Shown here piece by piece: positions 1 to 64,000 of a stretch of 64,000 nt of DNA. Position 1 is the first letter of the stretch; each line of letters begins with the position of its first letter. The notes beneath the pieces were generated by a model. That model did not search any database and had not been told where the DNA came from. It worked only from the letters and a program-made list of their open reading frames with translations. Origin of the DNA: Lytechinus pictus (taxonomy: Eukaryota). The stretch is taken from NCBI RefSeq assembly GCF_037042905.1, contig NC_087250.1:8372001-8436000 (forward strand), read 5' to 3'. Position numbers and translations under genes: made by a program.

Positions 1-1270
1 GACTGCCCCAGCGAGGGAGGAAGTTGTCCGTCGACACCGAAGTGGGCGGGGGAGAAGTGTGAAGTGGCTTGCCAAACGACAGCGAGTCTACACCAGGCAT
101 GTAATGGCAAAGAAGATGCCTCTGGAATAGCCTAAAGTGTAGGCGACAGTCTGATAACATGTTGGCTAAACCGGCCATGTATCCACAGAGGGAGCGAGCG
201 GGGGATGTGATTGACCATACCCAGTCAGAAATGGGTTGGGTGAACTGGCTGAGAATGATTAACTCCATGCCCCAGCAAACGAGACGCGGGAGTTGAAGAC
301 AACCCCTAACTCCTGAGCTACCCGAAGGAGTAGGGTGAGGTTACACCTCGGAGTCTGTGACGAGAAGCCAGTTGTTTAGATAAACGAACAGCTGCAGGGC
401 TCTGCTTCGCCAATCCCAGACTGAGCGGGAGGGTCCGGTGTCGATACATCTTATCTGAAAGCCCCAGTAATTCCTGCAAATCAGGATGAATGGGGGCGTG
501 AAAATAAACGTCCTGTAAGTCAAGGGAGACGGCAAGGTCTGACGCCTGTAGCAACAGAGGATAGGAGCCAATTTTTCTATTCGGAATGCTCCAAAGAAAT
601 TGAAAAGTTTCAAGTTAACATCCTCAATTTGCCCAAGCATTAAGGGGTAAAAAATTGGGGATAAGACAAAGATGTGGATTGTCTGTTACTCTCTCGATCG
701 CATCCTCTCCAGTAGTATGGCAATCTCAGTCACGATGTACTGTTGGAGGAGGATGGGGAAGACCACCTCACCGTGACATTGGAACGAGGCTTCTATATAA
801 AAAAGAAGCTGTCCCGCGCGGCGGATAGGGTGAATGCGTCACCTGTTACTCCTGTGCGTAAAGGAAGTGGCAGAGACACCCACCAACTGGACCCCATGCT
901 TGGGGCAGTCTGTCAAACAGACTGCTTGGGCTTGGCTAAAGCCCCGGCGGCTGACCGCCCACCTCTATCCTTGCCACCATGGGTAACTTCAGCCTGTGGT
1001 CTGGTTTATGATCGGCGGACCAATGGGGAGCTAGTCCAGGACTGAGACTCGGAGACACACCCTCGGGGCAGGCTTCCTTGTGGAAGGCACCGATGGGTGG
1101 GAGACCTTGAGTTCTATAAATGAGCTCGGCACCTGCTTGTAATCAATCCCTTCTTTGAAAAGTGAGGCCGCTCCTCCCCCGAAGAAGTCCTTGGGAATAA
1201 TCAACTTTAAAAAGTAGCTGTTCCCATCAGGCAAACCACGCCATGCCAGCCGCAGTGGCACATGTAGGCT
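1..1270 (-). mobile_element. Degenerate DIRS-like (tyrosine-recombinase retrotransposon) reverse transcriptase region, frameshifted; the element probably extends upstream to ~3 kb
   Basis: Minus-strand remnants appear in DIRS RT order: PVGGCL (PVGGRL-like, ~890), EIAILLE/DAIERV (~700-730), NLKLFNFF..FRIEK (ORF 341-640) and SLDLQDVYFHAPIHP..YRHRTLPLSL (ORF 318-554; compare DLKDAYFHxPIHP..YQFxxLPFGL). The motifs are split across frames. Confidence 0.75.
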
Positions 1271-1630
1271 GTATTCACTGACCTGTAAACCCGGCAGGGC
1301 TCCAGGAAGTGAGTAAGCTCAACCGCTGAGCAAGTATGGTGCCCATTTTGGAGATCCGACCTCTCTACAGCAGAGAACTCTGGGAAAAGTGGTGCCTAGT
1401 CTAGCCCTCACACGATAGAGTTGGGGAGAGTAGGAATTGTGGAAAAACAAGCCTTCTAATTTTATAAATAGAAAAGGAAGATTATGTCAAAGCCTGGCGG
1501 CATCCCCGCGAGAACGGCGCGTGTGTGGGCCTGGTACGCTGGCCTCTCGGATGCAGCCTTAAAATCCCTAATGAGCGAGGTGCCCGAGGCAGAAAAGAGG
1601 GATTCTTCCTCTCCATCTACGGGACCACTC

Positions 1631-2129
1631 GGGGGGGGGGGGGGGTGGTAGATGTGAGGAAGGTTCCCCTGGAGGAGCTCAGTGGCATCCTGTGCGGCAA
1701 GCGAGAGCTGTATAGCCAGGCGAGTCTGTAAATGGTTCTTCGGACATAACCTGCACAGCCCCGTAGATGACTCATGGCCAGATTCGGAAGTCTGTCAACA
1801 GACTGGGACGAAAACCTGTGTGTTGGTAGCACCTGCGTATTAGGGGGGGGGGGGTTTCTCGTGGAGATGAGATGAGTGGGCCGGGGGGGGGGGGTAGATG
1901 TGAGGAAGGTTCCCCTGGAGGAGCTCAGTGGCATCCTGTGCGGCAAGCGAGAGCTGTATAGCCAGGCGAGTCTGTAAATGGTTCTTCGGACATAACCTGC
2001 ACAGCCCCGTAGATGACTCATGGCCAGATTCGGAAGTCTGTCAACAGACTGGGACGAAAACCTGTGTGTTGGTAGCACCTGCGTATTAGGGGGGGGGGGG
2101 TTTCTCGTGGAGATGAGATGAGTGGGCCG
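1631..2129. repeat. Near-perfect 246-bp tandem duplication bounded by poly-G runs
   Basis: gtagatgtgaggaaggttcc starts at 1648 and again at 1894. ORF 1617-2138 shows the same ~82-aa block twice. Confidence 0.9.
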
Positions 2130-3751
2130 GCAATTCATGCCGAATCACTAGAGACTCTCCAGTGTGTGGGATGGCGGGCATGTGCTTAATCTGCTCGGAG
2201 CTTGAGGACATCGGCGACAGAAGCTGATGTGGAGCGTGGGGGAACAAGCCCGCACCGCTTGATGGCGTTCTGGGGCAACATATAAAGTTACCACACCTGG
2301 CCATGGGCACAAGAATCAGAAAAAAGGTCTGCCCGAGATAACGAGGTTTACAAGCTTAGTTTTCCTCTTCTTTTTTTGCAGGCTCTGCCGAGAGAGCAGA
2401 AGGTACAGGAGACTGGGGAGAGCGAGTTTTCTTTGCGGCGGCAGAGAAGATATGTCTCCCATATCTGAGTGACGGGTAAGATTTTTGCGTCAGCCCGACG
2501 GGGTAGAACTCCTGTGTCTCCTATGAAGGGCTGGTATCCATGTGCTGATGGTCCCTTAGGGAGGCTGACAAAGCATCAAACCTAGTCGATGCCGAGAAAA
2601 GAGTCCTTCGCTCTTATCCCAGTCTTGTTGACCCGATAGCCGATGGGTCGAGCAGCCCTGGAGGATAAGTTTTTTAATCTAGTACAGACTTCTCCCCAAA
2701 AGAGTTCCCGACGAGGGATCCTTGGCTATCACTTGGTGGGTGCGTGGCCGCAACTCCACGATTCCACATTATTCTCTCAGGTGCGTGACCGTCTAGGGCA
2801 CATGGACACGCAAATCCATGGCTCCTCCCTTCTTTTCTTGGGCACGAGCAGACGCAAAGAGTCTCTCTCTGTTTGCCTCATACTCACTACCGCTGATCGC
2901 GGGGAAAAAAAACAAACTTCAGATTGGTTCTTCCCCCAACAGCAGTTATGGTATCGTCAAGGGATGAGCTGGATACACTCATCTTCTTGGAAAGTTCTTA
3001 AGTCTGAAAGAACAAAAGAGGGATGAAAGGAAGGATGGGGGGAGAAGAAGGAAAAAGATTCCAAGGTCCCCCTATGGGAAAGAACAGCTGAGAAGCTAAA
3101 ACCTAAAGAAGGATTAAAGTAAATAATGAAAACGTAGTCAGAAATGCTAAATATTAAAACAAGACAAGGTTTCTAAAAACCAAGTCCAAAGACAAAGGGC
3201 TAAGAAGAATACCTGAGAGAGAAAAACATTTTTTTTTTCAAATCAAGACGAGCTGAAGTCGCTAATTAATCAAGCGAGATAAGGTTTTCTAAAACTAAGT
3301 CCGAAGACGAGATAATAGGACAACCATCTGTGAGAAAAAAACAATTTTTTATTGACTAATTAAGACGAACAGAAGCTGTTTACTAATTAAATGATACAAG
3401 GCATCTTAAGCCAAAGTCCAAGGACAAAGGGTTAAGAAGATCACCTGTAAGAAAAAAAGAAAGTATTTATGTTTCAATTCATTAATATGAACCAAGTGTC
3501 GCTAATTAATTAAGCAAAAATACTGCTTCAAAAGAACAGGTCAAATGACAGAAGAAGCCCTCCTGAAACACACCAAAAAAAATATGACAGATTAATTACC
3601 GTTAATTCATTAAAAACAATAGAAGGTTTCTGAGAAACAAAGTCCAAAGACAAGGAAATTTAAAAAAGAAGACCATCTGGAAGAAAAAAAATTTCAAGGC
3701 AGAAGACCGTCCGTAAGTAAGAAAATTTGTAAATTAATAACATAGATTAAC

Positions 3752-4440
3752 CCTAAAAGGACTGTGCTATTTGAGACGTATTGAGGACTGGATGGGGACC
3801 ATGATGGCCCCCCTTCTGATCTCGGCCGCCGTTTGCGCGATCGCACCGAAAAGTGGCACACACATTCTTTACCGCATAAACTACAAACCAGTATAAAATA
3901 ATTTTGGAAATAAGTATTTTTTCGTTTATCATGAATAGAATATGCAGATTTATTCGTGAAAACCATTATTGACATTTAAACACACAATTTTAGTTCAAAT
4001 TTTCCAGATGTCATCTTTGTAAAAAGATTTAAAGGTTCCCACAAAACAAAATTGCAAAAACCAATTTTTCCTTTTAAATATGTATTTCTTTGTTTTTAGA
4101 ATTTCTTATGTATTTCTTTCTTTTTTCATCTTTTTTTTCATTGTTTTTTCAATGTAAATTATTACATACCATTTAACAACTGAATTAAACCCTAAATTAA
4201 GCAGACCAATTAGAATGAAAAATAATCACCCTTATATGAATTTCATCTCCCATAGACTTTGTACACAAAGTATAAATATGAGCAATTTTCCGCATGACAT
4301 TGTCCTGTAAAAAGTTATGTAGCGTCGCGACGCTATACCTGTATGTCGCAAATTTGGTCTAAAAAAATGCGCGAGAATCGAAAGAAAAAATTCATAAACT
4401 ATTGCTGCGCTGCCTTCTTGCGCTTTGAAAATATCACAGG
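3752..4440. mobile_element. Truncated piggyBac-like non-autonomous element fragment
   Basis: TTAA|CCCT start at 3748-3755. The internal gatctcggccgc..gatcgc..gaaaa.tggcac motif is similar to the reverse complement of the 58510-59280 element. Confidence 0.4.
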
Positions 4441-5380
4441 AAGCTGTAGATAAGGCTGTAAATAAAGTATTCATTAATCAAATCCATACTCAGCAATGGC
4501 AAGACAACTCCACCTAGCTAAATAAATTCAAGACAAGGCATGAAAAGATTCAAAGCAAAGCAAGAATTCAAAAGGTAGCGTCGCACATAAAGCACTGAAC
4601 GCAAAAAAAAAATTAGTAACACGACACGTTTGGGTGAGAAAGCATAAAGCGTCCCATCTGCTATGACTGATGAGAGGCAAAGCAACACCTGGGAAAAAGA
4701 GATACAAAATATTATCAAAATTCTTGTAAGGACCCACATACATAAGACAACATCACAAATCATAACAAAACCCATAAGGGTAAGATTGTGAGTTGCTAAA
4801 TGTGTAAAAAGCGCTATAAACGTAAAAAAAAATTGCTAGATTTAAGAGCATTTACATGTAGCTGAACATCCATGATCCATTTATGATGGAGGGCAAAACA
4901 GAAAGAGGAAGTATGGCTTCCCTTATATGATGGGCCGTGTACAAGGGCAGGGTAGACTGCGTGCTGGCGCAAAGAATTGGTGTACCCTTCGGATGGTCTG
5001 CGCTTATTACAGCAGAACTTAAAAATAACAGGCAGGTTCAAATTCAATTTATTCTTGATTATTCATTAAAACATAATCAAATTTTATGTTCGCATATACA
5101 ATATATTGATATCATTACAAGAAAAGGACTAAAGGAGGGCAACAAAAAAAGTTTACACTTGAAAAAAAAGCCTCCAAAAATATGTTTATTGAAGTAAATT
5201 ATCAAACCAAACATTTTGACTTGTCAACTGATGCAAGAAAAACACATGCTATTAACAGTTATACCAACACAATGCAAGAAAAAAATTACCATAGAAATGT
5301 GGATTATTTAAGCATCAGCAAGAACTTAGCTGATTTAAAAATGTAATATCTTGTAATGGTTGGCAGCTCAGTATGTACTG

Positions 5381-5684
5381 GGCCCCGTCTTACAAAGAGT
5401 TACGATTGGTCCCATCAATCGTAACTCTATGGAATTCCATCAGTGTCATAATTTTTTCTACAGAAAATTTGCACAATGTCTTTTGAAAACAAAAAGTACA
5501 GCAAGTTTTCAAGAAAACAAGGAATGTACGAATATGCATCATTGTTAGAAAATGTTTGAACAAACATGAATAATTATAGTTGCTGTTGCTGGCTTTCCAT
5601 AGTTGCGATTGAGGCAATCAATTGCAACTATGGAAAGCAAGCAACAGCAACTATAATTAGTTTTTGTCTTTGTAAGACGGGACC
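5381..5684. mobile_element. PIF/Harbinger-type MITE
   Basis: TIRs ggccccgtcttacaaaga / tctttgtaagacgggacc with a 3-bp TSD CTG. Absent at the paralogous site near 35560. Confidence 0.8.
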
Positions 5685-5743
5685 CTGTTCTGTCCCAATG
5701 AACTCAGAGGCTTGCAAATATTTTCCTGCATGCTCGTACTTAC

Positions 5744-5817
5744 TGTATTCAAATTCTCTTTGTGTAACTCATTCTTCTCTGTATGACATGGATCGGGATT
5801 ATGAACATCAGAAGATC
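5744..5817 (-). CDS. Paralogue A coding exon 3 (linker, GSSDVHNPDPCHTEKNELHKENLNT)
   Basis: ttctctag acceptor and GTAAGT donor, phase 1 to 0. Conserved with paralogue B exon 35701-35622 apart from substitutions and a 6-bp in-frame indel. Confidence 0.75.
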
Positions 5818-6769
5818 CTAGAGAAGAAGAGATGGATTACTAACTTCACAAAGTCATATATATATTAATATAGAGTGGGCACCAGGCATGAGTAATTGCT
5901 GACGCATGGCCAGCCTTGCATCCGGTAATTACTTATGCATGCTTTATTTACCGGATGCATGGCAAGCCAGGTGTCAGTAATTACTTATGCATGGTTGTAC
6001 AAAATTGATTTTTTTTTCCCCAGAAAATTCCACCATCATATAAAACAAATGATACACAGGTTTGTTTGTGCATCGGTCGGGCTACTGAGCACGCGGTTAC
6101 TATGGAAACTAGTCTAAACCCACTTGGCTGAGCCTTGTGGGTTAAACACTTCCATAGTTACCTAATGCCCACAAAACTGAATATCACTTAATGCCGTCGC
6201 CGTTGCTCATTTACCAAATTACATACTCACTCGACTTCAATTGTTTTGTAACATAATCTTCTGGAATCATCATGTTCAAACAATGAACCAAGTTCAATTA
6301 CAATCGATCAGCAACATTTTTATTCTGACTCTGGACAATTGAGATCCTTCATACAACACTTGACTCATTAGGCCTTTATACCTGAGAGACAATTGAAAAT
6401 CACTTTAAAATTTAGCAGGGAATAATTTTGATTTACAAATTTGAATAACACTTTTGGTCATAAGAGAAAAGCTCTCAACTAAGTAATGTACAGTCCTATG
6501 GAAAAATATGCTGTACAAAAGACTTTATGCATAGCACTCTTTAAAAAATGTGGAGCAAATTCTGATGCCAGGAAAACTATTCCCTGTTCAGTGAGTAACT
6601 TTCACCAAGGTGACATTATTTTTATTTTCAAAGTACACAAAAAACAATGTACCTTTGCATAAACTGCCAAAAACAATATCTGTCAATAGAGCAAATCACA
6701 ATTTCAGTGTGACCTTCTGTTGATTTTATATTGCTAGGTTACATGTAGAAACATGTCAAATTCACAAAC

Positions 6770-6865
6770 CTCTCGACTCTGTCCCCTTATCCTCACTTTC
6801 TTCTAAGATCTCCTTCTGTAATCCCTGCTGACGCTGCATGAACATTGGTGGGTTGACCTGTACCC
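6770..6865 (-). CDS. Paralogue A coding exon 2 (aKRAB C-terminal part, GVQVNPPMFMQRQQGLQKEILEESEDKGTESR)
   Basis: cacag acceptor and GTTTGT donor, 96 bp, phase 1-1. The G-x4-P-P-x-F-M motif resembles the PRDM9 KRAB continuation (P.PAFM). Conserved in paralogue B. Confidence 0.8.
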
Positions 6866-7334
6866 CTGTGTATATAAAACAATTTTTTTTTCAATGTTGG
6901 TATGAAACACCTTTATTGACAAAAATCAAATTGAACATTGTTCAAACAAATTTTCAATGAAAAGATAATAGGATACACGTAATCTGATTATTTATAATGC
7001 GCTTAAGATATACATTGAACGTATCTAAGCGCTTACAGATTTATTTGTTACACCTGTCAATAGAATCATTCATTCCTGTACACAACGTATGCACATTCTC
7101 CACTCCCTGTGGAGTTTTCCAGCATATAATAAAGAAAATGCCCAATAATAGTTACATTTACATTGCGCTTCATATGACCCTGGTCATCAGATCCTGGCAT
7201 GCCCACACACAATTTACAGTATGCACTTTCTCCACTCCCTGGGAGTATTCAAACAAGAGCTCCTAGACAAAATATTTAGGCATACTAAATTGACTTTCAC
7301 ATCCTACCGGGTAGGCCTACCCATATAACACTTG

Positions 7335-7496
7335 GGCCCCATTGCATAAAAGTTACTAATATGGTAACTTTGCAATCCAATGGTTACTACATGTACCGTG
7401 GTAACAATGATCAACTGCCAATCAAAATCAAGGATTCCATGAAAGATGCCATTTCATGGCAGTTTCCATAATAATAAGTTTTATGCGACGAGGCCC
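7335..7496. mobile_element. Harbinger-type MITE shared by paralogues A and B (copy at ~40663-40816)
   Basis: ggccccattgcataaaa ... ttttatgcgacg(a/g)ggcc TIRs, with CTG flanks in the B copy. Confidence 0.6.
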
Positions 7497-8386
7497 TGGA
7501 TGGAGAGTGGCACAGTAGGGATGGACGCCTTGCCAAAGGAAGCAGGGCTGAAGTGGGATTCACACACGTGACAAGTGGCCTAGCTTCAAAGAATTTAAGG
7601 CCTGGACTACCAATGTTGCATAAAAGATCACCTCAAGATTCCTCAAACAAAAGAGATAAGACTATAGTTTGCTGACATTACTACTATGTCAAATAGTTGT
7701 CACTTTACATGTAGGTTGTTGTGAGCATGGAAAAGACATAATAGAACCAAACTTCAGTGACTCAATTGATGAAATTCTATTGGGTAATTTCTGTAAGTAC
7801 GTCCGACCCCATGTTTGTGGGACCTTCAAGAAATTTTCTGTCTCTGATTTCTTGTTCTTCTGACAGTCTGTAATGCTATCAAATGATTATGAATTGGTCA
7901 TTTTATGAAGTGATGTAAAACTTGAGAAAAATGGGGGTCGGATGTGCAAAAAAGGTTCATTATTTTATAGAATTGCCCTATTGACAACTTATTGTACCTA
8001 TATGTTTCTCTCATGACCCCCAAATTTGCAACATTCCCCCCCCCCCCCCCGAAATAATGAATGGACAAAAGTACCATTGACAAATTACTGCACTATGTAT
8101 GACTGCGTGTATCATAACTAATATTGCACACAAGCCAAACTTAAGTCTGGTAGGCGACTGACTTAGATTTAAGAAAAATACTTAGCCAAAAATACAGTTG
8201 AATACCAAAGATGGTTAAGTTTTACTCAAACAAAAATGCTGAGTAAAATACTTAATATTCTGGCCTAGGAATCAAATTGAATACCAGCCTAGGTCTTGAA
8301 TTATTCTAAGGAACAAAATTTCAATGGTTAAATTTTTTTTTTCCAATGAATGGAGAAAAGTTCTTCTGACAAATTACTGCACCTAC

Positions 8387-8522
8387 CAACTTCTATCATC
8401 ATCTCATAGTTTTCCTTGACATTCTGGATACAAATCCTCTCATAATCGCTGATATCTGCCCATTCATTGGCTGTGAAGTAAACCTGGACATCTGAATATT
8501 CATCTATCTTTGGCAAAGGCAT
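8387..8522 (-). CDS. Paralogue A first coding exon: ancestral KRAB (PRDM9/SSX-type aKRAB) domain
   Basis: MPLPKIDEYSDVQVYFTANEWADISDYERICIQNVKENYEMMIEV|G matches the KRAB-A pattern D-V-x-V-Y-F-T-x-x-E-W...N-V-K-x-N-Y. It has a GCCACCATG Kozak context, an in-frame upstream TAA, an acceptor before 8570 and a GTAGGT donor. Confidence 0.85.
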
Positions 8523-10143
8523 GGTGGCATCACTTTACTTGGAAGCCGAAGTGAAGGTACCAAGATTTTCCTAGGATGGAGAAGGATGGAGTACCAATTA
8601 GTCTCATGCTTTATTTAGGATTCTTGCTCATACCCCCCAATCCCCTTCTCATGGCTGTATCAAAGGTCTATCCCCAGATACACAATTTCAGAGACAGTCT
8701 CCAGTTTGGTAGACCTATTTCCTTTGTTTACATTTGTTGCAAAAGGATTACCTTGGCGGCAAATAAAAATGTGATAAGCAGATTCCTTATGAAAAATTAC
8801 CCCTTTTCACCCTGTACTTTAAAAATTCACCATCAACTTTTGTTTTGATAAGGATTTTTAGTGTCACCCACACAAAACAAATGGGCTTCCGACCTCAGTG
8901 AGACAAAATTTTGGGTCATGGGTGGAAAAAATTATGCTTTTGTTGGTGTTCGTTTTGTTCTTTTGCGAAGCAAAGAGACATTCTCCCATATTGGAGAGGG
9001 TCTCCGATATTGGCCGTGCGCCTCTACTAGTGAATGGGGATTTTATAGTCTAGAAAAATGTAAGAAATTGTTAAATAAATTTAAAAAACGATGGTTATTC
9101 TTGTCTAAACTCTGCCATGTGATTCGACATCCATTTTATTTTATGTAGCCCTATACAATTTTGCAGCAGTGCGCCGCTCGACGGTCCAACTCAAAGTTTA
9201 ACAAAAAGGTGTCACAATGCCAGAGATCAGCGACTCAGCTCAGCCTTGCAAAGTAGCAAGTTGCAGAGTCGAGAGACGCCACAAAGCCAAACAAAGGCAA
9301 AGGCGCAGCAAGCCCACCCATGGGTGCATTACTGCAGCCGTGTACAGGAAAATTGAAGGCACAGCGCATGCAAAATTGCAACAAACTCCTGCGAATTTCA
9401 GAAGAGGATTTATAAAATCAAGCCCTCCTACGAAACTTACCAAACGATGTTAAGTCAATTCCCCGTATTATGATGAATATCCCTTAAATAGCGTCATTTA
9501 AGGGATGATTTTTCTGCTCGTTGACAAAACACGGAGCTTGCTTGTATTTCCCCAATTTTTTGTCTAATTAGCTAAAGAGGGCACGCGATCTATCTTCATA
9601 TCAAAGACACTATAAGGGAAAGACTAGGCACAAAAACTATTTTCCACGTAAATCTAGGCAAAGCGTTACGCGAAGTCGGCAAAGTGTCCAATCTTTTTAC
9701 TGTAAAGACTTTGGTGGAAGTTTATTGCAGGGTGACCAGACGTCCCGTATTTCCCATGATCGTCCCATATTTTGCTCCTTTGTCCCGACAAACCCTTCCC
9801 GGGATGCCTATTTGTCCCGTATTTCAGAATTTTGTGGCAGGCTGCTATAGCTAGGAATGTAGGATCTGAGGAGATTCTCAATGGTGCAACAATCTCACAT
9901 GATAAACACTTTTTCCACCAAAATAATCACAAAATCGGCGGGAAATTTTTGTAATTATATTATGGATTCTCGGATTACTAATTTGGAGCTGTAATCGGAG
10001 GAACAAGTTATTGAGTTTTCATAACTAGATCTAGTTGTTTCGGCTTTCGTTTTGAGTCTTGTTCCTGGTCTTATTATGAAGTTTGACAATGTTTCACTTT
10101 GATATTTTATTCATTTCTAAAACATTATAGTTTTTTTTTATTT

Positions 10144-12592
10144 AAACAAGTGGAACGCCTCTGGCAGTCTCGCCTGCATTACGCGATTTAATATAGCAGT
10201 TCTAACTTTGAAAACTACTATAAAATAATCATTCACAAAAACACCATTCATATAATTGAACAATTGAACACTTCTTTTACTTCTGTAATTTTAGTAGAAA
10301 TATTTGGAGTAAAATAGAAACGTGGATATCATCTCCTATGTTTATTCTTACATTTACTCCACAGAATATTTTGTTTGGATATAAAGAAAAGCGAAATGAT
10401 GCCCTGAATTGTATTATCATTTTAGTAGAACAACAATTATATTTCTCGAGGTTGAACAAGACTGTACCTGATTTTAAGAAGATTAAGAAGGTAATACAAA
10501 ATTATTATTTGGATGAATGTTACATTTGTGATCTGAATGGAAAAAGGAAAGATTTTAATTTGAAATGGAGTATGTTGAAACATTTGTTTGAATAATGTTT
10601 ATAATTTGACTTCTGTAAACGTGTTCTTTTTTTGTAAATAAACTTGCCCATTGGGGCAAAAGTAAGACTTGTCAACTACACCCATGTCCACATTTCATTC
10701 ACTCTATCCATAAACTTTCAAAGTTATGATGGCAATTCAACAATTACCCCAACATGGCCTAAGTTTATTGACCTTAACTGACCTTTGACCTTGGTTTTGT
10801 GACCTGAAACTCACAGGGGATGTTCAGTGATACTTGATTACTCTTATATCCCAAGTTTTATGAACTAGATCCATAAACTTTCAGAGTTAGGATGGTAATT
10901 CAACAAATACCCCCAACACGGCCAAAGTTCATTGACCTTTAATGACCTTTAACCATGGTCATGTGACCTGAAACTCGTACAGGATGTTCAGTGATATTTG
11001 ATTACTCTTATGTCCAAGTTTTATGAACTAGAACCATAAACTTTCAGAGTTAGGATGGTAATTTAACAATTACCCCGAACACGGCCAAAGTTCATTGACC
11101 TTTAATGACCTTTAACCATGGTCATGTGACCTGAAACTCGTACAGGATGTTCAGTGATACTTGATTACTCTTATATCCCAAGTTTTATGAACTAGATCCA
11201 TAAACTTTCAGAGTTAGGATGGTAATTTAACAAAGACCCCCAACACGGCCAAAGTTCTGAGACCTTAAATGACCATTGACCAGGGTCATGTGACCTGAAA
11301 CTCGCAAAGGATATTCAGTGGTACTTGATTAACCTAATGTCCAAGTTTCATGAACTAGATCAATAAATTTTCAAAGTTATGATGGTAATTCAACAAATAC
11401 CCCCAACTTGGGCAAAGTTCATTGACCCTAAATGACCTTTGACCTTGGTCATGTGACCTGAAACTCAGGCAGAATGTTCACTAATACTTGATTAACCTTA
11501 TGTCCAAGTTTTATGAACTAGATCCATATACTTTCTAAGTTATGATGTCATTTCAAAAACTTAACCTTCGGTTAAGATTTTGAAAATAATTCTCCCAACA
11601 TGGTCTAAGTTCATTGACCCTAAATGAACCTTAAAACAAGTGGAATGCCTCTGGCCGTCTCACCTGCATCACGCGATTCAATATAGCAGCAGTGCTGATT
11701 TTGAAAACTACTATAACTCGCACAAGATGTTCAGTGATACTTGGTTACTCTTATTTCCACGTTTTATGAACTAGACCAATACACTTATAGAGATATGATG
11801 GCAATTCAACAAATACCCCCAACGTGGCCAAAGTTCTTTGACCTTACATGACCTTTGACCTTGATCATGTGACCTGAAACTCGCACAGGATGTTCAGTGA
11901 TACTTGATTACTATTATGTCCAAGTTTTATGAACTAGACCAACACACATTCAAATTTATGGCTGTAATTCAACAAATACCCCAATTTGGCCAAAGTTCAT
12001 TGACCCTAAATGACCTTTGACCTTGATCATGTGACCTGAAACTTGCACAGGATGTTCAGTAATACTTGATTACTATTATGTCCAAGTTTCATGAATCAGA
12101 TCCATAAACTTTCAAAGTTATGATGGTAATTCAACAGATACCCCCAATTCGGCCAAAGTTCATTGACCCTAAATGACCTTTGACCTTGGTCATGTGACGT
12201 GAAACTCATGCAGGATGTTCAGTGATACTTGATTAACCTTATGTATAAGTTTCATGAACTAGGTCCATATATTTTCTAAGTTATGATGACATTTCAAAAA
12301 CTTAACCTTAGGTTAAGATTTTGATGTTGATTCCCCCAACATGGTCTAAGTTCATTGACCCTAAAATGACCTTTGACCTTGGTCATGTGACATGAAACTC
12401 AGGCAGGATGTTCAGTAATACTTGATTAACCTTATGGCCAAGTTTCATGAACTAGGTCCATATACTTTCTAATTCTAAGTTGTGATGTCATTTTAAAAAC
12501 TTAACCTTAGGTTAAGATTTGATGTTGACGATGCCGCCGCCGTCGGAAAAGCGGCGCCTATAGTCTCGCTCTGCTATGCAGGCGAGACAAAA
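10144..12592. mobile_element. Two adjacent Helentron-associated (HINE/DINE-1-like) elements with internal ~163-bp tandem repeats
   Basis: Each starts aaacaagtggaa.gcctctggc.gtctc.cctgcat (10144, 11634). The 3' end gtctcgctctgctatgcaggcgagacaaaa supplies the subterminal inverted repeat and a hairpin. Flanks are A-runs, with no obvious TSD. Confidence 0.65.
10258..10640 (+). mobile_element. 5'-truncated L1/Tx1-type LINE ORF2 3' end inserted in the HINE
   Basis: ORF 10338-10595 ILFGY...LNCIIILVEQQLY.SR...F..KW resembles the L1/Tx1 ORF2 C-terminus and is followed by aataaa. Confidence 0.6.
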
Positions 12593-13083
12593 AATATATT
12601 AAAAAACACCAAATATCATTATGATTTTTGTTAGATTGTTTGCTTGAAGTTTGAACTTTTTTTCTTCTTTCTTTTCTATCCTTCTTTCTTCCTGCTCAGT
12701 CAGTCCGCAAGCCCTGAAAAAGTAGCTTCTTTTATCCAAGTGATATTCATGACAAGAGGGTTTTTGCATAGTTAATGAGCTTGGTGCGAACCAAAACACC
12801 TCTTTTTATTCGGCCATTGCTGCTCTAAATATTGACCAAATTTCATGTTTTTGGTATCTTTGTAAAGAAGAAGAATCATTCTTTTAGGTCATGTGTTTGG
12901 ATTTTTAAAAGAATGTTGTAATATAGGAAAAACTTTTGATCAAAAACATGAAACAAAATATTTTTTTTCATGCAACAAAAGTTGTTGTTTTCACACTTAA
13001 TTTCTGTTTAGGCACAAATGATTTTTAAATCATGATAAAGCTGAAGATCTAAGCTTTAATGTAATATAATTTTATAAGAAGAT

Positions 13084-13389
13084 GTATTTTAGATGGGTCA
13101 GCAGCCAGCTTTTCATAGGCCAAGTACATTTGGCAGCTCAAAAACAAGAATACTGCGCTCTGATTGGTCATAGACCACACACCCACGCAAATTCCAATGT
13201 TCCCCACACTGGGCCTCTGCAAGGTCACACTCACCATGTGGTAAATCTCTTCAAATTACCCGCGTCTGTTTGTTTTGAAAACAGTATTCAGCCAATCAGA
13301 ACTCTGGATTTTATGTTACTCAGAAATTTCAGAAATCTCGTCTTGCATCTTGATGGAAATAACTGGCTGCTGACCCATCTAAAAGATGC
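13084..13389. mobile_element. Palindromic MITE
   Basis: ttttagatgggtcagcagccag ... ctggctgctgacccatctaaaa inverted termini. Confidence 0.55.
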
Positions 13390-14448
13390 CACATATCAAG
13401 AGTGACATTGTAAGAAAGTATAGAGTTTGAGCTTTCTGATGATATAAATAATGTTGGTGCCTAAAACACAAAATGTTGCACAATTTGCAAGTGAAAACAG
13501 AGGAAGAAAATTATGTTTGATGCATCTTTTCAGGTAAAAAATTCACTTATTTATCAAACTATTTCATTCAAAAGAAATGACCAATATAAAAGGGTAACAT
13601 TTACTCTTGCCCATGGTACAAAAATAATCAATATTACTCAAGGAGAAAGTGGTTAAATTTTTTGAGAAAGAAAGTCTCACAATTCACGAGATTTTGCAGG
13701 GACATGAATTCAGCCACGAGAGGACTTGGATAAATCTTGCTCATTTGCTCATTAACACAGGGGCTTGCGGACTGACTGTGCTTGCCCCTTTTTTGTTCCG
13801 TCATCTTTCTTTCCTGATCCTTTCTCTCTGTGTTGTTATACCGAGTTTGTTTTACCTGACTGCTAAGAAAGCACGAATGCCTGTGAGCAAGCAACCAGGG
13901 GACCAACGGCTTAAGGTCCTCTCCGAGGGACCTGAAATCTTCATTTTTCTTTCTTTCCTTAATCTTTTCTTTGCTTCCTTTTCCCTTCCTCTCCTTTTCA
14001 TTCTTTCTCTCCTCCTCCCATATTAGTATTACTATTAGTATTACTTTCTTTCTTTCATTCTTTGTTCCCTCTCCTTCAATGCTTCATCCTTTCTTTCACT
14101 TTTTATTTTCCTTCTATAATTTTTTCCATTATCCCTTTCTTTCCCTCCCTTCCTGTTTTTATTCTTTCTTTCTTTCAAAGAATAAGGTTAGAATGAGGTG
14201 CGAGGTTAGTACTAACCTCGCATTGCAATACGTGTGAGTGCAGCAAGCCTTGGCGGCATGCCGCCATGGCCCACTCACACATATTGCGAGGTAGTATATT
14301 ATAACCTCGCACCAAGAACCCTGGAGTGGCCACGGCCATGCATGCCCATCACATGGCCGATCCATGCCGTATACGTGCCGCACGCCACCGGCACCGCTTG
14401 AACTCGACCGTCATGACCATAATAAATGCATTGTCTGAAATTAACTCA

Positions 14449-14790
14449 CCAAAAACGATCTCCGATGAATTAATACATTGGAAAAATTGCAAAGATCTGC
14501 GTTTATCCTAATGAGTTTCTTGTTGGATTGAGAAAATATGGAAATTGGCATGCCGTATCGGAATACACCAGTCAGTGGACTGTACTTTATCAGTAGAGTC
14601 GACCGCGCGGCTCGCGCCGCGCCAGCATGCAAGTTCAGATTTTTCCCTTTTTGGTTTGTACGTTCAAGCGTACAGTATAAGGGAAGTATGGAAAGCTATT
14701 TGTGTGCACAAACTTATGGCAAATCACGAGCGGTCACTGCTCAGTATCCAAATGTTGCAACAAGATCATTAATTTTGATTGGCTGATAGT
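14449..14790 (-). promoter_or_regulatory. Candidate promoter and non-coding first exon of paralogue A
   Basis: Conserved with 53045-53670 in paralogue B. It has a minus-strand GTGAGT donor at 14449, a CpG-rich patch at ~14600 and a CCAAT box (gattggctg at ~14777). This is inference only. Confidence 0.4.
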
Positions 14791-15120
14791 AAACTTGTTA
14801 AAGAAGAATGCATTTATTATAATAACAAGTCTTAATGAAAAAGGGATCATGATCAATATAAACATTCAAGTTTTTTTTTTCTTTTGGAGGGGGGGCGGGG
14901 GGATTGATCACCTGCTATCCTTAGAAGGGTCGATCACTTCTTTTTTTTCTTCTTAATCTTAGTTAGGTTTGAATAGAAATGACTTCTGATTTTTTTTGTG
15001 AGAAAATAAGGCCGAACCTTATTTTCAAGCACATATGAAGAGCTCACTTGCATAAGGGGTTAGGTCAATTTTTCATCAAATTTGATTTTTGTCTCAATGT
15101 ATAGATTTTTAGTAGCTCTA

Positions 15121-16106
15121 CAGTGCGTATCAAAAAAAAAAGTTTACACTTTGAAAAAGCCCTGGGAATTAAAAAATATACAACATGTGGGTAATTTTTT
15201 CACATATAATCTTGGGTTTGGGTCTCATCTATCCAATGAAAGTAAAAGTTTTGACAGAATGTTACACTTGAGTGAGCACTATCCATTTTTGTAAAGCTCG
15301 CAGAAATCTGTTTGCGCAGAAATGCTCGTTTTCACGCTGTGTCAAGGGGAAAGGGCGAAATCAAACTTACCCTGCGAAACATTTCTCATACATTTCCCAT
15401 TGCACTTTTTGTCAATTGTAATAAATGGATACATTCAAGCATTTTGTAACAATTTTGCCACCCAAATTGAAATTTCAACACTTAGTAAGCACAACCTTTA
15501 CCCTTTTGTGCCAGCTGGATCTGAGGACATAACTAAATCTAAACAAAAGTTTATAGCAGACATCTCCAGCATTTTTTCACTAAGTTTTTATCATTTAAAG
15601 TGGGTTTACATTTCATTTTTCATTTAATACTTGTTTAGCTCCACACTTTTTCCAAGCTTGACAATGATTAACAAAATGAAAATCAAGCCTAAGCCATTTC
15701 ATGTAAATCACAGCTCAGTGTAAAGCAAATATCGTCACGATGGCCTCTGTGTGTGGAGTGGGGTGGGCCGCAATGGACTCTTCGAAGTGTTTTGGGCAAG
15801 GAAACAAGTTAAAAAGGTAAAAGATATCTTCAAATCAATTTTACTAGCTAAATTCAACTTGTTCTTCATGATTAAGGTCTACTTTTATTTGCATAACTAT
15901 TTCGAAGATCTGCGCAAATCATTTTTCATTAACTTTTCAAAAGTAAGTGGTGCTCACTCAAGCGGAAATATTTTTCGACAGCTCAACGTCATTTGCCTAA
16001 ATGGATCTGTACCAATGTTAAAATGTGGAAAAATCTTCAGGATATCATAAATGTATAATTTTACATAATTTTTTCTAAGTGTAAACTTTTTTTTGGATAC
16101 GCACTG
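15121..16106. mobile_element. Tc1/mariner-type MITE
   Basis: TA|cagtgcgtatc-aaaaaaaa-gtttacactt ... aagtgtaaac-tttttttt-ggatacgcactg|TA. Empty site gtagctctataagatgacg at ~54035. Confidence 0.85.
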
Positions 16107-16710
16107 TATAAGATGACGAAAAGGAAAGTTTTAATTCCCATTAAAAATTGAACTAAAATCGCAAAGAAAAATCACTTTTTTTTCAAAAGGGGTTAGGTCC
16201 ATTTCAGTTTTGTTGCAAAAGGGGTTAGTTAATTTACACAGATTTTTTAGGAAAAAAAAAAAAAAAAAAGAGAACAGGTAGATTTCTTTTATACCAAATT
16301 TTATGTCCTCATGGTAGGGTATCATGAAAATTTAGTTTCGCATAGGAATATTGCAATATGGAAGAATTTAAAAAATTATTTTCTTGGAGTGGACCTAACG
16401 CCTTTTGCAACCAAACTCTTCTGAAGAGCTCATTTGTCAAAAGGGGTTAGGTCCATTTATCATAAAGTTTATTGTTTTCTGTCTCAAAACCTCTAAATTT
16501 TTAGTCGCTCTGATGATACCAAAGAAAATTTGAAATTCAAATGAAAACGTGAATATGGCAAAGAAAAATTACTTTTTTAATCAAGAAAGATTGGATTCAT
16601 TTCAGTCTATTTGCAAAAGGGGTTTGGTCCACAATGATAATTTTTGAAAAAAAAATATATAGAAAAAATTGAAGACAGGTAGATTTCTCTTATACCCAAT
16701 TTTATGTTAA

Positions 16711-17312
16711 AGGTCAAGTCCAACCCAGTATAATGTTGATTTGAATAAATAGAGAAAAATCAAACTAGCATAACACTGAATATTCATCAAAATCGGATGT
16801 AAAATAAAAAAGTTATGACATTTTAAAGTTTCGCTTATTTTTCACAAAACAGTGATATGCACAACTCAGTGACATGCAAATGAGACAGACGATGATGTCC
16901 CTCACTCACTATTTCTTTTGTTTTTTATTGTTTGAATTATACAATATTTCATTTTTTACAGATTTGACAATAAGGACCAACTTGACTGAACCATATAGTA
17001 TTAAACAATGCTAATTCCAAATGTTTAGGGAGAAATCAATCGTTATTTCACTGGACAATGAGGATAAAATTAGAATACTTCATATTTCGTATAATAAAAT
17101 ACAAAAGAAATAGTGAGTGGATGATGTCATCAGTCTCCTCATTTGCATACCGACCAGGATGTGCATATAACTGTTTTGTGAAATTAAGCAAAACTTTAAA
17201 ATGTCATAACTTTCGTATTTTACATCCGATTTTGATGAAATTTTCAGTGTTATGCTTCGTGGATTTTTCTCTTTTTATTCATATCAACTTCTGGTTGGGG
17301 TGGACTTGTCCT
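16711..17312. mobile_element. Kolobok-like non-autonomous DNA transposon (family copies at ~17745-18140, ~20354-20848, 32128-32720)
   Basis: TTAA TSD, AGG...CCT termini and long imperfect TIRs. Empty site at ~54648. Confidence 0.7.
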
Positions 17313-18149
17313 TTAACACGATAGGGTAGTACATGTACATCATGACAATTTAAATTTAGTTTCTCACAAGAATATTGCAATAATTAAGTGAGAATAAAAA
17401 ACATGGTATTTCTCAGAATGTCCAAAGTGGACCAAACCCCTTTGCAACTAAACTCTTCATATATGAAAATATGAAATTATGATTTTGTGAAATAACATGA
17501 GAAATGGAAAAGTGGGCCGGAGGGGGATCATCAGTCGAATTATTGTATAGTTAAACTGCAGGGCGCCAAGCATTTTTGCATAACTGAAGAGGCCTACCCT
17601 GCAGTATAAAATAAATAAAACCAATAAATGAATAAATAAATAAATATGAGGAGTAGGATTGGAGGGTCCGTAGCCGCGTGGTCTAGGCGTCTGAGACAAA
17701 ATGAAAGTGAACTATGTGCACTGTTAATGTCAATTGTAACTTAGAGGACAAGTCCACCCCAACAAAAATTTGATTTCAATAAAAAGAGAAAAATCCAACA
17801 AGCACAACACTGAAAATGTCATCAAAATCAGATGTCAAGAAAGTTATGGCATTTTGAAGTTTCACTTAATTTCACAAAACAGCTATATGCACATACTGGT
17901 CGGTATGCAAATGAGGGAACTGATGATGTCATCCACTCACTATTTGTATTTCTTTATATGAAATATGAAAATTTTATAAATTTCTCCTCATTGTCTTGTA
18001 AAACAAAGTTTTATATCTTCCCTAAATGTGGAATTACCATTGCTTTAACATTTTATGGTTCAGTCAAGTTGGTTATGGTCAAATCTGTAAAAATTGAAAT
18101 ATTGTACATTTCAAACAATAAAAAATAAAATGAATAGTGGTCTAAGTTA

Positions 18150-18895
18150 AACCTGACTTCAGAATACAGGCCTATGACTTTATATTACCAATCCTGCAAT
18201 ATACGAGTGGTCTTTGTGGGATAGAGTAGTTTTCTTCTATCAAAGTCATTTTTTTAGAGCATGTAGGTTTTATTTGGGAATTGGTAAATACACACCTAAC
18301 AATGCTGTTATGGGTGAAAATGGGTTGGAATCCCCCTTTTTATCATCAAAGTATAATCGGTAGCGAGGTTAATTGTGGAGTAATTTAAGTAAACTCAATT
18401 ATTGGCGCTATCCAAGTAAAATCTTTGCTTGATCTAAGTTATTGGAAAATAATATGGAATTAAAAACTGGTGTTATAGGTTTAAAGAGTTATCTGTAAAG
18501 CTACAATGTGGTATTCAAATTGAACCTTGTTCATGTTGCGAGTATATGGCAACTTTGTAAAGTCAGTGTCTGATGCTTGTAAAGTAGATATAGAGGATAA
18601 ATGGAAAAAGCGTATTTTGATGATGCAAGGAGAAATTAAGCAAATGCAAAAAACAAACTCAGAACATATCATAATTTTAAGCAATAATTATCCACTTCAG
18701 GCAATACTAACTAGTGCCAAAATAGATAAAATAGATGTGCATTTGCACTGTTTATAGATGTGGATGTGCTCCTATTGCAATTGAAACTGGGCGTTATCAA
18801 TTCCATACGAAGAACGTTTTTGTATCATTTGTAATTCTGATAATATTGAAGATGAGTTCCATTGTTTTATGATTTGTCTTGCCTATGAAATGTAT
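18150..18895 (+). mobile_element. Decayed LINE ORF2 C-terminal fragment (CR1/L2-group-like)
   Basis: Translates to RCGCAPIAIETGRY...ERFCIICNSDNIEDEFHCFMICLAY, the C-terminal Cys/His motif of non-LTR RT proteins, with frameshifts. Confidence 0.6.
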
Positions 18896-19199
18896 AGTTT
18901 ACCATTGTAATCAATACTATTTCACACATTTACCCTGAGTTCAATTATCTAACCACTTTAACAACAATTTATCCTTTTATGTCTTCTGATATGCACTCTG
19001 CTCAATAGACAGATATGCAAATGAAATTCTCACTATATGTAAAGTAATAATATACTCAAGAAATATTTGACCTCCATATATTACCCTTACTTTCGGTCCA
19101 GTTGCCCAATTCTTATACCTTTTTTTCATACACGTATATACTTCATGGTTTACATGTAGGTATTGTGATTTTATATGTAACCATTTGATCACTCATAGG

Positions 19200-19614
19200 C
19201 CTTTTGAGGCCAGCCTTCGAGCCTTGCACGTAAACTTTAATGTTGACCTGAAAATGACCTTTGACCTTACCGTGTGACCTCCGACGGCAGCAGAACATGC
19301 ACGTCCCCCAAGTCCATCTACCATCCAAGTTTGGTTGAAAAGCGACTTACGGTTGCAAAGTTAGGTGTCATAAGAGTCTTGCATGTAAAGTTTAACGTTG
19401 ACCTGAAAATGACATTTGACCTTACCATGTGACCTCCGACTACAGCATAACATGCAGGTCACCAAGTCCATCTACCATACAAGTTTGGTTGAAAAGTGTC
19501 TTACGGTTGCAGAGTTATGTGTCATAAGGTTTGTGACGGACGGACGACAGACGACGAACGGACGGCATTTGGATCCCTAAGTCTCGCCTTCACCTCTGGT
19601 GGGCGAGACAAAAA
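19200..19614. mobile_element. Second HINE-like family fragment
   Basis: Two tandem tgacct-rich units, a (gacg)n microsatellite and a terminal hairpin gtctcgcc...ggcgagacaaaa. Confidence 0.5.
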
Positions 19615-21035
19615 GGATATGACATCCACACTATCCCTTAAAATTCTTATGATTTATATTAAATGAAATCATGATTATTATATGTATTTTCATACATGTG
19701 CTTGGTATTGTTACAAAATAATTCAGAGGAATGATTATCTTACACATAAAGTTAGTTGTCAATCCAGTTGAGGCCTAATTCACTTTTGGTGACCAGAATC
19801 AGAAAATTTCATCTAATAAAACCAAAAAGAATACTAAAGGTATAATATCATTAGCTAAGTTGGCTCATCGCGTCTTTAATAATCCAGGTTAATAATAATA
19901 TATGTGATTTGTAGTGCACCAAATCCACTCTGCAGAGTGCCCAAGGCGCAGAAGATGAAGACAGGCATAGCACCGTTTTACTAGAATAATGCCAAACCTT
20001 AAAATGTCATAAATTTGTTATTCCTTGTCACTGTTTAACTTACCAGAATTTTTTTCATCTATTCAAATCATATTTTTTACTTAGCCTGGAGCATCTGTTT
20101 GAGGACTTATATGAACATCAGAAATCGTAACAACAAAAAATAATGAACTCAACAAAATGCATTAATATTTTACCAGTTCTCTCTTTAATATGCCATCATT
20201 CTCATATATTTGTTAAGTTTACTCCTGATATTCTTCAACATTAATAATGCATTTACATTGAATTCTGTAAAATCTCTATCAAGTCACTTAGTCTTCATAA
20301 TAAAGCATGCTTCCAAAAAAAATAAAATAAACATGTCAACTACTGAAAATTAAGGGGCAAGTCCACCCCAACAATTTTTTTTGAATAAATAGACTGAGAA
20401 AAATCCAATAAGCATAACACTGAAAATTTCATCAAAATCAGTTGTAAAATGAGAAACTTAAAACATTTTAACTTTTGCTTAATTTCACAGAACAGCTATA
20501 TGCACATGATATGCAAATGAGGAGACTGATGTCATCCACTCACTCTTTTGTATTTCATTATATGTAATATTTTAATTTTCTCCTCATTGTCAAGTGAAAC
20601 AACAATTAATTACTCCCTGAACTTGTGGAATTAGCATTGTTTAATATATGTGGTTTGGTCAAGTTGGTGCTTCATTTCAATTCTGTATAATAGGAAATAT
20701 TGTTTAATTCAAACAATAAAAAACAAAAGAATTAGTGCGTGAAGGACATCATCGTCTGTCTTATTTTGATGAAATTTTTAGCGTTATGCTAGTTTGATTT
20801 TTAACTATTTATTCAAATCAACATTTTTCTGGGGTGTACTTTACCTGTTATAGGAATACATGGCAAACAGGACATATCAATCGTATGCCAGTAAATAATT
20901 TAAAATGTCATTGTTGGTCCTGTATGAGAAAGTGAAAACAATCCATTTTCTACATAACTTCAGCGAGGAAGAGTCGCTCATCAAACAGGCTGGGATTCTT
21001 ACATGTATGCATAATGGGATACAATAATGTCTATA

Positions 21036-22029
21036 GAGTACAGGCTACAATTTTCGGGCCACCCTCAGATTTAAAGAAAATCATACAATACACTGCGTTC
21101 TGCATTCATTCAAATACAGTGATTCTGTGTTTGGTTTGGCAGTTCCATGACATCACACAAGCATGTTTCCAACTGTTTCTGATCGCACTTTGTCAAACCC
21201 CAGTCTGTTTTCATAATATATTCAAATTATATGCGTAACTTTAAGGTAAGCATAAAATTTGAATATTTAAAGCAAAGGTTGTTTTTTGACAACCTGAAAG
21301 CTTGTCAGAGGCTTGTCTGACATAGCAGCAAATAATTCATGTCAATCTGCAGATATTCAACCTGTCAATCACATCGTAATCCTGCCTGAAATGTCGAGTC
21401 TTCTCTCCCGCTCCTGCTCTACAACTCCACTAGCCAACTCAAGCCAGCCTTCTCTCATCTACTCAATCTTCTCTCACCCCTCCATCTCAACCAGCCTTCC
21501 ACTCAAGACTCTCATCCTGCCTACTGCTCAAGCTTTCCACTCTTTCTGGTTTACAGTCCTCTTTAAGACTACACTCATTTCCGAAAGATACTCTACTTTC
21601 TAACCTCTCCATTTATCTTCTGCCTCTATCCACTTTTATCTCAGTCCTTTCCAGGTCTTTACATATTGTGCACCATATAAACAACTTCAGGGATTGTTTA
21701 TGCCACCATGCAAACCTTCAATCACCTTCTGCTAGAATCCAGTTTGCAGATATTATTTGGTGCTATGTCACCACCTCTAGGACAAACTTCTAGATTGTCA
21801 AAAACCATTGGTTTAAATATATTCAAATTTTATCCATACCTTAAAATTTTGCATTAAATATGAATATATAAAGAAAACCAGCTAGGGTTCTTGGAAACAT
21901 GCTTGTGTGATGTAATGGAAGTGTCTTGGCCCATTCAGTATCAATACATTTGCTTATATGTAGAATGCAGTGTAATGTTTGATTATCATTTAAATCTGAG
22001 GGTGGCCCCAAACTTTTGGCCTGTACTGT
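21036..22029. mobile_element. Tc1/mariner-like MITE
   Basis: TIRs agtacaggctacaattttcgggccaccctcaga / tctgagggtggccccaaacttttggcctgtact, inserted after TA. Confidence 0.6.
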
Positions 22030-22331
22030 TTGTACTTAAATGTAATTTATATTCATCAAATGGTATATTGGTTTGATAAAGATGTCAAAAGAAGTAAAAA
22101 TCAACCTTTAATAATATTTACAGATGACGAATGTTTAAATAGCCTGGCTTGCAATGAATTCAAAGATGAAAAGGGACAGTACGTTGAATCTACATAAATC
22201 AAATCTCTTTGGGAAAAAGAAATCCCCTGAAATGAAAATTCGGCAGAGAATATGAAGTGTGGGTTTTTATTTTCTTTAATCAACCACAAAGGACTTACCG
22301 GGTATGCCCTTTCACATTGATCACAAACATA

Positions 22332-22999
22332 GGCCCGAATTCACAAAGGTGGTTTTTAAAACCCACGGTTGAGTCCATGAGTTATGCAGATTTCCTGTAT
22401 AAATTACGCTTATTTTACCGCGTATATTAAGCGTTGTGGCCCAGTGGATTAGTCTTCGGACTTTGAAACAGAGGGTCGTTGGTTCGAATCCCAGCCATGG
22501 CGTAATTTCCTTCGGCAAGAAACTGATCCACAATGTGCTGCACTCAACCCAGGTGAGGTAAATGGGTACCGGTAGGAAGTAATTCCTTAAAAAGCTGTGT
22601 GCGCAATGAACGCCTAGCTTAGCTGGGTAATATAGGAGCGCCTTGAGCACCTAACAAGGTGGATATGTGCACAATATAAAGACCCTATATTATTAAAAAT
22701 TGTCCAATGCTGATGCGCGTTTTTGTCAGTGCGCCAAATTGACGTCTGTTGCCATGGTTATCCACGCTATTTTATTCATGAGTCCACTCTTCAAACAGTG
22801 GACTCATGAATAAAATAGCGTATCTAACCATGGTAACAGGCGTCAATTTGGCGCACTGTGACAAAAGCGTGCATCAGCATAGGACATTTTTTATACACTC
22901 GCCCGATACGCGCTAAATTAAGCGTAATTTATACAGGAAATCTGCATAAACCATGGATTCAACCGTGGGTTTTCAAAACCACCTTTGTGAATTCGGGCC
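22332..22999. mobile_element. Harbinger-type MITE inserted in decayed 3' zinc-finger repeats; related copy at 41000-41292
   Basis: TIR ggcccgaattcacaaaggtgg with a 3-bp TSD ATA (TAT for the 41000-41292 copy). Confidence 0.8.
22431..22695 (+). mobile_element. tRNA-derived SINE nested in the MITE
   Basis: A box TGGCCCAGTGG (22437), B box GGTTCGAATCC (22481), a central cacccaggtg..aaatgggtacc-like core, and an L2-like 3' tail agcgccttgagcacc...tattatta. Confidence 0.8.
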
Positions 23000-23087
23000 A
23001 TAGGGTTTATCACATGGATGGATTCGTTTATGTGCAGTGAGCTTTTGTATTTGATGCCTTACCACATTGATCACAGACACAGGGCTT

Positions 23088-25186
23088 TTAACCAGTATGG
23101 ATTTGTTTGTGTACTGTGAGATTGGATTTTTCATTAAATGCCTTACCACATTGATCATATACATACATGTAGGGCTTCTCACCAGTATGGACTCGTTTAT
23201 GTCTTGTGAGGCTAGCTTTTCGACTAAACACTTTACCACATTGAACACATTCAAAGAGTTTCTCACCTGTATGGATGCGTTTATGTTTTGTGAGATCATC
23301 AGATCGATTAAATGCCTTACCACATTGATCACAAACATAGGGCTTCTCACCTGTATGGATCCATTTGTGTTTTCTCAATGAACTTCTGTCACTAAATGCC
23401 TTACCACACTGATCACACTCAAAGGGCTTCTCACCAGTATGGACTCGTTTATGGCTTGTAAGCCTAGCTTTTAGACTAAACACTTTACCACATTGAACAC
23501 ATACAAAGGGTTTCTCACCTGTATGGATGCGTTTATGTCTTGTGAGATCACCAGATCGATTAAATGCCTTACCACATTGATCACAAACATAGGGCTTCTC
23601 ACCTGTATGGATCCGTTTGTGTTTTCTCAATGAACTTCTGTCACTAAATGCCTTACCACACTGATCACACTCAAAGGGCTTCTCACCAGTATGGACTCGT
23701 TTATGGCGTGTGAGCCTAGCTTTTTGAATAAACATCTTACCACATTGAACACATGCAAAGGGTTTCTCACCTGTATGGATTCGTTTATGTGTTATGAGAT
23801 TGGATATTTCATTAAACGCCTTTCCACATTGATCACATAGATAGGGCTTTTTACCCGTATGGATGCGTTTATGTGTTTTAAGATGAGATTTATGATTAAA
23901 TGCCTTACCACATTGATCACATCGATGGGGCTTCTCACCTGTATGGATACGTTTGTGTACTGTGAGATTGGATTTTTTATAAAATGCCTTACCACATTGA
24001 TCACAAACATAGGGCTTCTCACCTGTATGGATCCGTTTGTGTTTTCTCAATGAACTTCTGTCACTAAATGCCTTACCACACTGATCACACTCAAAGGGCT
24101 TCTCACCAGTATGGACTCGTTTATGGCTTGTGAGCCTAGCTTTTTGAATAAACATCTTACCACATTGAACACATGCAAAGGGTTTCTCACCTGTATGGAT
24201 TCGTTTATGTGTTATGAGATTGGATATTTCATTAAACGCCTTTCCACATTGATCACATAGATAGGGCTTTTTACCCGTATGGATGCGTTTATGTGTTTTA
24301 AGATGAGATTTATGATTAAATGCCTTACCACATTGATCACATCGATGGGGCTTCTCACCTGTATGGATACGTTTGTGTACTGTGAGATTGGATTTTTTAT
24401 AAAATGCCTTACCACATTGATCACAAACATAGGGCTTCTCACCTGTATGGATCCGTTTGTGTTTTCTCAATGAACTTCTGTCACTAAATGCCTTACCACA
24501 CTGATCACACTCAAAGGGCTTCTCACCAGTATGGACTCGTTTATGGCTTGTGAGCCTAGCTTTTTGAATAAACATCTTACCACATTGAACACATGCAAAG
24601 GGTTTCTCACCTGTATGGATTCGTTTATGTGTTATGAGATTGGATATTTCATTAAACGCCTTTCCACATTGATCACATAGATAGGGCTTTTTACCCGTAT
24701 GGATGCGTTTATGTGTTTTAAGATGAGATTTATGATTAAATGCCTTACCACATTGATCACATCGATGGGGCTTCTCACCTGTATGGATACGTTTGTGTAC
24801 TGTGAGATTGGATTTTTTATAAAATGCCTTACCACATTGATCACATGCAAAGGGCTTTTCACCTGTATGGATTCGTGTATGTGTTGTTAGATGATTTACA
24901 GTAATAAACGCCTTACCACACTGATTACATACATAAGGTTTCTTTTCAAGTATCATATTTTCCATATTTCCTGTTTTCAAAATTATCTTTTCACCATGCA
25001 TAGAATCATTAATTTCACACATGGATTTTTGCATTTCTCCTTCAACAAACTTTAAAATGCTTTCCTTTGACGCATATGATGGCAAGACAACACCATTAAG
25101 CCCATGTTTGTACTTGAGATGCCTTGCTAAGATGAGAGGAATAGCATAGACTGATCCACAATACCCGCATCTGTAGATTTCACAAT
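23088..25186 (-). CDS. Paralogue B terminal exon: isolated C2H2 finger, spacer and 21 intact tandem C2H2 fingers (TGEKP linkers) plus one broken finger
   Basis: Lies in ORF 23088-25217. The ttttttctttaaag acceptor at 25187 is phase 1, matching the upstream exon ending at 34740. Confidence 0.93.
23561..24845 (-). repeat. Three near-identical 420-bp (5-finger) tandem blocks within the zinc-finger array
   Basis: Lines 23581/24001/24421 through 23941/24361/24781 are identical except at position 23708. Confidence 0.93.
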
Positions 25187-25799
25187 CTTTAAAGAAAAAA
25201 AAATACATATTCATCAATTATTTGAATGATTCATTGAGGTGACAGGTGCCCTATTACGTTCATCTATCATTAAATCTATATCCCACCGCTATAATGCGGG
25301 AACCTACATATTTCAGGTGACCCATATTTTGTTTCCCTCATTTAATAAGTGGTAAGCACCTTGCAGCTTCCCATGAGAGGTTATTATTTATTTTTATTTT
25401 TTTTACTTCAGCTGTATTTCTCATTTTCTTACATCATAGTTTAAACTCTTACTGGGGCTCTGCCCAATACGGACAGGAAAAATAGGAAATTTTTACTTGT
25501 TTTACAATAATTCCATGTCCAAAAAGTCACTCATGATTGAGATGAAGACCAAAATGAAAGTCTGAACGATGCAAAATGACACAGAATTTGCAATATAAAC
25601 AATTTTAACTGAAAACTGGCCTGCCAAGTCACGATGTGCGGAGCACATGGGGAGCTACATGTAGCTGTGCTTTCTCTCTCTCTCTCTCTCTCCCCCTCAT
25701 CAAGGTTGAGTCTCCAGGAGGGGGATTACACTGTGCCCCAGTTTAAATTATCTCAGCTTTGTCCAGAAGTGGTTTCAAGTATAAATGCTAGGTTATTAA

Positions 25800-26398
25800 T
25801 GTATTATGTAATTATGCAGTTATGTGTTGATGTGTATTTTGTGTCAATGAAGTTGTATTTAGGAATTGTATTCTGGGTATGGGGCAGATCAAAGTAAGGC
25901 CCCATCCTCTTGAGACAATGACCTTGCTTTCCCGCCTTTTTAGGGGGTAACTCAAATGCTCAATGTGCCGACACCCTATAGGGATGATTATAAATGTATT
26001 GTGGCAATATCCCGCCTTTTTAGGGACCCTCTTATTCCCAATGTAAAAGTGTGAGTGGGTGAGTGATTCCCTATGTCTTGGGTTGTGTGGAGCCAGCTAG
26101 CAAGAGCAACTATAGGAAGAAGGCCGGGTCAGATCACTTTCTGGAAAGGAGAGAGACCGCTTGTCTCCAGCTGCTCTGACTCTCCAAGGTCATGTTTCTC
26201 CTTTTGAAGATTTGTTTATTTCATGGCCAGTTGGTGAGATTTTAATCTGTCTTTTGAATGATTGGAAGAGGAGCTGTAGGAGTATGACACTAGCACTGGC
26301 CTACATTATGTAGTGGTATCTGTCCGGAGTATTGGCAAAGGCTGTTTTCCTTGTTATAAAAGAAAACTGTCGTCATTGGTTGAATCTCTTCATTATCA
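25800..26398. mobile_element. ~600-bp insertion, possibly a solo LTR
   Basis: Absent from the paralogue C intron (~62995). It has tg...ca ends, but the TSD is unclear. Confidence 0.35.
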
Positions 26399-27245
26399 TA
26401 ATGCTATATTATTACTGTGCTGAAAGGACTAGGTGTATATATTACAAAGGGCAAGAATAACACACACACAAGGTATCCTTGGAACAGGGGAGCGTTTCAT
26501 GAAAGGACTTGTCAGACATTTTATCCTACAAGTACTGTTTTATCTGAGAGTTACTATGGTAACAGTGCCTCTTGGCCAATCATAATCAAGGAAAGTTGTC
26601 AGACCTGAGAACTTGTCAGACGAAAATTTCGATGCAATGCTCCTCAGATATAACATTCTACATTTCACAACGCATTAAAATAAAACATTTGCCAAAGCTG
26701 TTGTCATCCGAACCATCGTATCACACATATGACGGTGCAAACCCATTTTAGAGAAAATCGGCTTCAAAGTTTACTACAATTTCCAAACTTTGTTCCCCAG
26801 CCTTACAACATAATCCTTGAAAGAAAAATACATGATCGGAAAGACCAAGACAATTGCTTGACATTTGTAACTTCATTTTTACATAAAACCAAGAATCAGA
26901 GAAAATATCGCAAAAGAGCTACATACTTATAATCTTGGTTTGAGCTGTTTATATTTTCTTTGTACATGAAAGCCATAGGAAATGTAACAACCCTGACCGT
27001 GAATTAAATGCACGTTATCAGTCAAAACGTTGTATCGCTCTTCCACGTGCAAAGTCGATGACGGTTCGGCTGACCACGTATTTGCATATTAAGTGAACGC
27101 AGCTATTGTTTGCTTTGCTACTGTACTCGTTTCCAATGGGATTTGCGCATTTTATCAACAATTTGTATGGCATCGCCGTGAAAATCCCAACATATCTCAG
27201 AAACTAAAATAAATTGCTGCCTAGAAATTTAAGTATGTAGAACAG

Positions 27246-30200
27246 GGCCCTGTTGCAAAAAAATTTATGTCATTATGACATAAATTTCGATCATGACATA
27301 AAATCATGCATAGCTTATGCCGTTGACATAAATTCTGTTGCATAAAAATATTTATGTATTGTTTTAGCTTATGACGCGATTTAATCATCATTACATAAAC
27401 TGAATAGTCATGAACGAGCCTGTTGACATAAACTTGGCATAAGTTGTCATTTTTCAGCCGCAGCAAGTTCTTGCGAAAAAGGATCATCGGCTTCCCATTT
27501 TGACGGGATAGAGGCATATTTTGGTATGTATCCAATTTCATTGTTATATATCATAGATAATAGATCTATCTCACGTTCTGACTAAAAATTAAAGTTTCTT
27601 AGTATAAAGAGATATTTTAAATTAATCATTATCGCCGTCAATTTTATGCAATGATTGCTTGTAAACTCTCCGGCTGCTTTTAGCCGTACAACGCCGGCAG
27701 TGCTAGCCGGAGGTTCCGGCGTCTGACACAGACAAATAATGCATAGAATCAACACCGTCAGAAAACAGTTTTAAATGATCTTCACGACATTGGACATTGT
27801 TTTTAAGGTTCCTGTGTCGGATGAACATGCGTGTCGGATGAACATGCATGTCGGATGAACATGCGTGGAATGAACACCGACAGAAAACAGTTTTAATTCA
27901 TCTTCACGACATATTAGACATTGATTTTTAAGGGTTTTTTTAGAGCACCCCCGCCCTTTCTGGAAAATTCTAAATCTAGTCAGTATATTGGTAGTCTTTC
28001 TAGAGTCTAAATTCTAACGTTAACAAGTTAGATCTAGTCTAGGCCTAATGTTAGATTCGACTAGACTAGTCTAGACCCTCTAGTTAGGGCCTAGACTAGA
28101 GTCTATCCAGCTCTGTCACTCACTGACCGTCGCGTCAGAGCCAGGCCCTAGACTTTCTAGCCCTCAGTAAAGTCTAAGACAAACTAAGTAAGAATAAGTT
28201 AGGGCCTAGCCAGGCCAGACCTATAATAAGTTATAACAGAGCCTATGTTAGTAGATAAAAAAGAATTAGGCTAGAGAGTAGAGCCTAGGTATGGCCTACC
28301 TCAAGCGAGGGTTCGTACATGTATAGGCTCCACTATAGATAGTACGTACTTCACTACCGCTACCGTCCGCTCCACTATCAGATACAAATGAGATAGGTTG
28401 AGTGGAGGGTAGCGGTAGTGAAGTGTATTGGAGCCTATAGTATACGAGCCCTCGCCTGAGGTAGACAGGGCCAGGCCCAAAGCCTATATTAGCTATATTA
28501 GCTTGGCCCCTTTTAAGTTCTAGTCTAGATCTGCAGTAGTCAGTAGATATATTCTGATCTAGTTTTCTATCTAGGGTCTTAGTTAGACTTAGACTAGTCA
28601 CTAGACCTCCCAGGTCTAGATCTAGATCTAAGAAATTTTAATTTGTCTTGGTTAGCCGAGCTGGCTCTACCATTGTATTACTGCTTTACTAGATCTACAT
28701 GTAGGCCTACCCCGGTTTGGGCCTTGGTTCTGGCCAGGGAATGAGGTGGTGCAGCCCTGCCCCTGGACCGGGTCTGGCTTGGGTTCCTTCCATTCATGCT
28801 TTTATTATAGATCAAAATCGAGACCTAATTCGGGACCCAATCTAGTTTAGCAATACAAGAGATCTGAAATAGATGTAGCTCAGGCAGAACGAACGATTGC
28901 TTGTAATTTATTTGTATATTCTAGGGCCCAAAATTGAAACTGTCTTTGCATCATTAGTAAGCTAATCATTTGTAGGGCCTATCTATCATAGATTATCTAA
29001 CACTATGGATCTACTAGAACTACAAATGTTACTCTAGATCCATTCTATGTCTAATCTTAAGCCTGGCTTCTTAACTCTGACATTAAAATTCAAATTGAGT
29101 CTAGTACTGTAGGTTCTAACTTAGACCTTTGGAAGGCGGGGCCTCTGCTGCCTACGCTACGGTGGTGGAGCCCCCTGGGTTTATGATAGAGCTATGGAAT
29201 AGGGTAGTCTAGCTCTAATATTGTTTTCTAATGACAGGGGTAGAGGCCTAGATCTAGTCAAGATTCATCAGTTGGAAGATGTGCACTACAATAACATGTA
29301 GAGTATTAGACCCTAGCCCTAGGAGCGAGTTGGGGGGGGGGGGTCCCTCTCTGTTAAGCAAAAAAAACTGAAATGATTGGTGTGTATTGTGATAAAATAA
29401 TATAGAAAACCCTGGGACACCCTCTGTGTTAACAAAGACTGGAGACTACTGAACAGGATGGGAAAGAAGGGGGGGGGAGAAGAATTACGCACTGAACTAA
29501 TTAATTTAAACACTGAACTGAAAAGACATGTAATTTCACAAAAAAACTTGTCTGATGAGACTGATGACTACATTGTATGTTGATATCTAATATAGATATT
29601 AATGTACATCTTCGATTTATATTTTAGACTCTTCCAATTTTAACAAAAGCAATGAGTTGAACATGCAGTAAAAAAAAAGAGATCTACATGTATGTATCCT
29701 CTGTGTTTTCTGATTTGAATATATTCTCTGCAAGCTGGCTGCTGGCCTGTAGACAAGCTACCTGTTTGCTAAGTTTAATACACTTCTGAGGATATAGTGC
29801 ACATTTTAGTTCTTTGATTTGTTTAACAGGTTAAAAACCTTATCAAATGCCTTTTCTATTAATTTTAAACCAATGCACAAGTAATATGTTTGGAGAAAAG
29901 GCATTTCCATTACCGGTAACTACAAGATTTGGTTTCTGATCTGTGGATAAAAATAACCATGATAATTGAAATTCTCTTGATGACTGTTATCAATAATTTT
30001 TTATACTATTTTCTATTTCCTTTACCTATTTACTCTAAAGGATTTTTCAGATAAATTATTAAAGGGGTGCTTTTTTTTAGAAAAAAAAAACCTTGGCAAT
30101 TTGAATTTTTAAAAATCCCAAATTTTTGTATAAATAATAGAATTATAAGGCCTACAATTTTCTTACCTATCAAAACCTATCTTCATTAGAAGTATTCACA

Positions 30201-33200
30201 TATTGCGTGTGTAAATCATTTTTCTAACATATTTTTCTAACAGAAAAAAGGAATTTGAAGCCTTAATGAAACACTTGTACTCTCCTTGCAATATTGCATC
30301 CTAAGTGATAAAGGTGCAAAAATTGACCTTGTCATTATTGTTTGCACCCAGAAATGTTCGTTTGCACAATAAAAGGGGCAACATTTTACCTTTTAAGGTG
30401 CATAATAATATTACTTAAACATTAAAAATGTTCAAATCTTTTAACCTTTATTACATGGTTCAAATCTGCTACACCCATAAAGGTGCACAAATGAGCATAA
30501 TTGCGCTCATTGGCACTCCTTATTGTACCAACCCCTAAGGTTCAAATTTGAACCTTCTTAGTGTTTTCATCAAACCATTTCAAGGTTGAATGACTAGACC
30601 TTATTTGCCTTTGATTAGTATTCTCAATGCACTCATGGATAGAATTCATTTTTACACAGTTCTGAAAATAGCCAGTGAAACTGTCCCAACACCCCTGTCA
30701 AATATATTTGACAAAATCTGTAATGATTAAAATATTTTTTTTTAAAGAAGGAACTTCAGTTGTTTATTCAAAATGTAAATATGAATTCATTCTCATATGT
30801 CACTATTAAAAAATTTGTATTCACTTTCCTAACAGTTGAACCACACAAACGGTGAGAAGAGGTAGAAATAAAGAGGGGGATTGCAACTGGAAGGAGATGG
30901 AAGTCCAGACACTCTGCCACTGTGTGCCATTGAACAAGAAATCTCTTTTAGTATGAAGGTAAGTTTTTATATAAAGTTGTGTTTATTAAATATTCTACTT
31001 GTAAATACAAGTATACTATACGGTAATATTTATTCTAATTTATTTTATTGTTTTTAAGAGCGGTTGTAAATGTGATGTACTGTTATATATCATTCATTTT
31101 CAAATATGAATCTCTTTTACAATTCATCTCATACAATTCATCTCAACAAAGAGACTAACAATGTGAGCTTACAAGCATAAACACAATATAAGTGCATTTA
31201 GGAATAAAATAGTGGTAGGAGTAGAAGGGAGAGGTCGCAAGTTGATAACATAAACATGACCTTGACCTCAATTTTGTGTTGTTGTATTTTTTCGCCAAAT
31301 ATGAACATTTTCTCCAATGACTTGATTGAAATGAAATATATTCTTACAACCATATAAGGGTATACAAAATAATATTCGGAGACTATTAACCCATTTTTTA
31401 TTTTACATTATATACATTTTTTTTATTTAAGCCTGTGATTGCAATCTCAAAAGGCTCTTTCATAATCTTGAAGAGATACATCATACATGCACATGTATGT
31501 GAACACTCTACTATTATAAAGTTGAGTTGCTAAAGTTGTTTTCACTTATTATTCTTATAATTTCAGATTATTCAAGGGTCAAGACTGTTGAAGACGTGAC
31601 GACATGGACCTGGTTGCACATGGCAAGGGAACTATCTGGTTGTACCCTGAAGTATTCGCTTTAAGATTTGAAAATTAGCAAAAGTACTAATTTTCATTTT
31701 TTCAGAGATAATAATCATTATATTGACATTGTGGATATCTTTTTATGATTGTTATCATAAAATTATTATAATGTTAATGATGATAGGTCATAATAATACA
31801 AATGAATTATAAGTAGAAAAGAAGACAACCAAAAATGAGGAGGAAAAGAAGAAGATGAAGAAGAAAAAGAAGAGGAGGGGTGGAAGAGGAGAAAAGGAGA
31901 AGAATAAATAACATCACTGTGAGTTCCTCTTCATGATATTACATAAATATTTGTCTCTTTTAAATGAAAATATTTATTAAGCATAAAAATAGGATTTAGT
32001 TATTCTTGTTTTTTAAGACGTATTATTATGTATCATGTTTGTAGTTGTACACTTGATTGAGGTACATGTATTGTATTCATTTAGGATATAAATAATATGT
32101 TTTATTTGAATCCATGTACCTCTTTAAAGGACAAGTCCACCCCAACAAAAAGTTGATTTGAATAAAAAGAGAAAAATCCAACAAGCATAACACTGAAAAT
32201 TTCATCAAAATCGGATGTAAAATAAGAAAGTAATGACATTTTAAAGTTTTGCTTAATTTCACAAAACAGTTATATGCACATTCTGGTGGGTATGCAAATG
32301 AGGTGACTGATGACGTCATCCACTCACTATTTCTTTGGTATTTTATAATATGAAATATGGAATATTCAATTTTTCTCCTCATTGTCAAGTGAAAGAACGA
32401 TTAATTCCTCCCTGAACATGTGGAATGAGCATTGTTTAATACTATATGATCAGTCAAGTTGTTCCTTATTGTCAAATCTATAAAAAAAGAAGAAATATAG
32501 TATAATTCAAACAATGAAAAACAAAAGAAATAGTGAGTTAGGGACATCATCGACTGTCTCGTTTGAGTTGTGCATACAATGTTTTGTGAAAAATAAGCAA
32601 AACTTTAAAATGTCATAACTTTCTTATTTTACATCCGATTTTGATGAAATTTTCAGCGTTTTGCTAGTTTGATTTTTCTCTTTTTATTTAAATCAAAATT
32701 TTCTGGGGTGGATTTGACCTTTGAATCATATTTATACAGTCATGATTAAAGGACATGGGACAGGTAACAAGATTACATTGTTTTACAAATTTTAGTGTGA
32801 TTTTATTTTAAAAGTAATAAATTTACATAAAATGTCATTCTTTTTGCTTCATCTCTTTGTTCGTTTTTTTTTATTGAATCGGGAGGGGGTGGAGTGTGGT
32901 AAAAATATGATTTGCCCCTCAGAACACACTTGTTTCTCTCCTAAAAATAGTAATTAATATTTGTAGAAAATTGTATGATTGTTTTTTTATGAACTCTGAA
33001 TATTGTCCCATAAATTGTCAAATTAGGAAAATAATTGATTGAGATGAAGATTTGAAGTAGGAAGGGCGAGAAATTAAAAGGAAATTCATATAAAAGTGAG
33101 AAAGATCCAGAGATGCAAAGATATATATATATATATAGGGAATAATGAGAGGGGGGGGGCGAGGTGAAGTAGAATGGGAAAGGGAAAGAAAAAAGTACTA

Positions 33201-34488
33201 TAAATGTGAAGGAGTCATTAACAGAGATAGATGTATTGAGAATTGAAGAGATAAGTTCCGAGAATGATAGTGGGCCAATCTCGGAGGGAGGATGATAATG
33301 AAAGGGGAAAAGAGGATAAAGCATTTTTTTTTTTGGGGGGGGATTACATTTGATGAGAGAGAGATGGACAGAAAATGGCCAGGTGCTCAAAGATGAAAAA
33401 ATATAAATGATGGGTGACAGTGGTATTGACATATTATATAATGTTACCATGGCAACACGATTTCCGACACATGTAAAAAAATGTCCTGTATTTGTCTTTA
33501 CCTCGAGACCAATGTGTGAGCCAAATTTCATGAGAATTGGTTGAAAACTAATCAAGTAGTTGGAACCAATATATTTTTACCCAATTTGGGGCTTATAATA
33601 TGTTGTAACCATGGCAACACAACTTCCAACACACACAAAATATGTGTCTCTCACACCTTTACCTCTCACTCAATGTGTGAACCAAATTCCAAGAGAATTG
33701 GTTGAAAATTTATGAAGAAATTAAAACTGAAAGTATTTTACCAATTTTTTGTCATATAATATGCCTTTACCATGGCAACATGATTTCTAACACACAAAAT
33801 AGGTTTTGGAGCTCGGGGAAGCAATCGCAATTCCAACACCAACGCCAAAACCGGACTTGAAGTCATCCAATGTGTGTACCAAATTTCTTGTTTAATCACA
33901 TCTGAATTAAGCACAAAAGGGGCGATTCTAGACTGAAAGTCAAAGTTATTATCATTATTTCGGGAGGGAGGGGTGGTGCTTGAAAAACATGAGACGTTGA
34001 TATATTAAATTATAATATTATTCTAAGGAAAATGTCCTATCCTAAAAAAATAAGCACAATAACTTTTATGCTTAGGCCTAGCTTTGCTTATAAAAATAAG
34101 GGAAATATTTACGATAATTATATTTTTTAATATTGAAAGAATACATCTTAGGCTATCCAATGACACAAAAATTATTTCGAAACTCCAAGTAAAACTCAAT
34201 ATATCATCAAAATTACAAAGGGCATAATTATAAAAAATAATCCTAAAATTACCCTTAAGTCACTTATTGCACAAAGCCGCAGGTTATGTCTTGATTTTAA
34301 TCACGACATAAATTTATGTCATTCAAATGGATTTATGTCATGATGTTATGTCGTGATTTATGACATAAAGCTTTATGCAACGGATTTATGTCAATATCTG
34401 TGTTTATGTCATGATTTATGCTGTATGACATAAATCGTGACATAAATCATGACATAAATCAATACATAAACTTTTTTGCAACAGGGCC
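27246..34488. mobile_element. 7.2-kb PIF/Harbinger-type element (apparently non-autonomous) in the last intron of paralogue B
   Basis: TIR GGCCCTGTTGCAAAAAA, 3-bp TSD CAG (27243-45 and 34489-91), and multiple subterminal TGACATAA/TTATGTCA motifs at both ends. Empty site agaacagatcttttac at ~63841. Confidence 0.85.
28297..28463. repeat. Imperfect palindrome (small MITE) within a CTAG-rich tract
   Basis: ctacctcaagcgagggttcgta..cttcactaccgctacc / ggtagcggtagtgaag..tacgagccctcgcctgaggtag. Confidence 0.65.
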
Positions 34489-34739
34489 CAGGTCTTTTAC
34501 TTTCAATTTCTGCAAAAATCTCAAAATAATTTTTTGACCATATTTGACTGATACAACGGTTCAAATGAACGCCGACGATGTGATCTCACACATCAATTTT
34601 CGAGAAACCAATATTCCTGTTGCATTCTAGTTTTCAAGAGCCAAATTAGGAGATGGACTAAATCATCAAGCCCCTTTAGTCATAAACAAATTCAATATTT
34701 CAGGGTATGGTTTAAGATTTTGGGGCTACACACACTTAC

Positions 34740-35157
34740 CCTTTTCAATTATGGATTGGAATTGGGTTAGAGTCTTGCTACCTCCTGAAGCTTCTTCTGC
34801 CTTCTGATCACATGACAGAATGATGAGATCACCTGACTTGGTCCTCTGATCACCTGATGATATTGGATTGGTTTGTGTCTGGGTAATTTCATCATAGTTC
34901 TTCCATTCCAGATCATTGATTTTCCCTTCTGCATTGTGATTAGCCTCACCTATTTTTGCCTTCTGGTCACACGATGGAGAGATGAGATCACCTGACTTGG
35001 TCCTCTGATCACGTGATAATATTGGATTGGTTTGTGTCTGGGTAATTTCATCATAGTTCTTCCATTCCAGATCAGTAATTTTCCCTTCCGCATTGTGATA
35101 AGCCTCACCTAGCAGATTGCCATCATCATCATACTCAGTCTCTAATTTTATAGTAAA
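34740..35157 (-). CDS. Paralogue B coding exon 4 (acidic linker FTIKLETEYDDDG..., with an internal 159-bp/53-aa duplication)
   Basis: cttcatatttag acceptor, 418 bp open in phase 0 to 1, GTAAGT donor at 34739. Confidence 0.78.
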
Positions 35158-35621
35158 CTAAATATGAAGAAACAAAGAATTAAAAAAATCAAGTTACTAA
35201 CCATTCAAAAAATAAATTAAACCAAACATTTTGACATGTAAGATAATGCAACAAAAACACATGCTATTAGCAATATACCAGCACACTGTAAGTAAAATTA
35301 CTATAGAAATGTGGGATCATTATTTAAGCATATGCCAGAACTTAGCCCAGGACATCCTTTCATAATGCTGATTGTAAGTTAAGAATAAGAGTGACTTTAA
35401 AAATGACTGGTGAACTATCGCCAATTCAATATATTATTTATTACAAGAAAGGATCACCAGTCATTCTTAAAGTCACTCTTAACTTAATACGAACAGCTTT
35501 ATGAAACACCCACCTGGATTAAAAAATGTATTATCTTGTCATCATTGGCAGTTAAGTATGTACTAATGTGTCCTAATGAGCTCAGAGACACGCAAATATT
35601 TTCTCGCATGCTTGTACTTAC

Positions 35622-35701
35622 TGTATTCAAATTCTCTTTATGTAACTCATTCTTCTCTGCATGACATGTATTTCCCTGTTGATTATGAACGTCAGAAGAC
35701 C
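35622..35701 (-). CDS. Paralogue B coding exon 3 (GSSDVHNQQGNTCHAEKNELHKENLNT)
   Basis: ttctctag acceptor and GTAAGT donor, phase 1 to 0. Lies within ORF 35499-35828 and is conserved in paralogue A. Confidence 0.78.
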
Positions 35702-35854
35702 CTAGAGAAGAAAATAGATGGATTACTAAACTACACACCGGCAAATATAAACCCCTCAAAAAAAGTTTGGAAATCTGAGTTTGGCCATTAATTTCTCCCA
35801 AATTTACACAATGCATGTTTGATATCATTCAAAAGATCATTCAATTATCTTTAA

Positions 35855-36917
35855 CTCTATGTCCGCCATGCACGGAATCCCCCATTGCCGGATTAATTCT
35901 GTGGACACCAGAAATGGGTGCTCTGGATTTGCATGCGCAGTTTACATGGCTGTAACTTTTTTATGCTTTTTCCTACAGAAAAATGTTCTACAGTAAAGTT
36001 GTAGAGTATGAAATTAGCTTTCTATTGATGTTTATTTTATAAATATTTACTTCTGTTTAGAAGATATATATCACTGATCAATGGAAACCTTCAAGTTTCA
36101 ATTGGCAAACTATAAGTGTACCGGCTATTCATTCCCAGATTTTTACAAAATATGAGAACTTTGGTGAACATCATGTAAGATGATGCAAAAGTTCAGATTA
36201 TAAGCTTTCTATACATAACAAATACATGGGTGAAAATAAACAAGCTACTTATAACCCCTTAGTCAAAGAATAATAGTACAAGCCCAATACTCTAAGCCTA
36301 GGCTATTTTTTTTTCAATGGCAAGGCAGGAAGTGCAGCTTAGGGAGCTTAGCTTTTGTGATTGATAGCATTGTTTCTTGCTCTTATTGTGACCCCCTGAT
36401 AGAAATGTAATGAAAAATCAATATGCCTTCTTGGGTATATGTGGTAATGATAATGTATTGCAATGCTGTAGATGAATAGACTGTTTGACACCTCTCCCCT
36501 GTGACTCTGACATGTATTTGCAAAGTAGTTTGTAGACTCAATACAAATAATTTCCCTTGGACTCAGAATCACTGCCCTCGGAATCAGAGTCAGCCGCTGG
36601 AAGTGAAGCCATAATCGAATCTCGAACTTCATCGGGAGAGAAAAGTCGCTGTCTCCTTCGACCAGAGACCATCTCAAAACTTGTGGAAACAGTCCAAACA
36701 ATGTCACTTTTCTCAAAAAAGTCGAATGGGAACGATATGTAATCAACTAATGTCAGGGAGCGTGCGAGTGTTTAGAACGCGATGCGAATAACACAATGGC
36801 GTGTGTACACACAATCCAATATAAATCAATGTAATCGGATTGTCGTGAGATTTGTGCCGATCGGCGTACTTGGCGAAGCAGCAAGTGTGCCAGTCGGCGA
36901 ACTTGGCGGACAAAGAG
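35855..36917. mobile_element. piggyBac-like non-autonomous element nested in a larger ~35745-39537 insertion absent from paralogue A
   Basis: TTAA|ctctatgtccgcca ... tggcggacaaagag|TTAA. Confidence 0.65.
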
Positions 36918-36966
36918 TTAAAATGATACCATGCTTGTTATGACCATGCCATCACAAAAAGAGCTG

Positions 36967-38964
36967 GGGCGGTATTCTGAAAACGTTCTTATCTTAATTT
37001 TGTTCTTATCTACGTCACGTTCTCAAATTGGTATTCTGAAAACGTTTTTATCTTTTTCTTATCTTTTGTTCTTATCTTTTTCTTATCTTGCTTTCCATCG
37101 ATGCTGAGCGCGTAAATTTATAATTCGCGCATATGATACAAAAGTGCGCTAAAAGATAAGAACAAAATAAAGATAAGTGGTATTCTGAAAACGTTCTTAT
37201 CTTTTTTCTTTCTTATCTCTTTACCATATTTATGATAATATTTAAGATAGCTAGAGGGTTATCACATCTTACGCTGTCCACCTTCTTTCTTGCTAAAAAT
37301 CGATGGCCACTGGTAGTAACAAGTATTCCTCCCAACCTTTTTTTCATTCACCCTTTATTTTGCCTGTCTCTTTTTTCTATCCCTTTTTTCTTTCTTTCTT
37401 TTTTTCTTTATTCCTTTCTTTCGTCCTTCCTTTCGTTCTGTCTTTCTTTATTTCATTTAGGCCTATTTCTTTTCGCTTTTTCTTCCTTTCTATCTGTTTG
37501 TCTTTTTTCATTTCTTTCATTCTTCATTTTGTTTTATTCTTTTGAATCTTTTAACTTCTTCCTTATTTTTTTTTGCGTTATTTTATTTATTCTTTCTTTT
37601 TCTTTTTTTAAAATGAATTTATTTCCGTTAAAAACAAATAACAATACATATAAAATTATACATGTGAATTGATAAATGAAAAACGGGAGGATGGCCCTGC
37701 TCAGCAACATCAATCATGGTGCTGCTGGTCTACCGAGGGGTCCTTCCTTTTTTATTTTCCCTTTCCGATTTTTTTACCTTTTTTTCTTTACTAAGTTTTT
37801 TTTCTTTCACCTTTTCTCTCTTTCTTTCTGTTCTTTTTTCCTTTCTTCCTTCACTTTATTTATTTTTGTAATCTTTTTATTTCTTCATTTTTTAGGGTAA
37901 ATTATACTTCACTTTTTTCTTTATTCTTTCCATTAATCTTTCTTCGTTTTTCATTCATTCTTCATTTTTCCTGCCTTTTTATTTTCCCTTTCTTTTTCTT
38001 TCCTTCTTTGAATTTACCTTTCTTTTTATCTTTATTTAGTTTTCAATTTTGCTTTACTTTTCCTTTCATCTTTTATCTTCCCTCTCTTATCTCTTTCTTT
38101 CTCTCCCTCTCTTTCTTTATATCTTTGTTTCATTTTCCCTTTTTCTCTCTTCCTTCACTTTTTACATATTTTTATTCCTTCCTTTTTCTACTTTCTTTCA
38201 TTCGTTTTTTCTAACTTTTTTTGGTTCTTTTTTCCTTCATTTTATCCCTTTTAATCTGTTTATTTTGTACTTTTTCGTTTTTTCCCCTTCAAGTTTTTTA
38301 TTCCTATTCCTTCTTTATTTTTCCTTCAATTTTATATTCCTCTTTTTATCATTGATTATCATTCTATGTATTCCTCCTTTTTCTTTCTTGTATTCTTTCC
38401 TTTTTATTTCTTTTCATTTTTTAAATTTTCTTTAAAGTTCCTTTTGCTTGCTTTCTTTCGTTTACCTTTTCTTTCTTTCATTGTTTTCTGCATTGATCCT
38501 TCTATTTTTTTAAATTTCTGCTTCATTCTGACCATTTTCTGTCTTCTTACTTACCTACTTACTTTACTTATTTCGTCCTGTTTTATTCATATTCGTAACT
38601 GCTTTCTTTACCTTTTTTCTTTACTTTCTTTCTTTCTTTATTTTGTGCACGTGTCTCGAAATAATAATCAGTCATTGCGTATAAAATGCCTATTTCCCGC
38701 AGTGCGCAAGAAACAGTGCACGCGCAGCGCCCATGATATTCTCTACACATAAGGAACGCTTTTATTGGTTAAACTGCCAATATAAAGCGCATTTTGATTG
38801 GTAATATCTTAAAAATGGGCGTGTTGAAGATAAGAAGGAGGCAGTCCTTACAGAGATAAGAACGCGTTAAGAAGATTTTCAGAATACCGATTTGCAATGA
38901 TTTTAGCGTCTTCTTATCTCATTGAGATAAGAACAAAGATAAGAACGTTTTCAGAATACCACCC
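36967..38964. mobile_element. Harbinger-like element carrying a long pyrimidine-rich low-complexity tract
   Basis: TIR gggcggtattctgaaaacgttcttatc / gataagaacgttttcagaataccaccc with CTG/CAG flanks and repeated subterminal cttatc motifs. Confidence 0.65.
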
Positions 38965-40088
38965 CAGGATTCAAAAGTGTTGGATGAGGTCTGAATTGAA
39001 AAGCTGCAAAACGAACAGAAAAAGTCATGAAGGGTCAATACAGAACATGATTCTTTTGTCTGTGTCAATCGAGATGAAAATCCATTCAAATCAAGCCCCT
39101 GCTTCTTCATTTTTATGTTTTGTAGCGGTTTATGAAGTGATTCTGTAAGATAACATGGTTTGAGTCGTGGTTTGAAATACCCATGCATGTTTGTTTCTTA
39201 TGTGTTTGCTTGTTCAGAGGTGTGTTTGATTGCATGTTAATGTTGATGTTAAGGTGCATGAAAACAATAAAAAGAAACCGCTGAGAAACTCACTCATCAC
39301 CATGGAAAAAGAACAGTGACTTTCAATATTGTGTCATTTTGCAACTTTTGAATTTTGACCTTGCCCCACATTTCAAAGCACTGCAACTCCATGTGAACCA
39401 TAATCATATCATGAAGGGTATCATTTTAAAGAGAATTAAATGATCAATTTATTGATATTAGTTACACATTGATATTTACTAAAACCGAGGAGAGATTATC
39501 GATCAAAGTCAGATTAAACTTTTTTTTTGTTTATATTGTTATAGAATGGGTACACTAATGATGCATGGCCAGGCATGCATCCAGTAATTACTCATCAATG
39601 GTTGTAAAAAATGGATTTTTCTCCAGAAAATTCAGTCATTCTATCAAACAAATGATACACAGGTTCTTGTATATTAATCAATGCCACCGCCATTGCTGAT
39701 GTAATTTACATAGTCACTCAACTTCAATTTTTTGTTAAATACAGTTATGTTCTGGAATCATCTTCAATTCCAATCAATCAGCAACAATTTTATTCTGACT
39801 CTGGACAATTGTGAATATTTGTGATACATCATACAACACATGACTCATTAGGCCTTAATAATTGAAAGACAAGACATTTGAAAATCACCTCAAAATTTAG
39901 TGCGTAACTTTCACAAAGAAGGTGATATTATCTTTATTTTTCTAAGGACACAATCAACAATTTACTTTTGCATAAATTGCCCCCAAAACAATATCTGTCA
40001 ATAGAGCAAGTCACAATTTCACAGTGTAACTTTCTGTTGATATTATATTGCTAGTTACATACATGTAGAAACATGTCAATTCACAAAC

Positions 40089-40184
40089 CTTTTGTCTCTG
40101 TCCCCTTATCGTCACTTTCCTCAATTATCTGTTTATGAATTCCTTGCTGACGCTGCATGAACATTGGTGGGTTGACCTGTACCC
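40089..40184 (-). CDS. Paralogue B coding exon 2 (GVQVNPPMFMQRQQGIHKQIIEESDDKGTETK)
   Basis: cacag acceptor and GTTTGT donor, 96 bp, phase 1-1. Paralogous to 6865-6770. Confidence 0.8.
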
Positions 40185-41631
40185 CTGTGTATGAAAAAAT
40201 AAAAATTGCTTTTTCAACGTTGGTATGAAACACCAATATTGACCAAAAAAATGAATATTATTCAAACAAGTTTCCTATGAAAAGATAATAATCTGATTAT
40301 TGATAATGATAAGATATACATTGAACGTATATAATCGCTTACAGATTTATTTATTGTTACCCCTGTAAATAGAATCAATCATTCATTCCTGCACACAATG
40401 CATGCACATTCCCCACTCCCTATGGAGTTTTCCAGCATATAATTAAAATAGAATGCCCAATAATAGTTACATTTATATTACGCTTCATACATTACATTTC
40501 TCAGCAATAATAACCCCGGTCATCAGGTCCTGGCATGCCCACACACAATTTACAGTATGCACTTTCTCCGCTCCGTTCCAAAAAGAGTTCCTAGTCTCAA
40601 TATTTAGGAATACTAAATAGACTTTCACACCCTACCGGGTAGGCCTACCCATATAAGACCTGGGCCCCATTGCATAAAAGTTACATGGTAAGTTTACCAT
40701 CCAATGGTAAACTACCATGGTAACAATGATCAACTGCCAATCAAAATCAAGGATTCCATGAAAGATGCCATTTCGTGGCAAAGTTTCTATAATGGTAAGT
40801 TTTATGCGACGGGGCCCTGGATGGAGTGGCACGGTACGATAGACGCCTTGCCAAAGGACGCTAGGCTGAAGTGGGATTCACACACGTGACAAGTGGCCTA
40901 GCTTAAAAGAATTTAAGGCCTGGACTACCAATGCTGCATAAAAGAACACCTCAAGATTCCTCAAACAAAAGATATAAGACTCTAATTTGCTGACATTATG
41001 GCCCAAATTCACAAAGGTGGTTTTGAAAACCCATGGTTGAGTCCATGGTTTACCGGTATTCAGATTTCCTGTATAAATCACGCTTAATTTACCGCGTATC
41101 GGGCGCGTGCATAAAAAATGTCCTATGCTGATGCACGCTTTTGTCACAGTGCGCCAAATTGACGCCTGTTACCATGGTTTAGATACGCTACTTTATCCAT
41201 GAGTCCACTGTTTGAAGTAATTTATACAGGAAATGTGCATAAACCATGGACTCAACCGTGGGTTTTAAAAACCACCTTTGTGAATTCGGGCCTATAGCTC
41301 TCACTTTACATGTAGGTTGTTGTGAGCATGGAAAAGACATAATAGAACCAAACTTCAGTGACTCAATTGATGAAATTCTATTGGGCAATTTCAACATGTA
41401 CATCCGACGGTCTGACCCCATGTTTGAGGGACCTTCATGAAATTTTCTCTGAATTCTTGTTCTTTTGACAGTCTGTAAAGCTCCCCAAAAGGTTGATTAT
41501 TTTATAGAATTGCCTTATTGACAGCTTATTGTACCTATATATACCTTCTCTCACGACCCCCAAATTTTCAACATTTTTTTTCCCGAAATAATGAATGGAC
41601 AAAAGCTCCATTGACAAATTACTGCACCTAC

Positions 41632-41767
41632 CAACTTGTATCATCATCTCATAGTTTTCCTTGACATTCTGGATACAAATCCTTTCGTAATCGCTGATAT
41701 CTGCCCATTCATTGGCTGTGAAGTAAACCTGGACATCTGAATATTCATCTGTCATTGGCAGAGGCAT
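41632..41767 (-). CDS. Paralogue B first coding exon: ancestral KRAB (aKRAB) domain
   Basis: MPLPMTDEYSDVQVYFTANEWADISDYERICIQNVKENYEMMIQV|G, with GCCACCATG context, an acceptor before 41815 and a GTAGGT donor at 41631. Confidence 0.87.
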
Positions 41768-42443
41768 GGTGGCATCACTTTACTTGGAATCCGAAGTGAA
41801 GAAACCAAGATTTTCCTAGGATGGAGAAGGATAAATTAAGACGAGTACCAAGTCTCATGCTTTATTTAGGATTCTTGCTAATCCCCCCCCCCATTCCCTT
41901 CTCATGGCTGTATTAACGGTCTATCCCCAGATACACAATTTCAGAGACAGTCTCCAGTTTGGGAGACCAATATCTATTTCCTCTGTTCTCATTTGCTGCA
42001 AAAGGATTACCTTGGCAGCAAATAAATATGTGATAAGCAGATTCCTCATGAAAAATTACCCCTTTCCACCGTCTACTTTAAAAATTCACCGTCTACTTTC
42101 GCTTTGAAAAGGATTTTTGTTGTCACCCACACTAAACAAATGGGCTTCTGACCTCAGTGAGATTTGCGTGCTGTCACCAAGCGAAAGATAATGACATCAA
42201 GATGGCTACGTAAACACGGTGGCAAATTTTTCCCGTCTTTTCGTAACATTTTTCTCGTTTTTTGAATGAATTCTTGTTTAAAGATGAAATTGATATCGTA
42301 GAAATGTCGGAAATGAAGTTGTATCCCATGTACATGATTTTAGGGCTAGATCTTTACTATTGTACTATGAGTGCCCATGGCCGATCCACGCCGTATACCG
42401 GTACGTGCCGTACGCCACCAGCACCGCGCCATTCGAACTCGAC

Positions 42444-42880
42444 ATTGAAAGATCAAGACTACAGTAGAAGGCTTCGTTCCTTGAAGTACAGTACAGAATG
42501 CGAAGAGGGGATATGATAAAGACGTACAAGATCATGATCAATTCAATGGCATTGATGATTTGAACAAGGACATGTTCTTTACATCTGCATCAACTCAGAC
42601 GACACGTGGACATCCACATGCAAATTGTATGTGAAGTCTAGAACTAGAAGCAGACTAACCCAGAGAGCTCCGGACCGCTCGCGGGCTGGAGCTCTCTGGG
42701 CCTGGGTTAGAATCAGACTGGATGTTAGAAAAAATACTTTCAAGTTTCAGTGCCAGAGTTGTAAATGACTGGAACTCCTTGCCGCAGAGATAGTTACTGC
42801 ATCAACGTTGGACAGATTCAAGTCACAGTTAGACAAGTTTTGGTCTGCAGTGCAATATACTCACCCTACTAACTCTGGCA
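42444..42880 (+). mobile_element. CR1-type LINE ORF2 3' fragment
   Basis: Frameshifted LKDQDYSRRLRSLK..RRGDMIKTYKI..TRGH..RLDVRKN.F..RVVNDWNSLP..IVTASTLDRFKSQLDKFW. Confidence 0.8.
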
Positions 42881-43210
42881 CAGCACACATTATATAGTTA
42901 GATGGAGATAGCAACAGTGATAGACCTGGAAACACGACTGCATAAGTAGGGCGTCTGGAGAATTTTTTTTTCTTCTTATTTCTAGAAAATATCACATTTT
43001 CTTTGTGAATTTGAAGAGAAATGACCTTCAGACTGACAGAAATGTAACATCTTTAAAAAACAAATCCAATTATTGGTTGCAAAAAAGAAGAATGAAATTA
43101 GGTCAATTTTCAGCATTTCTCTGCCATAGACTGTGTAGTTAAGAATAAGAAATGGACACACACAAATCCAAATTTTTAGCTTCCGAGAGCTGCTATAAAT
43201 TCATTATTAA

Positions 43211-45359
43211 AGGAGAATGAACCCCTTGAAACCAGCTGAATCCATATCAAAGAGAAAAATCAAAGAAACATATTGTTGAAAGTTTGAGGAAGATTGAATG
43301 AATAATAAGAAAGTTATGAGCATTTGAATGTCAAGATCACTAAATGCCATGTAGATTGGCAATGCGACCAAGATCTGTGATGTCGCACACGTACAACTCC
43401 CTCATTACTGTAACGATCCTGCAACTAGGATCGTGACGTAAACAATCAGCCCTGCGCATGACTATTGTTTACTCATTATTCATAGCTGTTGCGAGAATTT
43501 ATTCAACCGTGAGTATTATGTCTTTCGGATATTATTAGAAATTACTTAAGATTTCATATTCCAAAATGATTAATGTATTAGGTTTTAATATGAGACCTCT
43601 ATTTTTAATGAAGAAATGTTAGGAGATAAGTTGTTTTGCAGAATTGGTGTAGATATAGATTGAATACCGGTAATTCATCACTGGCTGTGTTTATGTACGT
43701 ACATGGTAATTTGCATAAGAGCGCAGCCGCGGCGTATTTGCATAAGTGCGGATGAGCGTTTGGAGTGCACACGTCCGATCGCAGCGCTGGCAGGTTTTGA
43801 TAGATTTTTGACGAATTCATATCTTTTTAAGTACTGATATGAATGGTTCTGTATATATTTCATTGCAAAAAGATATATTCTTTTGGAAACGTATCGACTT
43901 ATTGAATGTTTTGTAGTAATGAACGAGAAATTGAGAATAAACCGGCTTCAATAAAACACAGTTCGAGTTCTCTGTACATTATACGCTGCGCGTAGACGTG
44001 TGTGTGCTATCCAAACTCGCTCGGCGCACCGTTTTCACCTACGTCCGCAACTTTTCCATATAAATAAGAGACGTTTAATCGCGGGGCTGGCACAACAACG
44101 GAAATCTGACTGCAGAAGACTTGCCACGGGGAAGACGTTGGAAAACTTGGAAAGGTAAAAAGACGCAGGAAACAAGCCTATAGCCAAGGCCTATAGACGC
44201 TGGAAACCTCGATATGAATTTAATTAAGTCCCTATATTAACCCATATGTATGAATATGAGAATTCCCCAATAGAGGTCCAAATTAATTAGAGTATAGATC
44301 TTGCTATGATATACATTTTCTTAATAATTATTTTGGGCGAGCGACCTGAAGTAAATAGTCCAGGAATCAATCTCTTCGTATATATCAACGCCGGAATTAA
44401 CAGACGTGGAAACGAATGTCGAGACTGGGAAGCTGGAAATAGAATTTTTCTCTTAACAAGCTAGACGCCGGTTAGATTTGGAAAATTCTTATACTTGGAG
44501 GCCCAAAATAAAAGTTTAATAATTATCCATTATATTTCTCTGATAACAAATACATCTTAGAGCTTATTTGTAAATATTAGACATTGTTTACCTGTAACAG
44601 TGGCGAGTCAAGTAAAGTACATGTATATATATTTATGCAATTTGAATAATAAAGTGCACCATTATTTTTCTTTTTGCCATTGAAACTAAAATCTGAGTCA
44701 CAAACCCCTGTGTCTTTCTTTGCTGTGTACCCCCGTAGTCATATATTTTGACGAAACGACCCTTGATTGCAAATAATCTATAGCGAGCCGCTCTAGCATT
44801 TTCTTCCACTCTTATAATAATTCTCTTGGAAACTGCATGCTCGGAAGATATTGAGATAGACAAGAATGGAAATAGAGGAAAGCTCAGGTGATCCACCAAA
44901 GACTGAACACCATCCTGACGTAGAGGTCGGAATGGAAGAAATAAGCGAGAGCGGCGGCCGCTACATTACTTTGGTACTTATTTCACTTATATTCTCACTT
45001 TTATAGAGTCTATCACAAGGTGAGGTGTTCTCTTTATTTTTAAGAGAGGACAAGTACAGAGGTTTCACATTATATCATTGATGAATCGTTTGTCATATGA
45101 TTAGAAATAGAATGAGCAAAAAGAGATGTTTTGGGGTATATTTTCAGTGTCCAAAAGGGGAGAGTTGTTCATCTGTGACATAGATCTCGGTCGCATTGCC
45201 AATGGGAGGATCTCCATAGCATTAGTGATCTCGACATTCAAATGCTCATAATTCTTCTATTGCTGGTCCTATTTTACTCAAACTTTTGTTGATCTTATTC
45301 TTTGATTTTTCTGCTTTCACAAAAGCTAACTTGCTCCAAGTCAAGAGTTTCATTCTCCT
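43211..45359. mobile_element. Kolobok-like element; an uninterrupted copy lies in reverse orientation at 55801-56384
   Basis: TTAA|aggagaatgaa ... ttcattctcct|TTAA. Empty site attattaatgcc at ~51690. Confidence 0.75.
43409..44965. mobile_element. Solo LTR (Gypsy-like, 1557 bp)
   Basis: TGTAACG...CGCTACA termini and a 4-bp TSD TTAC. Absent from the 55801-56384 copy of the host element. Confidence 0.75.
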
Positions 45360-47952
45360 TTAATGCCAGAAACTTGTCCATTAAGAGATAGGCAATAGGA
45401 TTTTTTATGCTCTTTCTGATGGTATGATTTTTATAAAGATTTTGGAAACCAGATCACAATGAAAAATTCAACTAAGTGAAAAAAATTGTTCAAAACAGAA
45501 ATGTCATTTTCCCATAGAAAACGCATGGGGAAATGGCAATCTCAATTATTAAGGGTTTGCAATTTATCTCTAAATCCTTATTTCAAATTATCTTGTCCTT
45601 ACTGTCAAAAGAAGCCCCTGAATTTTCTCTTTCCATACATGCCAAACACATGAAACACAAGTTAATAATCAATTCAGATCACATTTTTCTAGCAGCCTGG
45701 ATTTCCCGAAAAAATGTGCCATATTTTCCCCTAAATCAGCCCGTTCTATGCTGACATTTTTCAGTGTGGCTTCAGACACCCTAGCCTAGCCCTAGCATAA
45801 TAAGTAATTCTAATAATTGCATTTTTCCAGTAGATCCGGTACCGGTATTACTTTAGCCTACTATTAATGGCATAATCGTGATATAGTCCCCAAATCCAAA
45901 AATGGGGATTATTAGAATCACACCTACAAGAACGCATGAAAATCACTTCCTTTCTCCAGAACACAGTCCCCAACTCTCGCACAGCTCGCACTCGAGAACT
46001 TGCGAAATGATAACACACACAAATGAAACACACTTACACTTGGATTCTCTCCCTATATATACTCGTGATACAGTCCCCACTCTACGGGAAATCAAGTTCA
46101 CTTTGCACGCAGTGGGGATAGCTCCAACAGTATATTATACTCGTGATACAGTCCCCTCACAACATAAAATCGTGCTCGTTCGACAAGGGGATGGGGACAG
46201 TTTCCCAGTGCAACGTGACAAGGAAGACTCATTCAAAACCTTCGGGAATTATTGTCATCATATTATATTATCATTATTATCATTATATTATTATTGTTAT
46301 TAAATCATAATTATCATTATTGTTATTATCATTATTATTATTGTTATTTAATCATAATTATTATTATTATTGCTATTATCATTATTATTATTGTCAATAT
46401 TATTATTATCATTATTAATATTATTATTACTATCAACATCATATATCATTATTATTTTTTATTATTGTTGTTGTTATTATTATTATAATAATGATGATAA
46501 TATTATAAATTATTATATTATTATTATTATTCTTTTATCATTGAAAATGTGCCCCTTCCATCCATTCTGTTCCTTGTATTTCATTTAATTCCTTCAAATG
46601 AAATCACTGTAGACTCATAATAACGTTTGGGTATTAATTATTATCATAATTATTATCATCATTGGCATCATTATCATTATTGTTGTTGTTATTATTGAAA
46701 GAGTCACCCCAAAACATTAAAGTAATCAATACAAATATGTGACGGAAATGAAAAGTAAAGTAATGATAACAACAATAGTATAATGATGGGGATGATGATA
46801 ATAAAGATTAATAACAATAATGATGTTGATAATAATTATGATAAAGGTTAATATAATAATAATAATAGAGAATAATAACAATAATAATAATTATTATAAA
46901 ATAATAAATAAAAGATAAATAATGTTAACAAAAAATAAGGATAACAATATTAGGTAAATAATAAATAAATACCATAAAAAATAATGGCAATAATGATGAT
47001 AATAATTACGATAATACCCAAAAGTTATGAATGAGTCTACAGTGATTTCATTTGAAGGAATTAAATGAAATACAAGGAATGGACTGGATGGAAGGGGCGC
47101 ATTTCCAATGATAAAGAATAATAATGATAATAATGATATAATAATTTATTATACTATTATCACTATTATGATGATAATAACAACAATAAAGAATAATATT
47201 TATTATGATGATAGTAATAATAATATAATAAAAATAACAATGATAATAACAACAGCAATACTAATATAATAAGGGATATTAACAATATTAATAACAATAT
47301 AATAAAGAATAATAACCATAATAACAACAACAATAAAGAATAATGATTAATGATGATGAGATAATAACAATATAATACAGAATAATAACCATAATAACAA
47401 CAACAATAATAAAGAATAATAATGATATATGATGATATTTATAAAAATAATTATATTGATAATGATAAAAAAATATTGATAATAAAAATAATAATAAAAA
47501 CAATAATAATAATATAATAAAGGATAATAACAATAATAATAACAACAATGATAAAGAATAATAATGATGTATGATGATGATAGTAATAATAAAATAAATA
47601 ATAACAATAATGATAATTATGATTAAATAACAATAATAATGATAATAACAATGATAATTATGATTGAATAACAATAATAATAATTATGATAAAATAATAA
47701 TGATAAAATGATAATAATGATAATATAATATGATGATGACAATAATAATAATAATTCCCGAAGGTTTTGAATGAGTCTTCCTTGTCACGTTGCACTGGGA
47801 AACTGTCCCCATCCCCTTGTCGAACGAGCACGATTTTATGTTGTGAGGGGACGGTATCACGAGTATAATATACTGTTGGAGCTATCCCCAATGCGTGCAA
47901 AGTAAACTTGATTTCCCGTAGAGTGGGGACTGTATCTCGAGTATAGCTATAC

Positions 47953-50900
47953 CAGGGAAGTGTTATAGAAGGAAATGAAACTCGAAAAGTAAGATTTTAT
48001 TGCCCCCTTTAGGCAAATCCGAAGTGAAATTGAGAGGGGACACCCTGCTGATAACTGCTGATAAGTCTCTCACCAGCCCCCAAAATACCCCTGCAGGCCG
48101 CAATGATTACGCAACCAAGGCTTACTTTTATCGCTTTCCCTGCCTCGCTCCTAATCTCTGCTCTCCTAGCCAAACGACTTCGTCTTTTGATCTCACTACC
48201 TCGGAGCCGATAACATGACGTCATTTACATGATTTCTCAATAGCTGAGTTCAGAGTGAAAAGTTATATGTACACGTTTTGGCTGCGCACTACTCTGTTGA
48301 TTGCTGGAGACATGCGTAGTTATCACATTCGCACCCAGTGTATTCTAACGATTCAGCCGATATCTCATTCATCAAATTCACCCTTCGTAAACCGGAGTAA
48401 CAAGGTTTGTTATCTATTTGTTTACATTTTTGTATATGATATGATATATAGATTTCATTGTATGACCCGCTAATCTTGGCTATTCTTCTGTTATATGTAA
48501 GTGAAGAGGAATAAAATATCTTTATGATGGTAGTTGTCTCATTGGCGTGTTCTCGCGTGCCTAAAAGTTATGGTACTTCAAAGTTGGTTGATTTTCACCG
48601 AAATCTCCAGTTTGGCCGTTGATCGACTCGATTCGAGCGCCACGCGTGCATGGAAAGCGACTTTCGTGCAGCTGAATAATGGTATAAGATTGCATGGAAA
48701 TGACCATGATTTATTTATTTCAGTTTATGTTCCCTTATTAAATCATTAAATGCTGTGTTTGGTGGGCTTTGGGAAGTTTCATTTTAAGTTCAGTTTCGAT
48801 GGGAACGATTTTGCGTGCGGCTCAGGCTACACAGCTACCGGGATAGCGTAGGCCCGGAGCGCAGGCTTACGAGGTGTATACAGTCCCCGAAGACGAAGTC
48901 TGGTTGCAATGACAATGCAGGAGACTAACTTGTTAAGTTTTAAAGATATTTGAATTCAATTATTTATCTTGAAACCAAGAATTGTGTTTCGAAGAATATC
49001 GTCAATGTCACTGTGTTTACAATCGGCGTCCATCTTAGCAGATAAGCCTATCCCATATTGCACTGTGTGAGTCCTGTACTTCCGCACTGTCGCGACCGTG
49101 AGCGCGCGGACTTTACGACCGACCGCAGGGGATCATTTTACGAGCTTGCCTGATAGAGTGGGATTAAGCCAATTATGGAGAATAACAACGGCTCCGCGCA
49201 TGCTACAAAGCAGGGCTCCACACTAACCCTTTTTTTCTACTGGTCCAACCTATTCATGTCGGACCAGTAGATACCCAGTTTTTCAATTTTTTACTGGTCC
49301 GAACCTAAAATCTACTGGTCCCCAAAAATAAAGAAAACATTAAAAAAATGTGTGAGTTTATTTTGCTGTCCTTTCTTGTTACCCCCCCCCCCCCCAAAAA
49401 AAATGAAGGAATGAAAGACAGAAGAAAGAAAGAATAAAAGAAAGGAAGGAGGAAAAAAGCAAAGGTAAAGAAAGGATAGATGTGAAGAAAAAAAAGAAAG
49501 AACTAAAGAAAGAAAGAAGGAAAGAAAGAAAGAACAAAATAAGAAAGATAGAACAAAAGAAAAAAGGAAGGAAAGAAAGAAACAGAAAGAAAGAAAGAAA
49601 AAAAGAAGGAAAGAAATGAAGCAAGCAATAAAGTAAGAAAAAACAAAAGACAGAAAGTAATGAAAAAAAGGAAAGAAAGATGCAATAAAACATGAAAGAA
49701 AGGGTAAAAGGAGAGATGGAAAGAAGGAAAAAAGAAAGAAAGAAAGAATAAAAGAAACAAAGGAAGAAAAAGGTAAAGAAAAATGTGAAGGAAGGAAAAA
49801 AAAGCTAAACAAGGAAAGGAAGGAAAGAAAGAACAAAAGAAAAAAAAGGAATGAAGGAGAGAAATGAAGCAAGCAATATAGAAAGAAAGAACAAAAGACA
49901 AAGTAATGAAAGAAAGAAGGAAAGAAGCAATAAAAAAGAAAGGGTAAAAGGAGAGATGGAAAGAAGGAAAACAGAAAGAAAGAATTGAAAGAAGAAATCA
50001 AGAAAAGGGAAAATGATAGAAGGAAAAAAAGAATGAAGGAAAGAAATAAAGAAGGAAGGAAGCAAGCAAGCAATATAAAAAAGAAAGAAAATGTAAAAGA
50101 ATAGATGAAAGGAAGAACAAAAAGAAAGACCGAACTTCAAAGAAAGAAAGAACGAAAGAAGAAAGGAAAGGAAGCAAGCAGTAAAAAAAAATGAAAGAAA
50201 AGGTAAAAGGATAGATGGAACAAAGGGGAAAAGGAAAGAACAAAAGACAGAAAGAAGAGAGGAAGGAATGAAAGAGAGAAAGGGCTGAAAGAAGGAAGAA
50301 ATAAAAACAAGAAAGGATGGATGGAATGAAGAAAGAAACACAGAAAGTAACAAAGAATGAAGGAAAGAAAGGGAAAAAGAAGGAAAGGAAGAAAGAAAGA
50401 AGAGATAAATATAGGATGGATGGGACTCAAGAATTAAAGAAAGAAGGAAATCAAAAAAGAAAGAGCATTAGAAATAGAGAAAATATTAAAAGGACAGAAA
50501 GAATGAAAGAACGAAAGACAAAGAAAAGGGAAAATTAAAAAAGAAAGACAGTAACAAAAAATTAAAGAAGAGAGGGAAGAAACAAAGAAAGATTGAAAAG
50601 AAAGATTGAAAGAAAACAGAGGTTAGCCAAGCTTCGTTCGTGCAGCCAGTAGAAAATTTACCATGTGGGCTGTGTGGCTGGCTAGCTAGCCGTATGTACA
50701 CTGTATGTTACCCTATTAAAAATTGCATGCGATTCATTCTGTGTGTGTTCTGTGTGTAAATGCCAGAATTTGACGGGAGGAAATGGTTTGCAATTTGAGT
50801 CATGGAATATTTTTTATGTTTATGTTGGACTAGCAAATTTGACAATTTCTGGAAAAGTTACTGGCCCAACAATAGTTTTTATTACTGTTTATGTCGGAAC

Positions 50901-51103
50901 CATAAGTCTTGCTATTTTTGGAAAAATTACTGGCCCGACAATGATATTTTTTACTGGTCATGTCGGACCAGTAAATCTTGCTATTTCTGAAAATCTACCG
51001 GCCCGACATCGATTTTTACCGGTCTGGGACCGTCGGACCGGCGCTAGTGTCGAGCCACAAAGGGAACTTTTCGAGTTTCATTTCCTTCTATAACACTTCC
51101 CTG
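47953..51103. mobile_element. Non-autonomous DNA transposon with a 38-bp perfect TIR and a 7-bp TSD (P/Galileo-like)
   Basis: GCTATAC|cagggaagtgttatagaaggaaatgaaactcgaaaagt ... acttttcgagtttcatttccttctataacacttccctg|GCTATAC. It contains a hAT-like insert (~49211-51056) with a purine-rich tract. Confidence 0.7.
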
Positions 51104-52280
51104 GCTATACTGTTGGAACTGTCCCCACTGCGTGCAAAGTGATCTGTGTATCCCATAGCGCGGGGACTGCATCACGAGTATACTATACTGTTGAAACTGT
51201 CCCCACCGCCGTGAAAATCAAACTTGATTTCCCGTAGAGTGGGGACTGTATCACGAGTATATAATAGGGAGAGAACCCAAGTGTAAGTGTGTTTCATTTG
51301 TGTGTGTTATCATTTCGCAAGCTAAAGAGCTGTGCGAGAGTTGGGGACTGTGTTCTGGAGAAAGGAGGTGATTTTCATGCGTTCTGGTAGGTGTGATTCT
51401 GATAATCCCCATTTTTGGATTTGGGGACTGAAAAAAATTATTTTTCTTATTTCAAAAAAATATCACAATTTCTTTGTGAATTTGAAGAGAAATGACCTTC
51501 AGACGACAGAAATGTAACATTTTTGAAAAAAATCCAATTATTGGCTGCAAAAAAGAAGAATGAAATTAGGTAAATTTTCAGCATTTCTCTGCCATAGACT
51601 GTGTAGTTGGTACTAAAAAAGTTAGTAGTTAAGAAATGGACACACACAAATCCAAATTTTTAGCTTCCGAGAGCTGTTATAAATTTATTATTAATGCCAA
51701 AAACTTGTCCATAAAGAGTCCAATGGGATTTTTTATGCTCTATCTGATGGTATGATTTTTATAAAGATTTGGAAACCAGATCACAATGAAAAATTGTGAC
51801 AAAGTGAAAAAAATTGTGCAAAACAGAAATTTCATTTTCCCATAGAAAACGCATGGAGAAATGGCAATCTCAACACACACAAAAATAAGGGTTTGCAATT
51901 TATCTCTAAATCCTTATTTAAAATGATCATATAAACTTGTCCTTACTGTCAAAAGAAGCCCCTGAATTTTCTCTTTCCATACATGCCAAACACAAGTTAA
52001 TAACAGGGGCCGCGGAACCGGGGGGGGGGGGGGGGCTGGGGGGGCTTCAGCCCCCCACTTTTTTTCCAAAACCGTGTACAAAAATGTAAAAATTACCATA
52101 TGATTGTGATTTTTCGCATGGTCAGCCCCCCCCCCACTTTGAAAACCGTTCCGCGGCCCCTGAATAATCAATTCAGATCACATTTTTCTAGTAGCCTGAA
52201 CTTCCCCGAAAAAATGTGCCATATTTTCCCCTAAATTAGCCTGTTTATGCTGACACTTTTCAGTGTGGCTTCAGACACCC

Positions 52281-52808
52281 TAACCCAGAGAGCTCCCGTC
52301 CGCGCAGCGGGCGGGAGCCCAGAAGCTCACAGTGTATTCTACCATTGCCACCGGACATGGGTGATTTATGGTCTAAATATTTCTCCAAATGAATTGTGAA
52401 AACAAAAAGTGTACAATTACCACGATTATATGGATGAAGGTCTAGCGAGTGGCAGATTCCTGACATCTGAGCACAGTCTGGAACCTCAAAAAAACGAAAA
52501 GTTCTCTGCTTCTACCCCGTCTCGATCGGCCATTTTTGTTAAAAATCGTAACAAAACGGCCGATCGAGACTGGGTAGAAGGAGAGAACTTTTGGTTTTTT
52601 TGAGGTTCCAGACTGTGCTCAGATGTCAGGAATCTGCCACTCGCTAGACCTTCATCCATATAATCGTGGTAATTGTACACTTTTTGTTTTCACAATTCAT
52701 TTGGAGAAATATTTAGACCATAAATCACCCTTGTTCGGTGGCAATGGTAGAATACACTGTGAGCTTCTGGGCTCCCGCCCGCGCAGCGGGCGGGAGCTCT
52801 CTGGGTTA
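52281..52808. mobile_element. 528-bp near-perfect palindromic MULE-like MITE
   Basis: taacccagagagctccc...gggagctctctgggtta with a 9-bp TSD CAGACACCC. Empty site at ~45773. Confidence 0.8.
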
Positions 52809-53044
52809 CAGACACCCTAACTATCACGATTATATGCCCTATTATTACTTACTAATAGTAGGCTATTATTATTATTAATAATAATAGCCTACTATTAGTA
52901 AGTAATAATAGGGCATATAATCGTGATAGTTAGGGTGTCTGTAACCCAGAGAGCTCCCGCCCGCGCAGCGGGCGGGAGCCCAGAAGCTCACAGTGTATTC
53001 TACCATTGCCACCGAACAATGTAATTATTAATTACATTAACTCA

Positions 53045-53670
53045 CCAAAAATGATCTCCAAGTCCAATGAATTAATACATTGGAAAAATTGCAAAGATCT
53101 GCGTTGATATTAATGAGTTTCTTGTCAGATGGAGAAAAATGGAAAATGGCACGCCGTATCGGAATACACCAGTCGGTCATTGTCGGTGGACTGTACTTTA
53201 TCGGTATATCACACACTCGTACGTCATCCCCGACCATTTGCCATACAGCAAAAGGTAGGGGATGGGACTACAGCACAGGTATGTGAGGCGTACTCATAGA
53301 CAAAATTTGTTATAAAAATGTAAAAGTAAGAGAGTTTGACTTACCAGTCTTTCCCCCCGAACCAAACGTTGATCTTCCTACCGTTGTTGCTGTAATTTAT
53401 CTTGGAATCAACGATATGATGAGTGCTTTATCAAAAGAAGAAGAGTCGACCGCGCCGCCAGTTCGGATTTTTTCCCCTTATGGTTTGTATTGTTAAACGT
53501 ACAGTATAAGGGAAGTATGGAAAGGTCTTTGTGCGCGCAAACTTATGGCAAATCAGGAGCGGTCACTGATCAGTATCCCAATGTTACATAATAAGCCTGT
53601 TACTCAGTGTTAGAACAACAAATTTGCAATAACAATTTAAAGCAACGGAGATCATTAATTTTGATTGGCT
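53045..53670 (-). promoter_or_regulatory. Candidate promoter and non-coding first exon(s) of paralogue B
   Basis: Homologous to 14449-14790. Minus-strand donors GTGAGT (53045) and GTAAGT (~53344), and a CCAAT box at ~53663. Confidence 0.4.
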
Positions 53671-55800
53671 GATAGTAAACTTGTTAAAGAAGTATGCATT
53701 TATTATCATAACAAGACTTAATGAAAAAGGGACCACGATCAATACAAATTCAATTTTTTTTTTTTTTTTTTTTTTTTTGGGGGGGGGGGGGGAGCTAGGC
53801 AGGGGGGGGGGAGATTGATCACCTGCTATCCTTAGAAGGGTCGTTTCTTTTTTTCTTCTTAATCTTAGTTAGGTTTGAGTAGAAATGACTACTGATTTAT
53901 ATTGTGAGAAAATAAGGCCGAACCTTATTTTCAAGCACATATGACATGTATAAAGAGCTCACTTGCAAAAGGGGTTAGATCCATATTTTTCATCAAATTT
54001 TACCTTTTTTTTTTCTCAATGTATAGACTTTTAGTAGCTCTATAAGATGACGCCAAAGAAAAGTTGAAAGTACCATTAAAAATTGAAATAAAATTGCCAA
54101 AAAAAAAAATCACTTTTTTTTTAAGGGGTTAGTTCCAATTCAGTTTTGTTGCAAAAGGCCGGGGTTCTAAAGGTCTACACAGATTTTTTTTCGGAAAAGA
54201 ATATTAAAAAATATATAACAGGTAGATTTCTTTTATACCAAATTTTATATTCTCATGGTAGGGTATCATGAAAATTTAGTTTCGCATAGGAATATTGCAA
54301 TGTGGGAGAATTGAAAAAAATATTTTCTTGAAGTGGACCTAACCCCTCTTGCAACCAAACTCTTCTGAAGAGCTCATTTGTCAAAAGGGGTTAGGTCCAT
54401 TTATCATAAATTTTATTGTTTTCTGTCTCAAAAACCTCTAAATTTTTAGTCGCTCTGATGATACCAAAGAAAATTTGAAATTCAAATGAAAACGTGAATA
54501 AAATTGGCGAAGAAAAATCACTTTTTTTAATCAAGAGAGATTGGATTCATTTCAGTTTATTTGCAAAAGGGGTTAGGTCCACCAATGATAATTTTTGAAA
54601 AAAAAAAAAAATTGAAGACAGGAAGATTTCTCTTATACCCGATTTTATGTTCACATGATAGGGTAGTACATCATGACAATTTAGTTTCTCAAAATAATAT
54701 TGCAATGATAGTGTGAAAGATGCTGAATATGATTCCTGCTAAGATACATGATGGTAGAGATTGTATTGAAATCAAAGACACTATAAGGGGAAGATGGGGC
54801 ACTTTGGTGATTTTTTTGAAATGCTCTATTTCATTCATGGGGAAGGGCATCAAACTTGGGTAATTTCATTCTAAAACGGTCATTTCTACGAACAAGCCCA
54901 AGCAGTTTTGATTTTCAAATGACGTTACACAAATAAAGTGGTAATTCAGGCTGAAAATGATCATATCTACATAGTTTAAATTCACCTACATGTAGCAGAA
55001 TGCTGAAATATTCCATTAAAAAATATCAAAGTTATTGAATTCTAGAGTTTATTGCATATTTGTGAAAAAAGATATGTGCATGCACCCCACCATGAATATT
55101 CATAAGATGGACTGATGTAATATCAATCATAAGGGAAAGAGTGGATATGACATCCATATTGTGTGCGGGAATGACAGATTGAATCCGATGACCGGGGTAA
55201 TAATTATATCTGTAAAGCGCTTAGACACGTTCCGATGTATTAAGCGCTATATAAAAGCGGATTATTATTATTATCATTACTTTCGCTTTTATTATGATTG
55301 ACATTTTATGAAATCATGATTACGACTTATTTCCATACATAATGTGTTTGGCACGTCTGTATTGTTAGAAAATACTTTGGAGGAATGAGTACCGGTATCT
55401 TACACATAATATCAGACGTCAATCCAATTTTTCAACTTTGGTATCTAATATAATTTCATATTATAAATACAAAATAATAAGTAGAAATATGACAAGCTGG
55501 CTCATTGCGTATTTATGAAATCTGTTTCACCAAAATAATGCCAAACATTAACATATTGTATCTTTGTTACTCCTAGTTCGATCAGGGTTTTTATTCATCA
55601 GAATTTACTTTAGCTATTCAAATCGTATTGTTTTTACTTAGCCTGGAGCATCCGCTTAGGGCTTACATGAACATCAGAAATAATAACAAAAAATAAAGAA
55701 CTCGACAAAATGCATTAATATTTTACCAGTTCTCTCTTTAATATGGCAACATTCTCGTAAAATACTTGTTTAGTTTACTCCTGATATTCTCTATAGTTAA

Positions 55801-56384
55801 AGGAGAATGAAACTCTTGGAGCAAGTTAGCTTTTGTGAAAGCAGAAAAATCAAAGAATAAGATCAACAAAAGTTTGAGTAAAATAGGACTAGCAATAGAA
55901 GAGTTATGAGCATTTGAATGTCGAGATCACTAATGCTATGGAGATCCTCCCATTGGCAACGCAACCAAGATCTATGATATCACAGATGAACAACTCTCCC
56001 CTTTTGGACACTGAAAATATACCCCAAAACAACTCTTTTTGCTCTTTCTAATCATATGACAAACGATTCATCAATGATATAATGTTGTGAAACCTCTGTA
56101 CTTGTCCTCTCATAAAGAGAACACCTCACCTTGTGATAGATTCTATAAAAGTGAGAATATAAGTGAAATAAGTACTAAAGCAATCAGGGAGTTGTACGTG
56201 TGTGACATCACAGATCTTGGTCGCATTGCCAATGGGAGGATCTACATGGCATTAGTGATCTCAATATTCAAATGCTCATAACTTTCTTATTATTCATTCA
56301 ATCTTCCTCAAACTTTCAACAATATGTTTCTTTGATTTTTCTCTTTGATATAGATTCAGCTGGTTTCAAGGGTTTCATTCTCCT
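55801..56384. mobile_element. Kolobok-like non-autonomous element
   Basis: TTAA TSD and AGGAGAATGAA TIRs. Absent at the paralogous site ~20242. Confidence 0.78.
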
Positions 56385-56675
56385 TTAATAATGCATTGAA
56401 TTCTGATCTGCAGCATTTCTCTCAGGTCACATGGTCCTAAAAATAAAGTGTACTTAAAAAAAAATAAAAGCACCATTCGTCAACTACTGAGAATTGATAA
56501 GAATACATGGCAAATAGGACGTATCAATCGTATGTCAGTAAATAATTTAAAATTTCCTTGTATGAGGAAATAAAAACAATCCATTCTCCATATAACTTCA
56601 GCAAGAGGCAATCATCTAACAGGGCGGTTTCTCTTTTACTACATGTATGCATAATAGGATACAATAATGTCTATA

Positions 56676-57487
56676 CAGTGCGTCACAGAAAAAACGAAAC
56701 CGAGATTAAGCGATGATTTATCATAACGTAATCACAAATACAACAGACAAATGACCTACCAATGTAAAGCTTAGAATCTCCTCTTTCATCTGATATTACT
56801 AAGATTATTCCTCATTCATTCATGAGCGAGCAAAAACAATTTGAAGAAAGGATACCAAAAAATAATTTGGCGGGGGGTATCTGAATTTCAAAAAGAAAAT
56901 CACATGCCTAAAAAGTTCAATATCTGCTCTTTTATTTGATACCTTAATCACAAAAAATGGTCAAGAAGTAAAAAAGTTATGTTCCCTCGAAACAAGGCTT
57001 GTATTTCCATAATTTCATTAAATAAACATGTTTTCACCGGTTTCCCACAGAAACTATCGCATGGTTAACAAAAGACTTAATGCATGGCTGATCGTTAACA
57101 AAACAGAGTGTCGAGTGAGTTTGAACGCTGGCCTTAAAACCTCTTCAATTTATGAAATTATTTAAATTCACAAGCCTTATTTCAAATACCCAGAACTTTA
57201 TTTTTTGACCATTTTCTGTAATTGAGGTATCAAATTAAAGAGCAGATATTGAACTTTCTAAAAATGTGGTTTTCTTCTTGAAACCCAGATACAGCCCGCC
57301 AAATGACTTTTTTGTATCCCCTCTTCAAATTTTTTTTTATCACTCATGCGTGAATGAGAAATAATCTAAGTAATTTCAGATGAAAGAGGAGATTCTAAGC
57401 TTTACAATGGTAGGTCATTTGTCTATTGTATTTGTGATTAAGTTATCATCGATAAATCTCGGTTTAGTTTTTTTGTGGGACGCACTG
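56676..57487. mobile_element. Tc1/mariner-type MITE
   Basis: TA|cagtgcgtcacagaaaaaacgaaaccgag ... ctcggtttagtttttttgtgggacgcactg|TA, with long internal inverted arms. Confidence 0.85.
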
Positions 57488-57623
57488 TATTATACTTATA
57501 TATAATTCATATTCATTGAATGATTTGATGCTAGAAGTATCAGTCAACCTTTGTTTTTATTCCAGGAGATGCCAGACAGTAAGTTTTTAAACAATTAAAG
57601 ATAGAAATGCAGTCCTTCAAAGA

Positions 57624-58082
57624 GGCTGTTCTCACTACGTTCCTAAAACCAGTTTACTGGAAACTAGTTTAGTGGAAACTAGTTTAACGCGTAGTGAGAA
57701 CGGTCAAAGCGGTCTTGGAAGCGATCTTCCAAACCAGTTTGGAAAACCACCTCGCGATGTAGATTTCAAGATCGCTTTGCCTCGTTAAAGTGGTTTTAGC
57801 GAAGTGAGGACAAAACCGTTCTTCGGGAAGCGATCTTCGCACATTTTGAGCGCGCTACTCCACACGACAGGTGTAGAATGCCTATGCTGCGGTTTCAAAT
57901 TTCGCGCGAAACGTGTCACCCCACTGAGAGCGTTTCCATACCAACAAGAGCGCTTTACGTGAAGTGATTTTGAAAACCACTTTCGTGTGATCAAGTGGAA
58001 ACGCTAGCAAAGCGATCTTCCATAGTGGTTTCCTGAATCGGTTTCCAGTAAACTAGTTTTAGAAAGCGTAATGAGAACGGCC
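57624..58082. mobile_element. Palindromic MITE (TSD ambiguous: TCAAAGA, or AAA with longer TIRs)
   Basis: ggctgttctcactacg ... cgtaatgagaacggcc. Empty site ttcaaagatgaaaaggg at ~22160. Confidence 0.7.
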
Positions 58083-58209
58083 TCAAAGACGAAAAAGGGA
58101 CAGCTGAATCAACATAGGCCTAGATCAAAACTCTTGAGAGAAAAAGAAATCCCCTGAAATGGAAATTCGGCAGAGAATATGAAGTGTGGGTTTTACTCTT
58201 TTTTTAATC

Positions 58210-59357
<1,148 letters not shown>

Positions 59358-61447
59358 CTATTCATAACATGCCTTACCATATTGATCACATATGAAGGGC
59401 TTTTTACCTGTATGAGTTTGTTTATGTGCAGTGAGCTGTTGTATTTGATTGAATGCCTCACCACATAGATTACATACATAGGGCGTTTCACCTGTGTGTA
59501 TGCGTTTATGTGTTTTAAGATGAGATTTATGATTAAATTCTTTACCACACTGATCACATACATGGGGCTTCTCACCAGTATGGACTCGTTTATGTCTTCT
59601 GAGGCTACTTTTTCGACTAAACACCATACCACATTGATCACATACAAAGGGTTTCTCACCTGTATGGATTCGTTTATGTCTAGTGAGATCTCGTATTTGA
59701 CTAAAAGCCTTCCCACATTGATCACATACACAGGGCTTCTCACCTGTATGGATGCGTTCATGTGTTTTAACATGAGATTTAAGCTTAAATGCCTTACCAC
59801 ATTGATCACAATGATAGGGCTTCTCACCTGTATGGATACTTTTGTGTACTATGAGATTGTTTTTTCCTTTAAATGCCTTACCACAATGATCACATACATA
59901 GGGCTTTTCACCAGTATGGACTCTTTTATGTATTGTAAGAGTACATTCATGATTAAATGCCTTACCACATTGATCACAAAGATAGGGCTTCTCACCTGTA
60001 TGGAACCGTTTGTGTGTTCTCAATGAACTTCCATCAGTAAATGCCTTACCACACTGATCACACTCATAGGGCTTCTCACCAGTATGGACTCGTTTATGTC
60101 TTCTGAGGGTACCTTTTCGACTAAACACCTTACCACATTGATCACATACAAAGGGTTTCTCACCTGTATGGATTCGTTTATGATTTGTGAGATCATTAGA
60201 TTGATTAAATGCATGACCACATTGATCACATACATAGGGCTTCTCACCTGCATGGATGCGTTTATGTGTTTTGAGACAAGATTCTTGATTAAATGCCTTA
60301 CCACACTGATCACACTCAAAGGGCTTCTCACCAGCATGGACTCGTTTATGGGTTGTGAGGCTACCTTTTTGATTAAACATCCTACCACATTGAACACATA
60401 CAAAGGGTTTCTCACCTGTATGGATTCGCATGTGTGTTCTCAATGAACTTCTAACACTGAATGCCTTACCACACTGATCACAAACATAGGGCTTCTCACC
60501 TGTATGGACTCGTTTATGTCTCGTGAGATCTCGTATTTGACTAAAAGCCTTCCCACATTGATCACATACATAGGGCTTCTCACCTGTATGGATGCGTTCA
60601 TGTGTTTTAACATGAGATTTAAGCTTAAATGCCTTACCACATTGATCACAATGATAGGGCTTCTCACATGTATGGATACTTTTGTGTACTATGAGATTAT
60701 TTTTTTCTTTAAATGCCATACCACAATGATCACATACAAAGGGCCTCTCACCAGTATGGACTCTTTTATGTAATGTAAGATTATATTCATGATTAAATTC
60801 CTTACCACACTGATCACATACATAGGGCTTCTCACCTGTATGGATACGTTTGTGCACTATGAGATTGATTTTTTCATAAAACGCCTTACCATATTGATCG
60901 CATACAGAGAGATTCTCACAAGTATGGAGTCTTTTATGTATTGTAAGAGTATAGTTACGATTAAATGCCTTGCCACACTGATCACAAACATATGGCTTCT
61001 CACCTGTATGGATCTGCTTGTGTCTTCTCAGTGTACTTCTATCACTTAATGCCTTACCACACAGATCACACTCAAAGGGCTTCTCACCTGTATGAGTTAG
61101 TTTATGGATTGTGAGGCTACCTTTTTGACTAAACATCCTACCACATTGAACACATACAAACGGTTTCTCATCTGTATGGATTCGTTTATGTGTTTTAAGA
61201 TGTGATTCAAGTATCATACTTTCCCAATTTCTTGTTTTCAAAATTCCCTTTTCACCATGAGTAAAATCATTAATTTCACACATAGATTTTCGTATTTCTC
61301 CTTCAACAAACTGTAGAATGCTTTCCTTTGACGCATATGATGGCAAGACAACACCATTAAGCCCATGTTTGTACTTGAGATGCCTTGCTAAGATGAGAGG
61401 AATAGCATAGACTGATCCACAATACTCGCATCTGTAGATTCCAGAAT
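59358..61447 (-). CDS. Paralogue C terminal exon: isolated C2H2 finger, spacer and ~20 intact tandem C2H2 fingers; upstream exons lie beyond the window
   Basis: Lies in ORF 59358-61454. The ttttcttgatag acceptor at 61448 is phase 1, as in paralogue B. The N-terminal finger and spacer are highly similar to B. Confidence 0.92.
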
Positions 61448-61695
61448 CTATCAAGAAAAAACAATATTACATATTCATCAATAATTTTAATGATTTATTG
61501 AGGTGACAGGTGCCCTATTACGTTCATCTATCATCAAAACTAAAATCCACCGCTATAACACGGGAACCCAAGTATCTCAGGCAACCCCTATTTTGTTTTC
61601 CTCATTTAATCAGTGGTCAGCACCTTGCAGCTTCCCATGAGAGATTATTTATTTCAGCCGTACTCCTCATTTTCTTACATCAGAGTTTAAACTTT

Positions 61696-62702
61696 AAACA
61701 AGTGGAATGCCTCTGGCCGTCTCACCTGCATCACGCGATTCAATATAGCAGCAGTGCTGATTTTGAAAACTACTATAACTCGCACAAGATGTTCAGTGAT
61801 ACTTGGTTACTCTTATTTCCACGTTTTATGAACTAGACCAATACACTTATAGAGATATGATGGCAATTCAACAAATACCCCCAACGTGGCCAAAGTTCTT
61901 TGACCTTACATGACCTTTGACCTTGATCATGTGACCTGAAACTTGCACAGGATGTTCAGTAATACTTGATTACTATTATGTCTAAGTTTCATGAATCAGA
62001 TCCATAAACTTTCAAAGTTATGATGGTAATTCAACAGATACCCCCAATTCGGCCAAAGTTCATTGACCCTAAATGACCTTTGACCTTGATCATGTGACCT
62101 GAAACTTGCACAGGATGTTCAGTAATACTTGATTACTATTATGTCTAAGTTTCATGAATCAGATCCATAAACTTTCAAAGTTATGATGGTAATTCAACAG
62201 ATACCCCCAATTCGGCCAAAGTTCATTGACCCTAAATGACCTTTGACCTTAGTCATGTGACGTGAAACTCATGCAGGATGTTCAGTGATACTTGATTAAC
62301 CTTATGTATAAGTTTCATGAACTAGGTCCATATATTTTCTAAGTTATGATGACATTTCAAAAACTTAACCTTAGGTTAAGATTTTGATGTAGATTCCCCC
62401 AACATGGTCTAAGTTCATTGACCCTAAATGACCTTTGACCTTGGTCATGTGACATGAAACTCAGGCAGGATGTTCAGTAATACTTGATTAACCTTATGGC
62501 CAAGTTTCATGAACTAGGTCCATATACTTTCTAAGTTATGCTGTCATTTCAAAAACTTAACCTCAGGTTAAGATTTGGTGTTGACGCCGCCGCCGCCGTC
62601 GCCGTCGCCGCCGCCGCCGCCGTCGCCGCCGCCGCCGCCATCGCCGCCGCCGTCGGAAAAGCGGCGCCTATAGTCTCACTCTGCTATGCAGGTGAGACAA
62701 AA
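61696..62702. mobile_element. Helentron-associated (HINE-like) element with 163-bp tandem repeats and a (GCC)n microsatellite
   Basis: Near-identical to 11634-12592. subTIR gtctcacctgcat/atgcaggtgagac and a 3' hairpin. Absent from the paralogue B intron at ~25450. Confidence 0.72.
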
Positions 62703-64000
62703 AAGGACAGGAAAAGATAGGAAATTATACTTCTTTAAAAATAATTCCATGTCCAAAAGTCATGAAGACCAAAATGAAAGTCTGAACGACGCAAAATTAC
62801 ACAGAATTCGCGATGTAAAAAATTTTAACTGAAAACTGGCCCTACAAGTTGCAAAGTGCTGGACACATGGGGAGCTAGCTGTGCTTTTTCTCTCTAGCTC
62901 TCTCTCCCCCTCTCAAGGAGGAAGATTACAGTGTGCCCCTATTTACTTTATCTCAGTTGTGTCCAAAAGTGGTTTCAAGTATAAATGCTAGGTTTTCACC
63001 ATGCTATATTACTGTGCTCAAAGGACTAGGTGTGTATATTACAAAGGGCAAGAATAACACACACAAGGGATCCTTGGAACATGGGAACGCTACATGAAAG
63101 GACTTGTCAGACATTTTATCCTACAAGTACAAGTACTGTTTTATCTGACAGTTACTATGGTAACAGTTCCTCTTAGCAAATCATAATCAAGGAAAGTTGT
63201 CAGACCTAAGAACTTGTCCGACGAAAATGTTGATGAAATCGCTCCTCAGATCTAACATTCCACATTTCACAACATATTAAAATAAAACATTTGCCAAAGC
63301 TGTTGTCATCTGAACCATCGTATCACACATGACGGTGAAAACCCATTTTAGAGAAAATCAGCTTCAAAGTTTACTATAATTTCTACCCTTTGTTCCCAGC
63401 CTTACAACATAATCCTTGAAAAAAAATACATGATTGGAAAGACCAAGACAATCACTTGACATTTGTAACTTCATTTTTATGTAAAACCAAGAATCAGAGA
63501 AAATATCGCAAAAGAGCTAAATACTTATAATTTTGGTTTGAGCCGTTTATATTTTCTTTGTACAAGACATAGGAAATGCGACAACCTTGACTGTGAATTC
63601 AATGCACGTCATCAGTCAAAACATTGTATCACTCTTTCACCTGCAAAGTCAATGACGGTTTGGCTTACCAAGTATTTGCATATTAAGTGAGCGCAGCTGT
63701 TGTTTAATTTGCTTTGCTACTGTACTCGTTTCCAATAGGACTTACACAGTTTATCAACAATTTGTAAGGCATCGCTGTGAAAATCCAAACATATCTAAGG
63801 AAAATAAAATAAATTGCTGCCTAGAAATTTTATCACATAAAGAACAGATCTTTTACTTTCAATTTCTGCAAAAATCTCAAAATCAATTTATTTTACCATA
63901 ATCGACTGATACAACGGTTCGGATGAGTGCCAACGATGTGATCTTACTCCTCAGTTTTCCAGACCCAAATATTACTGTAGCATTCTAGTTTTCAAGAGCC

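Follow-up and report, generated by a model that had tools for sequence, protein, structure and literature searches.

Which genes occupy this stretch of sea-urchin DNA, and from what did they descend? The window, the whole stretch of 64,000 nucleotides analysed here (C6:8372001-8436000), lies in the 812-Mb genome of Lytechinus pictus, and the database proteins closest to its products belong to sea urchins of the genera Lytechinus and Strongylocentrotus. A preliminary description, made from the sequence alone, had seen in it a tandem cluster of at least three paralogues with an ancestral-type KRAB (aKRAB) exon and zinc fingers (ZNF), formed by segmental duplication. Its observation is confirmed and its interpretation is supported. 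We put at roughly 80% the probability of a fuller explanation: the genes form a cluster of PRDM9-descended, SET-less paralogues that has grown by duplication, has changed at the DNA-contact positions of its fingers and may encode adaptor proteins. The family is without a published description in the literature searched.

Gene structure and growth of the cluster

With 200 kb of flank added to the window (264 kb), six genes can be recognised in the cluster; one of them is inverted and the other five lie on the minus strand. All six consist of five GT-AG exons, the borders of all 24 introns being canonical, and their ORFs, of 939-1093 aa, are intact. Exon 1 encodes an ancestral-type KRAB-A box, exon 2 a PxxFM (aKRAB-B) motif, exons 3 and 4 linkers, and exon 5 a single lone finger followed by 20-24 fingers. 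The KRAB exon is separate and the whole TGEKP-linked C2H2 array lies in one terminal exon in 6/6 genes, which is the layout of KRAB zinc-finger proteins (KZFPs); the T-G-E-K-P linker consensus is found in 122-128 of 132 fingers. Exon lengths differ between the six genes by 6, 42, 117, 159 and 273 nt, every one a multiple of 3.

The window does contain three paralogues, all on the minus strand, but only gene B lies in it whole. Its exon 1 (41632..41767; coding, with the ATG at 41767) encodes the aKRAB-A box matched by Pfam KRAB and ends in phase 1, with the donor GT after 41632. The splice joint 41631/40183, covered by 41, 51 and 24 reads in three RNA runs, leads to exon 2 (96 nt; 40089..40184), which has RNA joints on both sides and AG/GT borders and encodes a PPMFM motif of aKRAB-B-like type and, after it, an acidic stretch. 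The joints 40088/35700 and 35622/35154 delimit the linker exon 3 (80 nt; 35622..35701), and 34740/25186 connects the linker exon 4 (418 nt; 34740..35157) with exon 5 (23088..25186). Exon 4 contains an internal 159-nt tandem duplication (TRF, period 159). Exon 5, defined by its ORF and Pfam matches, encodes the lone atypical C2H2 finger, 21 fingers (zf-C2H2 on 21 stretches) and the stop; its array is a 420-bp (5-finger) higher-order repeat in 4.5 copies with 89% matches (TRF).

Gene A enters the window with exons 1-3, placed by exon projection: exon 1, the aKRAB-A box (8387..8522, with ATG and GT), exon 2 (6770..6865, AG/GT borders) and exon 3 (74 nt; 5744..5817). Its exon 4 (C6:8369903-8370278) and exon 5 (C6:8367309 downwards) lie ahead of the window start, and its ORF is intact over 1011 aa. 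The last exon of gene C (59358..61447; ORF and exon projection) encodes the lone finger and 20 fingers, while exons 1-4 lie past the window end (C6:8436090-8440297); the ORF of 939 aa is intact. Degenerate finger remnants occur 3' of the gene C stop (58128..58681, minus strand; blastn to the array and a weak Pfam zf-H2C2_2 match), and 20 finger motifs are found past the stop codon of gene A.

The reported colinear blocks were reproduced by self-alignment, at ~71-89% identity and interrupted by copy-specific dispersed repeats. All blocks are in the same orientation (self-blastn): 5192-8903 with 35210-42162 (81-89% identity), 14352-22282 with 42376/53036-58210 (71-89%), 22999-25447 with 59285-61693 (78%), 25471-25794 with 62705-62994 (78%), 26393-27230 with 62993-63830 (89%) and 34489-34642 with 63845-64000 (86.5%). 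Their E-values, from 1e-8 to 0, are far beyond chance. The KRAB exons of A and B differ, as described, at 3 of 45 residues (K5M, I6T and E44Q), none within DVQVY..ENYEMM. The head-to-tail order on the minus strand holds for A, B and C, but the next copy outside the window (gD) is inverted.

A 7.26-kb dispersed repeat (27231..34488) interrupts intron 4 in gene B alone, being missing at the homologous site in C and D; at least seven near-full-length copies, 95-99% identical, occur on C16, C7, C10, C15, C12, C4 and C2. A mosaic of dispersed and simple repeats (42443..53036) is confined to the B-C spacer, has no counterpart upstream of A, and matches many chromosomes in pieces at 87-99% identity. 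These insertions had been called transposable elements (TEs). They are dispersed repeats, but Pfam found no TE protein domain in 295 window ORFs, including those of the 7.26-kb repeat; thus, 'TEs' here denotes non-coding repeats.

Genome-wide, counting with the KRAB exon gave 28 loci, so further members exist beyond the six local paralogues; these six were modelled in full, and the other 22 loci are exon matches alone. In 28/28 cases the same strand carries a lone-finger terminal exon 5.7-25 kb further downstream. Three of these genes carry PR/SET and one a PHD domain. KENYEMM-coding sites number 22 across the genome vs 0 in a reversed control. Two clusters on C21 have pairwise identical scores.

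The cluster probably expanded through successive duplications of units of 27-37 kb, each a gene with its spacer; one inversion would have taken place, and the dispersed repeats would have been inserted later, copy by copy. Tandem paralogues arising from duplicated units of gene and intergenic DNA are what had been proposed. A tree of the six genes has support of 28-77% and resolves poorly. As for the birth-and-death mode suggested earlier, the expansion is evident, but 'death' is visible only in the finger remnants beyond the stops of genes A and C.

Probable descent from PRDM9

The linker and lone finger of the cluster genes are homologous to sea-urchin PRDM9-like proteins. Exon 4 of gene B matches the pre-SET linker of a Strongylocentrotus purpuratus PRDM9-like protein (P0003) at 39-51% identity (tblastn), and the first 100 aa of exon 5 match sea-urchin proteins, one of them PRDM9-like. 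Like PRDM9 (Meisetz), the genes combine a KRAB, a post-KRAB motif, a linker and a lone finger with a single-exon C-terminal array whose contact residues change fast, all in homologous parts. A full-length PRDM9-like gene with KRAB, PR/SET and fingers lies at the cluster edge (C6:8183400-8193558), at a distance of 55 kb and in the same orientation, and its exon phases permit the loss of internal exons. PRDM9 has been said to be unique in invertebrate genomes (PMC3971581), which does not hold here.

Unlike PRDM9, the cluster genes lack PR/SET exons. No SET domain was found by Pfam in the 295 window ORFs, the SET region of P0003 had no tblastn match across the 264-kb cluster, and no PR/SET remnant was detected there, the SET exons of the local PRDM9-like gene reaching only E 0.93 (tblastn). 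RNA joints splice exon 4 straight to the finger exon with no PR/SET between them, and P0002, a Lytechinus protein, is built in the same way, without SET. Because the PR/SET exons are missing, the products are predicted not to be methyltransferases. Births of PRDM9 paralogues have also been described in cnidarians and teleosts (bioRxiv 10.64898/2026.09.07.749791); since the truncated paralogues of that cnidarian preprint are defined by their SET domain, the urchin form, with KRAB and fingers and no SET, is a different truncation.

It is conceivable, though improbable, that the genes are meiotic modulators or competitors of PRDM9, binding DNA and PRDM9 partners without methylating histones, rather than general KRAB-ZNF-like regulators. 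Such a role would suit the KRAB, linker and lone finger retained from PRDM9, the presence of full-length PRDM9-like genes beside the SET-less ones in each of the three C6 cluster regions, and contact residues that diversify as in PRDM9 (PMC2779102). However, the cluster KRAB is 67% identical to that of the neighbouring PRDM9-like gene, the basic stretch that follows PxxFM in PRDM9-like genes has been replaced, and 24 or more copies are many for a modulator.

Transcription and selection

RNA-seq junction reads cover all four introns and confirm the splice pattern at the level of the cluster, not of each copy, and RNA depth over exon 1 is strand-specific (16, 19 and 13.5 vs 0.6, 0.1 and 0.8). 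Nearly all reads over exons 3-4 of gene B carry paralogue bases (T at 35660 in 190/192, T at 35100 in 120/120), and a 17-mer unique to gD is present in one group of reads across the exon 2-3 junction (25, 14 and 8). The RNA evidence therefore concerns cluster members jointly rather than A, B or C singly.

Pooled pN/pS was 0.29-0.60 over the N-terminal exons (1 to the pre-finger part of 5). A dN/dS contrast between KRAB and linker exons, a comparison proposed in the preliminary description, was absent (0.35 vs 0.29-0.60). Among the fingers, entropy is highest at positions -1, 2, 3 and 6, and contact codons reached a pN/pS of 1.60 vs 0.32 for framework codons (131 links, 132 fingers), a suggestive value from a minimum spanning tree on non-contact sites rather than a formal test.

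These data bear on whether the copies are decaying, truncated pseudogenes of PRDM9 duplicates that lost SET, a reading that we consider very unlikely. In its favour, other animals commonly have truncated PRDM9 paralogues (bioRxiv 10.64898/2026.09.07.749791), finger remnants follow genes A and C, and few RNA reads carry the bases diagnostic of gene B itself. Yet all six ORFs are intact with canonical intron borders, every indel is in frame, pN/pS is below 1 in each N-terminal exon and low in framework codons, spliced and strand-specific RNA comes from cluster members, and P0002 shares their architecture. The copies are thus not the relics that had been considered earlier.

Type of KRAB and place among zinc-finger families

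The KRAB of these genes lies at the margin of the Pfam model (PF01352): where 20.4 bits is the cut-off, gene A scores 21.1 and gene B 20.9, and a longer ORF containing the KRAB falls below that limit (19.9 bits). A genome-wide scan with the same model returned no match at E <= 0.001, and the KRAB exon of the neighbouring PRDM9-like gene had no Pfam match. The cluster KRAB is one residue short of the profile (34 residues on 35 positions, 37 on 38), which fits the aKRAB gap at the VMLE site of KRAB-A (PMC8835667). Read against that paper, it has V-K-E in place of the MLE motif and so lacks the signature of a modern KRAB. As MLE is reported to be required for KAP1 binding (PMC8835667, PMC3971581), an ancestral-type KRAB one position short at this site would not be expected to recruit TRIM28.

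Exon 2 reads ..NPPMFM.. in 6/6 paralogues and thus contains the PxxFM of aKRAB-B (PMC8835667), where S. purpuratus PRDM9 entries have PPDFM or PPAFM (Table S1 of that paper). Its 31 aa had no Pfam match, SSXRD included, at E <= 5, and the available S. purpuratus PRDM9 rows of Table S1 carry no SSXRD entry. By eye, an acidic I-x-E-E-S-D/E stretch is common to exon 2 and those rows. An AF2 model of exon 1 has three helices (mean pLDDT 73.9); Foldseek returned no match to it at E <= 0.001, and in VIA-align the ZNF93 KRAB (7z36_D) ranked 20th with Z 3.1, less than 1 Z from unrelated top rows (rmsd 3.4 A, 34 residues aligned, 18% identity).

That the genes belong to the vertebrate-type KRAB-ZNF family proper, with the same founder and TRIM28-dependent repression, has little to recommend it and is less probable still than decay. 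The Pfam KRAB at the cut-off, the shared gene layout and, as leads only, the chordate KRAB clusters that the atlas offers as look-alikes (scores of 0.75-0.81, below 0.9) agree with it. Against this stand the position missing at the site of MLE, a motif reported to be needed for KAP1 binding (PMC8835667, PMC3971581), the PRDM9-specific linker and lone finger, and the nearest proteins found, which are echinoid PRDM9-like and ZNF models.

With tetrapod KZFPs the genes have several features in common: KRAB-type exons upstream of one large TGEKP-linked C2H2 exon, tandem clusters from segmental duplication in repeat-rich DNA, contact residues that change fastest, and a presumed derivation from PRDM9/Meisetz through SET loss (PMC4592553). 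The host here is a sea urchin, however, the KRAB is of ancestral type, the PRDM9 linker and lone finger are retained, and the genes seem to have arisen independently, out of echinoid PRDM9. Compared by description only, the coelacanth aKRAB-KZNF genes, the third aKRAB subgroup of Lorenz et al. 2022 (PMC8835667), also join KRAB-A, a PxxFM-type B and fingers without SET, are expanded in a single genome and frequently have the E at position A34 seen here, but belong to a different phylum. The five S. purpuratus entries in Table S1 of that paper are all of PRDM9 type, none of the SET-less urchin type. The FiNZ genes of cyprinid fish (Wells et al. 2023, PMC10547256) resemble the urchin genes in their lineage-specific expansion and in joining a short N-terminal domain exon to a finger-array exon, and were proposed to track transposable elements, but have no KRAB similarity. 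Sea-urchin ZNFs are called poorly characterised in that paper, in whose main text PRDM9 occurs 0 times.

The copies might also be read as uncollapsed haplotypes, or as a mis-assembly of what are really one or two genes. Sea-urchin genomes are highly heterozygous, and the identical scores on C21 mean that some duplication elsewhere could be artefactual, but at this locus such an error is the least credible reading of all, because non-coding mismatch divergence is 3.2% between g1 and g2 and 8-12% in all other pairs (gaps excluded), finger number (20-24) and contact residues vary between arrays, exon 4 has 1 to 4 repeat units depending on the copy, each copy has private repeat insertions, and six copies stand in series, one inverted; they are separate paralogues.

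Under the PRDM9-descended reading, the genes would have kept the KRAB-A exon, the PxxFM exon, the acidic linker, the lone finger and the terminal C2H2 array, and lost the PR/SET exons. The copies appear to have been maintained as genes, their arrays probably remodelled through internal block duplication, with amino-acid change apparently quickest at DNA-contact positions. We infer that the arrays bind differing DNA sequences, repeats being the leading guess for their targets. The aKRAB module may recruit PRDM9-type partners to the bound sites without the writing of H3K4/K36 methylation, which would make these proteins an adaptor or regulator family like the KRAB zinc fingers, arisen independently in echinoids.

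The SET-less urchin genes parallel, in an invertebrate, the step from which the large vertebrate KRAB zinc-finger family is believed to have started. More tentatively, echinoids may have independently re-run that founding step, a SET-less PRDM9 duplicate giving rise to at least two dozen clustered genes whose arrays, diversifying under selection, track fast-changing targets such as TEs or recombination-related sites, and which work through the ancestral KRAB and PRDM9-type partners, not TRIM28. If this is true, sea urchins would be a living model of the transition from PRDM9 to KZFPs, which is otherwise only inferred.

Tandem gene copies and their transcription

Self-comparison of the window confirmed the colinear, same-orientation blocks proposed in the preliminary description. 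These pair 5192-8903 with 35210-42162 (81-89% identity), 14352-22282 with 53036-58210 plus one short piece at 42376 (71-89%), 22999-25447 with 59285-61693 (78%), 25471-25794 with 62705-62994 (78%), 26393-27230 with 62993-63830 (89%) and 34489-34642 with 63845-64000 (86.5%). KRAB-like exons are located on the minus strand at 8387-8522 (gene A) and 41632-41767 (gene B), and differ, as had been described, at 3 of 45 residues, all of them outside the core. Long zinc-finger ORFs occupy 23088-25217 and 59358-61466. The window contains exons 1-3 of gene A, gene B in full and only exon 5 of gene C.

A 7.26-kb stretch (27231-34488) is present solely in intron 4 of gene B, and at least seven near-full-length copies of it, with 95-99% identity, were found on other chromosomes. 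It is non-coding, carries an internal inverted segment and ORFs without a Pfam-recognisable domain, and resembles a non-autonomous element of large size that has been mobile recently. The insert in the B-C spacer is a mosaic of repeats, pieces of which match many chromosomes at 87-99% identity. A Pfam scan of 295 ORFs for transposase, reverse transcriptase and integrase domains returned none; the region is therefore rich in transposable elements, as previously proposed, with respect to non-coding repeats only. The sequence upstream of gene A (10684-12545) and intron 4 of gene C (61689-62601) share a 163-bp tandem repeat, with up to 96% identity between the two sites, a placement that is inconsistent with the main duplication. 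Positions 1-2144, inside intron 3 of gene A, are GC-rich (53% vs approximately 36% elsewhere) and contain a 246-bp unit repeated twice at 99.6% identity, without a counterpart in gene B.

Three stranded RNA-seq runs carrying the same species label were mapped on 24950-44900, accepting reads from 95% identity. They yielded four joints on the minus strand, with GT-AG ends: 41631/40183 (41, 51 and 24 reads in the three runs), 40088/35700 (13, 11 and 5), 35622/35154 (28, 40 and 27; three border letters differ) and 34740/25186 (6, 8 and 5). Exon depth was strand-specific, with values over 41600-42265 of 16, 19.3 and 13.5 vs 0.61, 0.10 and 0.84 in the respective runs. With the borders set by these joints, gene B is an intact ORF of 942 codons in five exons. 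The ATG and KRAB-A box are in exon 1; exon 2 (96 nt) contributes the ..NPPMFM.. motif and an acidic stretch, and exon 5 a lone atypical finger followed by 21 fingers; between them lie exon 3 (80 nt) and exon 4 (418 nt), the latter with an internal duplication of 159 nt.

Paralogue exons are 92-98% identical, compared to the 95% threshold for reads. Diagnostic sites in gene B exons 3-4 almost always show the base of the paralogues (T in 190 out of 192 reads at 35660 and in 120 out of 120 at 35100), and among the reads that join exons 2 and 3, one group (25, 14 and 8) holds a 17-mer unique to gD, another gene of the cluster. Transcription and splicing in the five-exon pattern are therefore assignable to cluster members as a family and not to A, B or C singly. 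Either gene B is weakly expressed in the RNA samples, or the allele of the RNA donor differs from the assembly. Reads oriented the other way (minus-strand first mates, depth about 7-8) were also recorded at 36272-36937 and 38270-38935, in the B-specific part of intron 2, with a 447-base skip (36372/36820) that has non-canonical ends. They may represent a repeat-derived or antisense transcript.

The cluster was read across the window (C6:8372001-8436000) plus 200 kb of flank, 264 kb in total. Six five-exon genes were identified in this region of contig C6, confirming the proposed tandem array of paralogues with an ancestral-type KRAB (aKRAB). Their KRAB exons are at C6:8268167 (g1), C6:8304845 (g2), C6:8380522 (gA), C6:8413767 (gB) and C6:8440297 (gC) on the minus strand, and at C6:8459780 (gD) on the plus strand. 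When the exons of gene B were projected onto the other five genes, all introns showed canonical borders. The ORFs are intact, encoding 978, 1093, 1011, 942, 939 and 970 aa from g1 to gD, and every length difference between corresponding exons is a multiple of three (exon 2, 96 or 90 nt; exon 3, 80 or 74 nt; exon 4, 259, 376, 418, 535 or 691 nt). The copies are not haplotypes, because non-coding mismatch divergence reaches 3.2% between g1 and g2 and 8-12% in the remaining pairs. In a tree of 519 coding sites, the six genes are close to one another (p-distance 0.035-0.086) and are separated by 0.24-0.27 from a neighbouring PRDM9-like gene; its internal nodes have only 28-77% support and do not establish an order of duplications. 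About 7-9 kb before the window start, 3' of the gene A stop codon, 20 finger motifs in three blocks (C6:8363001-8364861) look like a disabled continuation or a duplicate of the gA array.

An ancestral-type KRAB and the relationship to PRDM9

The two KRAB exons of the window score at the Pfam cut-off (21.1 and 20.9 bits vs a gathering threshold of 20.4), and both align one residue short of the profile positions. Lorenz et al. (2022, PMC8835667) define the aKRAB by precisely this missing residue, at the VMLE site, together with PxxFM downstream of KRAB-A. Both features are present in the cluster, with PxxFM in all six genes. The same study recognises three aKRAB groups, namely PRDM9, SSX and the coelacanth KZNFs, and all five of its Strongylocentrotus purpuratus entries belong to the PRDM9 type. 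KRAB did not stand out among the matches of the fold searches, and when PDB sequences were searched with the KRAB profile, only a chance-level chromo-domain match (E 0.84) was retrieved. A whole-genome Pfam KRAB search (E <= 0.001) gave no matches, with controls equally silent, and is thus uninformative on absence. The look-alikes retrieved by atlas comparison were chordate KRAB clusters, whose scores of 0.75-0.81 serve as leads only.

The part of the finger exon preceding the array matches four proteins, each of sea-urchin origin: ZNF models from Lytechinus variegatus (two) and L. pictus (one), and an S. purpuratus 'PRDM9-like' model with SET domains. The latter shares 39-51% identity with the cluster genes in exon 4 and 49% in the lone-finger region, and its SET region has no match in the 264-kb region. 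Searching the genome with this SET region retrieved three PRDM9-type loci on C6, 91-94% identical to the query: C6:8183400-8193558 (minus strand, 55 kb from g1), C6:15068692-15076166 and C6:20166200-20174968. All three combine PRDM9-type PR/SET exons with a KRAB exon and a terminal exon bearing the lone finger; their exons are mutually 92-93% identical, and the sequence around these is more diverged or does not align. This would mean that several full-length PRDM9-like genes coexist in one invertebrate genome, the first locus being the one read in detail.

In that locus, the KRAB exon is accompanied by a homologous linker exon, by SET exons and by a lone finger followed by 10 fingers. The end of its linker exon and the start of its terminal exon are both in phase 1, matching gene B, so the reading frame survives the loss of internal exons. 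When its SET exons were compared with the cluster, the best match had an E value of 0.93. Because of the homology in the linker and lone finger, the shared phases and the missing SET matches, we infer that the six genes are SET-less descendants of the PRDM9 lineage.

Members across the genome

In the 811.7-Mb genome, the KRAB exon was found at 28 sites (29 rows, one being a second match in an intron of gene A), and a KENYEMM-coding pattern at 22 sites, compared to none for the reversed control. All 28 KRAB sites have a terminal finger exon, detected through the lone finger, 5.7-25 kb downstream on the same strand. Besides the six genes of the local cluster, there are seven members at 19.2-19.5 Mb and five at 13.8-14.45 Mb of C6, five on C21, two on C17 and the three PRDM9-like genes. 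PRDM9-type SET exons lie between KRAB and fingers in 3 out of 28 members and a PHD exon in one (C17:863449), while the remaining 24 are without SET or PHD by these searches, gene models having been built for the six local genes only.

In the C17 member (C17:854219-878585), the PHD-finger exon sits between KRAB and the lone finger, and two Lytechinus proteins (P0001 and P0004) share this KRAB-PHD-finger layout, with PHD in place of SET. The former SET slot has taken up another chromatin domain. About 40 further PR/SET-like exon matches, with 38-67% identity to the PRDM9-like SET, were observed on contig C8 (for example, at 7.45-7.66, 22.75-22.80 and 24.69-24.74 Mb), two of them near lone-finger-like terminal exons; they may constitute a second expanded SET-finger family. 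On C21, the members at 3.57-3.73 Mb (minus) and 11.93-11.98 Mb (plus) have pairwise identical scores and open-frame lengths, which could reflect either duplication in the assembly or a large inverted duplication that happened recently.

Among longer proteins, the KRAB exon search scored one candidate, an L. pictus 'uncharacterized protein' (96% identity). The 252-aa L. pictus 'uncharacterized protein' P0005 corresponds to the first four exons of gD-type genes; it repeats exons 3-4 and lacks fingers. This KRAB-linker model shows that public gene models split or truncate the SET-less family, missing it as such.

Coding constraint, finger arrays and implications

Pooled pairwise pN/pS values were 0.35 for exon 1, 0.29 for exon 2, 0.60 for exon 3, 0.43 for exon 4 and 0.39 for the pre-array part of exon 5, indicating moderate constraint throughout. 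The suggested dN/dS contrast between KRAB and linker exons did not emerge, as the KRAB exon (0.35) showed no clear difference from the others (0.29-0.60). Across 132 fingers, the framework is nearly fixed and entropy is highest at positions -1, 3, 6 and 2 (3.1, 3.1, 2.9 and 2.4 bits). On a minimum spanning tree linking the fingers, pN/pS was 1.60 at the four contact codons vs 0.32 at the 21 framework codons; since the tree was built on non-contact sites, faster amino-acid change at contact codons is only suggestive. The arrays contain higher-order repeats of 420 bp (gene B) and 252 bp (gene C), and their contact-residue strings are distinct.

That KRAB zinc-finger genes arose from PRDM9 by SET loss has been inferred from vertebrate data. 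According to Wolf et al. (2015, PMC4592553), KRAB-ZFPs are believed to derive from Meisetz/PRDM9 in this way and are, with few exceptions, confined to tetrapods; Liu et al. (2014, PMC3971581) describe PRDM9 as unique in invertebrate genomes. In cnidarians, PRDM9 paralogues both full-length and truncated, defined by the SET domain, have been described in a 2026 preprint (10.64898/2026.09.07.749791), the available portion of which does not mention echinoderms. Sea-urchin ZNFs are called 'poorly characterised' in the main text of Wells et al. (2023, PMC10547256), which does not mention PRDM9, and in the accessible part of Oliver et al. (2009, PMC2779102) the sea urchin appears only for germ-line Prdm9 expression. 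In the searchable literature, subscription journals and bioRxiv supplements being outside reach, we found no echinoderm family of SET-less KRAB-finger genes described.

The tandem cluster is real, and its interpretation in the preliminary description holds. It is an invertebrate group of intact SET-less PRDM9 descendants beside full-length PRDM9-like genes, and the L. pictus genome holds both stages together, with the full-length genes adjoining the descendant clusters. The sea-urchin cluster parallels the inferred birth of the vertebrate KRAB zinc-finger genes. The role of an ancestral KRAB joined to a diversifying finger array is now testable in an experimentally tractable animal, as are the tracking of repeats by such families and their interplay with PRDM9-directed recombination.

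Follow-up and report, generated by a model that had tools for sequence, protein, structure and literature searches.

The SSX family combines a KRAB domain with a following SSXRD and has no fingers. In mammalian PRDM9, the KRAB domain was found to mediate partner binding (PMC5688218; PMC5341731) and the finger array multimerisation (PMC6643046), and PRDM9 was termed "unique in invertebrate genomes" by one paper. KRAB domains of the ancestral class are recognised by one residue fewer at VMLE, by E instead of Q at A24 and by a PxxFM stretch after the A box (PMC8835667), and the DV and MLE residues of modern KRAB-A are required for binding of TRIM28/KAP1 (PMC3971581; PMC8835667). Sea urchin has been listed as one of the species that possess numerous little-characterised ZNFs with a predicted match to transposons (PMC10547256). 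A search of the literature retrieved no paper on a SET-less family derived from PRDM9 in sea urchins.

In the present study a gene of the sea urchin Lytechinus pictus, here called gene A, was analyzed within a stretch of 64,000 nucleotides (64 kb; the window), to which all coordinates refer. An earlier sequence-only reading had regarded the host as apparently an invertebrate, which holds. Gene A is very probably an intact, transcribed member of a PRDM9-descended urchin family that would act as a general adaptor, binding DNA without methylating; the structure and expression of gene A, its descent and the size of its family are established below.

Results

Gene structure and transcription

Gene A lies on the minus strand and has five coding exons (136+96+80+418+2099 bp), whose borders were read directly off the sequence. 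Every intron starts with GT and ends with AG, and the exons, joined by coordinates in a script, give a CDS of 2829 nt with 942 codons and a single terminal stop. The coding part of exon 1 (41632..41767, minus strand; 136 bp) begins with ATG, encodes a KRAB-A-type box and ends in phase 1, as supported by sequence, Pfam KRAB and RNA. Position 41815, the outer end of the gene in the earlier reading, lies directly after an AG and may be the acceptor of an upstream untranslated exon. Exon 2 (40089..40184, minus strand; 96 bp, phase 1 to 1) holds an ancestral KRAB-B-type stretch with PxxFM (PPMFM) and an acidic tail, and was identified by tblastn against urchin PRDM9-like proteins and by RNA-read junctions on either side. 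Exon 3 (35622..35701, minus strand; 80 bp, phase 1 to 0) is a short, poorly conserved linker exon. Five 80-bp AG..GT open segments were candidates for it, four of which lack the pair of pyrimidine tract and GTAAGT donor; only 35701..35622 possesses both. It is situated within a block conserved with paralogue B, and its peptide is also present in the public L. pictus model P0027. Exon 4 (34740..35157, minus strand; 418 bp) encodes a PRDM9-like linker with an internal duplication of ~53 residues. Exon 5 (23088..25186, minus strand; 2099 bp including the stop) comprises a lone finger, a spacer and 21 C2H2 fingers with a degenerate last unit, and Pfam detected zf-C2H2 in 22 stretches. The lone finger (25104..25169, minus strand; CxxC-12-HxxxxH) is the homologue of the PRDM9 post-SET finger, so that the protein reads PRDM9-type KRAB, PRDM9-like linker, lone "post-SET" finger and 21 fingers.

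Transcription was traced in the raw reads of three stranded RNA-seq runs (X21, X22 and X23). The junctions 41632|40184 (41, 51 and 24 reads, respectively), 40089|35701 (13, 11 and 5), 35622|35157 (28, 40 and 27, with one synonymous difference at the start of exon 4) and 34740|25186 (6, 8 and 5) were recovered in every run; the first mate of all junction reads lies on the plus strand, which indicates minus-strand RNA, as in most stranded libraries. The five-exon minus-strand join with GT-AG sites into a 942-aa ORF, for which the sequence-only reading had asked for RNA-seq confirmation especially at 34740>25186, is hence corroborated by the sequence and by all four junctions, and the ORF listing, Pfam and the finger list agree with its lone finger and subsequent 21-finger array in the final exon. 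Most reads assigned to gene A agree with it at 95-99% rather than at 99%+ (2006 of 2410 in X21), and several exon positions show fixed differences; the source of these reads is a different individual or allele, or conceivably a paralogue of very similar sequence. At the exon 2/3 junction a second form, in which 25 letters are replaced (25, 14 and 8 reads), probably derives from an allele or a paralogue.

The last intron harbours an insertion of ~7.26 kb (27231..34488, no strand assigned), which paralogues C and F lack at the homologous position. Its terminal inverted repeats measure ~25-30 bp, and it further shows a duplication of 3 bp (CAG) and nested repeats of high copy number; its ORFs revealed neither a transposase nor any Pfam family. 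Its previous designation as a Harbinger element is consequently matched by the terminal repeats and the duplication, but not by a transposase ORF.

Homology of KRAB, linker and lone finger

The exon-1 peptide narrowly passed the Pfam KRAB model (PF01352) with 20.9 bits (gathering cut-off 20.4, E 2.7e-4). Five of six public SET-less relatives scored 17.9-18.3, under the cut-off, and at E<=0.01 Pfam reported no KRAB for P0004 or for the SET-bearing P0007 and P0008. Searched with phmmer against 1.84 billion representatives, exon 1 obtained 51 matches at E<=1e-3, among them the mouse PRDM9 cluster (whole-library E 4.1e-4) and also coelacanth and tetrapod KRAB zinc-finger proteins (KZFPs); of the 47 matches scanned with Pfam, 24 contained KRAB and nine PR/SET. 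A profile of urchin KRAB exons scored 63-65 bits on rodent PRDM9 (positions 6-74), and 13-30 bits on the best stretch of modern KRABs. Among PDB sequences exon 1 found no KRAB chain, the sole matches being ferritins (E 0.5-1).

In alignments the KRAB of gene A carries the marks of the ancestral class, namely NV-KENY for DVMLENY, DYERI and PPMFM, but has DV in place of the ancestral 'DI'. DV is thus present and ML absent (V-KE), and recruitment of TRIM28 is not expected, since the modern MLE motif is missing. Exon 1 shares 70% identity with the N-terminal end of the PRDM9-like P0007 from L. pictus, and tblastn gave 59% identity between the exon 4 linker and that of P0007/P0008 and 65-78% between the lone finger and the same finger of urchin PRDM9-like proteins. 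The lone finger aligned with the mouse PRDM9 post-SET finger and is nearly invariant across six local paralogues, and gene A as a whole could be aligned in full length with echinoderm, gar and mouse PRDM9. Both the PRDM9-type KRAB claimed previously (narrow Pfam pass, mouse PRDM9 match, urchin KRAB profile) and the PRDM9-like exon of lone finger plus array are therefore confirmed; the linker exon and the lone finger have their homologues in SET-bearing PRDM9-like proteins of sea urchins.

Search for SSXRD and PR/SET

With urchin PRDM9-like queries, tblastn produced no SSXRD or PR/SET match at E<=10 in the whole 64-kb window. A profile of the SSXRD/SET segment run against the 2840 six-frame ORFs of the window reached a best E of 1.3, as opposed to 1.8e-46 at the control locus, and none of 71 ORFs in the last intron of gene A contained a Pfam family. 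The Pfam SSXRD model detects the mouse domain and misses the urchin version at E<=0.01; SSXRD is nevertheless covered by these segment searches, because their queries include the urchin PRDM9-like SSXRD-like stretch, which aligns with mouse SSXRD. Between linker and finger exons, SSXRD/SET was found in none of eight sampled SET-less loci, whereas both PRDM9-like controls showed three such exons. The supposed lack of a SET or SSXRD exon thus withstood three kinds of search, one of them with a positive control. Likewise, the last intron measures only ~2.3 kb without the insert, as had been stated, and paralogues C and F share this short intron without SSXRD/SET exons.

Family and phylogeny

Gene A does not stand alone; its family comprises at least 25 units without SET. 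The genome yielded 28 KRAB-exon matches, all free of stops, and 34 starts of lone-finger exons with open frames of 48-1401 residues (315-1401 in 33). Each of the 28 KRAB exons is followed on its own strand, at a distance of 5.7-25 kb, by a lone-finger exon, in 25 cases with no SET match in between, and PRDM9-type SET at 92-99% identity occurs at three genome loci only. These counts are lower bounds, and some copies on C21 score identically and could be assembly duplicates. Six SET-less genes are arranged in tandem within C6:8.25-8.474 Mb beside one SET-bearing PRDM9-like gene, which is 57 kb from the nearest of them. Exons 1-3 of paralogue B (5730..8522, minus strand; exon 1 ~8387-8522, exon 2 ~6768-6866, exon 3 ~5730-5809; blastn/tblastn) lie in the window, with exon 4 and the finger exon just left of it (locus L015). 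The finger exon of paralogue C (59361..61466, minus strand) contains a 702-residue open frame with lone finger and 20 fingers (ORF, Pfam), and its exons 1-4 are located just to the right (locus L016). The same architecture occurs in automatically generated public gene models from two species, L. variegatus and L. pictus, and in variants of the family the same KRAB and linker are fused to THAP or PHD domains.

In the main tree (221 columns, SET segment excluded, mouse and gar PRDM9 as outgroup) the SET-less sequences fell into a single clade (96/92) nested within the echinoid PRDM9-like genes, which fits a single loss of three exons and subsequent amplification. The weakly supported KRAB-only tree (urchin SET-less group 75/86) placed gene A in an ambulacrarian PRDM9-like group (88/80), while coelacanth and tetrapod KRABs constituted a group of their own (93/88). 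SSX sequences were absent from the trees. The KRAB phylogeny against PRDM9 and vertebrate KZFPs, suggested as a check by the sequence-only reading, hence sets gene A apart from the KZFPs, and both trees support its view of a PRDM9 derivative without methyltransferase that is independent of them.

Finger array and selection

Within the array, three 420-bp blocks stand in tandem (23592..24851, minus strand), each with five fingers; they are identical to one another at 416-419 of 420 bases, and TRF reported periods of 420 and 84. The finger arrays undergo rapid turnover. Finger contact positions account for a diversity share of 0.37 in gene A and 0.31 in paralogue C (uniform expectation 0.14), a moderate concentration of a kind shared by many zinc-finger genes. 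KRAB and lone finger are under purifying selection: across exon 1 and the lone-finger region of six local paralogues, dN/dS amounted to 0.17-0.61 in all 15 pairs.

Discussion

A scheme consistent with these results would start from a PRDM9-like ancestor with eight coding exons (KRAB, KRAB-B, short linker, long linker, SSXRD/zinc knuckle, two PR/SET, finger). The three exons encoding SSXRD and PR/SET would have been lost, whereby the long-linker exon came to be spliced straight to the finger exon, and the SET-less gene would then have multiplied by tandem duplication into clusters. The long, fast-changing finger array most likely binds DNA sequence-specifically and would carry the ancestral-type KRAB, as a protein-interaction module, to the bound sites without H3K4/H3K36 methylation of its own. 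By analogy with other expanded zinc-finger families, the most likely role would be the regulation or repression of repeats and transposons by a lineage-specific factor, a proposal to which we give slightly less than even credence.

Among other readings, it could be assumed that the SET-less proteins are meiotic modulators or decoys of PRDM9, which would reshape the initiation of recombination rather than regulate transposons or genes, acting through motif occupancy, pairing of their finger arrays with PRDM9-like proteins or competition for KRAB partners and without marking chromatin. KRAB and finger array, both interaction parts of mammalian PRDM9, are indeed kept, linker and lone finger are conserved, and a SET-bearing gene resides in the same cluster; however, at least 25 diverged copies exceed the apparent need, and the THAP or PHD fusions point to general chromatin or transcription roles, so that we consider this unlikely. 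Still less probable is a reading in which duplication of PRDM9 left gene A and its relatives as decaying by-products that are transcribed but serve no selected function. Truncated PRDM9 paralogues were described as common and many as thought to be short-lived (bioRxiv 10.64898/2026.09.07.749791), and the 7-kb transposon insertion in an intron of gene A is recent, but the 942-codon frame is intact with canonical splice sites used in RNA, KRAB exons without exception and 33 of 34 finger-exon frames are open, dN/dS is below 1 in every pair, and the architecture is common to two Lytechinus species.

A shared origin with vertebrate KZFPs, with a SET-less KRAB zinc-finger gene already present in the deuterostome ancestor instead of an echinoderm PRDM9 derivative, would account for the identical order of domains, for the common exon logic of KRAB exons followed by a single finger exon, and for the matches of the exon-1 peptide to coelacanth and tetrapod KZFPs. 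It is, however, very improbable given the nesting of the SET-less genes among echinoid PRDM9-like genes in the tree rooted with mouse and gar PRDM9, the separation of the coelacanth/tetrapod group from that of gene A in the KRAB-only tree, and the urchin-specific linker and post-SET lone finger, which are common only to urchin PRDM9-like genes. We give least credit of all to the notion that the SET-less product is a mere alternative isoform or an artefact of assembly or annotation, the true gene having its SET exons elsewhere: although in P0171, a public isoform model of S. purpuratus, the SET exons are skipped and the lone finger directly follows KRAB and SSXRD, SSXRD/SET sequence was not found in the window by searches whose positive control worked, nor in any sampled SET-less locus, paralogues C and F have the same short intron, and the direct junction 34740|25186 is present in RNA.

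Comparison with known systems

The PRDM9-descended family thus favoured here resembles urchin PRDM9-like genes (L. pictus P0007, P0028; L. variegatus P0008) in its ancestral-type KRAB with PxxFM stretch, the urchin-specific linker, the lone finger before a C2H2 array in one 3' exon, and the layout of the first four exons and the last. Of the traits of a full-length PRDM9, gene A possesses KRAB, lone finger and one-exon array but, unlike PRDM9/Meisetz, neither SSXRD nor PR/SET; the three exons that would encode the SSXRD/zinc knuckle and PR/SET parts are missing and its product consequently has no methyltransferase. It also lacks the conserved W in the acidic tail after KRAB, and the SET-less form exists in many diverged copies, in contrast to three near-identical SET-bearing ones. 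From the SSX family it is separated by the lack of SSXRD and the presence of 22 fingers, and it is no member of it.

In teleosts and cnidarians, truncated paralogues of PRDM9 (PMC5519329; bioRxiv 10.64898/2026.09.07.749791) likewise exhibit birth-and-death duplication, domain loss and a tandem position near full-length copies. The forms described in these sources keep SET (SZ, kXSZ, S), whereas the urchin form loses SET and SSXRD and keeps KRAB, and in urchin the truncated form is the expanded one (25 versus 3). FiNZ-ZNFs of cyprinid fish (PMC10547256) share the short N-terminal domain on its own exon, the finger-array exon and large clustered expansions; theirs is described as a novel domain, while that of gene A can be recognised as a KRAB homologue whose ancestry is known. 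With vertebrate KZFPs, especially those of coelacanth with an ancestral-type KRAB (PMC8835667; PMC6745500), gene A has in common a catalysis-free KRAB with poly-C2H2 array, KRAB on small 5' exons, the array on one exon, tandem clusters and fast-changing array composition. It differs in its separate descent, in V-KE where modern KRABs show VMLE, so that the modern DV+MLE combination is absent, and in the PRDM9-type linker and lone finger, both missing in KZFPs. Judged from sequence, the SET-less urchin family is likely an independent parallel to the KRAB zinc-finger family of vertebrates.

Gene structure and transcription

The KRAB-C2H2 gene on the minus strand (gene A) had been read from the sequence alone as five coding exons forming a frame of 942 residues. 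Exon 1 runs from the ATG at 41767 to 41632, where GTAGGT follows, exon 2 (40184..40089) has AG before and GT after it, exon 4 was likewise read from the sequence at 35157..34740, and exon 5, preceded by a T-rich tract and AG, begins at 25186 and ends with the stop at 23088, all on the minus strand. A scan for AG..GT segments of 80 bp with open frame yielded five candidates for exon 3, of which 35701..35622 was chosen, as it is the only one with a pyrimidine tract and a GTAAGT donor and, moreover, falls within a stretch that is conserved in one of the paralogues of the window. Joined by these coordinates, the exons gave a coding sequence of 2829 nt, i.e. 942 codons and one terminal stop, in agreement with the sequence-only reading. 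The encoded protein contains one lone finger, 21 array fingers and a degenerate last unit. Exon 4 includes an internal duplication of approximately 53 residues, and the 96-bp, phase 1-1 unit represented by exon 2 (40089-40184), which encodes PxxFM and an acidic tail, occurs in three tandem copies in the SET-less relatives P0004 and P0011.

Raw reads of three stranded RNA-seq runs with the same species label (X21, X22 and X23) were mapped to 24900-41900. All four junctions, among them 34740 to 25186, for which confirmation by RNA had been especially advised, were recovered at exactly the predicted bases in the three runs, with 41, 51 and 24 reads (X21, X22 and X23, respectively) for 41632 to 40184, 13, 11 and 5 for 40089 to 35701, 28, 40 and 27 for 35622 to 35157, and 6, 8 and 5 for 34740 to 25186. 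The reads across 35622 to 35157 differ by one synonymous base within three letters at the start of exon 4. The first mate lay on the plus strand in every junction read, as is expected for minus-strand RNA in most stranded libraries. Of 2410 mapped X21 reads, 2006 were only 95-99% alike to gene A and showed fixed differences at several exon positions; the RNA donors differ from the assembled haplotype, and conceivably the mapped reads derive from a very close paralogue. The exon 2/3 junction also occurs in another form, in which 25 letters are replaced (25, 14 and 8 reads); it is probably an allele, or a paralogue with an exon-2 end like that of the L. pictus model P0027.

In intron 3 many RNA reads switch strand or end at 35443-35518, with about 200 loose ends per run and opposite-strand joints at 35443/35445 and 35488, a pattern suggestive of a transposon end or an inverted repeat that is expressed. 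Two long low-complexity segments, 37300-38700 and 49400-50600, share 64-74% identity in opposite orientation; one of their strands abounds in Phe/Leu/Ser codons, the other in Lys/Glu/Arg codons.

Type of the KRAB and loss of SSXRD and PR/SET

Pfam assigned KRAB to the exon-1 peptide with a marginal 20.9 bits (E 2.7e-4, cut-off 20.4) and 22 C2H2 stretches to exon 5, and found no family in exons 2-4. Three further comparisons support this marginal KRAB call. A full HMMER scan of 1.84 billion representatives with the 45-residue exon-1 peptide matched 51 proteins at E<=1e-3, including mouse PRDM9 (E 4.1e-4), a coelacanth KRAB zinc-finger protein (KZFP) and several Lytechinus proteins. Pfam scans of 47 of these 51 detected KRAB in 24 (23 above cut-off) and PR/SET in nine. 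A profile of the urchin KRAB exons matched rodent PRDM9 almost end to end with 63-65 bits, and the best stretch of modern KRABs with 13-30 bits, so that the PRDM9-like character noticed from the sequence is upheld. In alignments the KRAB of gene A bears most marks of the ancestral class described in PMC8835667, namely NV-KENY, which has one residue fewer where modern KRABs have VMLE, an E at A24 and, following the A box, PxxFM. It lacks MLE, a motif that PMC8835667 and PMC3971581 link to TRIM28 binding. A PDB sequence search with exon 1 retrieved no KRAB chain and only ferritins at E 0.5-1.

The earlier observation that no SET or SSXRD exon is visible stood up to three kinds of search. With urchin relatives of both kinds as queries, tblastn against the window matched exons 1, 2, 4 and 5 of gene A and exons of two paralogues, and the SSXRD-SET segment had no match at E<=10. 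With a profile of this segment, the best E among the 2840 six-frame ORFs from the whole window was 1.3, compared with 1.8e-46 on a PRDM9-like control locus. The 71 ORFs of at least 45 residues in the last intron gave no Pfam family, neither SET or SSXRD nor a Harbinger transposase. In the alignment, the gap in gene A extends from just past the linker to just ahead of the lone finger and spans an SSXRD-like stretch, which aligns with mouse SSXRD, a zinc knuckle and PR/SET. At the nucleotide level gene A resembles the PRDM9-like loci in exons only, and hence the deletion breakpoints could not be located.

An insert in the last intron

The segment 27231-34488 has no counterpart at the homologous position in paralogues C and F, two further SET-less genes of the cluster, and has terminal inverted repeats of about 25-30 bases, a flanking 3-base duplication (CAG) and repeated subterminal motifs, but no ORF with a transposase domain in Pfam. 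PIF/Harbinger elements make 3-base duplications. The insert fits a non-autonomous cut-and-paste element; of the original designation as a Harbinger insert, the insertion itself is thus retained and the superfamily is unproven. A high-copy repeat inside it (32124-32722) recurs at 16707-17314, 17316-16709 (inverted), 17741-18139 and 20350-20761, reaches a depth of about 50,000 in contigs of sequencing run X1 and is covered by RNA reads on both strands. Contigs of X1 also join 27522 to 30835 and 30956 to 31565 with GT..AG on the plus strand, which looks like spliced RNA antisense to gene A within the insert (27522-31565); ORFs there matched no Pfam family.

Relatives and genomic distribution

With the lone finger and spacer as seed, 26 of 52 candidate proteins matched at E<=1e-3, and those from sea urchins were of two kinds. 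The first is PRDM9-like with PR/SET (P0007 of L. pictus, P0008 of L. variegatus and the partial models P0012 and P0003). The second shares the KRAB, the linker, the lone finger and the array but is without SET (P0004, P0009, P0010, P0011 and P0018, from L. variegatus and L. pictus) and is named just 'zinc finger protein ...-like'. Pfam detected PR/SET in 4/4 of the SET-bearing kind and in 0/6 of the SET-less kind plus P0027. P0171 from S. purpuratus was considered as a SET-less member and rejected, as it keeps the SSXRD-like stretch and its array is then out of frame; it would appear to model an isoform of a SET-bearing gene that skips exons. With P0171 excluded, the SET-less family is established for Lytechinus only.

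Within the assembly (811.7 Mb), the exon-1 peptide matched 28 places, none with a stop, and the start of the lone-finger exon 34, with open frames of 48-1401 residues (315-1401 in 33). Every one of the 28 KRAB exons is followed on the same strand by a lone-finger exon 5.7-25 kb downstream, six lone-finger matches being unpaired. SET exons lie in between in three units and are missing from 25; these counts are lower bounds, and some copies on contig C21 might be assembly duplicates. The PR/SET part of P0007 matched only three loci at 92-99% identity, all on C6, the contig of the window. Ten loci were compared in detail. The two PRDM9-like controls have eight coding exons, three of which (SSXRD, SET-a and SET-b) are situated between linker and finger exons, and one of the ten loci (L025) encodes P0007 at 100% identity, in keeping with L. 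pictus as the most likely source of the genome; none of the eight SET-less loci matched the SSXRD-SET segment at E<=1e-3.

The window covers C6:8372001-8436000. A SET-bearing gene matching the L. pictus protein P0028 (C6, 8.184-8.194 Mb) belongs to the same cluster as the window, and six SET-less genes follow at 8.25-8.474 Mb, of which D, E, B, A and C are encoded on the minus strand and only F on the plus strand. B and C, cut by the window edges, are complete when the exons a short way beyond those edges are included. At the left end, in the enlarged intron 3 of B, positions 1-4000 have a G+C of 0.43-0.53 compared with about 0.35 elsewhere. About 800 bp downstream of the stop of C, a remnant of three to four finger units (58208-58509) is adjoined by a segment resembling the 3' flank of gene A (58083-58210).

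Other combinations of these modules were encountered in the genome and among public proteins. Contig C8 holds 45 of 55 PR/SET matches, dozens of them at 39-60% identity to the PRDM9-like SET (e.g. at 7.45-7.66 Mb, 22.75-24.74 Mb and 35.3 Mb), which suggests a second, large expansion of SET-plus-finger genes; P0060, P0061 and P0063 may be compared, with SET and 17-18 fingers and no KRAB match. The family KRAB and linker are also fused to other modules, the locus at C17:2055400-2065399 (L024) being among such loci: P0069 and P0039 of L. pictus have a THAP domain ahead of them and no fingers, in P0124 of L. pictus an inserted PHD finger precedes the lone finger, and P0115, perhaps a chimeric model, joins KRAB to a fragment of V-ATPase subunit C.

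Phylogeny and selection

The main tree used the 221 columns shared across KRAB, linker, lone finger and spacer, leaving out 34 columns in which SET residues faced unrelated linker positions. Mouse and gar PRDM9 served as outgroup, and the eight SET-less rows formed one clade inside the echinoid clade (support 96/92, in 98% of bootstrap trees), a pattern for which a single SET loss would be enough. The SET-bearing Lytechinus copies are near-identical to one another, whereas the SET-less copies are far more diverged. In a KRAB-only tree of 75 columns and 37 rows (both trees were built without SSX), coelacanth and tetrapod KRABs formed a group of their own (93/88) and gene A fell into the ambulacrarian PRDM9-like group (88/80), with modest support. 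Both trees speak for an origin from PRDM9, as proposed at the outset, and for one separate from the vertebrate KZFPs. In the KRAB-only tree the KRAB of P0118, a 'zinc finger protein 419-like' of a cartilaginous fish (sawshark) with KRAB and fingers but no SET, grouped with vertebrate PRDM9 and not with KZFPs (90/78), and the protein may be another separate SET-less PRDM9 derivative.

For exon 1 and the lone-finger region of the six local paralogues, dN/dS was 0.17-0.61 in 15 of 15 pairs at dS of 0.04-0.28. The array of gene A comprises three five-finger blocks of 420 bp, identical at 416-419 of 420 bases, which indicates very recent internal duplication, and the four contact positions hold a share of amino-acid diversity of 0.37 (A) and 0.31 (C) versus 0.14 if uniform. 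Such features are typical of a DNA-binding family that works and changes quickly, and do not reveal its targets.

Discussion

The gene family is real, and its structure and descent are well supported. Lacking PR/SET, the protein cannot write histone marks. It retains the DNA-binding array and the ancestral KRAB, and the roles left to it would be to bring KRAB partners to its sites or to block those sites. According to PMC5688218 and PMC5341731, the KRAB of mammalian PRDM9 is a protein-interaction module needed for meiosis, and the N-terminal portion of human PRDM9 including KRAB showed no transcriptional repression in the reporter assays of PMC3912051.

A role as regulator or repressor of repeats has, in our estimation, nearly an even chance, and is favoured by the clustered amplification, by the turnover of the arrays and by the transposon matches predicted for sea-urchin ZNFs (in the part of PMC10547256 that treats them). 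That the SET-less proteins modulate PRDM9-directed recombination appears improbable, and most of the remaining probability belongs to a selected function of some other kind. Returning to repeat control, a more comprehensive reading may be formulated, in which urchins independently re-ran the step that presumably founded the KZFPs: a PRDM9 copy without its SSXRD and methyltransferase exons would have given rise to gene clusters whose arrays diversify rapidly and, with the help of ancestral-KRAB partners and no TRIM28-type binding, keep transposons or satellites in check or else adjust recombination. As a whole this is rather doubtful, while its structural and evolutionary half is very probably correct.

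KRAB zinc-finger genes are generally accepted to have a single origin, from a PRDM9-like gene of the coelacanth-tetrapod ancestor. At least 25 SET-less PRDM9 derivatives in a sea urchin would represent a second, independent instance of this transition, in which the SET-less family still adjoins its SET-bearing relatives. The family makes it testable what an ancestral KRAB effects when tethered to DNA without the methyltransferase, whether the expansion of SET-less genes tracks transposon activity, and what has to change for a recombination factor to become a family of transcription factors. Laboratory breeding and gene editing are both possible in L. pictus, and thus such tests should be practical.

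A KRAB-bearing PRDM9 orthologue in sea urchin goes back to Birtle & Ponting (2006), as cited in the relevant parts of PMC8835667, PMC3912051, PMC4592553 and PMC6745500. The gene has been treated as single-copy in invertebrates, with the statement that 'PRDM9 is unique in invertebrate genomes' in the excerpted text of PMC3971581, and passages of PMC6745500 and PMC4592553 share the view that invertebrates have PRDM9 itself only. Full-text searches found no description of an echinoderm SET-less KRAB-finger family, the sequences of which are already in public automatic annotation under generic names; Table S1 of PMC8835667 (666 ancestral KRAB entries) may list further urchin ones. Truncated PRDM9 paralogues are known from vertebrates and cnidarians, and, in the source text at hand, the forms described retain SET, whereas the urchin family has lost it.
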